DNA of 64,000 nt, from contig NW_027361675.1 in NCBI RefSeq assembly GCF_039654945.1, positions 34,844,001 to 34,908,000 of the forward strand, given 5' to 3'. The DNA comes from Dendrobates tinctorius. Taxonomy: Eukaryota. Of this stretch, positions 1-64,000 are shown one piece after another. Each line of letters starts with the position of its first letter. Position 1 is the stretch's first letter. The position numbers were made by a program, and so were the translations under genes. Below the pieces are notes generated by a model, which was not told where the DNA came from, made no database searches, and saw only the letters and a list, made by a program, of their open reading frames with translations.

Positions 1-127
1 CTGGTTAATATACTTACATTTTGTTGATTGTACTTTGTACCTGTTGTGCAACCTGAATTTGATTTTGATGTATGTTGAAACATCAATTGTTAATTATAAC
101 TTCAATAAAAATATATTGAACCATAAA
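1..127 (+). mobile_element. Probable 3' tail of an L1-like retroelement
   Basis: T-rich stretch ending ttcAATAAAaatatattgaaccataaa, resembling the L1-type tails near 5700 and 61510. Confidence 0.35.
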
Positions 128-696
128 CAGGCACCCTTATCCCATGATGTAACACTTTTCTTATCGGCATCTGAGTATGCCTTATCACAAAGTGTTACAT
201 TTGTACATTCTTCCTACATTCAACTTTACAATCCAGTGATTGTGCTGCTGACTACTAATTCTCATGTATATACTGTATTGTCTTACATTGCTTCCTATGA
301 CAGTATCTCCATATACCATGACCATTACAGCTGGCATTTCTTACTCCTTAGTATATGAGCCCAGTCACTACATCTCTAAATACACCCCCGCCATAATGAG
401 CCTAAACCAGGGGACATTACTGCAATACCTCATCACTTACATTGTGGCCCTCCACATATCTACCATTTCAAGGGACAACATGTCTATACATGCACAAATT
501 AATCTCTGGTTTCTTTATTTACAGATAATCAGCCTCACCATAGTCTATCTATTTGGAGGAATCATATCCTACCGTAGTCATATCAGAAATCTGTACTATC
601 AACTAAAGTGTTCTTGCTACTTGACTTATGTAGTCTCCCAAATTTGTCAAGCCCCCTTACTTTCCATCCAAAGAAGATTCTTGTTGCTTGGTTATA

Positions 697-1917
697 CACT
701 CACTGGCCACTTTATTAGGTACACCTGTCCAACTGTGTGTTAAGACTTAATTTCTAATCAGCCAATCACATGGCGGCAACTCAGTGCATTTAGGCATGTA
801 GACATGGTCAAGACAATCTCCTGCAGTTCAAACCGAGCATCAGTATGGGGAAGAAAGGTGATTTGAGTGCCTTTGAACGTGGCATGATTGTTGGTGCCAG
901 AAGGGCTGGTCTGAGAATTTCAGAAACTGCTGATCTACTGGGATTTTCACGCACAACCATCTCTAGGGTTTACAGAGAATGGTCCGAAAAAGAAAAAAAA
1001 TCCAGTGAGCGGCAGTTCTGTGGCCGGAAATGCCATGTTGATGCCAGAGGTCAGAGGAGAATGGGCAGACTGGTTCGAGCTGATAGAAAGGCAACAGTGA
1101 CTCAAATTGCCACCCGTTACAACCAAGGTAGGCAGAAGAGCATCTCTGAACGCACAGTGCGTCGAACTTTGAGGCAGATGGGCTACAGCAGCAGAAGACC
1201 ACACTGGGTACCACTCCTCTCAGCTAAGAACAGGAAACTGAGGCTACAATTTGCACAAGCTCATCGAAATTGGACAGTAGAAGATTGGAAAAACGTTGCC
1301 TGGTCTGATGAGTCTCGATTTCTGCTGCGACATTCGGATGGTAGGGTCAGAATTTGGCGTAAACAACATGAAAGCATGGATCCATCCTGCCTTGTATCAA
1401 CGGTTCAGGCTGGTGGTGGTGGTGTCATGGTGTGGGGAATTTTTTCTGGGCACTCTTTGGGCCCCTTGGTACCAATTGAGCATCGTTGCAACGCCACAGC
1501 CTACCTGAGTATTGTTGCTGACCATGTCCATCCCTTTATGACCACAATGTACCCAACATCTGATGGCTACTTTCAGCAGGATAATGCGCCATGTCATAAA
1601 GCTCGAATCATCTCAGATTGGTTTCTTGAACATGACAATGAGTTTACTGTACTCAAATGGCCTCCTCAGTCACCAGATCTCAATCCAATAGAGCATCTTT
1701 GGGATGTGGTGGAACGGGAGATTCGCATCAGGGATGTGCAGCCGACAAATCTGCGCCAACTGTGTGATGCCATCATGTCAATATGGTCCAAAATCTCTGA
1801 TGAATGCTTCCAGCACCTTGTTGAATCTCTGCCACGAAGAATTGAGGCAGTTCTGAAGGCAAAAGGGGGTCCAACCCCTTACTAGCATGGTGTACCTAAT
1901 AAAGTGGCCAGTGAGTG
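697..1917 (+). mobile_element. Full-length Tc1-superfamily transposon, DD36E (Incomer-type), 1221 bp
   Basis: Perfect 29-bp TIRs (CACTCACTGGCCACTTTATTAGGTACACC) at 697-725 and 1889-1917; TA on both flanks. Confidence 0.95.
845..1885 (+). CDS. Intact DD36E transposase, 346 aa
   Basis: HTH N-terminus, [14 protein letters not shown] and SPDLNPIE motifs; 36 residues counted between the second D and E; no stops or frameshifts. Confidence 0.95.
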
Positions 1918-3360
1918 TATTTACTATTCTTTTTATCAGTTTGCTTATATCTACCATCGCTATTGGAGTATACTTTTCACTTACTTTTATTTCATTGCAG
2001 TTTGTTGTTTTCTGCCCATGTGTTGTTTCATTTTTTAGAGGAGTGATGATTACTTGTATTCACTGACACAAATTTACATTTGTGTTTTCCCTAGTCTGAT
2101 GAAGGTCTAAAGTAGACTGAAATGTTATTTTTCTGTATTGCATCATTACAAGATTTTCTTCTTCAACACCATAAGGAGTGCCAGTTCTTTTTCTCTTGAT
2201 ACATATGGGGTGGTACCCTTCTATTGCACCCATAGATACAGAGCGATGTTTAGTGAACACACTACTTTAAGTTTTTACATACTTTTTCTTGCCCCAACTT
2301 GGGTTTGAGTTAAGACTAGTGTCAGGCATAGTGCTAGTATTATAGATAGGGTTAGGGCAATAAAATACTTCCATGAAAAAGAAAACACAAAAATTTAACA
2401 AAAAAATAAAAAGATAAAACAATCTAACAATGCACTTATATTTTTAAAAATCTTATGTCTAACAGTCCATGGATTAGGGAGAGCATAATATGTGCTTTGC
2501 TACGGGAGCTGTCAATTCAAAACATGGCACTGCGTAGAGGTTTGGAAATCATTTGGCTTCAATAAAAATACTAGTTGGTTTGTAAAGTTGATAGGACTAA
2601 TTATTCAAAATGATCTAATAAATAGTTAGCATACTTAGGATCTGCTTACATTGATGCCCTTAACACAGCAATATGCCCAGATCTAAGAATGGCTGGTTTG
2701 AAATACTAATATCACACCATTATTATTAATCTTTATTTTAAATCCATTGTTTTATCTTGCAAACATCCTACACAAATCTTTTTTGTGTTTGTTACAGTTT
2801 CTTTTTCCTGTGTAAAACCTCAATCCACTCAACAGTCTCAGGGGATTTCCGAATCACTTTGGATTAAAATCCTTTTGACTCCAAACTGCTTGACTAATAC
2901 TCTGCATTTAATAATTCTACTTGTGATAGATTTTACTTGACAAAATCGTATTGGAACCTATGTTGGCTTAGAGCTGGACATGAGCATGCAAACCAGTCGT
3001 TATTATATTATATTGAGGATATAAGATCGGAGGGGCAATTACTAATTACAGTTTTATTTCTGTAAAGACATATGTAACTTTACAGCCTTTTCACTTTGCC
3101 AGGGTCGTTAAATAAAAATGTAATTAGTATATTTAACAGCATACACATTCCAAAATATATCAAGCTGAGCAGGTCACCAAGAATATGCTACTCTGTATGC
3201 AGACAGCACGTTATATAAGGCTTCATTTACAAAATCAGATAATCATTAAAATGATGAAGGATGCGACTGCAACTCATGACAAGCAAATAATGTCAGACAA
3301 GTGTTTATACAGGACGATAGTCATGAATGAAATGGCTGAAAAGCGGTTGTTACATTGTAA

Positions 3361-3755
3361 AGCCCCCGCTACACACTGCGATATTGCTAGCAATATCGCT
3401 GTAAAGTCACCGATTTTGTGACGTTGCTGCGATATTGCTAGCGATATCGCTGCATGTGATACTTACCTCCGACCCGCTCCCCCGCTGCTCATCGTTGGTC
3501 GCGCGATAACTCCCTGGACCATTCCTCGTCGGCCACTTCCTGCTGCGCTTCCTGTGGCGCTGACGAGCGAGGCGTGGAGCCGGGCAGGAGAACGCAGGAT
3601 CGCCGCGTCTGACAGGTAAGTAGCGACCCCCGACCCCTGCTATGTCGCTGGTGAGATCTGCCTGTGTGGCAGCTCACTAGCGACCACTTAGCGATGCACC
3701 AGCGATCCATATCGTTGTCGGGATCGCTGGTGCATCGCTAAGTGTAACGGTACCC
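3361..3755. mobile_element. PIF/Harbinger-type MITE (family A), TAA TSD
   Basis: TAA at 3358-60 and 3756-58; imperfect TIRs AGCCCCCGCTACAC / GTGTAACGGTACCC; internal GCGATATCGC palindromes; related copies at 23622, 43578 and 53073. Confidence 0.85.
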
Positions 3756-4322
3756 TAACATTGAATATCATGCACTGTGTTCACACAGATAATCTAAAGT
3801 GTAGGTGTCTTCAATGTTCAAATCCCATAAGTAATACTAATTCTCTGAATACATGATATTATAAAGTATTGTACATTCATTTCTGTTGATACTGTAAAAG
3901 AATATTTAATTGTATTAACGAAACAAAATATTTTCTTCTTATTACAAATATGTTACGAATATGTACTCATTCCAATTCTCCAAATGGTAAGGAGGTATTG
4001 CCTTGCAACATGGTAAACGTTGTTTAAGAATTTCCATTTCTCTTTTTTGTCGGTCAAATCGTAGAACATACATACAATATCCATTTACATTTCACAATTT
4101 TTTGCAAACTGAACAAGAACTGTTTTGCTCACATAAATGATTTCCTGCATTATGAACGAGCTTTTCTGGATGCATCGTTCGGTCGCTCAACCCATTCACA
4201 TTACACAATCATCATGAACAATGGGCAGAAGATACCATTGGAATCTGACAGATTATCAGCCAGTGTAAGTGGGCCTTAAGTTTAGGAGTCCAGTGAGCAG
4301 AGTCACTTAATGAGTGACAGAC

Positions 4323-5211
4323 TGTTAGGATTGGCGGAATACACCAAATAAATTATAAACAGGTGCGTTCGCAACCCGGGGTCCACTGTGTGGTGATGGA
4401 GAAACTGCAGCTAGCACAATGGCGGAGCAAGGCTGCGAGAAAACACTTAAAGCACACTGAGTTAAAAGTCACTCAGTGTGCACAAAGCGCAAAGTAACAA
4501 GCTTTGTTACACCACAGAGCGGTACTATGAAGCAAAGCAGAAAGGACTATACCCTGTTAGACTGCACAGGCGTATAGAAAAATACTATTGGGGTCCCTAT
4601 AACTTAACCCCCCAGGGAAAACTAAGCTGGTGGTTGACCCTGCTCTGACACACGGTGTGCTTTAGCATGCGCGCCTGAGGATGCCCGATGCACATGCTAA
4701 GTTTAGGTGGGAGTTCCCACCCTACACTGCCTGTCTAGACCAACACTCGCAGTGCTATTAGCGACACACGTGTACACAGGCTGGTAAAGTAGCCAACACA
4801 CCAAACACACATGATACTAGTGCACCGACATGTGCCATTGAGAGCTTTTTATACCTTGCTCAAGTCCAGACAGACAGGAACTTGCCTGTGGACCAATCTG
4901 AAGCTGCCCCATCACCAGAGCACCTGATGTCCGAACACCAATGGGAAGGCACCGTATCATGGACATGCTCAGTAGGGTGAAATCTGGACCTGGGCTCCAG
5001 AGCACAGCGCAGCACGTGTAAACTAGTAGTCACCATAGGCTTAGCTGGAGGGCCATCAGTAACTACACATGCAACATGAACCTGGGCAAGGCGCTGCGAC
5101 CAAAGTCTGTGCTGATCAGTCATCTCAGCAGCCGAGCCTGAATGGGAGACCACAGCACCAGACAAGGCTTGAGATCTATCCCGTTCAGCGGGAGAATCCC
5201 AACGCCTAACA
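4323..5211. mobile_element. Solo LTR, 889 bp
   Basis: TGTTAGG...CCTAACA termini; 5-bp TSD CAGAC at 4318-22 and 5212-16. Confidence 0.8.
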
Positions 5212-5691
5212 CAGACTGCCCTTATGAGAATGCATATAATGAAACTGTGAATCATTGAGTAGGACCCACAGAACTTCTAAGTCCTGAATGTGCATGGATT
5301 TACATAAAGAAAAAACAGTTTATACTGAGTATTTCCCATAAATCGATACATCTGTTCAGCATCTTCAACTCAATAGCATGCATATATAGCATTACAGTAG
5401 GAGCTCCAGTGGCGACTGAGCTTATATGTCACTGACTTGATTTATAATGAGCTCACAGAACTGGTGATGGGGCAGAAACACTCACTCCTTTGACAAAACA
5501 GCCAGGAAAATGTGTGTTCTGAGTCCTTGTTTTTTCGCCTGTATACATACTTATCATAAGTGACATATTTCTCCTGTGGCCAGGAGATGTGATATATACC
5601 GACCAGGAACTGAAGCAGCTCTGCATGGTTGGACACATTGACAGCGGGGGCACATTTATAAGATTATCTCAGCACAGGGACATTTTTTTAA

Positions 5692-8312
5692 TATAAATTT
5701 TATTGAAAATTTTCACAACAAAGGGTATCAACAAAGAAAGCATTATCCATGTCACAGGTGCCATGTCACATTTCAAGACTTAATGCGATAATAATATCCT
5801 GAATATTTACTTCCAGCATTTCAAACAGAGAATGAATGAAAAATTTAAGGATTGTCCTTACAATACTTCCTTCCCTATATAACAGTTCCAGGAACAGCAT
5901 CAAAAATAAAGACGGCTTCAAGCACAAAAAGGAGAGGGGTAAGAGGGGAATTGGGGGGGAATTCTCCCAACCTGCCTCTTTTAACCAAACCAAATGCTTA
6001 TCTCACTCCTCTCCCGACAAGCAGATGCCTTTCACCAGTTAAAGGGAAACTGTCACCTTCTATTTCAGCTATGATCTGCAGCCACTACCTTCCAGGGCTT
6101 ATCTACAGTATTCTGTAATGCTACAGATAAGCCCCCGATCTAACCTGAAAGAGAAGAAAAACAAGTTTTATTATACTCACCCAGGGTGGTCCGGTCCGAT
6201 GGGCATCACAGGTCTGCTGCCTCCCATCTTCATACGATGTTGTCATCTTCCTTGCTTCGTGTCATAGTTCCTGCGCAGGCGTACTGATCTGCACTGTTGA
6301 AGGCAGAGCCAAGTACTGCAGTGCGCAGGTGCTGGGAAAGGTCAGAGAGGCCCAGTGCCTGTGCACTGCAGTACTTAGATAAGCCCTCAACTGGGAAGAT
6401 CAGTACGCCTGCACAGGAGCCACGACACAAAGCAAGGAAGATGACAACATCGTATGAAGATGGGAGGAGCTGGACACGGACCTGCGATGACCATTGGACC
6501 AGACCGCCCCCGGGTGAGTATAATAAAACTTGTTTTTCTTCTCTTTCAGGTTAGATCGGGGGCTTATCTATAGCATTCTATAATGCTGTAGATAAGCCCC
6601 AAAAGGCAGTGGCCACAGCTCATAGTTGAAAAAGTAGGTGATAGGTTCCCTTTAATTTAGGCGCATTAGTATGCCAACCGGAAGGGTCCTAAACTATTCT
6701 TAAGGCTCTCCATTAGGTACCATTTCGTTGAGGAAAAAGGTTCAATTATTTTCCGTCTCTCATCAGTGCTACAAAATTTGCCAATAAATTGATTCAATTT
6801 TTAAAAAAAATTACCTGCTTGCGTCTCTTTATTTGTAAGTGCATCTCCTTGTTCAACCATCATATAGTGATGCAGTTGGGATATCAAATCTGATAGTAGT
6901 GGGTTAGAAGGACTGAGCCACTGCTTGAGAATCAATTTTCCAGCAAAAATCAATATAGTGTGTAAAAGTTTTGGAGGGCCCTCCTCTCCACAATCTCCAA
7001 TCTCCAGTTCTCCCCAAGAGTGTAGGATTGCCATTGACAGATATAGCGGTTTTACATTATTCCATAATTTAGCTATCAGCCCTGAGACTGAATCCCAGAA
7101 AGAGGCCACAGAATGACACGACCACAGTCCATACTGTACATCATGTCAGAGTTGGGTAGTTGGCAACTAGGGCATGCGGTAAGTCTATCAGAACTGGGAT
7201 ATGATTTGTAGATGTTAAAGGCATATGTAGTTCTGTGCATGATTTTGAATTGAGTCTTTCTCCAGGTCTCATTTATTATGTGTATCCGGAAAAAGAGACA
7301 ACCCTTTCTAATCACAGAGGGAGCTTCAACGTCATCCAATTGTAACCTCCAATATTTATAAAAAGTATCTGGATGAGGGTCTAGTAAATGTGGCTTCATT
7401 ATAGAGTAGATTGTGGAGATCGAAGAGGTCACTGTTGGGTGTTTAAGCAAGTCGTCCAGCACATTATGTCTCGATTCGAAATTAACATTATGCAGGTTTG
7501 ACATAATCGAACGTTTGATCTGTTCGTACTGAAAGGAATGGGAGGGCTGTAGTTGATATTTTTCAAGTACTTCAGAGCATGTTAACCATCTAGCCTCCGT
7601 CGAGTGAAGGAGGTGCGAGATATTAAAAATATTCTTCCATCGCCAGGCGATAAACAGTCTATTCTCTATTCCCTGCGGGAATTCTGGATTAGCCCATAAT
7701 GGTATTTAGAAATTCTAAATGAAAGGCTACATTTTTCCTCACCGCCTTCCATGTTGAGATCGTGTCCCTGAATAAAACTGATAGTTTTAAAAAAGGAGGA
7801 ACGGAAGAGAGATGTGAGTGCAAAATAGCAGTCAGATCTATGGGATGAGCGAAGTCTGCCTCCAGAGCCGTATCTGTATATGAGTGTCTTTTATGTAGCC
7901 AATCAATGTTTTAACGCATGTTGCAAGCCAAATTATAATTCCTAACGCTGGGGAAATTTATGCCTCCTTCTTTTGAGGTCATTAATTTCAACAAGCCAAT
8001 TGTGGGATGATTATTCCTCCGGACAAATTGACTAAATTGACTATTAAAAGAGTTGATATCAGAGTGTTTGAGCAAGAGGGGTATTATTTGAAGAAGATAC
8101 ATCAGTTTGGTCATACTAATCATCTTAACAAGGTGGGCCCTTCCCATGAGTAATAATGGGAGATCCTGCCACGTTTTCTTTTGGTTGGAGATTTTGGTCG
8201 GGGGGGGGGGGTAATTTAAAGTATATATAAACGAAGGTGTTCTACCAATTTTAATACCTAGATAAGTGATATAACATGAAACAATGGTAATGCCTCCCAG
8301 AGGGATTTTTAA
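5692..8312 (-). mobile_element. 5'-truncated, degenerate L1-clade LINE (ORF2 C-terminus plus 3' UTR)
   Basis: ORF fragments 7911-8315 (YLGIKI...GRAHLVKM), 7076-7504 (FKIMHR...CPSC) and 6801-7109 resemble L1 ORF2. AATAAA near 5700 on minus. Flanked by a ~19-bp near-duplicate CACAGG(G/A)ACATTTTTTTAA at 5673-5691 and 8313-8331. Confidence 0.9.
6043..6651. mobile_element. Palindromic TTAA-target MITE (T2/Kolobok-like) inside the L1 3' UTR
   Basis: TTAA at 6039-42 and 6652-55; TIR AGGGAAACTGTCACC / GGTGATAGGTTCCCT; long internal inverted arms. Confidence 0.85.
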
Positions 8313-8735
8313 CACAGGAACATTTTTTTAACACATCCAACTGTGGAATTTATTATTATTCCAAGATCTATTAATTCAAATATATGAAGTTCGTGGAACA
8401 ACTCATTTAAATCTCACAGCTGAATTACACTCACTTCTACAAATGGAGCACATCTACAAACAACTGCAAATACAGAAAAATTAAACACTGCCAACATTTA
8501 CCAACTGTGAACAACACACCATACTCATTGCACTGCAGCAGTAAACAAGGTAACATTCATGTAACAGATTATACTCTACAATGAAGTTTAGTTATTCTTG
8601 GGCAGGAAATTGTTTGGGATATAAATCTATTTATGTAGTATCTATTACATCAGTGCATTTACATTGCAGATAGTAAAACTTCTTTGTAAATCCTTTACAC
8701 CAATAGAGAAATCCTTTATGGCCAATTGACCATTA

Positions 8736-8879
<144 letters not shown>

Positions 8880-9169
8880 TTAACAACGTGTATTTTTAAC
8901 TTTTGAATGGAGAAGTTTATCAAACAAATGTAAAGAAAAACAGCTGTCTATAGTAACTTAGAAGTCTGAAGTCTTTGGTTAAAATAACTTAATGACGTTA
9001 TGTTCTTGTTGCCTCACCATTTTCTCTATCCCTGCACCAATTACTTATTCATGAATTGTGTTATTGCTGCACCTGTATCTGTACAATAAAGTCATCACAA
9101 GCATCTATCAAGAGTGTGGGGTGATTGAATACTACTCCTTGGAAAAGCGGGTAATTCATGTGCCGCGTA

Positions 9170-10715
9170 TAGTAAAATCACAATGACAGGTTAGAATAGA
9201 ATAGATGTATACACATAGAATATATAGATGCCAGTGACACACACATATATACATGTATATGTATTTATATTACATAGATAGATAGAAGAAAAACCAGCAA
9301 TTCATCTGCCATGTACTGTAAAATCACTGCAGAAGCAGAAAGGATAGAAGAGATGGATTACATACAGTAAATACACATAGAATAGGTAGATATTTAGATG
9401 GCAGTGACAAACACAATCAGTGCAGTGTGTGCAGCTTACTGTACATGTATTTTATTATTGTGAACTTGCAGGACCTGTCTGATGGCACCACGAGCAGGAG
9501 AACTTTTTCACACTCGCGGTGCCCTCAGACAGGGAATAGAAGTTCACAGGGAGACACTGAGCACATGGTGCTCAGTTTCTCTGCTGGATGACAGGTTGTA
9601 TGATCGCATCATGCAACCATGCAGCCTGCCATCTAGCTGTAGCAGAGCTAAACCCTTCGTGGGACAAATGGATTATCATCTCTGCAGAAAGGTGAGGAAT
9701 ATTGTTGTTTTTTATTCGAGGGAATGAGCAAGGTTGTAAGTATGGTTTAATTAAGATTTATTAAAGGAGTCTGTGTCATTCTTTCAATTAAAGGACTTTA
9801 TTCTGGGTGTCTGCTTTCTGGGTGTCTGGGTGACTAAGGGATTATTAATGGGGGCGTCTTATCGATGCCCCTCCATTACTAACCTCGGGAATTGACGTCA
9901 CTTCACTTGCCACCACTACAGGGAAGTGGGAAGAGCAAGGCTAAGTGACAGAATTGGCGCATCTTAGAGATGTGCCTTTTCTGGGGCAGCTGAGAGCAGA
10001 TGCTTTTAGCCTGGGGGTAAGTATAAATGACCGCTTCCTAGGCTATTAATATCAGCCTGCAGCTGTCTGCATAGCCTTTGCTGGTTATTAATTATAGGGG
10101 GATCCCACATCATTTGTTTTGGGGAAGTCCCCATTTAAATAGCCAGTAAAGGCTAATTATACATTTGTGAGCTGAAATTACTAGCCTGGGAAGCTCCATG
10201 GGTATTACCCCCTTCCCAGGCTATAAATATATGCCCCCAGCCATCGGCTTTTCCTCTGCTGGTTAACAAAATTATGAGGGTGCCTACGCCATTTTTTTCA
10301 GAAAAATAATGTTTTATTAATTAAATACATGTACAGTAAGTTGCACACACACTGTAATAATTGTATATGTCACTGACATCTATATATCTACCTATTCTAT
10401 GTGTATTTACTGTAGGTAATGCATCTCTTCTATCTTGTCGGCTCCTGTTGTGATTTTATACTATGTGGCTGCTGAATTGACGGCTTTTATTCTATCTATC
10501 TAGCTGTTATAAATATATATATATATATAAATAATCGCATTGCAGTTGGATAGCAATCACACTGCATTCGGTTGTAAATCGGATGCTAGGTGTGAAAAAT
10601 CGCATTGTACTTGTATGAAAATCGAATGACATTCCCAGGACACTTGCATTACACTCGTCCAACTCTCCTGCATCAAAATCGGTCCGATTTTAAAATTGCT
10701 AGTGTGATTCCAGCA
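9170..10715. mobile_element. Non-autonomous element with long internal inverted repeats (Harbinger-like right end; left end uncertain)
   Basis: ~9260-9455 is inverted relative to ~10320-10500; right end TAGTGTGATTCCAGCA followed by TTA. Confidence 0.55.
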
Positions 10716-10718
10716 TTA

Positions 10719-10914
10719 GGCCGGGGTCACACTTGGGAGTGCAATGCGAGAAACTCGCGTGAGTCTCTCACCTCAATACCCGGCACTGCCGCCGGCGGTT
10801 CGGACCGGAGAGTTCAGCTGCATACAAAGACATGCAGCCACACACTCCGGTCACGAGTGCCGGCGGCAGTGCTGGGTATTGAAGCGAGAGACTCTTGTAA
10901 GTGTGACGCCGGCC
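10719..10914. mobile_element. Short palindromic Harbinger-type MITE
   Basis: TIR GGCCGGGGTCACACTT / AAGTGTGACGCCGGCC; flanks TTA and TTT. Confidence 0.8.
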
Positions 10915-10917
10915 TTT

Positions 10918-11395
10918 GGGCCCCGTTACACACTTCAATGTCCCTGCGATCCCACCAACGATCCAACGTGGATGGGATCGCTGGGACATAGTTAGCTGAT
11001 CGCTGGTCAGCTGTCACATAGGCAGACTCACCAACGATCAGGACCAGCGAGCACGCTGGTATCCAGGGTAAACAGCGGGTATCTAAGCACCGCACAGCTC
11101 TTAGTTACCCACTGTTTACCCTGGATACCCGCTCCCAGCGTCTGCTATATGGCGCTGGGAGCTCGCTGATCGTTGGTCTCTCGCTGTCACACGCAGCGAT
11201 GTGTGCTGCCCAGCGGGAGACCAACGATAGATTTATGGCCCAGACCATTAGGCAACGATTAACGATCAGCCAACTGATCATTGATCATTGCTACGTGTCA
11301 CACGCAACGATGTCGTTTCCACATTGCTGCAACACCACCAAACTGGTGACGTTGCAAAGATATCGTTCACAATATCGTTGCATGGAACGGGGCCT
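10918..11395. mobile_element. Harbinger-type MITE related to the 41548 element
   Basis: Ends GGGCCCCGTTAC / GGAACGGGGCCT; internal palindrome near 11060-11130; followed by TTA. Confidence 0.75.
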
Positions 11396-12315
11396 TTAGG
11401 CCGGGGTCACACTACCCGGCGCAAAATACGGTCCGTAGTTTACAGGCGTAATACGGATGAATGTCCCCTAAATAGTGCTCCGCAGGTCATCCGTAAGCAA
11501 GGTGTGGTTGCGTATTTTGCGCATGTCTGCATCCGTATGTAATCCGTATGGCATCCGTATGGTGAGATTTTCTCGCCGCCTTGCAAAATGGACATATAAT
11601 GGAGCCCTATGACAGGGTTTATAACAGAAACGAAATAATAGATATAGACACATAGAATGCATATATATATATATATATACCCACAAGTCATTGAGATAAA
11701 CATATATAAATATATATATATTTATATTTCACAGAGTTCTTCATAGCAGAATAGCCGCTAATTAATTGCCGGCTTCTATCAAATCCTTCCCCAACCCGAC
11801 ATGAAATGACACATGGTTTTCATTCAGTAAACCATTTCATTTCATGTTTTTTTATATGTCTTTGACTAATAATTAGATGCGGGTTTGTGTGAAAAATTTG
11901 GGAGTTGTAGTTGTTATTTAAAGGGGTTAATTCGTTTATAAAAAATGCGTGGGCTTCCCATTGCCCTGTAGCGGTGGCGAATGGGTTAATCTAACAAAGG
12001 GTTAATGTCACCTTACAATCGAATGGTGACATTAACCCTTTGTTAGATTAACCCACTCGCCACCAATATAGGGCAAAGGGAAGCCCACGCATTTTTTAAC
12101 AACGAATTAACCCCTTAAAATAACAACTACAACTCCCAAATTTTGCACACAAACCCGCATCTAATTATTAGTCAAAGACATATAAAAAAACATGAAATGA
12201 AATGGTTTACTGAATGTAAACCATGTGTCATTTCATGTCGGGTTGGGGAAGAATTTGATAGAAGCCGGCAATTTAATTAGTGGCTATTCTGCTATGAAGA
12301 ACTCTGTGAAATATA

Positions 12316-13957
12316 CAGTTAAAGTTTGGGCACCCCTATTAATGTTAACCTTTTTTCTTTACAACAATTTTGGTTTTTGCAACAGCTATTTCAGTTTCAT
12401 ATATCTAATAAGTGATGGACTCAGTTATATTTCTGGATTCAAATGAGGTTTATTGTACTAACAGAAAATGTGCAATCTGCATTTTAACAAAATTTGACCG
12501 GTGCAAAAGTATGGGCACCTCAACATAAAAGTGACATTAATATTTCGTAGATCCTCCTTTTGCAACAATAACAGACTCTAGTCACTTCCTGTAGCTATGA
12601 ATGAGTTCCTGGATCCTGGATGAAGGTATTTGTGACCATTCCTGTTTACAAAACAATTCCAGTTCAGTTAAGTTTGATGGTCGCCGAACATGGACAGCCC
12701 GCTTCAAATCATCCTACAGATGTTCAATGATATTCAGGTCTGGGGACTGGGACGGCCATTCCAGAACATTGTAATTGTTCCTCTGCATGAATGCCTGAGT
12801 AGATTTGGAGCGGTGTTTTGGATCATTGTCTTGCTGAAATATCCATCCCCTGCGTAACTTCAACTTCATCACTGATTCTTGCACATTATTGTCAAAAATC
12901 TGCTGATACTGAGTTGAATCCATGCGACCCTCAACTTTAACAAGATTCCCGATGCCGGCATTGGCCACACAGCCCCAAAGCATGATGGAACCTCCACCAA
13001 ATTTTACTGTGGGTAGCAAGTGTTTTTCTTGGAATGCTGTGTTTTTTAGCCTCCATGCATAACGCCTTTTTGTATGACCAAACAACTCAGTCTTTGTTTC
13101 ATCAGTCCACAGGACCTTCTTCCAAAATGTAACTGGCTTGTCCAAATGTGCTTTTGCATACCTCAGGCGACTCTGTTTGTGGCGTGCTTGCAGAAATGAC
13201 TTCTTTCGCATCACTCTCCCATACAGCTTCTCCTTGTGCAAAGTGCGCTGTATTGTTGACCGATGCACAGTGACACCATCTGCAGCAAGATGATGCTGCA
13301 GGTCTTTGGAGGTGGTCTGTGGATTGTCCTTGACTGTTCTCACCATTCTTCTTCTCTGCCTTTCTGATATTTTTCTTGGCCTGCCACTTCTGGGCTTAAC
13401 AAGAACTGTACCTGTGTTCTTCCATTTCCTTACTATGTTCCTCACAGTGGAAACTGACAGGTTAAATCTCTGAGACAACTTTTTGTATCCTTCCCCTGAA
13501 AAGCTATGTTGAATAATCTTTGTTTTCAGATCATTTGAGAGTTGTTTTGAGGAGCCCATGATGCCACTCTTCATAGGAGAATCAAATAGGAGAACTACTT
13601 GCAAGTGGCCACCTTAAATACCTTTTCTCATGATTTGATACACCTGGCTATGAAGTTCAAAGCTCAATGAGGTTACAAAACCAATTTAGTGCTTCAGGAA
13701 GTCGGTAAAAAGTAGTTAGGAGTGTTCAAATCAAGAAAATGATAAGGGTGCCCATACTTTTGCACCGGTCAAATTTTGTTTAATTGCAGATTGCACATTT
13801 TCTGTTAGTACAGTAAACCTCATTTGAATCCAAAAATATAACAGAGTCCATCAGTTATTAGATATATGAAACTGAAATAGCTGTTGCAAAAACCAAAATT
13901 GTTATAAAGAAAAAAGGTTAACATTAATAGGGGTGCCCAAACTTTAACAGATGACTG
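12316..13957 (-). mobile_element. Tc1 DD34E transposon with long (~200 bp) TIRs
   Basis: CAGT...ACTG ends with TA flanks; 12316-12515 is inverted relative to 13750-13957. Confidence 0.92.
12537..13559 (-). pseudogene. DD34E transposase (340 codons) with two in-frame stops
   Basis: MGSSKQL start at 13559; WTDE, QQDNDPKH-34-E. TAG in place of W after EHL and TGA in RK*L; natural end GGSTKY* at 12537. Confidence 0.9.
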
Positions 13958-15477
13958 TAAATATATATACATGTTTGTCACAATGACATGTATGTAAATA
14001 TATATGTATTCTATGTGTCTATATCGATTCTTTCTTTCTTTATTAAACCTGTCAGTGTGAGTTTACTGTATCGCGCACTGAATTGCCGGCTTTTCTAAAA
14101 GACACCGGGTGCGTATTTCTCGCAAGTCACATGTGTTGTCCGTGTGTAATCCGTATTTTTTGCGCACCCATAGACTTGCATTGGCGTATTACGGGCGTAG
14201 TACGATGACAATCGCAGCATGCTGCGATTGGCACGGACCGTAGAATATGCCCAAGAAATATATGGCTGTTGGGAGCTGCCCCATAGAGAATCATTTGTTC
14301 GTGTGTAATGCGTGCTTTTAGCGCCTCTCACTCGTCCGTATTCCTCTCTAGTGTGACCCCGACCTTAGACTTGTAATCGCAAGGTCATTCTACTAATTCA
14401 TCTCTCCACACTCTCCTTTTTCTTAGGATCCAGCTAATCAGAACTGGTTAAACATCTAGTTCAGCCACTTTATTTTACTAACTTACTTATCAGTCAAATC
14501 AAAACTTATAAGTTCTGTTGAAACAGCAAGTTTAGGAAGTGAAAAGAGGTTAAATTACACACACACTAAATGAATGGAGTAAAGTAAAATAAATGAAATA
14601 TAACATGGCTCTGAGTAGACTATGTGCCAGCTTAGTTATACACTAATGTCAATTGGGACTAGGGATTTTATCATTCAAGGCTATATTCGCATGTAGCATT
14701 TTTGCTGCATTTTTTTCCACAGTTAAAACCTGCTATCTTGGCAGTAAAGAAGCTGCTTACAAAATGCAGCTTTTGCTACATTTTTGCTGTCTCTTGTGCA
14801 TGTTGATAAAGTTTAGTGGCCCCCAAAAAAGTATGATTTAACTTCCTTAGGTTTCTGCACCAAAAACTGATACCTGTGTTTTTTTGTTGCATTTTTGCAG
14901 TTACCCATTGTTTCCTATGTCAGAAAAAACACAGAAAAAGTGACATGCTGCAGTTTTAAAATACAGTTTTCCAAATCAGTCAGAAAATAAAACCAATATG
15001 TGTGCATGAAATTTCTGAAATCTCATAGACTTTGCTGGTACTGTAAAACACAGCTTAAAATTTGCATAAAAAACAACATGCTGCAAAAAAACGCAAAGTG
15101 TGAATATATTAAAATAGAAGGACGTGTTTGTCAAAATTAATAAAATGTGTTGGTGAAATAAAGTACAAAAAAGACACACTGCCTCGACAAATGGATGGCA
15201 GACCACCCGAGTAAAATGAAAAAGCAAAAACTGGATATGGGGGAGAAAATATAAGCAGGTATAATAAAATTAATGAAATAAAAATATATACAATAAAATC
15301 GTAAAAAAGATTTTATTAGGTAATGGCACAAGTATCAATAACAAAATAATCAATGAGTGTGCATAATATAATACTTTAAAGGGCACATATACCGCTAATA
15401 TATAACTAAAAATGCCACCAATCCTGTACATTCTATATAAAATGATGTCCAATATAGAATATGCAAATATATATATA

Positions 15478-15644
15478 CTAGATGGTGGCCCGATTATAAC
15501 GAGTCGGGTATTCTAGAATCTCTCTCTCCTGACGAGGCGTGCGTCGTTCGAATGCGCTGATTGGTCACGGCCGGCCGCGACCAATCAGCGCTGCGGAATT
15601 TCAGTTACAAACAGACAGACATAATTAGACGATTATATAGTAGA
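15478..15644 (-). mobile_element. Mini non-autonomous Helitron (167 bp)
   Basis: Minus strand 5'-TCTACTATATAAT...hairpin CCCGA...TCGGG...CTAG-3', inserted at A|T; absent from the opposite arm of the fold-back. Confidence 0.8.
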
Positions 15645-15930
15645 TATGGTGGCATCAAATTCATGTTATAATTAAGGAGGCATGATATATTACAGGCATA
15701 AAATGACCAGTGACAAAAGGATAAAATAATAAAATCAGCAATTGGAACAAATTTACCAACACAGTGCCAAGTAAAACAAAGTGCAATTGTGCAAGGTGCT
15801 AAGGATCCAAGGCAAAAACCACAGACTGGACCAAAAAAACGTTCTGTAATAGGGCATAAATACCTGGGTGCCAAATAAATGAAGCGGTGTGCCACAAAAA
15901 CGCGCCCCAATACGTGTTTCAGTGATGTTA

Positions 15931-15970
15931 CCTGACGAAGGTAACACATCACCGAAACGCGCATCGGGGC
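15931..15970 (+). ncRNA. Minimal type I hammerhead ribozyme-like motif (probably decayed)
   Basis: CUGACGA-A-GGU(loop)ACC-GAAA-CGCGC-AUC-GGGG; stem I is truncated by the inversion. Confidence 0.55.
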
Positions 15971-18099
15971 GCGTTCTTGCAGCACACTGCTTCATTTATT
16001 TGGCACCCAGGTATTTATGCCCTATTACAGCACGGTTTTTTTTTTAGATCCAGTCTGTGGTTTTTGCCTTGGATCCTTAGCACCTTGCACCATTGCACTT
16101 TGTTTTACTTGGCACTGTGCTGGTTAATTTGTTCCAAATGCTGATTTTATTATTTTATCCTTTTGTCACTGGTCATTTTATGCCCAGAAATATATCATGC
16201 CTCCTTAATTATAGCATGAATTTGATTCCACCATATATATTTTTGCATACTCTATATTGGACATCATTTTATATAGTATGTACAGGATTGGTGGCATTTT
16301 TAGTTATATATTAGCGATATATGTGCCCTTTTAATTATTATATTATGCACACTCATTGATTATTTTGTTGTTATTGATACTTGTGCCATTACCTAATAAA
16401 GGCTTTTTTACAATTTTATCATATATATTTTTATCTAATTAATTTTATTATACATGCTTATATTTTCTCCCCCATATCCAGTTTTTGCTTTTTCAACATG
16501 TGAATATAGCCGGAGTATTGTTTTTTTTTAAAAACTGACTGGCCACAGATCTACAGACCGGAGCCTGAATCCTTCATATATGCCTATTGAGTACTGTCAG
16601 GAGACCAGCGGCCAGTCCGGACATTGCGGTTAGTACTATCACCATATACCCCGTTTGCATGCGTTCGCTTGCGGATGCGTACTCATGCGTCATTTCGCGG
16701 TGCGCGGCGAACGCAACATGTTGCATTTTTTGAGACATCAAATATGCAAAGCCATATGCATGCGGATGAAGTGCATCAAAACAACGCATTACTGTCTATG
16801 GGAATGCACTGGTACGCAAGGACATGCATACGCATGTGTTCGATATGCATGTGTACTTCAGAATGAGCAGGTCCAAGAACTGGTTTCAGCCACCCCCAAA
16901 ACAAAGCTGTATAAAAAGAGGGTGTGGACACTGGAAGTCCAGTACTCTCAAGCCTCTGGATGCTATTACAAGCCAGTGGATCTGCTGTGAAGACTCTGGA
17001 TTTCACTCTGGATGTGAGTATAGAAGCTATGAAAATGTCTCTCTCTCACTGCAGCACGCCAGCCTCAAGCCACAACCATGCCGAGTCCTGCAGCAAGCCA
17101 GCCTCAAGCCACCACCACGCCGAGTCCAGCAGCACGCGAGCCTGAAGCCACCACTCCCACAAACCCAAGGAAAAAAGCAGGAAACAGATGCCCAGTACCA
17201 GCTCTGCTCAGCACCACCAGAAGATGAAGACTAGGAGAAGCAAACGTCGCCCCAAAACTGTCCAACCAACTCCACCCTCACCTACCAATGTGTCGGTTTT
17301 CCAATTTGTCTCTCCCTTCCAATGTGACTCTCCATTCCCACAGTTCCACTCCTAATGTGTCTACTCCCATCCATGACCACCCAGACCCCATGCATTTTAT
17401 AGGCCCTTCCCCTGGAACCCCTTCATCATCCACTCATGGTAGCCACACCCCCCACGTCCACAATATCTCATCCTCTGACATACCCCAAAGCTAATTACTG
17501 ATTAATCTGCTTTTGTTTGCACAATCACTGTATTTTCATAGTCTCTTTATGAGCCACAAACACACGTGTGTATATTATTGATGTTTCTTGTAATGAGTGT
17601 TTCACTAGAGGTGTTTTATCATTAAAGCCAGCAAACGTTAGAGGTACATAACAATACAGGTTGTAGGGATTGTACTCGCTCAGGTGCAATGGGTGGCAAT
17701 CAGGAGGCATGTTCCTCCTGATTGCTCCACAAACAAAAGAGAACAAAAGAAATCAGTCCTGGAGCTTCAACACACACAGGAGGCTTCCTCCTCCCCACAT
17801 ACAGCCCTGTGTTAAGCAGTAGTCTACATTATATGAGTATAGCCACACCCACAAACCCACCACCTGACTAGTCACGTGACTGTGACATCACCACAGGTCC
17901 TTGAACACATATAGAAGTACGGTGACGTCCCTTATTGCTTATGTGCACTAAAGACAACACTCCGGGCTACATCACAGTGACAAGCCATCTCTGAGACACA
18001 TACTTCCCATCGACTATACGACCCTTAGCCACGCCACATACCTCCCCAGTCTGGCTAAAGCCGTGGGGCTTGGCACTTTCCCCCCACTAGACAAAGGAT

Positions 18100-19361
18100 T
18101 CTTGAGAGGGTATCAGCATTACCATGTAGCTTCCCTGCCCTATGTTCTACATAGAAGCTGAAGTCTTGCAGGCCTAAGAACCAGCGGGTGACCCTAACAT
18201 TTTTACCCTTTGTTTCTCTCATCCAAGTGGGGCATGTTCGGATATCAACCTAAACTTACGTCCCACCAGATAGTACTGCAACGTATTCACTGCCCACTTT
18301 ATGGCCAAACACTCCTTCTCTACGACAGAGTAATTCCTTTCACATGAAGATAGCGTCCTACTCAGGTAGAGAACAGGATGCTCCTCCCCATGTATATCCT
18401 GGGAAAGGACTGCTCCTACCCTGACATCTGAGGCATCTGTCTGAAGAATGAACTCTTTCTTAAAGTCTGGGGCCATCAGAACGGGTTGCTTACATAAAGT
18501 CCCTTTCATGCCTTGGAAGGCTGACTCTGCCTCTTCGGACCATCTGACCATTACTGATTTTATCCCTTTAAAAAGATCAGTTAGAGGTGCAACCACCATG
18601 GCAAAGTTTGGGATGAACTTCATGTAATATCCCACGATCCCCAGGAAGGCTCTAACTTACTTTTTGGACAAAGGCCTCGGCCATGTTTGAATTTTCTCCA
18701 CTTTACTGATTTGGGGTTTAATCTTGCCTCACCCCACTACATATCCCAGGTACTTGGCTTCTTTTTTACCCAAGGCACACTTCTTTGGGTTTATTGTAAA
18801 CCCCACCTCCCTTAGAGCATCAAACACTGCTTGGAACTTTTCCAAGTGACTCTCCCAGTCTGGGCTAAAGATGACGATATCATCCAGGTATGCAGCAGCG
18901 TATAGCTTATGAGGTGCAAGGATTCTATCCATAGCCCTCTGGAAGGTCACTGAAGCTCCCTGCAGGCCAAATGGCATTCAGACATACTGGAAGCATCCGT
19001 CTGGTGTAGAAAATGCAGTCTTCTCCTTGGCTTCCTGTGCCATGGGGATCTGCCAATATCCCTTTGTCAAATCCAAGGTGGTTATGTACCTGGCGGGTCC
19101 AAGTCTTTCGATGAGCTCATCAACGCGTGGAATGGGATATGCGTCGAACTTGGAGACCTCATTCAGCTTCCAATAATCATTGCAGAATCTCCATTCACCA
19201 CCAGATTTTGGGACCAGGACAATCGGTCTCGAACAACCGCTCTTGGATTCCTCAATGACCCCGAGCTTCAACATATGCTGCACCACCTTGGAGGTTATTT
19301 CTCGACGGGTCTCAGCAATTCGATAAGGCTTCACGTTCACCCGCAGATGTGGCTCGGTCAA
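18100..19361 (-). pseudogene. Reverse transcriptase and RNase H
   Basis: WRFCNDY, LDLTKGYWQ, MPFGL, YLDD; RNase H TDAS and YSVVEKECLA; several stops. Confidence 0.92.
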
Positions 19362-19508
19362 CGACCTTCGTGCACCCCGGCAACTCTGAAAACAGGTCCC
19401 TGTTCCTCTGGAGAAACTCCCAGCACTGCTGTTTGTAGGCCTTCGATAGTGTCTCCGCTATAGTAACCGCTCCAACCTCACCTTCTGGGTTGCCCAGCAA
19501 GCACGGAG

Positions 19509-20730
19509 TTACCGCTGGCTCTCTATCTTGCCATGGCTTGATGAGGTTGACATGTAAACCTGGTTTGATTTCCGTCTTCCTGGTTGGTGAATTTTATAAC
19601 TTACCTCACCAAGCTTCATCACCTCATACGGCCATTGCCATTTGGCCAAGAACTTGCTCTCCACCGTTGGAATTAGCATGAGAGCTCTGTCTCCTGAATT
19701 GAACTGCCTCACTCTTGCTGACCGGTTGTAGACCCTGGCCTGAGCCTCTTGTGCTTGGAGGTGTTCTTTCATGATGGGCATCACCTTCACAATCCTCTGC
19801 TGCATCAGTGCCACATATTCAATGATGCTTTTGTGGGGCGTGACTTCAGCTTCCCAGGTTTCCTTGGTTATATCCAGGAGACCTCGCGGAGGCCGGCCAT
19901 ACAAGAGCTCTAAGGGTGAGAACCACGTGGAGGCCTGTGGAATTTCACGGATGAAAAACAGCAGATACGATAAGAGACAGTCACAGTCTCTACCATCTTT
20001 CTCAATGGCTTTTCTTAGCATATTCTTCAGTGTCTTGTTAAATCTCTCAAATAGGCCATCTGACTGAGGATGGTACACTGACGTCCTAAACTGGGAGATT
20101 TGCAGGACTTTGCACAACTCCCTCATCACATTGCTCATAAAATGCGTCCCCTGGTCGGTCAGTATCTCCTTCGGTAAACCTGTCCGGGAAAACACATGGA
20201 CCAACTCGCGGGCTATACTCTTCGCAAAGGAATTTCTCAGGGGAATTGCCTCAGGATAACATGTGGCATAGTCCAGGATGACTAATATATACTGATGGCC
20301 CCGGGCTGATTTAACTAGGGGACCGACCAAGTTCATGGTAATTCTCTCAAATGGTACCTGATTAATGGGCAATGGTACAAGGGGGCTCCGGAAGTGAGAG
20401 GTGGGGGCAGTTAACTGACATGTAGGGCAGGACCTGCAATAGTTTACTATTTCCCGGTGACACCTAGGCTAATAGAACCTCTGCACAACCCGTTCCTGCG
20501 TTTTTTCCACCCCCAGGTGTCCCCACAAGATTTGTGAATGGGCCATGTCCAACACTTTTCGTCTATAGGGGCCTGGCACTATCAACTGCTCTACCAACTC
20601 CTCCCTTATTTTCGTGACCCAGTATAACAACTCCCTATTCATCATAAAATAGGGAAATCTTGTGTCAGCCCCCGGCTCCTGTGCAACCCCATTAATGACA
20701 GTGACATTGTTGAAGGCTTCCCTCAGAGTT
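19509..20730 (-). pseudogene. Integrase, upstream of RT
   Basis: PFERITMNLVGPL, EILTDQGT, YHPQSDGLFERFNKTLK and a GPY/F-like KWQWPY motif. Confidence 0.9.
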
Positions 20731-20835
20731 GGGTCCCTATGTTGGGCAGTTCCAAAATTTCACCGGACACGCTTGAGGCCCCTCGTTTGGTGGAGAGTTC
20801 ACACTGCAGGCTGGATATGCAAACTATGAACTACA

Positions 20836-21740
20836 TCATCTCATGCTGCAGTCCATCTGCTCGGTGGTCTGGGGACAACAGGCAGCTATATGTTCTGACC
20901 CGTGACACCTCCAGCAAATAACATTACCCATGGGGACCTTGGACACCACCTCCCCCGCCCCTTTTGTCCTTGGATGCCCCACCTCTTTTTGGGACTCCTC
21001 CCCCTGCTGGGACCCCCAATACGGAATGGGCTGCCTCCCCAAGGAGCCTTCCATCCCCTGGTATCTCTCGACCAGTCTGACCAGTTCATCGGCATTCTGG
21101 GGATCTGCTTGGGCAACCCAAGTCTGTAGGGGTCTCGGCAGGGAATGCACAAACCGATCCATCACCACTCATTCTACCATCTGCGCAGGCGTAGAAGACT
21201 CTGCCTGCAGCCATTTCTGGACCAGGTGCAACAGGTCGAACATTTGGGAGCGAGGCAGTTTGTCCCGGTGATAGGCCCAGCAGTGAACTCGCTGTGCCCT
21301 GACAGTCATTGTCTCTCCCAAAAGTGTGAGAATCTCAGCTTTTAGTTCAGGATACTCCTTGGCATCTTGCAAAGTCAAGTCATAGTACGCCTTCTGGGGT
21401 TCCCCCGTCAGGTATGGCGCCAGTACCTCCCTCTGCCCATTGCTCTGGCTGAAGTTTTTCCCTCTCAGCCACCCTCTCAAACACTGTCAGGAAGGCCTCA
21501 ACATCATCCTCAGGCGTCATTTTCTGAAATGCACGTCTTAACGCCTTCCTGACGTGAGCATCATCAGCCAGACCTGGGGATGGAGCGCTCGTCCTGCCCT
21601 GGATGGTGGTTGCCAGAAGATGCATCTGCTGCCGTTGCTCCTGCTGGCTCTGTTGTATCTGTTGCAACAACAGCCAGTTGGTCTCTTGCTGCTATGACTG
21701 TGACTGTACCAAGTGTTTCAGCAGGTCCTCCATTTTCCCC
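20836..21740 (-). pseudogene. gag with SCAN-like capsid domain and CCHC zinc knuckle (frameshifted)
   Basis: KMTPEDDVEAFLTVFER; PRSQMFDLLHLVQKWLQAES...DRFVHSLPRPLQTWV...ADELVRLVERY; CWRCHGSEHIAAC. Confidence 0.85.
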
Positions 21741-22029
21741 GGCAATGCTTGCTGGCTTGCTACAGATTTAACCCAGGACATGCAGTAACAGTCTCACGTC
21801 TCTGCTGGGAATGCAGCCCGCACGTCTAGCACCAATTGTAGGGATTGTACTCGCTCAGGTGCAACAGGTGGCAATCAGGAGGCACGTTCCTTTTAAAGTT
21901 CACGGGGTTTATTGCTCTACAAACCCACAAACAAAAGAGAACAAAAGTAATAGCCTTTATCTCAGGCAAAACAAAGTACAAATGTCCAGTACTTTAGGCT
22001 CAGTCCTGGAGCCTCAACACACACAGGAG

Positions 22030-22809
22030 TGTTGTGAATGAGTCACCGGAGGAGGAAAAAACAAAAATACAAGCTAAGTCCAGAAAACCGGAGAGGTTGG
22101 TAGCTAGCGGATTGCAGACCCCTGATCCTATTCACAACAACTAACAGTAGCCGTGGAGCATTCCTACGGTGGTCCTAGACGCCTCTTCACAGCCGGAGAA
22201 CTAAATAAGCCTAAAGAAAGGGAAAATCTAAACTGCCCCAGAGCAGGCCCCAAAGCAATAGACAGCCCCCAACATGTATTGTCGGTGAAAACAGATGAAA
22301 ACACAAACAGACAGAAAGACAGGCAGAGCAAACGATGGGGCCCAAGTAACTAGATAGGAAAGGACAGAAAAGATGCTGGCTGCAATCCGCAAAAACCCTA
22401 CCAAAAATGTCCCAACACGTCTGATAGCACTCCGATATATTCTGAAGACAGAGCAAAAGAGATTTAACCGATTAGGGACAAAAATGGAAATTCAGCAGAG
22501 CCCCAGCCGGGGCTGGCAGAACACAAAACTAAGCAAATCAGACAAAATCTCATGGAACAATAACAGAGCAAAACTTAGCTTTAGAAGACAGGAACTGAAC
22601 TGGAGGCCAGAGCTCAGAGCAGAGAAATCACCAGCAACCCTACAGGGCGTCGGCTGCCTTATATCCACTCAGAGATTCCGGATGTCCAATCGCAATCCAC
22701 CTGTTCAGGTGACAGGTTTCTCCCATCCAAATCAGTTTCACCACCTCCTTTCACCAGCAGAGGGAGTTCATCGGACATTAAAGGTGAACGAGAAAATGAG
22801 CTCACAACA
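22030..22809. mobile_element. Solo LTR nested in the Gypsy 5' LTR
   Basis: TGTTGTGA...TCACAACA termini; 6-bp TSD CAGGAG; absent from the sister LTR. Confidence 0.85.
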
Positions 22810-23102
22810 CAGGAGGCTTCCTCCTCCCCACATACAGCCCTGTGTTAAGCAGTAGTCTACATTATATGGGTATATCTACAACCACGAACCCACCACTTGA
22901 TAAGTCACGACTGTGACATCACCACAGGTCCTTAAACACATATAGAAGTACGGTGACATCTCTTAGTGCTTACGTGCACTAAAGAGAACACTCCGGGCTA
23001 CATCACAGAAACAAGCCATCTCTGAGACACATACCTCCCATCGACCATATGACCCTTAGCCATGCCACAAGGTACATAACATTACAGGTACATTTTAGCA
23101 GC

Positions 23103-23285
23103 TTAAACCATTTTGTCTTGCCATGACACACATCCAATATCCGAAACAAAGTAGGCAGCAAATGTATTCCTCATTTGGGCAACTTCCACTGTAGTCCTAA
23201 GAGGGTGATCTTGGTAATCTTGCAATGTGGTATTAACAGGTTCACCAAATTCTAAGTTGGGTTGCTCTTTTGCCAGATTATGATA
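23103..23285 (-). pseudogene. C-terminal fragment of a Harbinger (HARBI1/ALP1-like) transposase
   Basis: HN...MRNTFAAYFVSDIGCVSWQ resembles the characteristic C-terminus of this family. Confidence 0.65.
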
Positions 23286-23621
23286 GAAGCTCTCCATGTC
23301 AAGATCCATCTTGCAGCTGGATACAGAAGCAAAAGTTGAGGATTTAATCTGTACAAGGGTCTATATACAACATTTCCATGAGACACACCCATTGGACATG
23401 GCTTGTGTCAAGGAAATTCTCCGGGAAAAGCATTATCCTATCGAATGCATGCACATAAATAACACAAATGCATGCCAAAACGCATGCAAATGCAGCGTTT
23501 TTTTGGGTCATGCGTAAGCTGATATGAATAAAAAAGGCTGCATTAGCATGCTTTTTGGCATGCAACTTGCACATGCAGATGATACGCTGCGCACATATAT
23601 GCAAATGTGAACTTAACCTTA

Positions 23622-23988
23622 AGGCCCCTTTACATTTAGCGATGCACCAGCGATCCCGACCACGATACGACCCGGTCAGGATCGCTGGTGCATCGCTAAA
23701 TGGTCGCTAGTGAGCTGCCACACAGGCAGATCTCAAAAGCGATGTAGCGATGCTTGGCGGTCGTACTTACCTTTCAGATGAAGCGATGACCGCCGTCTTC
23801 CGCCCGCAGGAAGCCGACGACGAGAAATGGATGTGGACGATCTCGTGTGATCAGCGATAGCCAGTGGGAGAGCCGGTCGGAGGTAAGTATCACATGTAGC
23901 GATATCGCTAGCGATATCGCTGCTGCGTCACAAAATCGGTGATGCTTTAGCGATATCGCTAGCGATATCGCTATGTGTAAAGCCCCCT
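23622..23988. mobile_element. Harbinger-type MITE (family A-related)
   Basis: TTA at 23619-21 and 23989-91; same internal layout as the 3361, 43578 and 53073 copies. Confidence 0.85.
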
Positions 23989-24887
23989 TTAGACAGCTGT
24001 CGGCCTAATGATCCCACAGCTACAGTATCTCCACCTAATCCATGATCGGGAACTCTCGACTCAAATAAGACCTATTTGGTAGCAGCTTAAAACCAAGAAA
24101 ACAAAAGGATTGAATGTTTCAAATCAAATGAGCTGGAACCTTCTCTTCCCAGGCAGATGATGTCAGGGAATTGTCAGGATGCCCTATACACATTAGGCTG
24201 CTGCCTGATGTGTATGAGGCTTTAAGTTTGTGTATCTATTATTAATGCATGCATGTATGAATTAAGTGTTTGTTCATAAGTACACTTTGGTCAATAGTAT
24301 GTAGATACCTGCCCATCACACCTATACAAGCTTGTTGGATATCTCAATCTTAGGGAATAAAACAGATTTGGAATCTCATCTGCAACATAGCATACAGAAA
24401 ACTTCCTACACCCTTCCCATAAGGCTTTCTACATCATTTTAAAGCGTATCTGTTCGAATATGTGCCCATTCAACCAGAGAAAAACATTTGTGTGATCACG
24501 CACTGATAGTTGGACGAGAGTGTCTGACTCGTAATTTGCATTGTGATACATCCTCGGTATTTAATGGGATTAAACAAGTTGGGCCTTGAACAATATTTAT
24601 TGCAACCCACTGTGAGTGCTAAATGTATGATTGCTACAGATGATGAGTAAAGAGATCTGTGTTCCCCATTTGAATTGATTGGTAGTCATGCATATAATCT
24701 ACCATTCCTTTTATTGCCTGTGGGACAGACCAAAAAAACACCCAGCTATCTCCAACAGTCCCATAGAATGAACCATTCATTTGTCGTACAAAGTTTCTTG
24801 CTTTTGTCTTATTCAGGATCAATACTGCATTACAACAAACTAGACTGGTTGGATGTATGGCTTTTTTTTCAAGTTTTCTAACTATTA

Positions 24888-25612
24888 TTGGGGTTGTTCA
24901 CTTCTAGAGCAACTCCTTCTCAATCTGAATGTTTGCCCCTGTTAAAATAATTGAAGAGAGCAATGATGGGGATTTGCCCACCAATAAAAATATTTGTATG
25001 GATCTCACCAAAGAGAATGTGATATATAGCAAAAAGTGAGAATTAAAATATAACTTTTAATATAGCCATTAAAATGTATCAACAATAAAGTGCCACCTCT
25101 AAAGTGAAAAAGGAAGGGGGTTTGCTCCTGGTCGGAGTTAATTAATTGAATATCAAATGAAGGCAAACACCTCCCCCAGGATAGAAAAGAGTCTTCCTGC
25201 AGTAGCCAAGGCAGAATCTATGGAAATACAAAATTTACTATCACGAGGCATAAAAGCTTGTACTCCAGTGAATTGTGCCTAATCACAAAAAACATGGCTG
25301 TTAAAATAAAAAGTATACTCACCTCATGTGCCGACGCTGTTCCAGTGGTGTCGACACTCGCTCTTATGAAGCTCACGCGAGGTTGTTGAGTCATGTGAGC
25401 CCTGCACCCAATCAGTGCTGGAAGCAAATACAGTGAAGCCAGCATTGATTGGCCGCAGGCCTCCTGTGACGTAACAAAGTCACGTTAGCCACGGGCATGC
25501 GAGATCCGACATAGCTGGAACGGCACTGGAGGTGAGTATAGGTATTTTTATTTTAATGAGGCCAAACATGCAGATTCGGAAGGGATTATCCTAGTGGTGG
25601 ACAAACCCATTA
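24888..25612. mobile_element. Old T2-like MITE with an AT-rich insertion
   Basis: GGGGTTGTTCACT ... GGTGGACAAACCCATTAA ends; palindromic core 25300-25560. Confidence 0.55.
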
Positions 25613-25745
25613 ATATTATATTAACATGACATTCATTTATAATATACAAAAAAATAATAGAAATTGGAAAATAATAAACAACAATTTAGCAACTGTAAAA
25701 ATAAAACAAATTTCCATAGATTATTTTGTCTTCACAGTAAAGCTA

Positions 25746-26060
<315 letters not shown>

Positions 26061-27110
26061 TCAATTCATTGTGACATGAATAGAGAGAATGAGTCAATAC
26101 AATTACATTTTTGTATTCAAATCTCTTAAAATTTATGACTAGATTTTCAATATAGTGTACATTCAATACATTCAAACATTTGCACATAAAACATTTCAAC
26201 AATCTATTATTCTCCCAAAATTTACTTTTTAGCTTTACATGGCAAATAATGAGTACTGGGGTAACATCTTGTACACTGTTAAGACATTAACTACTCCTTT
26301 TACTGACCATTAGCACTGAGTAGTATTAAAGGTTGTTTTCAGGAGATTTATAGCTTCTAAAGTGATAACAACTCGAAGTAGGGACTTGAACACTCCTGGC
26401 AAGTGCCCTGATTCTAAACAGTAAACCCTGCCAAAATCCCTCTTGGCTTTCACTGACGTCTCTACTCTTCAATTATGTCGTTTAACTATCGATCTTTACA
26501 CCCTACCACTTTTGTAACTGAAAGATTATGCCAGCAGTGGGCAGAGATAGAAACAGCGAGAAATACCAGTGCCGTCCCACAGCTTCTAGCACTGACCTCA
26601 AACAAATCGTCATCATGAGGCTGCGCTGGTGTCACTCACTGATTCTATCACCACACCCTGATGAATACTTGTTTGAGGGCAGTCCTAGAAGCTGTGGGGT
26701 GGTGCTGTGTTACTCACTGCTTATATCTCCACCCTCTACTGACATTTTCTTTCAGTCAGAAGCTGCGGCACAGACAGAAACAGAGAGCCAACACTGCACT
26801 CACATCTCCCACAGTGTCCAACACCCAGTATACAGGACATCTTCAGTGGGGGCAGCAATGCAACAAACTAGTGAGCAACTGCAGCACTGCCCCCTGTGAT
26901 GTCCTGTCCAGGAGGGGCAATAGACGCTGCAGGGAATGTTGTCACATTAGAGACTGTTTGCAAATAAAACGTCAATGAAAGTACAGTAAAAAAAACACAT
27001 TTATACATTAGACAAATAAGAAGTGTAGGGTATGTGTAATAATGGAAATTATAAAAGAGGTTAGGGTTTAAGGATAGATAGTTAGAAATACATTTTAGGT
27101 GCCCTTTTAA

Positions 27111-27685
27111 CTGCTATACCACCTTGGATGTATAGGTACGTCAAAGGTCTCCTCTCTCCCTTTGATGCAGGTTCCGGCAATGAACCCAAAACTTTTCTGG
27201 CACATGTGAGCACATTTGCCCTAACAGCCACGGGTGGAATCGTAATCCGCCCGCAGCTGTTAACATGTTATATGTCACTGTCAAATTCCGACAGCGACAT
27301 TTAACATGCCGGCGACGAAAGCACGTCATAATCCCCGCCCATCAGTACTTGTGTCAAAACAGCAGAATTAAGTTTTCTTGGTGGCCGCAATATTGCATGA
27401 AATGCAATAATGGGAGATCAAAAAATTGTAACTACACCAAAATGGTATAAATAATAATGTAATTTCAGCACGCAAAAAAAGCCCTCACCAAGCCCCAGCC
27501 CACGAAAAATAGCGACACTACGGGTATCGGAAAATGGCAACATTTTATTTTCTTAAAAACTTTGGAATTTTTTTTCACTATTTAAATAAACCTAAGAACC
27601 TGTTGCAAAAAAGTTATGGCTCTGTGAAAAGGGGAGCAAAAAACAAAAACGCAAAAAAGTGGAAAAACCCAAGTGGGCAAAGGGG
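27111..27685. mobile_element. piggyBac-like TTAA non-autonomous element (deleted copy)
   Basis: TTAA flanks; right end AAAGGGG-TTAA; shares segments with 61148-62723. Confidence 0.55.
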
Positions 27686-28879
27686 TTAAGAATTGTGCAT
27701 GTGCTGTCCCCTTCCCAACTAAGCACATGTACGGTACTATTGGCAGAAGGACTTTCTCTGCTGGAGACCATCTGTTAGAACACACTGTTTACTTAACAGA
27801 CTATATACCTCATACATATGCATGGCATATTCATGGGATATGCACAACAAGTGCAAGTTCCTCTTGGAAGGTTTTTACTTATCAATCAACAGAACAAGAT
27901 TCTGGTGATAATGGAGATGCAGAAAGGCCACTCCATGCAGTGGAGCTTCCAAAAGATATGCCATGAATATGATAATAGACCTTTAAAAAAAAGGACAGAT
28001 AATTTTGTTTTCTGATCTACATTCTTGAAAATAATTTTAGATATACCGCAATACTTATTTGTCCAAGAATTGGAAAAAATGCTATACGGTTATTGTCAGG
28101 TTTCAATCTAGTGAATATGGAATATTAGTAGACCCCAAAAATCATTACTGTAATATAAACTTACAGACTAATGAACAATCTAAAACAGCATGTTACAAGT
28201 TGCAGTTGCTGTACAGAGTGACAGCAATATTTCTAATTTTGAAATATCTTCATTATATAATTGAAGGGATGAGAAAAGGAAAATTCTGCAAAACTATTTC
28301 ACAGCCCTTGGGATTGCTCTACATTTGTTTTACATTGTCTTCCATTTTTCCCTTGTACTGGCACAGCTGAGCAAATATTTAGAAATTTGTAAGGGAATTA
28401 AACATTTTTTATTAATCTGTAAAAATTCATAAATGTAACACTGAATGTTAATAAACGTTACTTTAGAAAGTAAACAGGATTGTGGTTTAACACAAGTCAA
28501 GTTTTACACAATATTTCACGGCAAACACATGTTCTGTAAAAGAAAATTCTGCAGATATAAAAACAGCAATGAAAATGTAGCCTGGGGAACATTCTTTGCA
28601 TTTATGAAAATGAATATAGTCTTTTTTTTCTCCCAGTGGAAGGTTATAACAGAAGTCTATTACTTGCCAACAATACTAGCTCAAATCACAGTGAGTATAG
28701 GTGCACCTGTGAAGTACGATTGAACATTTCCACCTCCCTCTAAAAAAGAATATTGGCTATATTTTATACCTTAAAGCATACTATGACTCAGAATAAGTTG
28801 TATGTGTGTGCACAGTATGACTAATAACATTTCTAGCCATTATATCACTTGAATCCTCAATTCTTCATCAATTTTCCAC

Positions 28880-29390
28880 TCTACAGGTTCTATTTCTAAT
28901 GTCTCTTAGAAGCAATACATGATCAAAGCATAAATTCAATCTCGGTACACTTACACACAGTTTGTGAAGGATTCTGGCAGGTAGGTTGCTCCAAACATGT
29001 TGGAGAACTAACCACTGGTCTTCTGTAGATGAAGGCTTGCACAAAAATATCTGTTTCTTCATGCAATTTCACACACACTCGATGATATGGCTCCCACAAA
29101 ATTCTGACATCATCATGGGGTCAGTGTGGCATTACATAAAGAGACAAAAGGATTTGTGAATGTCTATATCCACTGAATATCTGGGGTCAGTTCTCTAAGA
29201 TGTTTGGAACAACCTGGCTGCCAAGTTCCTTCAAAAGCTGTGCGCAAGTGTACCTAGAAGAATTGATCTTCTGATGCTGGTTTGAAGACAAGAAGTTTAG
29301 ATTTATCTTTTGTTAATTTACTTTGCATTTTGTTAATTGCTTAAAAGAAACTATTAACCTTACTAGTTTAAAATCCTTCTTGATTTACAG
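28880..29390. mobile_element. Inverted pair of degraded Tc1 3' fragments
   Basis: WSNLPARILHKLCVSVPR on minus and a similar WNNL...KLCASVPRRI on plus. Confidence 0.5.
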
Positions 29391-32300
29391 CACAGTACTG
29401 TATTTTTGTCACGGTCTTGTTAGTTATCTCCAATATGTACAATACTCTCCCCATGACTCATCTAAGGGTAATTGTTAGAATCTGTTCAGTTTGTGACTAT
29501 CTGCCATTTTCTTGTAGTGTTCTGGCTGCTGGTCTTTTTCCCCTGGTGCTGGGTTTGCCTTTCGTCAGGTGATTGTATCATCCTTTACTAACCTGCACCT
29601 GTCTCCCATTCCTTGCTGGACAACAATGTTAATCCGCATGAAGTCTGGCTTGGAGCCTTGCTGTGCCTTCTGTATGTTTAAATAGTGCAGTTCTGGGACC
29701 TCTGGTTCTGCTAGTCTTAGTTTCTGTTTGCAGTTTGCTTCTGCAGCCTTCTCTGCATTTCTATTAGGAGGTGTCCCGTTTTTGTACCCAGTCCTTAGAT
29801 CTTTCAGGGACCCCTTTCCCCCTATCTATAGGCCTTCACTGAGATTAACCTAGGATCGTCGGTGGGTCTATGGGTCGCCCACTCCATCGAAGGGTATCAG
29901 CCTAGTTGCAGTGCAGGGTCAGTTTTCCCCCATCTTACCCTAGCCCTGTGCTGCAGAACCGTAACAGTAATAGGATATGTTGTGGCTGGCTGCATGCATC
30001 CCAAAAAGTCAGCCCACTTTAAAGCCCAATGGTTGCATAATTTGGCTTCACAATCTTGCAGTCGTTAGGCAAAGTTTCAGGTGCCTGCCACCAGTCGCAG
30101 GGTGTGCTGTCACCCTATATGCATTTGCTCTTAGCTAATTGACCTGATTAATTCAGAAATCAAAGGCACAGTCTTCAAAACATTTGTATGAGGCAGTTAG
30201 GCACAGGAAAGTGTATCTGAATACTGCATGTGAGATCCTGAAAGTCAGCTAGTCTACACACTGTGATAGTTTCCTTGCATTTCAGACTTATAGGAATATA
30301 CTATTTTCAGCACATGATGGCCATTCTAGCTTATGAGGTTATTGCACAAGAAATTTGCCTGTGGAAACACTTGTTTCTCTGCTGTTATGAATTACAGCCC
30401 AACTTCTCGGATTTATTCAGTCGAGAATGTTGAATATGTTGCTAGATTTATGAGCCTTGAAGGTTGCGAGTACACGAGCCTCTCTGCTGCTACCTTTCGT
30501 TTCTCACCAATGCTCGGGTTGCCCTGAGAGATTTCCGTTCCTTTCGCAGCCTGTATCTCATGAAGCAGTGCAAATTAGGCCACAGATAAAGCATCCTGTA
30601 TATTTTAAGCTCAGAACCATCAGTGTCACAGAGCCGAGAGGTAAACAGATGCCTTTGCAGTTTAATCGAGGCTATGGCCAGATGTTCCTATTCACTCTCC
30701 TGTTGTGTGCAGGACAAACATATTGTATCTACTTCACACTGACAACACACATTACCCACTGTTCTAATTGAAAAGTTGAAGTGAAGGGCAGGCTTTCTCG
30801 ATAAATTCGGTGACAACATTTGATTCTGAAAAGTAAGCTAAAAACAAGAAAATTGGAAAGAACAGAACGGTGCTGGCAAGAGAAAAACTTTTCAGTTTAC
30901 CCGCTAAAGTTGCAGCGATTGTCACCAGGCTTGGCACTTTCAGCGAGTTTACCCGCTCATGTTCTGCGGCTCCAGTTATCTGGCTGTCAAGCATGTAAAG
31001 TACAAAATGTCTGGGCATGAGTTGTGACATGAAATCCCATTGTAGGCGCCCAGGCAATGAGAGTTTATATCCAGTACTTACATTACTAATAACTCTTTAC
31101 TAATATAGCTATACTTTATTTAAGGGAAAAGGACACAATACTTTTATTGTGCTTTTATGTACATAATATAAAATTGATATTGTGGCTTAAAACTTCTATT
31201 TTACTAATATATACTGTACAATATTGGGGTTTTGGAAACATTTCAACTGTCACAACTTTCACAATAGATTTTTTGCATTTCTTCTACTAGTTTCTTATAT
31301 CCACTGTCAAAAATCCTGATACAACTCCCTATATAATTTCTGGGTGCTATATTTAAGCCAAAATACCCAATCATCATTTAGATTGTTATTATTAACACAA
31401 AGGGGCAAATTTATCACTTGCATTTTTTTGTCTTGTGGTTGCTGTTTTCTGTGGCAAATATTTAAAAATAGTGAAGCAGTTTGAGAAATTTCACCAAAAA
31501 TAAAAAATGACCTTTTTTTACGCCTTTTTACAATAAAATGTCACATGATCCTTTAAAATATTGCATATTAGGCACATCGGAGTTTGATCACAGTCTCATC
31601 ACAGTACGATACAATTTTCTCAGATGTATAGAAGATGTAACAAAAAATTCTCCATCTTCTCCATTCAGTCAATCTATGAAAATCGCACCAAACTTGGATG
31701 TCATCCCCGTTGTTTTCCAAGACTCTCTGACTTGCACGGCCAAGTGCGATCCGAATATTGGATAAAAATCGAGCATGCTGCGATTTTTCTTCAGATAGGA
31801 AAAAAATTGACATGTGCACAGTCCTATAGAATACCATGGGTCCAAGTGCAGTCCGATTGTCAAGATCAATTTTTGGATCTGTGTCAGATCTGTATTCTCA
31901 CATTAAAATGTTTTTCCTTTCAGGCCATTGGGGGTTAATATCAGTTTCTCCTCCCCGGTGGCTGCTGGTGTAATTGCTCTGCTAGGTGAGTTTGCTGATG
32001 CAGGTGGTGACCACTCCCACATTCCTTTAAAAGGTCACCTGATGCATCAGCTAACTGTTGGTTATACAGGTCCTATTGGAAACCAACCGTGCTTAAGAAA
32101 GGAGCTTTCTGGTGCAGTGGTGCTTCAGCTGAATGCTGTTATCGGGTGCATTACTCTGCTGTGCGGTGCATTGCAGCAGAGAAAGCTAAGTGTTGTTTGT
32201 CTTACCTTGTCTGTTATATTTTCCCTTGGTGTTGTATTAGTGCAGCTGTGGGACCAGTGTCCGCACTTTCCAATTCCCTACTGAGGGATAGGTGCAGGGA

Positions 32301-34945
32301 AAGCGAGGGCTAAGGTGTCCTGCTCACCGACGGTTTGAAAGAAGCCGTATAGGGACGTCAGGATAGACCAGGGCACAGCCTCAGGAGAGTGCAGGAGGTG
32401 TCCATTTTACCCGTTCCCAATCACAGGGCCCACCATTGTAATTTTATCCCCGGTGCTCACTTGTTTGTTTTTCGTTTAGTGACCGACCGTTTACTGGGTC
32501 CTGTCACACAGGGCCAGTCACTTCGTGACACCGATGTTTTGGCATATCGTACTTGGACTGAAAGTATAGCACCTGCCCTTTTTATCTATTTAAAAAAGGT
32601 GCAAAAACAATGATGAATCACGGGCAAAGTTTTTTTGCTTCGCAATAAAAAGTAGTAAAGAGGCTTCAATGTCCATATGTTGCTACTGATTTATTCATGC
32701 ATGTATCTAATTGTAGGATTTACTTTCATATAGCATGCATCTTCTCACCAAAAGGCAGCAACAGCATGTATACATCATAACCAAAGAGGTTTCTAAATAG
32801 ATCACTGAGGGTATACTTTAAGTTTTATTATTCTGAATGATAATGTGTCCTTATCATAACGGTGAAAGAAGAAAATATTGAAAAAAAAATTAAAACTTCC
32901 AAAAGAACAAAGCAGCTCTACAACCAAGGATATGTTTAGATGGGGGAAATGTAGGACAGAGATTAAATATCTCTATGATCTGACTGTAGATGATTAGATA
33001 TGCCCCAGGATGTTTTTTGAGAACTACTGCGCTTATTAAAAATTATAGTATCTTTCTGGATATACCACTTTGCCTGTAATAAAGTGACATGTTATGATAA
33101 ACTTTTGCGGCTTGAGCGCTTAAAATTCTCTTGTGAAGAAGGATATTAGGTCAGTCTAGTTTCTAGGGTTTTTTGGTTTTGTTTTTCCCTTGTCTGAGAA
33201 CACAATTACATCCTACATATCAGCAGTTTTCCTGCAGAGACGTAGGATTCCCAGGCTTTTGCTTAGGAAGTCCTTGAAGAATATAGAATTAAATGTTCTT
33301 TGGTAAAGATTGCACTTCCTCTCATATGCCTGCAGCAATCTTCTATATCCCACATAGGCGTCCCATCAAGGCAACAATATTGAGGAGTAGTTGTTCACAT
33401 TCATAAAGGGAATTTGCGCCATTAAATCCTAGCACTGCCAGCTCCACTGTACTCAGGTGTTTTCTTTAGGAAAGCTCTTACTTATTGTTTTACACAACAA
33501 ATAACATCTTCTGCTCCAAGGAGCAGACGTGCAGAATCTCCCTATGCTCTGGAACATCTTGTCATATTAATCAATGCAAGAAAGGACATTTTAAAAGACT
33601 GGTCTTAGAATAGATGCAATAAAAGTTAACAATTCATGTTGCAATGTGTGATCACAGAGGAATGCATTGGCTATAGTGTGACTCAAAAGAATGGCTATGC
33701 AATTTAGATGGTAGAGGACAAAAAAAGAGAATTTATAAATATGGTTTATAAAAAAATGAACATACAATGTAAAAAATAATGTCTAGTATACTACATGCTA
33801 TCTAACGAAATCTATCACATGGGTTAGGGTCTGCTTACACAGACCGACCGGCAGTATGATACAACCTAAAATTGGTAACCTCCGATTTACCATTCGGCAG
33901 TCGTTTGAATGCCTGCTTACATAAGCAGACCAAAGTAAACGAGCTCAGTGCGCGTTTGCTGGCATTGTACTTAGAGTTGCATCATTCTGTTTAAAATATC
34001 ATCTCACCTAATTATCGAGCGTTTTGCTTGTTCATTGGATGATTGGCAGCCTGTTTACACAGCAAGATAGCTGAAATACTAGCTTTTTTATCAATGCTCA
34101 TTCACAATTATTTTGCAGTATTTTAATCATGACAAGCTTGTTACTGCGATATAGGTAATAAATACAAATGGAAAAATATATATGAAAAAAGTTATATACA
34201 GCTCACTCTCTGATAGCTTCAGAAGAAAAAGAAAAAACTTGGAATTCCAAACACCAAAGCTCCTAAAAAAGACCATCTTTGATCAAGGTATGGTGCAGGG
34301 TGTGTGGATAACACACCAGACTGGCTTCCAGGTAATAAAGGATGAAGAGGTCCGAAAGGACTGGACTCCAGCACCGGAGGGAAAAAATAATATAAAAAAA
34401 TTGCTTTTAACTATTAAGAGCTACCGTATATACTCACGTATAAGCCGAGATATGCAGCCCATTTTTTGGGGCTGAAAGTCCCCCTTTCAGCTTGTACGCG
34501 AGTCATATACCAGGGAGTGAGCGGGGGAGGAGGAGTGGAGGTGTCGGATCATATTCATGCCTTTAATGAGCAGTACCATGTGACCGCTCAAGGAAGGAAG
34601 ACCATGGGAGAAGCGGGGGGGGGGCTGCAGAGACAGTGCCAGGAGGTGGTAAGCATATGCTATATTCACCTGTCCCCGCTCCAATGCTGCTCGCCGCGTC
34701 CTCTGTCAATGACGTTCAGGCAGCAGAGGGCGCGATGATGTAGTTAGTGTGCGCCGCGCCCTCTGCTGCCTGAACAGTCACTGACATAGGATGCGGCAGA
34801 CAGCGGTGAGCAGCAGTGGACCGGAGACAGGTGAATATCTTAGGTGCTGGGGCCCTGAGCCAGTGGGGACACCGGCACCTGGCCCCCAGCTACGGAGAGA
34901 TGAGTATGTCATTTTTTTTATTTGCAGCAGCAGCGGCAGCAGCGT

Positions 34946-36122
34946 ATGGGGGCATAATGTATGGAGCATTTTATGGGGGCATAATCTATGGGGCAGCATA
35001 TTTGGGCATAATCTATGGAGCAGCATAAGGGGCAGCATATGGGGAGCAAAATCTACGGAGCATCTTGTGGGGCAGCATATGGGGGAATAATCTATGGAGC
35101 AGCATATTGAGGCATAATCTATGGACCATTTTATGGGGCAGCATATGGAGGCATAATCTATGGAGCAGCATATGGAGGCATAATCTATGGAGCATTTTAT
35201 GGGGCAGCATATGGAGGCATAATGTATGGAACAACTTATGGGGCAGCATATGGGGCATAATCTATGGAACATCTTATGGGGCAGCATACAGAGGAATAAT
35301 CTATAGAGCAGCATATGGGGGCATAATCTATGGAGCAGCATATGGAGGCCTAATCTATGGAGCAACATATGGGAGGCATAATCTATGGAGCAACATATGG
35401 GAGGCATAATCTATGGAGCAGCATATGGGGAACATAATCTATGGAGCAGCATATGGGGCAGCATATGGGGGCATAATCTATGGAGCAGCATATGGGGAGC
35501 ATAATCTATGGAGCATCATATAGGGCAGCATATGGGGGTATAATCTATGGAGCAGCATATGGGGGCATAATCTATGTAGCATCTCATGGGGCAGCATATG
35601 GGGGCATAATCTATGGAGCATCTTATGGGGCAGCATATGGGGCATAATCTATGTAGCATCTCATGGGGCAGCATATGGTGAGCATAATCTATGGAGCATC
35701 ATATGGGGCAGCATATGGGGGCATAATCTATGGATCAGCATATGGGGGGCATAATCTATGGGGCATCTCATGGGGCAGCATATGGGGGCATAATCTATGG
35801 AGCATCTTATGGGGCAGCATATGGTGCATAATCTATGGAGCATCTTATGGGGCAGCATATGGGGGCATAATCTATGGAGCATCTTATGGGGCAGCATATG
35901 GGGCATAATATATGGAACATCTTATGGGGCAGCATATAGGGGCATAATCTATGGAACATCATATGGGGCAGCATATGGGGCATAATCCATGGAACATCCT
36001 ATGGGGCAGCATATGGGGGCATAATCTATGGAGCATTTTATGGGGAAGCATATGGGGGCATAATCTATGAAACATCTAATGGGGTAGCATATGGGGGCAT
36101 AATCTATGGAGCATCTTATGGA
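34946..36122 (+). repeat. Minisatellite, ~28/40-bp units GGGGCATAATCTATGGAGCA(TCTTATGGGGCA)GCATATG; resumes at ~36702-36930
   Basis: Tandem repeats visible directly; explains the YGAAYGG/WGSIWG ORFs. Confidence 0.95.
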
Positions 36123-36700
36123 ACAATTAGAGAAAAAGATCCATGCACAAAAAAGCGCACACCCATAAATAAAAATATGTATAGACCATGATACGTAAGA
36201 AAGTATATAAACAATTTTTATTAATAGACAAAACAAACCACAATAAAATCAATTAAAAAGACAAAACACATCACATAGGTCCCATAAAGCAGCATTATAG
36301 CATACCACAAAATAATATAATATGGGTGAAACAAGAATCCCCAAGACAAAGTAGTATATATATGAATCCTGAATACTTGCAGAAATAGTGCCAATCTGGG
36401 CGTCCCCAGAAGGCAAAAAAAGAGACAGAGGCCTGTATGAGATCAGAGTATTTGCATGAGATACCTGTAAAAATGGTGCCCCTATGAAAAGGGAGTACCC
36501 CTAAAATGAAAATATACTGCCTAGAAGAAAGCACCAAGGTAAGGCTTAGGGCTAAAATAGCCAGCAAGTCACCAACCAGGAGAGCTCATGTCAGGGCGTC
36601 GGGGATAGCAAGGCAAATGGGACAGTGGTCCTGGGACCAAAGGTGATGTGGGGAGCCCCACGCGTATCGCTGCTGGCCGCAGCTTCATCAGGGGAAGTGT
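36123..36700 (-). mobile_element. Penelope-like fragment interrupting the minisatellite
   Basis: Non-repeat AT-rich insert with a hammerhead-like motif at its 5' end on minus. Confidence 0.55.
36656..36694 (-). ncRNA. Variant minimal hammerhead-like motif
   Basis: CCC-CUGAUGA-A-GCUGC(GGCCA)GCAGC-GAUA-CGCGU-G-GGG; GAAA is GAUA and the cleavage-site residue is G. Confidence 0.5.
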
Positions 36701-37379
36701 GTAATCTATGGAACATCTTATGGGGCAGCATATGGGGGCATAATCTATGGAGTATCTTATGGAGCAGCATATGGGGCATAATCTATGGAGCATCTTATGG
36801 GGCCATAACCTTTATGGAGCAGCATATGGTGCATATATATCTATGGGGCCATTATTAACCTTTGTGCAACATTATATGGGGTGTATTTTGTATGGAGCAT
36901 CTTATGGGGCCATCATGAACTGTATGGAGCTTTATATGGGGTTCCTGATTCAATATGGATATTCAAAAACATTTAACCTACTGATGTCTCAACTAATTTT
37001 ACTTTTATTGGTATCTATTTTTTTTTAAATTTACCATTAGCTGCTGCATTTTCCACCCTAGACTTATACGCGAGCCCAATAAGTTTTCCCAGTTTCTCGT
37101 GGCAAAATTAGGGGGGTTGGCTTATACACGCGTCGGCTTATACACAAGTATATACGGTAATTAGAAAGCTGGCTCTTATGTGGATGATCTTTTACTTCTA
37201 TCTCTTCTATTTCACTAGCAAACTTACAGAGATTGTCCACTACTAGGCAACCCTTGCTTAATCAATTCAGCACTCAAAATAAAAACATACTATACTCGCA
37301 CAACTATTCCCTGAGATTAACGTGACTTGCGTCAAATGCAGTCTAAAGTGTCCGATGTATGGCAGAAGCTCATCAATAT

Positions 37380-37858
37380 AGCTGCTTTCACACATCCATC
37401 TTTTTGAATCCGGCATGATGCGGCGAAAAGTGAGAAAACCGGATCCAAAATTGGATCCGGTTTTGGCACATAGAATTTAATGATCGCCGCATCGTGCCGG
37501 ATGGACATGCGGCGCCTCAGTTTTTAGCCGGAAACGGCAAACCTGCGCCGTCCGGCGTCAGCAAAAAACGTTGCCTGCAACTTTTTTTGCCGCGCTGAAA
37601 CGTCTTTTTCAACAGCGCATGCGCGGACACTGTGAGGTTTAACCCACAAGTGCCCAGCGAGCGTGCGCGTATCTCTCTCTCCCCCCACCCCCCGCATACC
37701 GCTGCCTCTCTCGTCCCCGATGCGGCTCCATTAAATGTTTTCCAAGCCGGATCAGGCGCCGCATCTGCATCCGGTGTCACCGCTGCAGGCCTGATCTGGC
37801 GGTCCGGCTTTCTGCTGCACGCCATCGGAACAAAAACACCGGATGTGTGAAAGCAGCC
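37380..37858. mobile_element. Harbinger-type MITE inside an older T2-like MITE (~37225-38096)
   Basis: GCTGCTTTCACACATCC / GGATGTGTGAAAGCAGC TIRs. Confidence 0.75.
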
Positions 37859-38400
37859 TTTACCATCAAGAAGGACGTCCGCAAATAAACAAAATAGTAA
37901 AAGCTGCAGCTGACAAGCAGCTTCTCATTGGCTGCAGCCTGCACGTGTTGTAACGAGTCACATCACTCTATTGGAACAGGTGCGCCAACATCGCTGGAGC
38001 GGCGTCGCTGCAGAAGGTGAGTATAGATTGTTATAATTTACATGGGTGCCTCATTTTATTAAGAAGGGATTGTCCAGTAGTGGATACCCCCTTTAATTCT
38101 CAAATTCAACACCTACTTGGAACTGTCTATTGAGCACATAGGCCATTAATGCTAAAATTGTTGACTACTGATATCCCTGACAAACCTCAAGACACCTACC
38201 AACTACCTTGCAACTGCTTTGTTAAGATGTATCCTGCCTCAGGTATTCTTCCACTGTCATCAAATTATTAAAAATAGACTACCAGGAGTACATTTGCATA
38301 CCCTAAATCATTAAACATCCAGCAGTACCAAAATTTTAATTAATATTTGCATTTAAATAGTAGACTAATACATTTATTTCAAGAACATCGCATTTACTTA

Positions 38401-38550
<150 letters not shown>

Positions 38551-41060
38551 TTAATAATTTCAAAATTATGAATAAATAAGCATTGTCACATCTCCACCCG
38601 GACTTGTTCCTACGATATCTACTTCTGTCACCAGGCGCCATAATATTCATTCAGTGGGCTGCACTGGTGATAGAGGAGACATAATGGCTAGAAGCACTGT
38701 ACAGTGCAGGCTCTGTAAAGCCAGAGATACTAGTGTGGCTTGAAACTGTAGTACTCACTTTTCTTGCAGTATGTGTGTGTGATGTGCTGCATTAGTAGTC
38801 AGCTCTCTCCTGTGGCTAATTGGAGAGCATCACACCATACTTAAATTCCCAGCATACTGCTTGGAGTTGCCAGTTATAGTTTAAACTTGCTATGGTTCAC
38901 TTCTGTTATTCAACTTATGCTCAGGCTGTTTGATTCCCATTTCTGACTTCGGCCAGTGTTCAGACTATCCTTCTGCATGACGATTCTGTTCCTGTCCCTA
39001 AACTCCTGATATTGACGTGTCTTCTGACCTCCCTCTGCCAGTTTGCTCCATCACACAGGCAGCAGTGGACCCAACCCAGGAGCCCATGATTAAATCCCTG
39101 GGATTTGTCAGATGGAGTGGCTAGCGCAAAGCCTGTCCATGGAAGCCCTGAAAGTCTTCCACTGACAGAGCTTCACGACAAGTACTGTATAAAGTTATCA
39201 GTGTCCAGAAAAATCAGCCTAGTGTAAAGCTGAAAATAATAACACTGGAGGAGGGCATAAAGCTGCAGTTTCTCTCGCTCAGCATTTTAAAAAAAAGTAA
39301 GCGTGTAGGTAGCAGTAATGGAAGACATGACTGGCAAACAGTGCTGTACACAGCGGGAATTTCAGAATAAGAAAAGCATACCAAAATAACGAGACTGGAA
39401 AAAGATGTGCATTTCTGAAGCCACACAAAAGAAAGGTAAGAGAATTCAAAACAGGAGTTCTCTTCTAAGGCTGGTGTGAAGAAAATTCAAGGAGTTTTGA
39501 CCAATCAGACACTGTCAAAAATAATATTACATGATGGCTAATATGATTATTGGCAGTCTATGCAGTACATGAAATGTCGATTTGAGAAAAAAAGGATCCA
39601 CCTGACAGTAACGATCATTAGTTAAAGCTTGCACAACCTTCTATACAAAACGAGTGATTGGTTGTTATAGTAGAGTTATTGTGGACAGTTAAGCAAGTTG
39701 AAGATGAAATGATACAGTTAACTACATTTCCTTTGTATTTTAGGCAAAAAAAAATTTCATCTTTTATATTTTAAAAATTACAAAAAGAGAAATGAGCTAA
39801 TGCAAAAGTTTGGGTACCCTGCATGGTTAGTGCCTAGTACCATCCCCTTTTTCAAATATCACAGCTTTTAAACGCTTTTTGTAGCCATTAAAGAGCATTT
39901 CAATTCTTGTTTGAGGGCTTTTAATCAATTCTTCCTTGGAAAATTCTTCCAATTCTGTGAGATTCCTGGGTCGTCTTGTATGCACTGCTCTTTTGCAGTC
40001 TAGCCACAGATTTTCAATGATGTTCGGATCAGGGGACTGTGAGGGCCATTGTAAAACCTTTAGCTTGCGTCTTTTGAGGTAGTGTATTGTAGATTTTGAC
40101 GTGTGTTTAGGATCATTATTCATTTGCAGAAGCGATCCTCTTTTCAACTTCAGCTTTTTCACAGATGGTGCTATGTTTGCATAAAGAATTTGTTGAAATT
40201 TCATTCTTACCTCTATCCATGAAATATTCTCTGTGCCACTGGCTGCAGCACAACACCAAAGCATGATTGATCCACACCCATGCTTAATGGTTGGCGAGAT
40301 TTTTTTTCCTTAAATTATGTGCCCTTTTTTCTCCACACATACCACATTGGTCCACAGGACGTGTTTCCAAAATGCATCAGACTTGTTTAGATGTTCTTTT
40401 GCATACTTCTGACACTGAATGTTAGGGTGAGGACACAGGAGTAGTTTTCTTCTGACTCTTCCATGGAGTCCATGTCTATGCAGGTGTTTCTGAATAATAG
40501 AACAATATATCACAATTTCAGAGTCTATTAAATTTTTCTGAAGGTCTTTTGCAGGCAAGCGGGGTTCTGAGTTGCCTCTCTAGCAATCCTATGAGCAGCT
40601 CTCATGGAAATTTTGCCCGATCTTCCAGACCTTATTTTGACCTCCACTGTTCTTGTTAACTGCCATTTCTTAAGTACATTTAGAACTGTGGAAAGAGCAA
40701 CTTGAAATGATTTGCTGTCTTATAGCCTTGTCCTGCTTTGTGAGCCTCCACCATTTCAGAGTGCTAAGAAATTGCTTATAAGAACCCAATGCTGCTGTTT
40801 GTTGGCACAAGGTTAGATAAGGTCTTTAGAAAGTTGGGAAGTTTGCATCACCTGGCCCTTCCTAAGATGATAGTGAACAAGCCACAACCTTAATAGGTTA
40901 ATTAGGTTCTGAAACCTTGATTAAAGTTATCCGAGTACACAAATCTCCAAGGGTGCATTGGCGCATTTCCTTTTTTTATAATTTTTAATATGTAAAGATG
41001 AAAATATAATTTTTCATAAAATAGGAAATGTGTAATCTTTAACTTTAGGCCTTTTAGAGA

Positions 41061-42309
41061 TGTCACGATTATGTTGTCCGTTATCCCGGGGCCAAGGGCT
41101 CCTTCCCTGTCACTAATGCTAGGGGTGCCCTAGCTATCCCTGTTCACCAGATTTCTTCTAATGGTGAAGACGGCAGAGACATGTACCTTGCTTAGCTCCT
41201 GAATCTGCCCTCAGTCTGTTCCCTTCCACCGCCCAGGGAAGAGGGGAGTAGTAGTGTATGGCAATACACCAACCAGATTAACAAGGTAATAAGAACAGGG
41301 ATAAAGGAAAATATCAATCATACAAAAATGCACTCGCAAACACTGGGGAGACACTGGGAAGTGACAGACGGGAAAAACCAAAGTAGGAGACAGAGTCTTA
41401 GATAAATCCATGAAACACCTTCCCAAACAACACACTACCAACTCGTGAACCATGCAGCAATGAAGCTAACGCTGGCAATACTGACTTGCCAGAGTTCAAT
41501 TTATATAGGAGAGGGAAGTGGCCAACAGTGAACAGATGAGAGTCTAAGGGCACCGTCACACATAGCGACTCACCAGCGATCCCGGCAACGATATCAACTT
41601 GTCAGGATCTCTGGTGAGTCGCTACATGATCGCTGGTGAGCTGTCAAACAGACAGCTTCAACAGCGATCTGCACAGCGACGCCCAGCGTCGCTGTGTACT
41701 TTAGTTACCAGCACGCTGATGCAGGGAGCTGTTAACTAAGGTACACATCGGGTTTCTAAGGGGCGTGTGTCACTTAGAAACCCGATGTGAACCTTGGTTA
41801 CCAGCTCCCTGCATCAGCGCGCTGGTAACTAAGGTACATATCGGGTTTCTAGGCACAGCGCGCCCCCTTAGAAACCCGATGTGTACCTTAGTTACCAGCT
41901 CCTGCTCGCTGGTTGCTGGTCTCCCGCCTGTCACACGCAGCGATGCATGCTGACCAGCGGGAGACCAGCGACCCCAAAAATGTCCAGGGCATTCCATCAA
42001 CGATCAGCGATACTGGCAGGGGGGCCGGTCGCTGATCGCTGTCACACACAGCGATCTCGCTGGTGAGATCGCTGTTGCGTCACATAACTAGTGACTCAGC
42101 AGCGATCTCGCTAGCGAGATCGCTATGTGTGACGGGACCCTAAAGCAGGTAAGCTTCCACAAGTTCTCAACTGAGTAGATTAACCCCTGCACTGCTATAA
42201 GAAACCTGCACCGTTTAATATGAAGGTGAAGTGCTTCTAGTGAGTGCAGGAGTAGGAGAAATCAGACAGCGCAGTATTCAGGCTCCTCTGTCGTGGCAAC
42301 CCTGTGACA
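41061..42309. mobile_element. Solo LTR inserted in the Tc1 TIR
   Basis: TGTCAC...GTGACA termini; 5-bp TSD AGAGA at 41056-60 and 42310-14; removing it restores the TIR seen near 56570-56600. Confidence 0.85.
41548..42140. mobile_element. Harbinger-type MITE inside the solo LTR
   Basis: TIR GGGCACCGTCACACATAGCGA / TCGCTATGTGTGACGGGACCC; TAA TSD; duplicated internal hairpins. Confidence 0.88.
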
Positions 42310-43577
42310 AGAGATCATTATATCTTCAACTTGCTTAACTGTTAACAATAACAGCAATTTTGACCAGGCATGCCACTGTATATATAACCTTTGAAATGCA
42401 CTGTGTTTGCTACAATATTCAAAAAAATATATCAAAGAGAGGTATTCTACTAAATTAATAATGAGCTTTTTGTAGGATAGGTCATCAATATTAGAGTGGT
42501 GTGGGGCTGACATCTGACACCATCATCAATCAGTCATTATTACGTCTTACGTTACAGTGGACAGATGCAAACAGGTTATGGAGAGAAACACCACCAATCC
42601 GTCACATTGTTTAGTGGCTGCTGTGGGGTGCTGCAGAACCTATTCAACTAACCAATTGCTTTTTGACTATGAACAGTGTTCCCATCTGACAGTATTTATG
42701 GGTGCTAAGCTAACACCTGATCAGTGGGGGTGCTTATCTGATTCAAAGGTTAGGTTGTCAATATAAATGTAGGGGAAAACCCTTTCAACCTGATGAGATA
42801 TCGTAAAGTGATAAATCTCATCCCCTCACAATGGTGCAGTTAACAATTCACTAACATCATCACTAGAGCGTGAAGCACAAAGTAACCGGTCAAGCAAAAA
42901 TGACTACCAGTGACAATATGCTATAAAAGGAATACAACATTGTAATTTAAAAGATTTATGTTACATTGATGTGATCAAATTGTTTAAAAAGCCTAATCAT
43001 AAAGGTGTTTCCCAATACTTAATTACAATTTTTTTACAACATTCTGGCTGCATTACTTATTAGAGAGAATATGTCAACAGGTTTTGTTATGTAATCCGAG
43101 AGCAGCATGGTTATAGGGGCAAAGATCTAGTCAAACTGATCTGTGTAAACCTGCCCCACCACTGATTAGAAGCTTTCTGTCACAATGTATAGTGTACACA
43201 AAAAGCCGCCAGCGGTTATACACAGCTCAGCATTCATAGCCCTTCTACATCTGCAAGAGAAATCTGTGATTGTATTTAAAAAAAAGTGTAATTCTGGCGT
43301 TTTCATTTTTTTTTCTCCTTATGCTATTAAACAATAGGATTACTTCATTTTATATTTTGATAGATAGGACTTTAACAAACAAAGCTATGCCAAACATGTG
43401 TATTTTCTAACAGTTTTAGTTTACTGGGGCAAAAGGGGGGTGATTCTAACTTGTGGTTTTTTTTTTTCTCATTTTTACTGTATTTGTTAATCCCCTTAAG
43501 GGACTTTAAGTTGCGATTGCCTGATCGTTGGTGTTAAACATAGCAGGTCTTCAGCTCTGCCATGAATAGCAGTGTTA

Positions 43578-43984
43578 GGGTACCGTTACACCTAGCGATG
43601 CACCAGTGATCCTGACCAGCGATATGACGCTGTCAGGATCGCTGGTGCTTCGCTAGGTGGTCGCTAGTGAGCTGCCACACAGGCAGATCTCACCAGCGAC
43701 ATCGCAGGGGTTGGGGATCGCTACTTACCTGTCAGACGCGGCGATCCTGCGTCCTCCCGCCTGGCTCCACGCGCTACTCGTCGGCGCCACAGGAAGCCCC
43801 AGCAGGAAGTGGCCGACGAGGAATGGTCCAGCAGCTTCTCGCACGACCAGCGATAACCAGCGGGGGAGCCGGTCGGAGGTAAGTATCACATGCAGCGATA
43901 TCGCTAGCAATATCGCTGTAACGTCACAAAATCGGTGACTTTACAGCGATATTGCTAGCGATATCGCAGTGTGTAACGGAGGCT
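43578..43984. mobile_element. Harbinger-type MITE (family A; inverted relative to the 3361 copy)
   Basis: TTA at 43575-77 and 43985-87; closely similar to the reverse complement of 3361-3755. Confidence 0.88.
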
Positions 43985-43987
43985 TTA

Positions 43988-44790
43988 GGCGTCTGGTTTC
44001 TGCGTCTGCTCTGCAGGAATCCAGAGCCTCACATTCTGCGGTCTCCTGCTGTCTTTCTACTGCAGAGAAGATTACTTTGCAGCAGACCACTCCAGAGACT
44101 AAGTTCCCCTGTGCTCCTACTGGGCATGCTCACGAGGCGATCTCCCATTGGAGATCGGGAGTCATGTGCCCAGGTCCTGCTCTAGATCTCATTGGTCCAT
44201 CTCGGAGATCTGGAAGGTCCCGCACGGCTATAAAAAGCGCACATGACCGTTCGGCCATGCGCTAGTATAGACTTTTCAAGCTAAATGTGTGAATGGTGAC
44301 GGATGTATGACTCTGGTGACGGACTCATTTGAAACCCCTTCCCTCTGATATTATGCATGTGGATAGGGAATTAGTGCAGCAGTCAGTGGCAAGCCTTAGG
44401 CCACTGTGCACACTGCACCTCTACTCTAGCGTCCGACATTGTGCCTGCTTCCTGCCCTACGCCGCGCTGCAGTTGCAGCCCTCCTTGGAGTCCGCAGTAG
44501 CGACGCCACACACACGGTAGGTCTAGACGGACGCAGCTCCTCTGCCTTGGGTCCTGCTCCTGTGACCAGATACCATGTGTGCATTTCCCTGTGGTCTGTG
44601 CCACTAACAGGCTCAGCATTTTCGTATGTTTAAGTTGCGGCGCCTCTGTGTGTGAACAGAGCCCGCTTTACGCACTTCGGGTGATGTCTAACCCATGCGC
44701 ATTATACCGCCATATTGCTCGTCTGTCATTACCTAGCAGCGGTTTATCACCTACTGCATGGTGGACCCCGAGCGGCGAACGCACTTTATT
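43988..44790. mobile_element. LTR-like repeat (start TGTTA at 43573, split by the MITE)
   Basis: GC-rich, with TATAAAA near 44229; right end and TSD not resolved. Confidence 0.4.
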
Positions 44791-45346
44791 ATTTATTAGA
44801 AATCACGAGCTCCAATGAATGCTGGCCACAGGCTGGTGTTCACAGAAGGATCATAATAACAGGTATTGGGGTCATCAGCAGACCTCTGGCTGTCATGACA
44901 AACCATCGGTTCCCTTACGATCACCTGACAGGTGCACAGATGGTCATAGAAAATATCATGAAGATAGAAGAAGTGAAGACAGTAATAATTTTTTTAAAAA
45001 GTGCAAATTTTATTGGTAATCAATTTAAAACAAAAGACAGGACAAATGGGTCTCCAACATGAAGGGGATAAGGATAACCAGCAAAGAAAAAAAGGAATTT
45101 TATAATTCTCCATAAGGTGCAAAGTGCATATATTAGCAAAAGACAAAGCTTGATATTATTATTAAACATCTAGAGTCCATAGTGCCTATAAACCCCTACC
45201 AAAGAAATATATCCTATGGCCTATACTCCAACAGCAATTGCAATATTATTGCTAAAAATTTGCCAAACAAAGTGGAACAGCACTACAGAGATATGGCCTA
45301 TTTTTTTGGGGTGGGGGAAGGGAGGGCTATAGGAAAAACACCAGGG

Positions 45347-45997
45347 AGATTAGTACAAATCAATAAACAGAATCATCTGTCCTGTGTGTGCATACCTAGT
45401 TTATGATTCTCTCTCAGAAGAGTGAAGAGAATTAATGGAACAGCAGAAAAATATTCTATAGAGCGTTAAATATAAAAAGCTGGGTTCAGGATTTTACCTG
45501 TTGCTGGCCGCTAAAACACAGGACAAGTGTGGTGAAACTGGATGCTGGTAGGCTTTTCCCCACCACCCGACAGCGCTGTTTCACAATAGTTGCTTCTTCC
45601 AGGGTCGTTTAACAGGTAGTGGTGTTCACAGAGTATTTGTAGTTACCGTCTGTTCATAAGCGCGGTCATGTGACCGGAATTGTGTATAGGACCTGCGGGT
45701 GAATTTTACATCCGGCTACCGCCGGATATGAAAAGGACCTGTGAGTAGCGTGTGGCTAGTCTAAGAAATGGCACTGTCGAGCGGCGGGGAAAAGCCTAAC
45801 AGCATCCAGTCTCACCACACTTGTCCTGTGTTCTAGCGGCCAGCAACAGGTAAAATCCTGAACTCAACTTTTTATATATGACGCTCTATAGAATATTTTT
45901 CTGCTGTGCCATGAATTCTCTTCACTCTTCTGAGAAAGAATCATAAACTAGGTATACACACACAGGACAGATGATTCTGTATATTGATTTATACTAA
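45347..45997. mobile_element. Penelope-like inverted repeat
   Basis: ~45347-45570 is inverted relative to ~45775-45997; hammerhead-like motif at the inner edge. Confidence 0.65.
45565..45605 (-). ncRNA. Variant minimal hammerhead-like motif
   Basis: ACCC-UGGAAGA-A-GCAA(CUA)UUGU-GAAA-CAGCGCUG-UC-GGGU; palindromic stem III and GUC triplet; core differs from CUGANGA. Confidence 0.5.
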
Positions 45998-46002
45998 TAA
46001 AT

Positions 46003-46685
46003 CATGTGCCCACCATGCGAAAAGTAAGCAGAACATTTGCGGATGGTACCCACGGTCTGGAGGAGAGGAGATTCTCCTCCAGGCTGTGGGTACCATATCC
46101 CTGTAAAAAATAGAATTAAAATAAAAAAATTGTCATTCTCACATTCCAATGTCCCTCGCAGTGTCACCAGGCCTCAGCGATGCTCCAGGCAGGTTCCGTT
46201 CCCAGTGACGCATTGCAACAATGACCTTTGATGACGTCGCGGTCTCGCGAGACCGCGACGTCATCAAAGGTCATTGTCGCAATGCATTACTGGGAGCAGG
46301 ACCTGCCGGGAGCATCGCGATGATCGAGAACGCTGCGCGGGACGCCGGAAGATGAGAAAAACCACATTTTTATTTTTTATTAATTATTTTTAACTTTATA
46401 TCTTTTTAATACTTATGCTGCATAGGCAGCATCAATAGTACAAAGTTGGTCACACTAGTAAAAACACTGTTTGACGAGTGTGACCAACCTGTCAATCAGT
46501 TTTCCAAGCGATGCTACAGATCGCTTGGAAAACGCTAGCATTCTGCAAGCTAATTATGCTTGCAAATTGCTAGTTTTTCCGCAGGAAAAAGGCGGGAATT
46601 AAAATGCGGTTTTCTTGCGTATTTCCAGCGGAATGGAATTCCCGTGGAAATTTCCGCGGAAATTCCGCAACATGTGCACATAGCC
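46003..46685. mobile_element. Harbinger-type non-autonomous element with a perfect 60-bp central palindrome (left end approximate)
   Basis: Right end TGTGCACATAGCC-TAA; palindrome at 46218-46277. Confidence 0.65.
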
Positions 46686-47544
46686 TAAGTATTTTTACTG
46701 CATCAAAAATGCAGCATCTTATACTTTCAGTAAAGTGGATGGGATTTATAGAAATCTCTTGCCCACTGAGCTTTTTTTCTAAGCGTAAACTAACCTGCAA
46801 TGCGTGCTTTCAAAGCATGTCAATTTCTCTCACTGAGCTTTCCATACACCTACATTAATGTGGAAAATTGGAAGGTAAAAAAACTCATGATTGTATCACT
46901 AAAATTTTGTAAGACAAAAACCAGAAAGTATCAAAAACATAGCAGCTTCATTTAAATCATGACAGACCAACAATAAAAAATGCAGCATCAAAAACACGAT
47001 AAAAACACATGTAAAAAAACACTCAAAAACAAATTGAAAAAAAGTAAATAATCTAATTAACTTATTAGGTGCATCAGCAAAATCAAAAACTCAAAAAAAC
47101 TCTCTGTGGGCACACAGCTTAAAGGGAATATCTACTACCATTCAAAAGTTTAGGGTCACTTAGAAATTTCATTATTTTTGAAAGAAAAGCACAGTTTTTT
47201 TGCAATTAAACTAACATTAAATGATTCAGAAATACACTCTATACATTGTTAATGTGGTAAATGACTATTCAAGCTGTAACGTCTGGTTTGTAATGCAATA
47301 TCTTCATAGGTGTAGAGAGGCCCATTTCCAACAACCATCAATCCAGTGTTCTTATGGTACTCTGTGTTTTCTAACTGTGTAAGAAGGCTAATGGATGGTT
47401 AGAATACCCTTGAAAACCCTTGTGCAAGTATGTTAGCACAGCTGAAAACAGTTTGGCTGATTAGAGAAGCTATAAATCTAACCTTCCTTTGAGCTAGTTG
47501 AGAATCTGGATCATTACATTTGTTGGTTCCATTAAACTCTCAAA

Positions 47545-48587
47545 ATGGCCAGAAAAAAGAACTTTGATATGAAACTCGACAGTCTATTCTTGTACTTAGA
47601 AATGAAGGCTATTCCATGCGAGAAGTTGCCAAGAAACTGAAGATTTCCTACAATGGTGTGTACTACTCCCTTCAGAGGAGAGCACAAACAGGCTCTAACC
47701 AGAGTATAAAGAGAAGTGGGAGGCCCTGCTGCATAACTGAGCAACAAGACAAGTACATTAGAGAGTGCAGTTTGAGAAATCAACGCCTCACAGGTCCTCA
47801 ACTGGCAGCTTCATTAAATAGTACACGCAAAATGCCAGTGTTAATGTCTACAGTGAAGAGGCAACTCCGGGATGCTGGCCGTCAGGGCAGAGTGGCAATG
47901 AGAAAGCCATATCTGAGACTGGCTAATAAAAAGAAAAGATTAATATGGGCAAAAGAACACAGACATTGGACAGAGGAAGATTGTTAAAAAGTGTTATGGA
48001 CAGACAAATCCAAGTTTGAGGTGTTCGGATCGCACAGAAGAACATTTGTGAGACGCAGAACAACTGAAAAGATGCTGGAAGAGTGCCTGATGCCACCTGT
48101 CAAGAATGATGGAGGTAATGTGATGGTCTGGGGTTGCTTTGGTGCTGGTAAAGTGGGAGATATGTACAAGGTAAAAGGGATTTTGAATAAGGAAGGCTAT
48201 CACTCCATTTTGCAACGCCATGCCATACCCTATGGACAGCGCTTGATTGGAGCCAATTTCATCCTACAACAGGACAATGACCCAAAGCACACCTCCAAAT
48301 TATGCAACAACTATTTAGGGAAGAAGCAGACAGCTGGTATTCTATCTGCAATGGAGTGGCCAGCGCAGTCATCAGATCTCAACCCCATTGAGCTGCTGTG
48401 GGAGCTGCTTGACCATATAGTATGCAAAAAGTGCCTATCAAGCCAAACCAACTTGTGGGAGGGGCTGCTGGAAGCATGGGGTGAAATTTCTCAAGATTAC
48501 CTCAGCAAATTAACTGCTAGAATGCCAAAGGTCTGCAATGCTGGAATTGCTGCAAAGGGAGCATTCTTTGACGAAAGCAAAGTTTGA
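47545..48587 (+). pseudogene. DD38E transposase with an early frameshift and a stop at 47985-87
   Basis: ORFs 47616-47987 and 47991-48587; WTD, QQDNDPKH, DLNPIE; 38 residues counted between the second D and E. Confidence 0.88.
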
Positions 48588-48602
48588 AGGAGAAAATTAT
48601 TA

Positions 48603-51304
48603 TCTAATATATAAAGCTCAAAGTGTGTATGTATGTATGTATGTATGTGTGTGTATGTCCGGGATAGGCATCCGCACCGTCGCAGCTACAGCCGCAAAAT
48701 TTGGCACAGTCACACGTCTGGACCCCGAGAGAGTCCTAAGCTATGTTGTGAGGCGAAATTTTAACCCCGCACGTTCCAATTCACCAAACAAATTTGCCCC
48801 ATCTACATACTGGGGAAAAAGTGTGTGCGCGTCAAGCCACGCCCCTCATTATGATGTCATAATGCCCCTATTTGCATACGGGGGAAACTGTGTGCGTATC
48901 AAGCCCCGCCCCTCATTATTATGTCACAATGGTTGCCATGGCGACGCTGATGTCATCATAGGATGCAAGCCCTGCCGCCGCTCATTATGATGTCATAATG
49001 GTTGACTATGGGATGGAGGATGTGTGATGGGTATATGGGCACTGGACTATGGGATGGAGGATGTGTGTTGGGTATATGGGCACTGGACTATGGGATGGAG
49101 GATATGTTTGACGGGTTTATGGGCACGGGACTATGGGATGGCGGATATGTATATGGGCACAGGACTATGGGATGGAGGATGTGTGATAGGTATATGGGCA
49201 CTTGACTATGGGATGGAGGATATGTTTGGCGGGTTTATGGGCATGGGACTATGGGATGGCGGATATGTATATGGGCACGGGACTATGGGATGGAGGATGA
49301 GTGATGGGTATATTGGCACTGGACTATGGGATGGAGGATACATATGACGGGTATATGGGCACTGGACTATGGGATGGAGGATTTGTTTGACGGGTATATG
49401 GGCACGAGACTATGGGATGTAGGATATGTATGATGGGTATATGGGCATGGGACTATGAGATGAAGGATGTGTGATGGGTATATGGGCACGGGACTATGAG
49501 ATGAAGGATGTGTGATGGGTATATGGGCACGGGACTGTGGGATGGAGGATATGTATGACAGGTATATGGGCACGGGCCTATGGGATGGTGGATATGTATG
49601 ACGGGTATATGGGCAAGGGCCTATGGGATGGTGGATATGATGGGTATATGGGCACGGGACTATGGGATGGAGGATGTGTGATGGGTATATGGGCACTGGA
49701 CTATGGGATGGAAGATATATATGACGGGTATATGGGCACTGAACTATGAGATGGAGGATATGTATGACGGGTATATGGGCACTGGACTATGGGATGGCAG
49801 ATATGTATGATGGGTATATGCTCACGGGACTATGGGATGGAGGATATGCATGATGGGTATATGGGCATGGGACTATGAGATGAAGGATGTGTGATGGGTA
49901 TATGGGCACGGAACTATGGGATGGCGGATATGTATGATGGGTATATGGGCACGGGACTATGGGATGGAGGATATGCATGATGGGTATATGGGCATGGGAC
50001 TATGGGATGGAGGATATGTATGATGGGTATATGGGCATGGGACTATGGGATGGAGGATATGTATGATGGGTATATGGGCACGGGACTATGGGATGGAGGA
50101 TATGCATGATGGGTATATGGGCATGGGACTATGAGATGAAGGATGTGTGATGGGTATATGGGCATGGAACTATGGGATGGCAGATATGTATGATGGGTAT
50201 ATGGGCACGGGGCTATGGGATGGAGGATATGCATGATGGGTATATGGGCATGGGACTATGGGATGGAGGATATGTATGATGGGTATATGGGCATGGGACT
50301 ATGGGATGGAGGATACGTATGATGGGTATATGGGCACGGGACTATGGGATGGAGGATATGTATGATGGGTATATGGGCATGGGACTATGGGATGGAGGAT
50401 ATGTATGAAGGGTATATGGGCACGGGCCTCTGGGATGGAGGATATGTGATGGGTATATGGGCACTGGACTATGGGATGGCGGATATGTATATGGGCACGG
50501 GACTATGGGATGGAGGATATGTATGACCGGTATATGGGCACAGGCCTATGGGATGGAGGATGTGTGAAGGGGATATATGGGCACGGGACTATGGGATGGC
50601 GGATATGTATATGGGCACTCGACTATGGGATGGCGAATATGTATGATGGGTATATGGGCATGGGACTATGGGATGGAGGATGTGTGATGGGTATATGGGC
50701 ATGGGACTATGGGATGGAGGCTGTGTGATGGGTATATGGGCACTCGACTATGGGATGATGGGATGGAGGATATGTATGATGGGTATATGGGCACGGGACT
50801 ATGGAATGGCGGATATGTATGATGGGTATATGGGCACGGGACTATGAGATGGAGGATATGTATGATGGGTACATGGGCATGGGACTATGAGATGAAGGAT
50901 GTGTGATGGATATATGGACACTCGACTATGGGATGGCGAATATGTATGATGGGTATATGGGCATGGGACTATGGGATGGAGGATTTGTGATGGGTATATG
51001 GGCATCGGACTATGGGATGGAGGATGTGTGATGGGTATATGGGCACGGGCCTATGGGATGGAGGATATGTATGATGGGTATATGGGCACGGGCCTATGGG
51101 ATGGAGGATGTGTGATGGGTATATAGGCACGGGCCTATGGGATGGAGGATATGTATGATGGGTATATGGGCACGGGCCTATGGGATGGTGGATATGTATG
51201 ATGGGTATATGGGCACGGGACTATGGGATGGAGGATAATTATAATTTGTTATAACTAACCACAGTTAGTTACTATGACCGGGCAGCGCCAGGCTCTTCAG
51301 CTAG
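48603..51304 (+). mobile_element. Non-autonomous Helitron carrying a minisatellite
   Basis: 5' TCTAATATATAAAGC followed by (GTAT)n; 3' imperfect GC hairpin CCGGGCAGCGCCAGG then CTAG; A|T target with no TSD. Confidence 0.85.
49003..51236 (+). repeat. G-rich minisatellite, 34/41/43-bp units (GACTATGGGATGGAGGATATGTATGATGGGTATATGGGCACGG)
   Basis: About 2.2 kb of tandem repeats. Confidence 0.97.
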
Positions 51305-53072
51305 TTTTAAATAAAAATCTCATTTTTCGAACCTTGCCAATGTCTGGATTAGATTTTAAATTCATTTGGAAACTCATTTCATTAATAAAAGTATGAGTTT
51401 TCATAGAAAACATAAAATTGTCTGGGTGACCCCAAACTTTTGAACAGTAGTGTATACGATACTGATCGCCTATCCTTAGGGCTCGTGCAGATGCCTGTAT
51501 TTTGCATTTTTGGTCCGAGTGCGATCCAACAAAATATCGGATTGCACTTAGACCAATATTAATTTATGGGGCTTTGCACAACTCTGATTTTTATTCGGAT
51601 TGAGCCATTCTGAGGAAAAAAATCATAGCATGCCCCAGTTGGAATCGATTGTGGTATCACACTCGGCCATGCAAGTCAATGAGTCTGAGTAAAACATTGG
51701 AGTGCACTTGGATTACATGTGAATACAGCAAATTTTCATGGACAGACAAAATGGAGACATTTTTTTTTCCGTCTTCTCCTCATCCAAATATCAGATCACT
51801 CAATGCTCACACTCTGATCAGTGTGATTTGCATAATCGACCCAATTCTCTCAGATGAGATAAAATACTTTCTTGTGCCCCCAGCCTTGCAATAGGTCATC
51901 AATATTAAATCGGTGGTAGTCCGACAATCGGTTTCCATTACCAGCTGTAGTCAGTGAATGGAGCCTGAACAGCACAACTTTGTTCACTTTGTAGTGACCA
52001 TTGCTGAGAATTACAGCTCAGCTCTAATAAAAGTGAATAGGAGCTGAGCTGCAGTTAACAGGATCATTGCCTAGTCTGGATACAATTGTACTCACAGATG
52101 GACACAAGACTAACCACATACTGGGTTTCAGTCCTGGCCTGTAAACAGCTGATATCAAACTAATATCTTTAAAATTATGAGGAACAGAAATATTAGAAAC
52201 TTGTACAACTTTATGCACTGATTTATTTAAATAAAACACAAAAAACGTTCATACATTTTTAAGTCTTTGTAAAATATTATTGTCATCTAAATCTTGCTCT
52301 TGTCAAATTGATTAAAAGAATTCTACAGTACATAATGTAAAAAATATCATACGTATCATTTAACCCAATCCCATAAACATCTCATTTGTATCATTTGTAC
52401 TAGTACAGTATTGGCGCCCATTCTCACTTGTTTTTTTAACTAAGCAGCAATGGAGTTTGCTGGAGTTTTGTGTTAGATCAATCAATGTTTTCCCTGAACC
52501 CTGACCCTTGGGTGCAATAAGGGCCTTCTAATTAATTATTAAAGTTTTCTAACAGCCAATGGTTCGTGTGTCTGGTTTCACTTTACTCTCATTACCTGCT
52601 CTCTGTAGAATGGTAACAGACAGCATGTAATTATAAAATGGCCATCTAGCTGCTACCCTGGAGATCCCTGCCAAGGCAATGGTTTGGAGACACGAAGGTT
52701 TTCACTCCTACATATAAAAAACACTTCTAATATGGTATTTTAACCCCCTCATTAGTTTATTTCCTGCAAATATAAACCAGTAATAAATCAATAGCAGAAT
52801 GATACATGTGTGATGGTGCATAAATTGTGAAATATAAAGGAATAAATAAATAAATAAATTCAGAGGTTCCAGGTGCTAACTGGCACTGCTCCTAGACTAG
52901 GCCCGTTACAACCTTCAAAGGTGCATAAATTGCCTGGTGTCTGCACCATTAGCATCAAAGGTACATTTGCCCTATGTACTGTATATCATGTATGTTGCTG
53001 TATATGCAGCTGTAATGAGCAGGTGAAGTGTAAATTAACTTAAAAATTGTTAAAATTAATGGTACAGATTTA

Positions 53073-53455
53073 AGGGGGTTTTACACATAGCGATATCGCA
53101 AGCAATATCGCTAAAACGTCACCGGTTTTGTGACGTTATAGAGATATTGCTAGCGATATCGCTATGTGTGATACTTACCTCCGACCGGCTCCCCCGCTGT
53201 CCATCGGTGATAGCGCGAGATTGGGCGCCTCCATCTCTCGTCGTCTGCTTCCTGCTGTGTGAGACGAGCGACGCTGGACGCGGGCGGGAGGACGTCAGGA
53301 TCGCTGTGTGTGAAAGGGGAGTATCGTGCGCTGCGTCGTTGTGAGATCTTTCTGTGTGAAAGCTCACTAGCAATCATTTAGCGATGCACCAGCGATCTTG
53401 ACCGGGTCGGATCGCTGGTCGGATCGTTGGTGCATCGCTAAATGTAAAAGGGCCT
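53073..53455. mobile_element. Harbinger-type MITE (family A-related)
   Basis: TTA at 53070-72 and 53456-58; similar to the reverse complement of 23622-23988. Confidence 0.85.
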
Positions 53456-53659
53456 TTAGGAATATCCAGATTAGCTCCCTCTCAGAAGGAAAGAAAACTA
53501 ACTAGCTGGTGCCATGTGATGAAGCAGCTACACTGTTATTAAATGTCTGAGCTTTTAACAAAACTCACATGACCAGAAATATTAGTTTAGCTATGCCGTA
53601 CTGTTACACACTTAACATTATGGCTGGTCCATACAATCAGGGCAACTGTTACCACCCAC

Positions 53660-53845
53660 CTTTCATGTCTTTCCTCATAGACTGTAAGCTTGCGAGCAGA
53701 GCCCTCATTCCTCTTGGTATTTGTTATGATCTATGTGATTATTGTATTGCTGTAATGTCTATTGTCTGTACAAATCCTCTCTGAAATGTAAAGTGCTGCG
53801 GAATATGTCGGCACTATAGAAATAGAATGTATTATTATTATTATG
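53660..53845 (+). mobile_element. L2/CR1-type LINE 3' end
   Basis: TAGACTGTAAGCT...TGTAAAGTGCTGCGGAATATGTCGGCACTATA followed by an (ATT)n tail. Confidence 0.7.
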
Positions 53846-54423
53846 CTTGTTAAAGGGCGTAGAGGGCATCTACTGTCATTGCAGTAAGTTTCTTCGGGGA
53901 TAAATTTGCTGTCCTGATTCCTCTCTTCCCTTTCCCTGATCCACAGACAGCAGGTTGAGACGTGGAGCAGGGAGCTGGCAATTTCCTTCTGAACTTTATC
54001 TCGTTCCTTAAGATGAGCTGATGGTGATACTCGGCAAAGCCCATGTAGGCCATGTGGCCTTGGCGACATGAAGATCAGTTTGTAACACCTAACTGCTGAT
54101 TTGCTATGGATCATATTCCTTATAGATTATACAGATTCACTCCTATTTAATTTTGCTACTTTAATAAACTATATATTAATATGTCCGCAGGCCATAGGGC
54201 TTTCTTTATATTTGATGCAATTTTATTATAGATATGCGTATTTTTAAACATGTGATATACAGCCTCACCCCATATATCTGTTTTTGGTTGAATACCCTAT
54301 GGCTTATATGAGAGAGAGAACATGAGACATATTTCTCCTTACCTATATTCTGGCATCACATCCTATGCATCACATAATTGAGGGATACTGTCTCTCTTGT
54401 TCTGAGTACATCTTGCTTATCAC

Positions 54424-54738
54424 TAGAGATGAGTGAACGCAAACTATAATGTTCAGGTTTCGTACCGGACACCTATTTTCCGGTGAACTCCGAACACAGA
54501 CTTCTCATGGAAGTCGGTTTTTATTGTTTGGAGTTCGGATGGCATTAGGAAAGTGAGTGAGAGAGCAGGCCCCTAGCCCTTACTACTACTATTTTATAGT
54601 ACCAAAGTTTGGGTCCCCATTGACTTTTGTTTGAGTTTGCATTCAAGGTTGGGTTGACTTCTGGTACCCGAACTGAACTTGGACTAAAGTTCGGTTGAAC
54701 CAGACGAACCCAAACATCCATGGGTCCACTCATCCCTA
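54424..54738. mobile_element. hAT-type MITE
   Basis: TAGAGATGAGTGAAC / GTCCACTCATCCCTA TIRs; 8-bp flanks CTTATCAC / CTTATAAT (6 of 8 match). Confidence 0.7.
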
Positions 54739-55054
54739 CTTATAATGTTGTCTATTTAGTTGTGATTTAATTATATTTTATGTATCCTGCATGCTTTTAC
54801 ATGATATCTTCATGAAGTGTGATGTTGCATGTATTTCCTATACTACGTATATTGATTATATACTGTTGTTCTATTTAAAGAGAACCTATCACAATGTCAA
54901 AATTGAACAGTTACTGTTTTACGTTTAATCTTGTTGCTCGAGTAAGTATTGCATTTTTCTTTCCTTAAAACCAACATATAATTCCTGAGATTCGGGACTT
55001 TTTATTTTATTAATTTTTATGATCTTTACCAATGGGGTGTGGGCTCATAGTATA

Positions 55055-56661
55055 CAGTGGCATGCAAAAGTTTATGCACCCCTGGTCAAAATTACTGTTA
55101 TTGTGAACAGTTAAGCAAGTTGAAGATAAAATGATCTCTAAAAGGCCTAAAGTTAAAGATTACACATTTGTTTTGTATTTTAGGCTAAAAAGTAATACAC
55201 ATTGTAATTTTTTCACATTTTTAAAATGACAAAAAGAAAAATGGTCCGTTGCTACAGTTTGGGCACCTTTGGAGATTTGTGTGCTCTGATAACTTTGACC
55301 AAGGTTTCAGACCTTAATTAGCCTGTAAGGGATATGGCTTGTTCACCCTCAATGTTAGGAAAGGCCAGCTGATGCAGATTCCACAGGTTTAGAAACACAT
55401 AGCCTCCCCTAACCTTGTGCGAAAAACAGCCAGGGTTCTTTTAAGCAGCTGCCTAGCACTCTGAAAATGAAAATGGTGGAGGCCCACAAAGCAGGAGAAG
55501 GCTATAAGAAGATAGCAAAGCGTTTTCAAGTTGTCCTTTCCTCAGTTCAATATGTAATTCAGAAATAGCAGTTTACAGGAACAGTGGAGGTCAAGATAAG
55601 GTCTGGAAGGCCAAGCAAAATTTCAGAGAGAGCTGCTTGTAGGATTGCTAGAAAGGCATATCAGAACCCCCACTTGACTGCAAAAGACCTTCAGAAAGAT
55701 TTAGCAGATTCTGGAGTTGTGGTAATTGTTCTACTGTTCAGAGACACCTTATCAAATATGGCCTTCCTGGAAGAGTCATCAGAAGAAAACCTCTCCTGCA
55801 CCCTCACCATAAAAGTTAGCATCAGAGGTATGCAAAAGAACATCTAAACAAGCCCAATGCATTTTAGAAACAAGTCCTGTGAATCGTTGAAGTTAAAATA
55901 AAACTCTTTGGTCGCAATGATCAAAGGTATGTGCAGAGAAAAAAATTGCATAGAATTTCAGGAAAAGAACATCTCTCCAACCATTAAGCATGGGGATGGA
56001 TCAATCATGCTTTGGAGTTGTGTTGCAGACAATGGCACAGGGAACATTTCACAGGTAGAGGGAAGAATGGAGTCAATGAAATTTCAATAAATTCTTGATG
56101 CAAACATAACACCATGTGTAAAAAAAAGCTGAATTTGAAAACAGGATGGTTTCTACAAATGGATAATGATCACACACATCAAAATCCACAATAGACTACC
56201 TCAAAAGGCGATAGCTAGAGGTTTTTCAATGGCCCTCACAGTCCCCCGATTCGATCATCATTGAAAATGTGTGGCTAGTCCTCAAAATAGCAGTGCATGC
56301 AAGACGACCCAGGAATCTCACAGAAATTTTCCAAGGAAGAATGGATGAAAATCCATCAAACAAGAATTGAAAGACTCTTGGCTGGCTACTAAAAGCGCTT
56401 ACAAGCTGTGATATTTTAAAAGGGAGTGCTACTAGGTACTAACTATGCAGGGTGCCCAAACTTTTGCATTGGCCTATTTTCCTTATTGTAATTTTTCAAA
56501 TGTAAAAAATGACAATATATAATTTTTTTGGCCTAAAATACAGAGAAAATGTGTCATCTTTAACTTTAGCCCTTTTAGAGATCATTCCATCTTCAACTTG
56601 CTTAACTGGTCACAATAACAGTAATTTTGACCAGGGGTGCCCAAACTTTTAAATGCCACTG
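55055..56661 (+). mobile_element. Full-length degenerate long-TIR Tc1
   Basis: CAGTGGCAT...ATGCCACTG ends with TA flanks; ~210-bp TIRs; transposase fragments 55584-55847 and 55908-56090. Confidence 0.9.
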
Positions 56662-57886
56662 TATTAAGGCTGCTTTGCATTATTACCCTGTGAGCAACTC
56701 CCTCTTAGTAAAGACCATACAAAATAACACTAAATAAAAAAGCCAAGGAAAACCACGAACGGGGAAACACTACTTAGCTTTACTCTGTTGCACTTGCTCC
56801 TGGCAACAGAGTCCACCACCAAAATGCAGCTCTCCTCCTGAATCGCTGCCACCAAGCTCTGTCAGAGCTACAAGGAAATCCCCTATGACTCCTTCCACAC
56901 CAAGGCTAAGACAGTGCTGCAAGGAACGCTCTCCAGCTCCTTCCTTCACCAAGGATGGTTGAAATGAACACTATCACCAACACTGATTGCAACACCTGTG
57001 ACTCTTTTATAGCAGAGCCAGCAATCAACCTGCGTTATAATCATGTGCACTAAACTAAAGAAACTAGAGTGCAATGGCGCTCACCACCACAGGGGGAAAA
57101 CTTAGAACAAACGACACCACAGTGCAATAATCCTAATGGCCTCCGGGGACAAAAACCAAACTTAAGCACAGCTTAGAAAAAAAAGGTTACCTGTGCTTTT
57201 TATCAGTCCTGATCCAGCATGGATCATGACACTTTGGTTGCTAAAACAGTAGATAAGCTACAGCAATAATAAAATCGCAACTTATAGAGGGTACTGAAGT
57301 CAATTAGGTAAATTGCTCTATCAAATGTTATGGGGCTGCACAATCTGTACAGTATTCTACTAAAAAAGCTCACATTTGTGATCAAAGGCAGCAGGTGTTA
57401 TTGGAGGCTAACAATACTATCACAGCTTTATGAAGAATGGAGAAGACTAGAATAATGCAGGGCATGCATGTCTGCTAGTATAGATCTCTTCTAATGTGAG
57501 TAGTAAGCTTATGTCCCTATAAAATAATGTATTTAATGATAGAAACAGTCCAAATGCATACAAGCAATACTATAGCAAACCTTGCTTAAACAAAATCTAT
57601 ATTTATATGATTACATTCCCTATGGGTGAAGGGAGATATAATTAATGGATTTCCCCTGCCCTCTAATGCAACCATTAGGCAATTAAACCATGGACTATTC
57701 AATACATTTTGATGTATTTAGTAAGCAATTTGTCAAACAGTGCTGCCTATGAGTTAATATATTAATTCTTGTCAGTGCCTCCTTTTGACAAAAATTATAC
57801 TTTTTTTGCAGTCAGATAAGCATGCATACATCCATTTATCCATCTGTCACACTATCTATTTAGCTATCTATCTATATTTTGTTTAA

Positions 57887-58329
57887 AGGGAATCTGTCAC
57901 CCATTTTTTGAGATATCATATAATGATATCATTCAATTGTGTGTCATATAAGGATTCTCTTAGTACTTCTGCTTCCCCCTGACAACGCACCCTTCATGCA
58001 TAAATACCTTGTTTATATTGGTTCAGATGTATGTAAACTGCCGCTGTCCGGTCCGCTGGGCGGGGCTTATTCACCTGCTCCCCCCTCCCTGTCTTGCTCT
58101 ACGCATTTCTTCCTGTGTAGAGCAAGACAGGGAGGGAGCAGTTGAATAAGCCCTGCCCATCGGACCGGACCGTGGCAGTTTACATACATCTGAACCGATA
58201 TAAAAAAGGTATTTATGCATGAAAGGTGCGGGGTCAGGGGGAAGCAAAAGTACTAAGAGAATCCTTATGTGACACAAAATTGAATGATATCATTATATGA
58301 TATCTCAAAAAAGGGGTGACAGATTCCCT
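57887..58329. mobile_element. Near-perfect palindromic TTAA MITE (T2/Kolobok-like), 443 bp
   Basis: TTAA on both flanks; TIR AGGGAATCTGTCACC; ORFs 57939(+) and 58071(-) mirror each other. Confidence 0.9.
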
Positions 58330-58528
58330 TTAAACACAAAAAGAAGAGTTACAAATAAATTAAAGAAATAAGGTAATTGGATATCCCTATCCTCAACTAT
58401 TTAGAGAGCTATCTGCAAATGCCTAAATATGACTCCCACTCACAATAGAAACCTCCTAAATATATAGGAACAGTAGTCATCAGCCCCTCCCCCAAGTGAT
58501 GGCTAGAGGTAGCCAGAATTTGATTGAA

Positions 58529-60706
58529 AGGAAATCTGTCAGTAGGATCAACCCTCCTAAGCGGTCTATATTACAATGGAGGTCATAGAAAGTTCTATAA
58601 AATGATACCTTGATATCTGCAATCTGATGTCTTATTCCAGAAAAATCTATGTTTTTCTTAATACAGCTCTGGCAAAAATTAAGACTACTGCACAATTTTC
58701 ATTTTGTCTGATTATTTCTCTTTATAGGTATATTTTTGAGTAAGATGTAAATTGCTCTTTTATTCTATAAACTACTGACAACATGTCTTCGAATTTCCAA
58801 GCACTAAATTTTGTATTTATTTTCAGAAAATGAGAGATGGTCAAAATAACAGAAAAATGCAGTGCTTGCTGGCCTCAAATAATGCTAAGAAAACAAGTTC
58901 ATAATGATTTAGAAACAACATTACTAATATTACAAACTAAGGAAGAGTACAGAATTCAATATTTTGTGGAATAACCATGATTTTTTATCACAGCTTTCAT
59001 GAGTCTTGGCATGCTTTCCATCAGTCTTTCACACTGCTTTTGGCTGACCTTATGCTACTCCTGGTACAAAAATTTAAGCACTTCTTTGTTTGATGGCTTG
59101 TGACTATCCATCTTCCTCTTGATTACATTTCAGAGGTTTAGATTGGGATTTGATGTGGTGGTCCTTCATCCACACTGATTTACCTAGCTGTGTGGCATGG
59201 CACATTATCCTGCTGGAAAAACCAGTCCTCAGAGTTGGGGAACATTGCCTGAGCAGAAGGAATCAAATGTTTTACCAGGATAACCTTGTATGCGGCTTGA
59301 TTCATACGTCCTTCGCAAAGATTAACCTGCCCAATTCCAGTCTTGCTGAAGCATCCCGAGATCATCACTGATCCTCCACCAAATTTGACAGTGAGTGCAA
59401 GACACTGTGGCTTGTACGCCTCTCCAGGTCTCCGTTTAACCATTAGACAACAAGGTGTTGGGCAAAGCTGAAAATTAGACTCATCAGAGAAGATTACCTT
59501 ACTCCAGTCCTCTATGGTCCAATCCTTAAGGTCTTTGGCAAACTTCAGCCTGGCTCTCCTTTGCTTCTAATTGATGAAAGCCTTTTTTCTAGCTTTACAT
59601 GACTTGAGCCCTGCCTCTAGGAGTCTGGTATGAACTGTTCTTGCTGTGCACTTCACCTCAGCTGCCATTTGCCATTCCTTTTGTAGGTCATTTGACGTCA
59701 TTCTATGGTTGCTGAGTGGCATTCGAATAAGATGACGTCATCTCGGTCAGTGGAGAGTCGTTTTCGCCCTCTGCCGGTCTGTAGTTTTGTTGTCCCCAAT
59801 GTCTGCTGCTTGACCTTGTTGTAATGGACTGTCATATTAGAAATTTTAACGATGGAGGCAACATGATGCTCACTGTATCCCTCTGCTAGTAAAGCCAGAA
59901 TTGAGCCCTTCTTTTCCTCACTCAAGACTTATCTTTTCAACTCCTTTGGCATGGTTAAAAGTTATTTTTTCATTTCTATTACTTTTGGGATATTACTAGC
60001 ACTTGTTTTGCCATCCAGTTTGTCCTATTGCAAGAGGATTGTGAACACCACAGCAGGGTTTTTTATACTTTCCTTCACTAAATAAGATTTGGTTCAGGGG
60101 ATCACCTAATCAGAAGCACATTAAGTAGAATGAGGTGTACTCTGGTTGGAAGTCAACTGACACTGGAAAGGAATGGCAGTCAGACATGTAGAGAAGCTGA
60201 TTTTTATAAAATTGTGCAGTTGTCTCTTAATTTTTGCCAGAGCTGTATGTATATTAGCTATTAAGATCTATGGGCGGGACACAGATCTACTTGAGGATCT
60301 GCCTCCAGCGCTTATTTTAAATGAAAGGGGGCATTATCAGTGTGAGACATAAAGATTAGGAGAGAAGACTGTCAGTCATTACATATCTCACACTGATAAT
60401 GCCCTCTTTTATTTAAAATAAGATCTTGAGGCAGATTCTCAGGGAGATATGCGTTTTGCCCACATTGTTTTTTCATGTTTTTAAGAAGCACATAAACAAT
60501 TTTTTTTTTAATACATCAGTGGATTGTTTGATCGCTGGAGCACATCTTTTCTTCTTTTCAGCTCATTTGCATACTAATAAAAATGTGGATTACTCTGGAA
60601 TAAGGCATCAGATTGCAGATATCAAGGTATCATTTTATTCAGCTTCCTATCACCTGCATGCAAATACAGATGGCTTAGGCAAGTTGTTCCTACTGACAAA
60701 TTCCCT
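58529..60706. mobile_element. T2/Kolobok-like MITE interrupted by Tc1
   Basis: AGGAAATCTGTCAGTAGGA / TCCTACTGACAAATTCCCT-TTAA; inverted arms 58529-58660 and 60575-60706. Confidence 0.75.
58664..60245 (-). mobile_element. Degenerate short-TIR Tc1 transposon
   Basis: TIR CAGCTCTGGCAAAAATTAAGA with TA flanks; fragments 59698-59925 (HTH) and 59180-59443 (KFGGGSVM...FQQDNVPCH). Confidence 0.9.
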
Positions 60707-61147
60707 TTAAAAGAAGTAACCTTGGTTATTCATGACATGTTCATAAAATCAGTCAAATATAACAGCAGCAGGCTCCCATACATGGCAACTATACTGATCA
60801 GCTGATTGAAGGCACCATAGTGCACAAGAAAACAGCTGTGTATATTGTGTAGTGGCCACGAATGATAACGCAGATCTTTTCCATTCAAGAGAATAAGGGA
60901 GTGCTACAGTGCAAGTCAGAGTCATGAGACCATGTATAGAGCTGGGCACGGTGATGCCTCTATAAAGGGAATCTGTCACCTCATTCTCACGCTATATGTA
61001 AGCTAGTTGGGTCAAATCCGATGGGCAGGGTTTTTGCTCCTTCCCTCCACCCCTCCTTGGCCGCTGTACACAATATTTCAGGTAATTTCCATAGGTCTCG
61101 TCCATATTTTGCGCATTGCAATTTCCACTTCTCTGCCCACAGATTAA

Positions 61148-62723
61148 CCCCTTAACGACCAGAGTGTTTTGGGTTTCCATTTTAATTTTTTGCTCCCCTT
61201 CTTCTCAGAGCCATAACTTATTTATTTTTTGTTCATAATGGCCATGTGATGGCTTTTTTTGTGTGGGACAAGTTGTACTTTTGAACGACAACATTGATTT
61301 AACAATTCTACAGTTGTTTTTTGTTTTTACCATGATCACTAAATGCTAAAACTGACCTGCCAATTTTGTCTGTGTGTTTGTTTATAACATTTTACTCTTT
61401 ATCTACTTGAAAATGTTTAACAATTACTATGGTTGTTAACCTACAAATGATAGTGAAAAAATCTAAAATGCCTAATTATTTTTTATTTTCCTGTAATATT
61501 TGAACAATTTTCAATAAAAATTACAATTTAAATAAAAACTGACCTGCCATTATGATTCTCCAGGTCATTAGGAGTATACATCAGACACCAAACATGTCAA
61601 GGTTATTTTTTATTTAAGTGGCGAAATAAAATTCCAAAGTTTGTTATTGTATTTTAATGCAATGTTGCGGCGACCAAATAAACTTTTTTTTCTCGTTACG
61701 CCATTTAGCGATCGGGTTAATTCTTTTTTTATATGGATAGATCGGGCACTTCTGAATACGGCGATACCAAATATGTGTATGTTTGATTTTTTATTATTTT
61801 ATTTTGAAAGGGGTGAAAGAGGGGGTGATTTTAACGTTTATATTTTTTAAATATTTTTAAAATATTTTTTCTTTACTTTTGAAATACTTCGATAGTCTCC
61901 ATGGGAGACTAGAAGCTGTCATAATCAGATCAGCTCTGCTACATACAGGCGATGATCACATTATCTGTACTGTATGTAGCAGAATTGCTCACTTGCTATG
62001 AGCACCGACCACCAGGTGGCGCTTTTAGCAATCTGGCAGTGACAACCATAAAGGTCTGCTGGAGACCTCTGGTTGTCATAGCGACCTATCAGTGACCCGC
62101 GATCACCGATGGGCGGGATTTCCAGCGCACTAGACAGAAGCGCACGTTAAATGCCGCTGTCAGAGATTGACAGTGAGATTTAATTAGATAACAGCCGTGG
62201 GTGATTCGTGATTCCACCCATGGCTTTTAGAGGCACATGTCAGCTGTTCAAAACAAATTTAAAAAAACTGACCGTCACATCCAAGCATAAACTAAGGGTG
62301 AACAGGTGCTTAACCTAGAGTCACCAACTCATATACACTAAAACAAAAATGTAAGCACTCTGCAGCACCATAGCATGCAAACATGAAATATGAAAAATAA
62401 ATTGCACTACGGCATTAGAAATATGAAAAATTGAGAAAGCTTAGCGCATAAAATGGCCAATTTATGTGTACCTGGAAGCCACGTTAAGGTGTTTCTCGCT
62501 TTCCAGATCCCTAACCTAATGCCAATCCTCACTTAGACTAAAGTCTTCATCTGTATGGGAACCTATGTAAATCCTCTCCTTAGACTGAAATCTGTATCTC
62601 TGTGGAGGGGTGGTTCAAAACAGCTGACATGCGCTGGAAAAGATGTGGCCTCAGCGCTGGAGCCCACATCAAAGGGAGGGTGTCTGACAATGGGGTACTA
62701 TTACGCCCCATGTCGGAAAGGGG
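61148..62723. mobile_element. piggyBac-like non-autonomous element
   Basis: TTAA-CCCCTTAACGAC ... GTCGGAAAGGGG-TAAA termini. Confidence 0.65.
61363..61534 (+). mobile_element. 172-bp retro-insertion (L1-type 3' tail)
   Basis: Perfect 15-bp TSD AAAACTGACCTGCCA at 61348-62 and 61535-49; AATAAA near the 3' end. Confidence 0.8.
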
Positions 62724-64000
62724 TAAAACAGCCCAATGAATGCTAATATGGCCGTTTAAGTCCACTGGCAGAAGGCTACTTTTAGTCCTTGAAGCTGTAA
62801 AAATAAAATTTGGAGCACGAACAGCTATTCCTATAAGAAAATAAACTCTGTACCCAGTTGCAACACATTAGAAACCAGGGGCATTCAAAATTGTATTTTT
62901 AGGTATGTTTTAAGCTTATAAAAAATCTCTAATGAAAAGGGGGGGAGCTCAGTATAAAACATTTTTATATCAGCAAAATATTTTTCTTTAAAAGAAAAAA
63001 AAACCTCCACAAAATGAAATAAAGAATATCAAACAAATATTGTTTTAATATTAGGCTGTCAAGACACTGGAGTGGTGCCTGGATTGCTTACTTTGGGACG
63101 TTTTTAACACAGCATGCTAAAAAGAAATTAAGTAGGCTATTGATTGCCTAGAAGTTCAAGATACTATCTAAAACTTCAAAGGCATTATTAAATGTTACCA
63201 TTTAGTAATGCAGACTTCATATTTATGTTTTTGGAGGTGGTTCCAGATACCTTCCATCTCCATAGGTCCTTGATAAAATATTTACATACGTTTTAGGTGA
63301 CTCTAAAAGATTGATGAATATTCCACTTAAAATAAGTCTTTTCAAGCCTTAGACCGGAAATATTAATTCAAAGCACGCAGCTGATCCAATTTTAAATTGA
63401 TTCATTCTCTGCAGCTGTGTGCTTGACATAAAGCTGATTTTCAAAGTCGTTTTTTTGTGGAAAATTCTCATAGTTCACCCAGAATGGAATCTGTAAATTG
63501 GAGGCAGAGTGCAGGATGTCCATTCTAGTGGCTGGAGGCAGAGAGCTTTGATTGCTAATTATTATAAATCTTATCCCCAGTGAAACTTTGTAATAGGGCA
63601 GATCTTCCAAAACTGTCTCTGATGATTGGGGATCATTACTCAGGCTTGGAGAAAAAAATGCTGAAGATGCAATACGTAAGTCAGTATTATACTTTTAGGA
63701 TAAGATCTAAGACTATCTATACAACTGTAAGGGCTAGTGCACATGACTGTATTTTCAGCCCAAGTGCGATCCAACAAAACATCACACCTGAATCAATGTT
63801 ATTCTATGGGGCCGTGCACGTCTGATTTTTTTCCTCGGACCGAGTCTGTTCGAGGAAATAAATCCCAATAAACATGATTGACATTAGTAAGTTGGATCGC
63901 AGTCAGCCATGCAGGCCAATGCTTCTGTGGAAAAATTGGGTCGAACTTGGATTTTCACAGACTGACAGAATGGATTAGATGGTGAATTTTTTTTCCATCG

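Follow-up and report, generated by a model that had tools for sequence, protein, structure and literature searches.

Do MITEs in a poison-frog genome carry pairs of outward-facing splice donors as part of their design, and what might such donors do? The question was raised by a preliminary description of 64,000 nucleotides of Dendrobates tinctorius DNA (contig NW_027361675.1, positions 34,844,001 to 34,908,000; hereafter the window, which contains no N). According to this description, MITEs of three target-site classes share paired 5' splice-site motifs that point away from a GC- and CpG-rich core and are near-perfect complements of U1.

Enrichment and orientation of the donor words

A word search of the window located each of the motifs quoted in the preliminary description to within one base of its reported position: TACTTACCT at 3460, 23764, 43722, and 53172; AGGTAAGTA at 3614, 23881, and 43877; TATACTCACC at 6172 and 25314; GGTGAGTATA at 6513, 25531, and 38016; TATTCACCTG at 34663; and CAGGTGAATA at 34828. 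An additional occurrence of TATTCACCTG, absent from the original list, was found at 58068. Words matching AGGTRAGTAT with at most one mismatch were present 23 times in the window versus 8.07 ± 2.68 expected, a count reached in none of 100 shuffles, and 15 of the 23 were located inside flagged elements. Sites offering at least nine contiguous U1 pairs were also in excess (8 observed versus 1.16 expected), seven of the eight belonging to a single family, designated A. Since copies of an element are not independent events, counts were also collapsed to families. This left approximately 13 motif events in the window versus 8 expected, i.e. approximately five independent events above a background of eight.

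The significance of outward- and inward-facing donors was determined for each element by dinucleotide shuffles performed separately on each half. For outward sites, p values were 0.009 and 0.0025 in family A, 0.0035 to 0.0125 in element B2, and 0.04 and 0.17 in element B1. Outward donors of elements C, C2, D, and E were not significant by the same shuffles, and the best inward-facing site was not significant in any element tested. All strong sites in the elements of the window faced outward and none faced inward, indicating that the claimed orientation of the donors is specific. Seven palindromic elements of the window (named G, H, I8, and I17) displayed no donor signal.

Scored with a 5' splice-site matrix that is our own approximation, the sites reached 11.6 to 12.6 bits in A, 11.7 to 12.1 in B2, 8.8 to 10.9 in B1, and 8.7 in C. 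Each site of family A forms ten contiguous pairs with the 5' end of U1, and B2 forms 9 of 11. Pairing reaches +7A and +8T in A (on the side of hairpin 1), B1, and B2. This match exceeds the usual splice-site consensus and fits U1 pairing itself. A U1 snRNA gene or pseudogene fragment was considered as the source of ATACTTACCT and rejected, as Rfam returned neither U1 nor any other family in the window. Together, these results indicate that the paired motifs are genuine family-level features, beyond chance, of two unrelated high-copy MITE lineages, family A and the T2/Kolobok-type elements B1 and B2; the enrichment over shuffled controls is restricted to these two.

Element families and the position of their donors

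Family A is a PIF/Harbinger-type (Tourist-like) MITE present in approximately 10^5 copy-equivalents. The four copies in the window, and F, a sister family, are the following.

3361..3755, plus strand: A copy 1, TAA duplications at 3358-3360 and 3756-3758
3459..3469, minus strand: outward donor of copy 1 on the side of hairpin 1, GAGGTAAGTAT, ten contiguous U1 pairs, 11.6 bits
3613..3623, plus strand: outward donor of copy 1 on the side of hairpin 2, CAGGTAAGTAG, ten contiguous U1 pairs, 12.6 bits
23622..23988, minus strand: A copy 2, TTA duplications at 23619-23621 and 23989-23991, core shortened by a deletion of about 39 bp
23763-23773 (minus) and 23880-23890 (plus): donors of copy 2
43578..43984, minus strand: A copy 3, TTA duplications at 43575-43577 and 43985-43987
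43721-43731 (minus) and 43876-43886 (plus): donors of copy 3
53073..53455, plus strand: A copy 4, TTA duplications at 53070-53072 and 53456-53458
53171-53181 (minus): intact donor of copy 4
53315-53324: hairpin-2 side donor of copy 4, mutated to AGGGGAGTAT
41548..42140, minus strand: F, TAA/TAA duplications, with terminal repeat, hairpins, and core edge as in A

The 3-bp TWA duplication was found at all four copies of A (TAA/TAA once and TTA/TTA three times), and the ends are inverted repeats of approximately 14 to 25 bp. Hairpin arm 1 is followed by a CpG-rich core of 145 bp and then by hairpin arms 3 and 2. The core is flanked by two separate 10-base U1-complementary sites, both outward. It is not palindromic (z of about 0), in agreement with the caveat in the preliminary description that the cores of this family lack symmetry, and its two donor sites are therefore independent of palindromy. 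They are only about 150 bp apart, which leaves tight room for two first exons plus a promoter. Arms and core were similar in CpG retention (80 to 84% and 75%, respectively). The only ORF of family A (93 aa, spanning the core) had no homologue in a protein search, and the window contains no autonomous Harbinger. The exact 19-base arm word had eight matches in metagenome contigs, which were bacterial chance matches, none with the element.

The preliminary description proposed that the cassette had been selected convergently. Conservation provides no support for this claim: the donors of the four A copies showed no significant excess of conservation over neighboring bases. They diverged by 0% and 5.6%, versus 10% for the arms, and 10% and 35% of the 9-base windows in the four copies were equally well kept.

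Family F carries CAGCGATCAG at the position where A carries TACTTACCTC. Homology between F and A extends across the hairpin-core boundary, but F has no donor. F is nevertheless present in tens of thousands of copy-equivalents, indicating that the donor is unnecessary for spread. Since F keeps the core edge of A but carries an unrelated 10-mer in place of the donor, donor and core would not have been acquired together, unless F lost the donor. The homology across the boundary also led us to reject the possibility that the core of A is a nested, TA-flanked mini-element. F contains a nested 93-bp palindromic module (at 41693-41902) and GTGAGT words in both orientations, which originate from its hairpin stems.

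The second lineage and the remaining elements are listed below.

6039..6655, unstranded: B1, palindromic MITE with TTAAAGGGAA ends
6173-6182 (minus) and 6512-6521 (plus): outward GGGTGAGTAT of B1
24885..25613, unstranded: B2, TTAA-type palindromic MITE, left arm enlarged by an insertion of about 350 bp
25315-25325 (minus) and 25529-25539 (plus): outward GAGGTGAGTAT of B2
37860..38096, plus strand: B2p, right half of a diverged B2-like copy, end CCCTTTAA
38014-38024: outward AAGGTGAGTAT of B2p
46116..46383, unstranded: E, TTAA-bounded palindrome centered on TCTCGCGAGA
57883..58333, unstranded: C2, T2-type TTAA MITE with the terminal repeat of B1
34662..34838, unstranded: C, 177-bp palindrome, both ends of which are the weak motif CAGGTGAAT
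45353..45994, unstranded: D, palindromic MITE with probable TA duplications, low copy number
45490 (minus) and 45847 (plus): outward pair CAGGTAAAA of D, weak and non-significant

On the basis of their TTAA target and terminal AGGRR, B1, B2, B2p, and C2 are classified as T2-MITE/Kolobok-type non-autonomous elements. TTAA followed by AGGG was found at the ends of B1, B2, and B2p. The terminal words are TTAAAGGGAA in B1 and C2 and TTAAAGGGGG in B2p; those of B2 are mutated (TTAT.. and ..CCCATTAA). No Kolobok gene was found within the window. Both arms of B1 and B2 carry GGTGAGTATA exactly at the step from the GC-rich core to the AT-rich arm, and in these elements the pairing of the donors follows from palindromic symmetry. 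Alignment of the B2 group (diverged halves, 68% mean identity) identified AGGTGAGTATA as the longest invariant run (11 columns), the CCAAT-box core being among the next longest. The core of B2 contains two CCAAT boxes and one TGACGTAA site. E, whose arms show a relationship to the inner arms of B2, has a degenerate donor-like GTGAGA. As regards transposon coding sequences, the Tc1 ORF of the window had no database record of its own and has its best long-contig relative in an unrelated genome of 35% GC without these MITE families, and the closest relatives of the integrase are in distant frogs.

The TWA and TTAA target-site classes were confirmed. The third, TA class was not supported. It had been proposed on the basis of C, a putative mobile element that is present in one copy in the window and has flanks permitting several readings of the duplication. 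Its motif, CAGGTGAAT, has a poor base at +5 (8.7 bits versus 11 to 12.6) and is also present in the TTAA element C2 at 58067-58077 (minus strand), where the partner is mutated. D fits a TA target, but its donor-like pair is weak.

Composition of the cores and origin of the paired sites

The cores were as rich in GC and CpG as initially described (GC content of 0.51 to 0.69; observed-to-expected CpG ratio of 0.54 to 1.36 versus 0.48 for the whole window). The CpG ratio was 1.02 to 1.36 in A, 0.82 to 0.90 in B2 and B2p, 1.17 in E, and only 0.54 in B1. At 110 to 350 bp, the cores are short in comparison to classical CpG islands. The motif is located at the core-arm boundary in every case, and in the T2-type elements, whose arms have a GC content of 0.19 to 0.40, it marks a step in composition. 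ETS, CCAAT, CRE, YY1-like, Sp1-like, and TCTCGCGAGA motifs were 5 to 10 times denser in the cores than in the rest of the window, a promoter-like content, with motifs characteristic of housekeeping promoters, according to a count based on consensus words only and on motifs chosen post hoc. No sequence similarity was found between the cores of different families. This excludes a single captured core as the source of all families, an outcome that the preliminary description had named as counting against its proposal. A and B1 have an ORF that opens at a start codon and runs to the donor, but a stop in B2 led us to drop this as a general feature.

Transcript evidence was sought in contigs from four runs, one of DNA and three whose RNA type was unknown or a guess. 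Among the matches listed, no junction or loose end was found at the GT of a MITE donor. Loose ends fell at element ends and within the variable core, including in the DNA run. Those at 43749 and 43837 were also present in the DNA run and correspond to differences between core subfamilies, and the joints 43745>43837 and 43746>43848 lack GT..AG and resemble core deletions.

Promoter-proximal 5' splice sites are known to enhance initiation, and U1 to suppress premature cleavage and termination. The likeliest working model, which we hold tentatively, is that the elements may contain a compact, CpG-island-like divergent promoter with promoter-proximal U1 sites. RNA polymerase II would initiate inside the core in either direction, and the promoter-proximal 5' splice site would recruit U1, which would boost initiation and shield the outward transcript from early termination. 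U1-protected outward transcription is proposed to keep the copy in open, poorly methylated chromatin, where it would be accessible to transposase. Splicing to downstream host exons would be a by-product. The model is favored by the strength and outward orientation of the sites, their location at the edges of promoter-like cores, the non-palindromic core of A, and the invariant block of B2. Against it stand the high copy number of the donor-free F, the ordinary conservation of the donors in the four A copies, the lack of junctions at the GTs among the matches listed, the close spacing of the A donors, and the post hoc choice of the core motifs. Transcription of the cores, binding of U1, and a benefit to the element are what we infer from the DNA. 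It seems unlikely that this model applies in its fullest form, in which a portable two-way 'activation tag' would have arisen independently in two unrelated lineages of DNA transposons in a 6-Gb frog genome. Such a tag would be a miniature CpG-island promoter with outward transcripts licensed by near-perfect U1 sites, present in approximately 10^5 copies; it would seed alternative first exons genome-wide and would reflect selection on the elements for U1 recruitment.

The combination of promoter motifs, high CpG content, and a donor at the GC step is also the look of a real first exon. The cores might accordingly be inert relics of promoter/first-exon/first-intron junctions, with promoter motifs, CpG richness, and donors inherited together. 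The junctions would derive either from genes of the parental autonomous transposons, which were internally deleted and then duplicated in fold-back form, or from host genes whose 5' ends were captured. In a deletion derivative that retains the 5' portion of a gene, the donor would point toward the opposite terminus, and plant Pack-MULEs are known to capture GC-rich 5' gene ends. This origin appears less probable than the promoter model, although it comes next to it. The unrelated 10-mer found in F beside the core edge of A argues against it, unless F lost the donor. Ten contiguous U1 pairs are rare in ordinary splice sites, and A has two such sites. On either side of the A core, the donor lies at most a few bases from the arm, an unlikely outcome for random capture boundaries. 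The absence from the window of autonomous Harbinger and Kolobok elements for comparison also counts against this origin. Only marginally less credible, and likewise improbable, is a combination of chance, symmetry, and ascertainment, in which a short GT[AG]AGT-type word that arose in a few among many MITE families was doubled by palindromy, multiplied by copy number, and noticed by a reader attentive to splice sites. The small excess of family-collapsed events, the confinement of p values of about 0.01 to A and B2, the higher values for B1, and the non-significance of C, C2, D, and E are in agreement with this explanation, as are the silence of the seven palindromic elements and the hairpin origin of the GTGAGT words of F. 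However, chance would have had to produce two independent matches in the non-palindromic core of A (joint p of about 2e-5 before +7 and +8 are considered), an 11-base invariant block in B2, a donor at the core-arm boundary every time, and no strong inward-facing site.

The preliminary description also suggested a device that keeps intronic insertions tolerable in either orientation. In such a device, host transcription would read through the element, and the U1 site on the sense strand of the exit arm would silence cryptic poly(A) signals of the AT-rich entry arm, rendering intronic copies less harmful in both orientations and thereby increasing copy number. Suppression of polyadenylation is known to require very strong U1 pairing, and the symmetry of the elements would protect both orientations. 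The arrangement of B2, B2p, and E fits this proposal: AATAAA or ATTAAA is present on the inward-reading strand of the arms, 12 to 38 nt outside the donor position, and in a read-through transcript these hexamers would precede the sense-strand U1 site by approximately 230 to 260 nt. In contrast, both arms of family A, in which the donors are clearest, are free of poly(A) hexamers, and in B1 an AATAAA is located on the outward strand, 8 nt past each GT. A U1-poly(A) arrangement consistent across families was thus not found. Since F spreads without the site and the promoter-like content of the cores is left unexplained, we consider insertion tolerance to be distinctly improbable. Least probable by far is a signal acting at the DNA level, i.e. 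a word that is recognized by a transposase or by a DNA-binding protein of the host and only resembles a splice donor. In the B2/E group, the word is 13 to 25 nt from the inner TTAA, within reach of the terminal repeat, but in A and B1 it is 100 to 136 nt from the termini. It is also shared by two superfamilies with different transposases, and it matches the 5' end of U1 over 9 to 10 bases.

If the sites are used as proposed in the promoter model, the elements would provide natural bidirectional promoter-plus-donor cassettes at approximately one per 20 to 60 kb of a giant genome, and would supply alternative first exons and chimeric transcripts on a large scale. They would be an example of a spliceosome-recruiting signal that transposons have evolved to aid their own persistence, and would offer a direct test bed for the role of promoter-proximal U1 binding in setting transcript fate and for the escape of CpG-rich inserts from methylation. 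If, instead, they are relics or chance matches, frog introns would contain perfect donor motifs derived from repeats by the tens of thousands, which annotators should not take for exon ends.

Relationship to known systems

The Xenopus T2-MITE is a presumed non-autonomous Kolobok with a TTAA target and terminal AGGRR, and its T2-C subfamily has been reported to be enriched upstream of genes (PMC6004289). The TTAA elements of the window resemble it by their target, by AGGRR directly after it, by long inverted arms and a palindromic build, and by the existence of many subfamilies with differing interiors (PMC6004289). Outward donor motifs and CpG-rich, promoter-like cores are not mentioned in the T2-MITE papers examined; the host here is a different, distant frog, and the likeness described is one of target, ends, and build. 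For a Harbinger MITE of Xenopus, the published role is that of a liver enhancer rather than of a promoter with donors (PMC12676858). Family A shares with Tourist-like and Harbinger-N MITEs the 3-bp TWA duplication (in all four copies), short terminal inverted repeats, a non-coding sequence, and a very high copy number, and is set apart by an asymmetric 145-bp CpG core between two 10-base U1-complementary sites. No description of outward splice donors in MITEs was found in a literature search.

Transposon-borne promoters making chimeric transcripts include the L1 antisense promoter and LTR promoters with a splice donor, and a promoter plus splice donor has been engineered into activation-tag transposons (Sleeping Beauty, T2/Onc design). 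The common feature is a promoter, putative in the present case, followed by an outward donor with the potential for splicing into downstream host exons. Those retroelements and laboratory constructs are one-directional, whereas the MITEs described here are natural DNA-transposon derivatives of 0.4 to 0.7 kb with a candidate site on both sides. The major splice donor of HIV-1 suppresses the poly(A) site of the 5' LTR, and divergent promoters of host genes show an enrichment of U1 sites confined to the sense side. The MITEs resemble the HIV-1 5' LTR and the U1-poly(A) axis by strong U1 sites near a putative start region, with possible silencing of nearby poly(A) signals; unlike host promoters, they carry the site on both sides, and their poly(A) hexamers are inconsistently arranged. 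Finally, plant Pack-MULE-type elements are DNA transposons that capture GC-rich 5' gene ends, and the MITEs similarly have a GC-rich insert, reminiscent of a promoter and first exon, between transposon ends. They differ from Pack-MULEs in that no host or transposon source gene was found and in that F argues against capture of a block including the donor.

Mobile elements and their donor motifs

The 64-kb window contains no N, and its GC content of 41.9%, with CpG at 0.48 of expectation, is vertebrate-like. It is crowded by mobile DNA: Tc1/mariner is present in several copies, 17-22 kb holds the pol region of an LTR retroelement, and there are two satellite arrays and many small inverted-repeat elements. 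No host gene was recognised within the 64 kb. An Rfam search of the whole window returned zero families, excluding a U1 gene fragment as the source of the motifs. The Tc1/mariner element at 694-1920 is bounded by terminal repeats that are perfect over 32 bp, and its transposase ORF of 346 aa is intact; the nearest database proteins (Logan/ENA contigs) are 93-95% identical. The next-best matches are in fishes (Sinocyclocheilus, Cynoglossus; 88-94%), a similarity far too high for frog-fish divergence, making this element a candidate for horizontal transfer. The Ty3/Gypsy-type pol remnants (RNase H and integrase; 17000-22000, minus strand) have their best protein relatives, at ~70% identity, in distant frogs (Leptobrachium, Pelobates). 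A 2.2-kb G-rich satellite at 49004-51237 (43/127-bp unit, ~53 copies) accounts for the GC skew of ~+0.4 at 48-52 kb. The elements relevant to the donors (GT motifs complementary to U1) are the following.

3361-3755 and 53073-53455: family A copies 1 and 4, in one shared orientation
23622-23988 and 43578-43984: family A copies 2 and 3, in the opposite orientation
41548-42140: sister family F, with TAA duplications and A-like ends and hairpins
6039-6655 and 57883-58333: T2-type elements B1 and C2, with termini TTAAAGGGAA
24885-25613: T2-type element B2
37860-38096: B2p, a diverged B2-like right half with a T2-type end
34662-34838: C, a single-copy palindrome
45353-45994 and 46116-46383: palindromic elements D and E

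Each of the four family A copies is bracketed by a 3-bp TAA or TTA duplication, which is the mark of PIF/Harbinger-type MITEs. The layout is asymmetric, with an 87-bp hairpin arm on one side of a ~145-bp GC-rich core and two different hairpins on the other. Read outward, the core is flanked by GAGGTAAGTAT on the hairpin-1 side and by CAGGTAAGTAG on the other, each able to pair with the 5' end of U1 over 10 contiguous bases. The donors are intact at seven of the eight sites, the altered one, in copy 4, being AGGGGAGTAT.

In B1 and B2, outward GGTGAGTATA is present on both arms, a pairing that results from element symmetry. The left arm of B2 is interrupted at 24952-25300 by ~350 bp with the direct repeat TGTTAAAATAA on either side, and this segment thus has the appearance of a transposon that inserted later and duplicated its target. 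The preliminary description had proposed three target-site classes. The TWA and TTAA classes were borne out; the TA class represented by C was not, since this palindrome is single-copy in the window with ambiguous flanks, the motif forming both its ends is weak (GTGAAT), and its word recurs in the TTAA element C2. The flanks of D fit a TA duplication, and its pair, CAGGTAAAA, is not significant. A ~85-bp unclassified hairpin at 34428-34512 carries GTGAGTATA outward in its left stem (34430, minus strand), a further repeat context for this 9-mer. A satellite with a 39/77-bp unit (34938-36121 and 36702-36846) begins 100 bp beyond C.

Departure of the motifs from chance

All motifs quoted in the preliminary description were found, at most one base from the positions assigned to them. 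With one mismatch allowed, AGGTRAGTAT matched 23 times in the window against 8.07 ± 2.68 expected, a count reached in 0 of 100 shuffles; 15 matches lay in the flagged elements, and the other 8 equal the expectation. According to an approximate self-made matrix, 10 of the 12 best splice-site scores on both strands were in A or B2 copies. Since copies within a family are not independent, each element half was compared separately with 2000 dinucleotide shuffles.

Table. Outward donor sites against dinucleotide shuffles
A, two sites: p 0.009 and 0.0025
B2: p 0.0125 / 0.0035
B2p: p 0.0055
B1: p 0.04 / 0.17
C: p 0.075, for a site other than its quoted motif
C2: p 0.14-0.17
D: p 0.23-0.30
E: p 0.11-0.21

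The best inward-facing site was significant in no element tested (minimum p 0.09). By the same shuffles, the palindromic elements G, H, I8, and I17 gave no outward signal, and a fifth one (10746-10909) had one outward site at p = 0.017. As the preliminary description states, the A cores lack symmetry: without the motifs, their self-complementarity does not exceed that of shuffles (z = -0.9 and 0.0). The two A sites thus count as separate events, and their joint probability is about 2e-5.

When both halves of B2 were aligned with B2p (mean column identity 68%), the longest stretch without variation, 11 columns, was AGGTGAGTATA, and the next-longest runs include the CCAAT core. With ~36% invariant columns, such a run is unlikely (order 0.002, a rough estimate); anchoring of the alignment inflates this result. 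Among the four A copies, divergence from the consensus was 0% and 5.6% for the donors, 10% for the arms, and 14.6% for the core; 9-base windows that match the two donors in conservation make up 10% and 35% of the total, and four copies give this comparison no power.

Cores, sister family, and transcript comparison

The motifs coincide with a composition step between cores (GC 0.51-0.69, CpG observed/expected 0.54-1.36) and, in T2-type elements, D, and E, arms with a GC of 0.19-0.40 and nearly no CpG. Housekeeping-promoter-type words, counted post hoc in GC-rich sequence, are 5-10 times denser in cores than elsewhere in the window. In the A core there are two ETS words of the CAGGAAG type and, ~55 nt upstream of the donor on the hairpin-1 side, an invariant YY1-like AATGG/ATGG; the B2 and B2p cores have CCAAT boxes and TGACGT, the B1 core an NRF1-like word and AAGATGG, and the E core TCTCGCGAGA. 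The preliminary description had named cores tracing to one recently captured sequence as a finding that would refute it. This origin was excluded, as no core sequence is common across families, save an 18-base word in B1 and C2, whose ends are the same.

Homology between F and A spans the hairpin-1/core boundary (CGACCGGC..., then TATCGCTGATCG), which excludes the A core as a nested TA-flanked mini-element. At the donor position, F has CAGCGATCAG and A has TACTTACCTC. Summed contig depth, relative to ~9 for single-copy DNA, suggests tens of thousands of copy-equivalents for F and ~10^5 for A. F thus has an A-like core edge without the donor and is yet high-copy, indicating that A gained the donor as a discrete feature or F lost it, that donor and core did not arrive as one block, and that the donor is not required for amplification. 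Nested in the middle of F (41693-41902), a 93-bp palindromic module is repeated in tandem (2.2 copies). CAGGTAAGC, at 42146-42154 (11.5 bits), lies 3 bases beyond the right target duplication of F and was taken as background.

The run search yielded Logan contigs alone, from four DNA runs of the species and several small runs whose RNA type was unknown or guessed. Contigs from one DNA run and three of the others, which cannot reveal transcription starts, were aligned to 41500-46400 (4901 bases) at 80% likeness. Among the matches listed, no joint or loose end fell at donors 43731 and 43879. Loose ends occurred at element ends and at core positions 43749 and 43837, in the DNA run as well; the latter two match the core variant of A copy 4. 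Two joints within the A core in run X16 were without GT..AG. An unclassified repeat at 44000-44800, which the DNA run puts at ~10^4 copy-equivalents, is 10-30 times rarer relative to family A in runs X6 and X16, which are therefore not plain shotgun DNA.

Candidate explanations and known systems

Together, donors and promoter-like cores are compatible with a working divergent promoter or with a relic of first exons. We tentatively favour the former as a possible explanation of the outward pairs: the core would be a working divergent promoter, and the donors would be promoter-proximal U1 sites on the outward transcripts. Descent from real first exons appears rather doubtful. It would account for the co-occurrence of donors with promoter-like cores, but the F comparison leans against it, the U1 pairing is unusually long, and the donors abut the arms tightly. 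A combination of chance, symmetry, and ascertainment is unlikely as a general account. It suffices for B1, C, C2, D, and E, but pure chance is unlikely for A and B2: the A sites form a pair, orientation is strictly outward, the motifs lie at the core-arm boundary, the U1 match extends to +7/+8, and B2 holds its invariant block. It is improbable that the donors render insertions tolerable with respect to poly(A) signals: B2, B2p, and E do have AATAAA/ATTAAA on the inward strand 12-38 nt outside the donor, but A has no hexamer and that of B1 is on the outward strand. A binding site acting at the DNA level seems very improbable, and the rest of the probability falls to something else.

Our literature search found no account of outward splice donors in MITEs. 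In Xenopus, MITEs have been discussed as enhancers (PMC12676858) or for their reported enrichment upstream of genes (PMC6004289). The ends of B1, C2, B2, and B2p match the published definition of T2-MITEs, which are presumed Kolobok derivatives (PMC6004289), and the satellite beside C recalls the Xenopus tandem arrays carried by T2-MITEs (Xmix/Xstir; PMC6004289). From their sequence, the outward-donor MITEs are classed as a variant, of putative function, among known transposon-borne promoter-and-donor modules.
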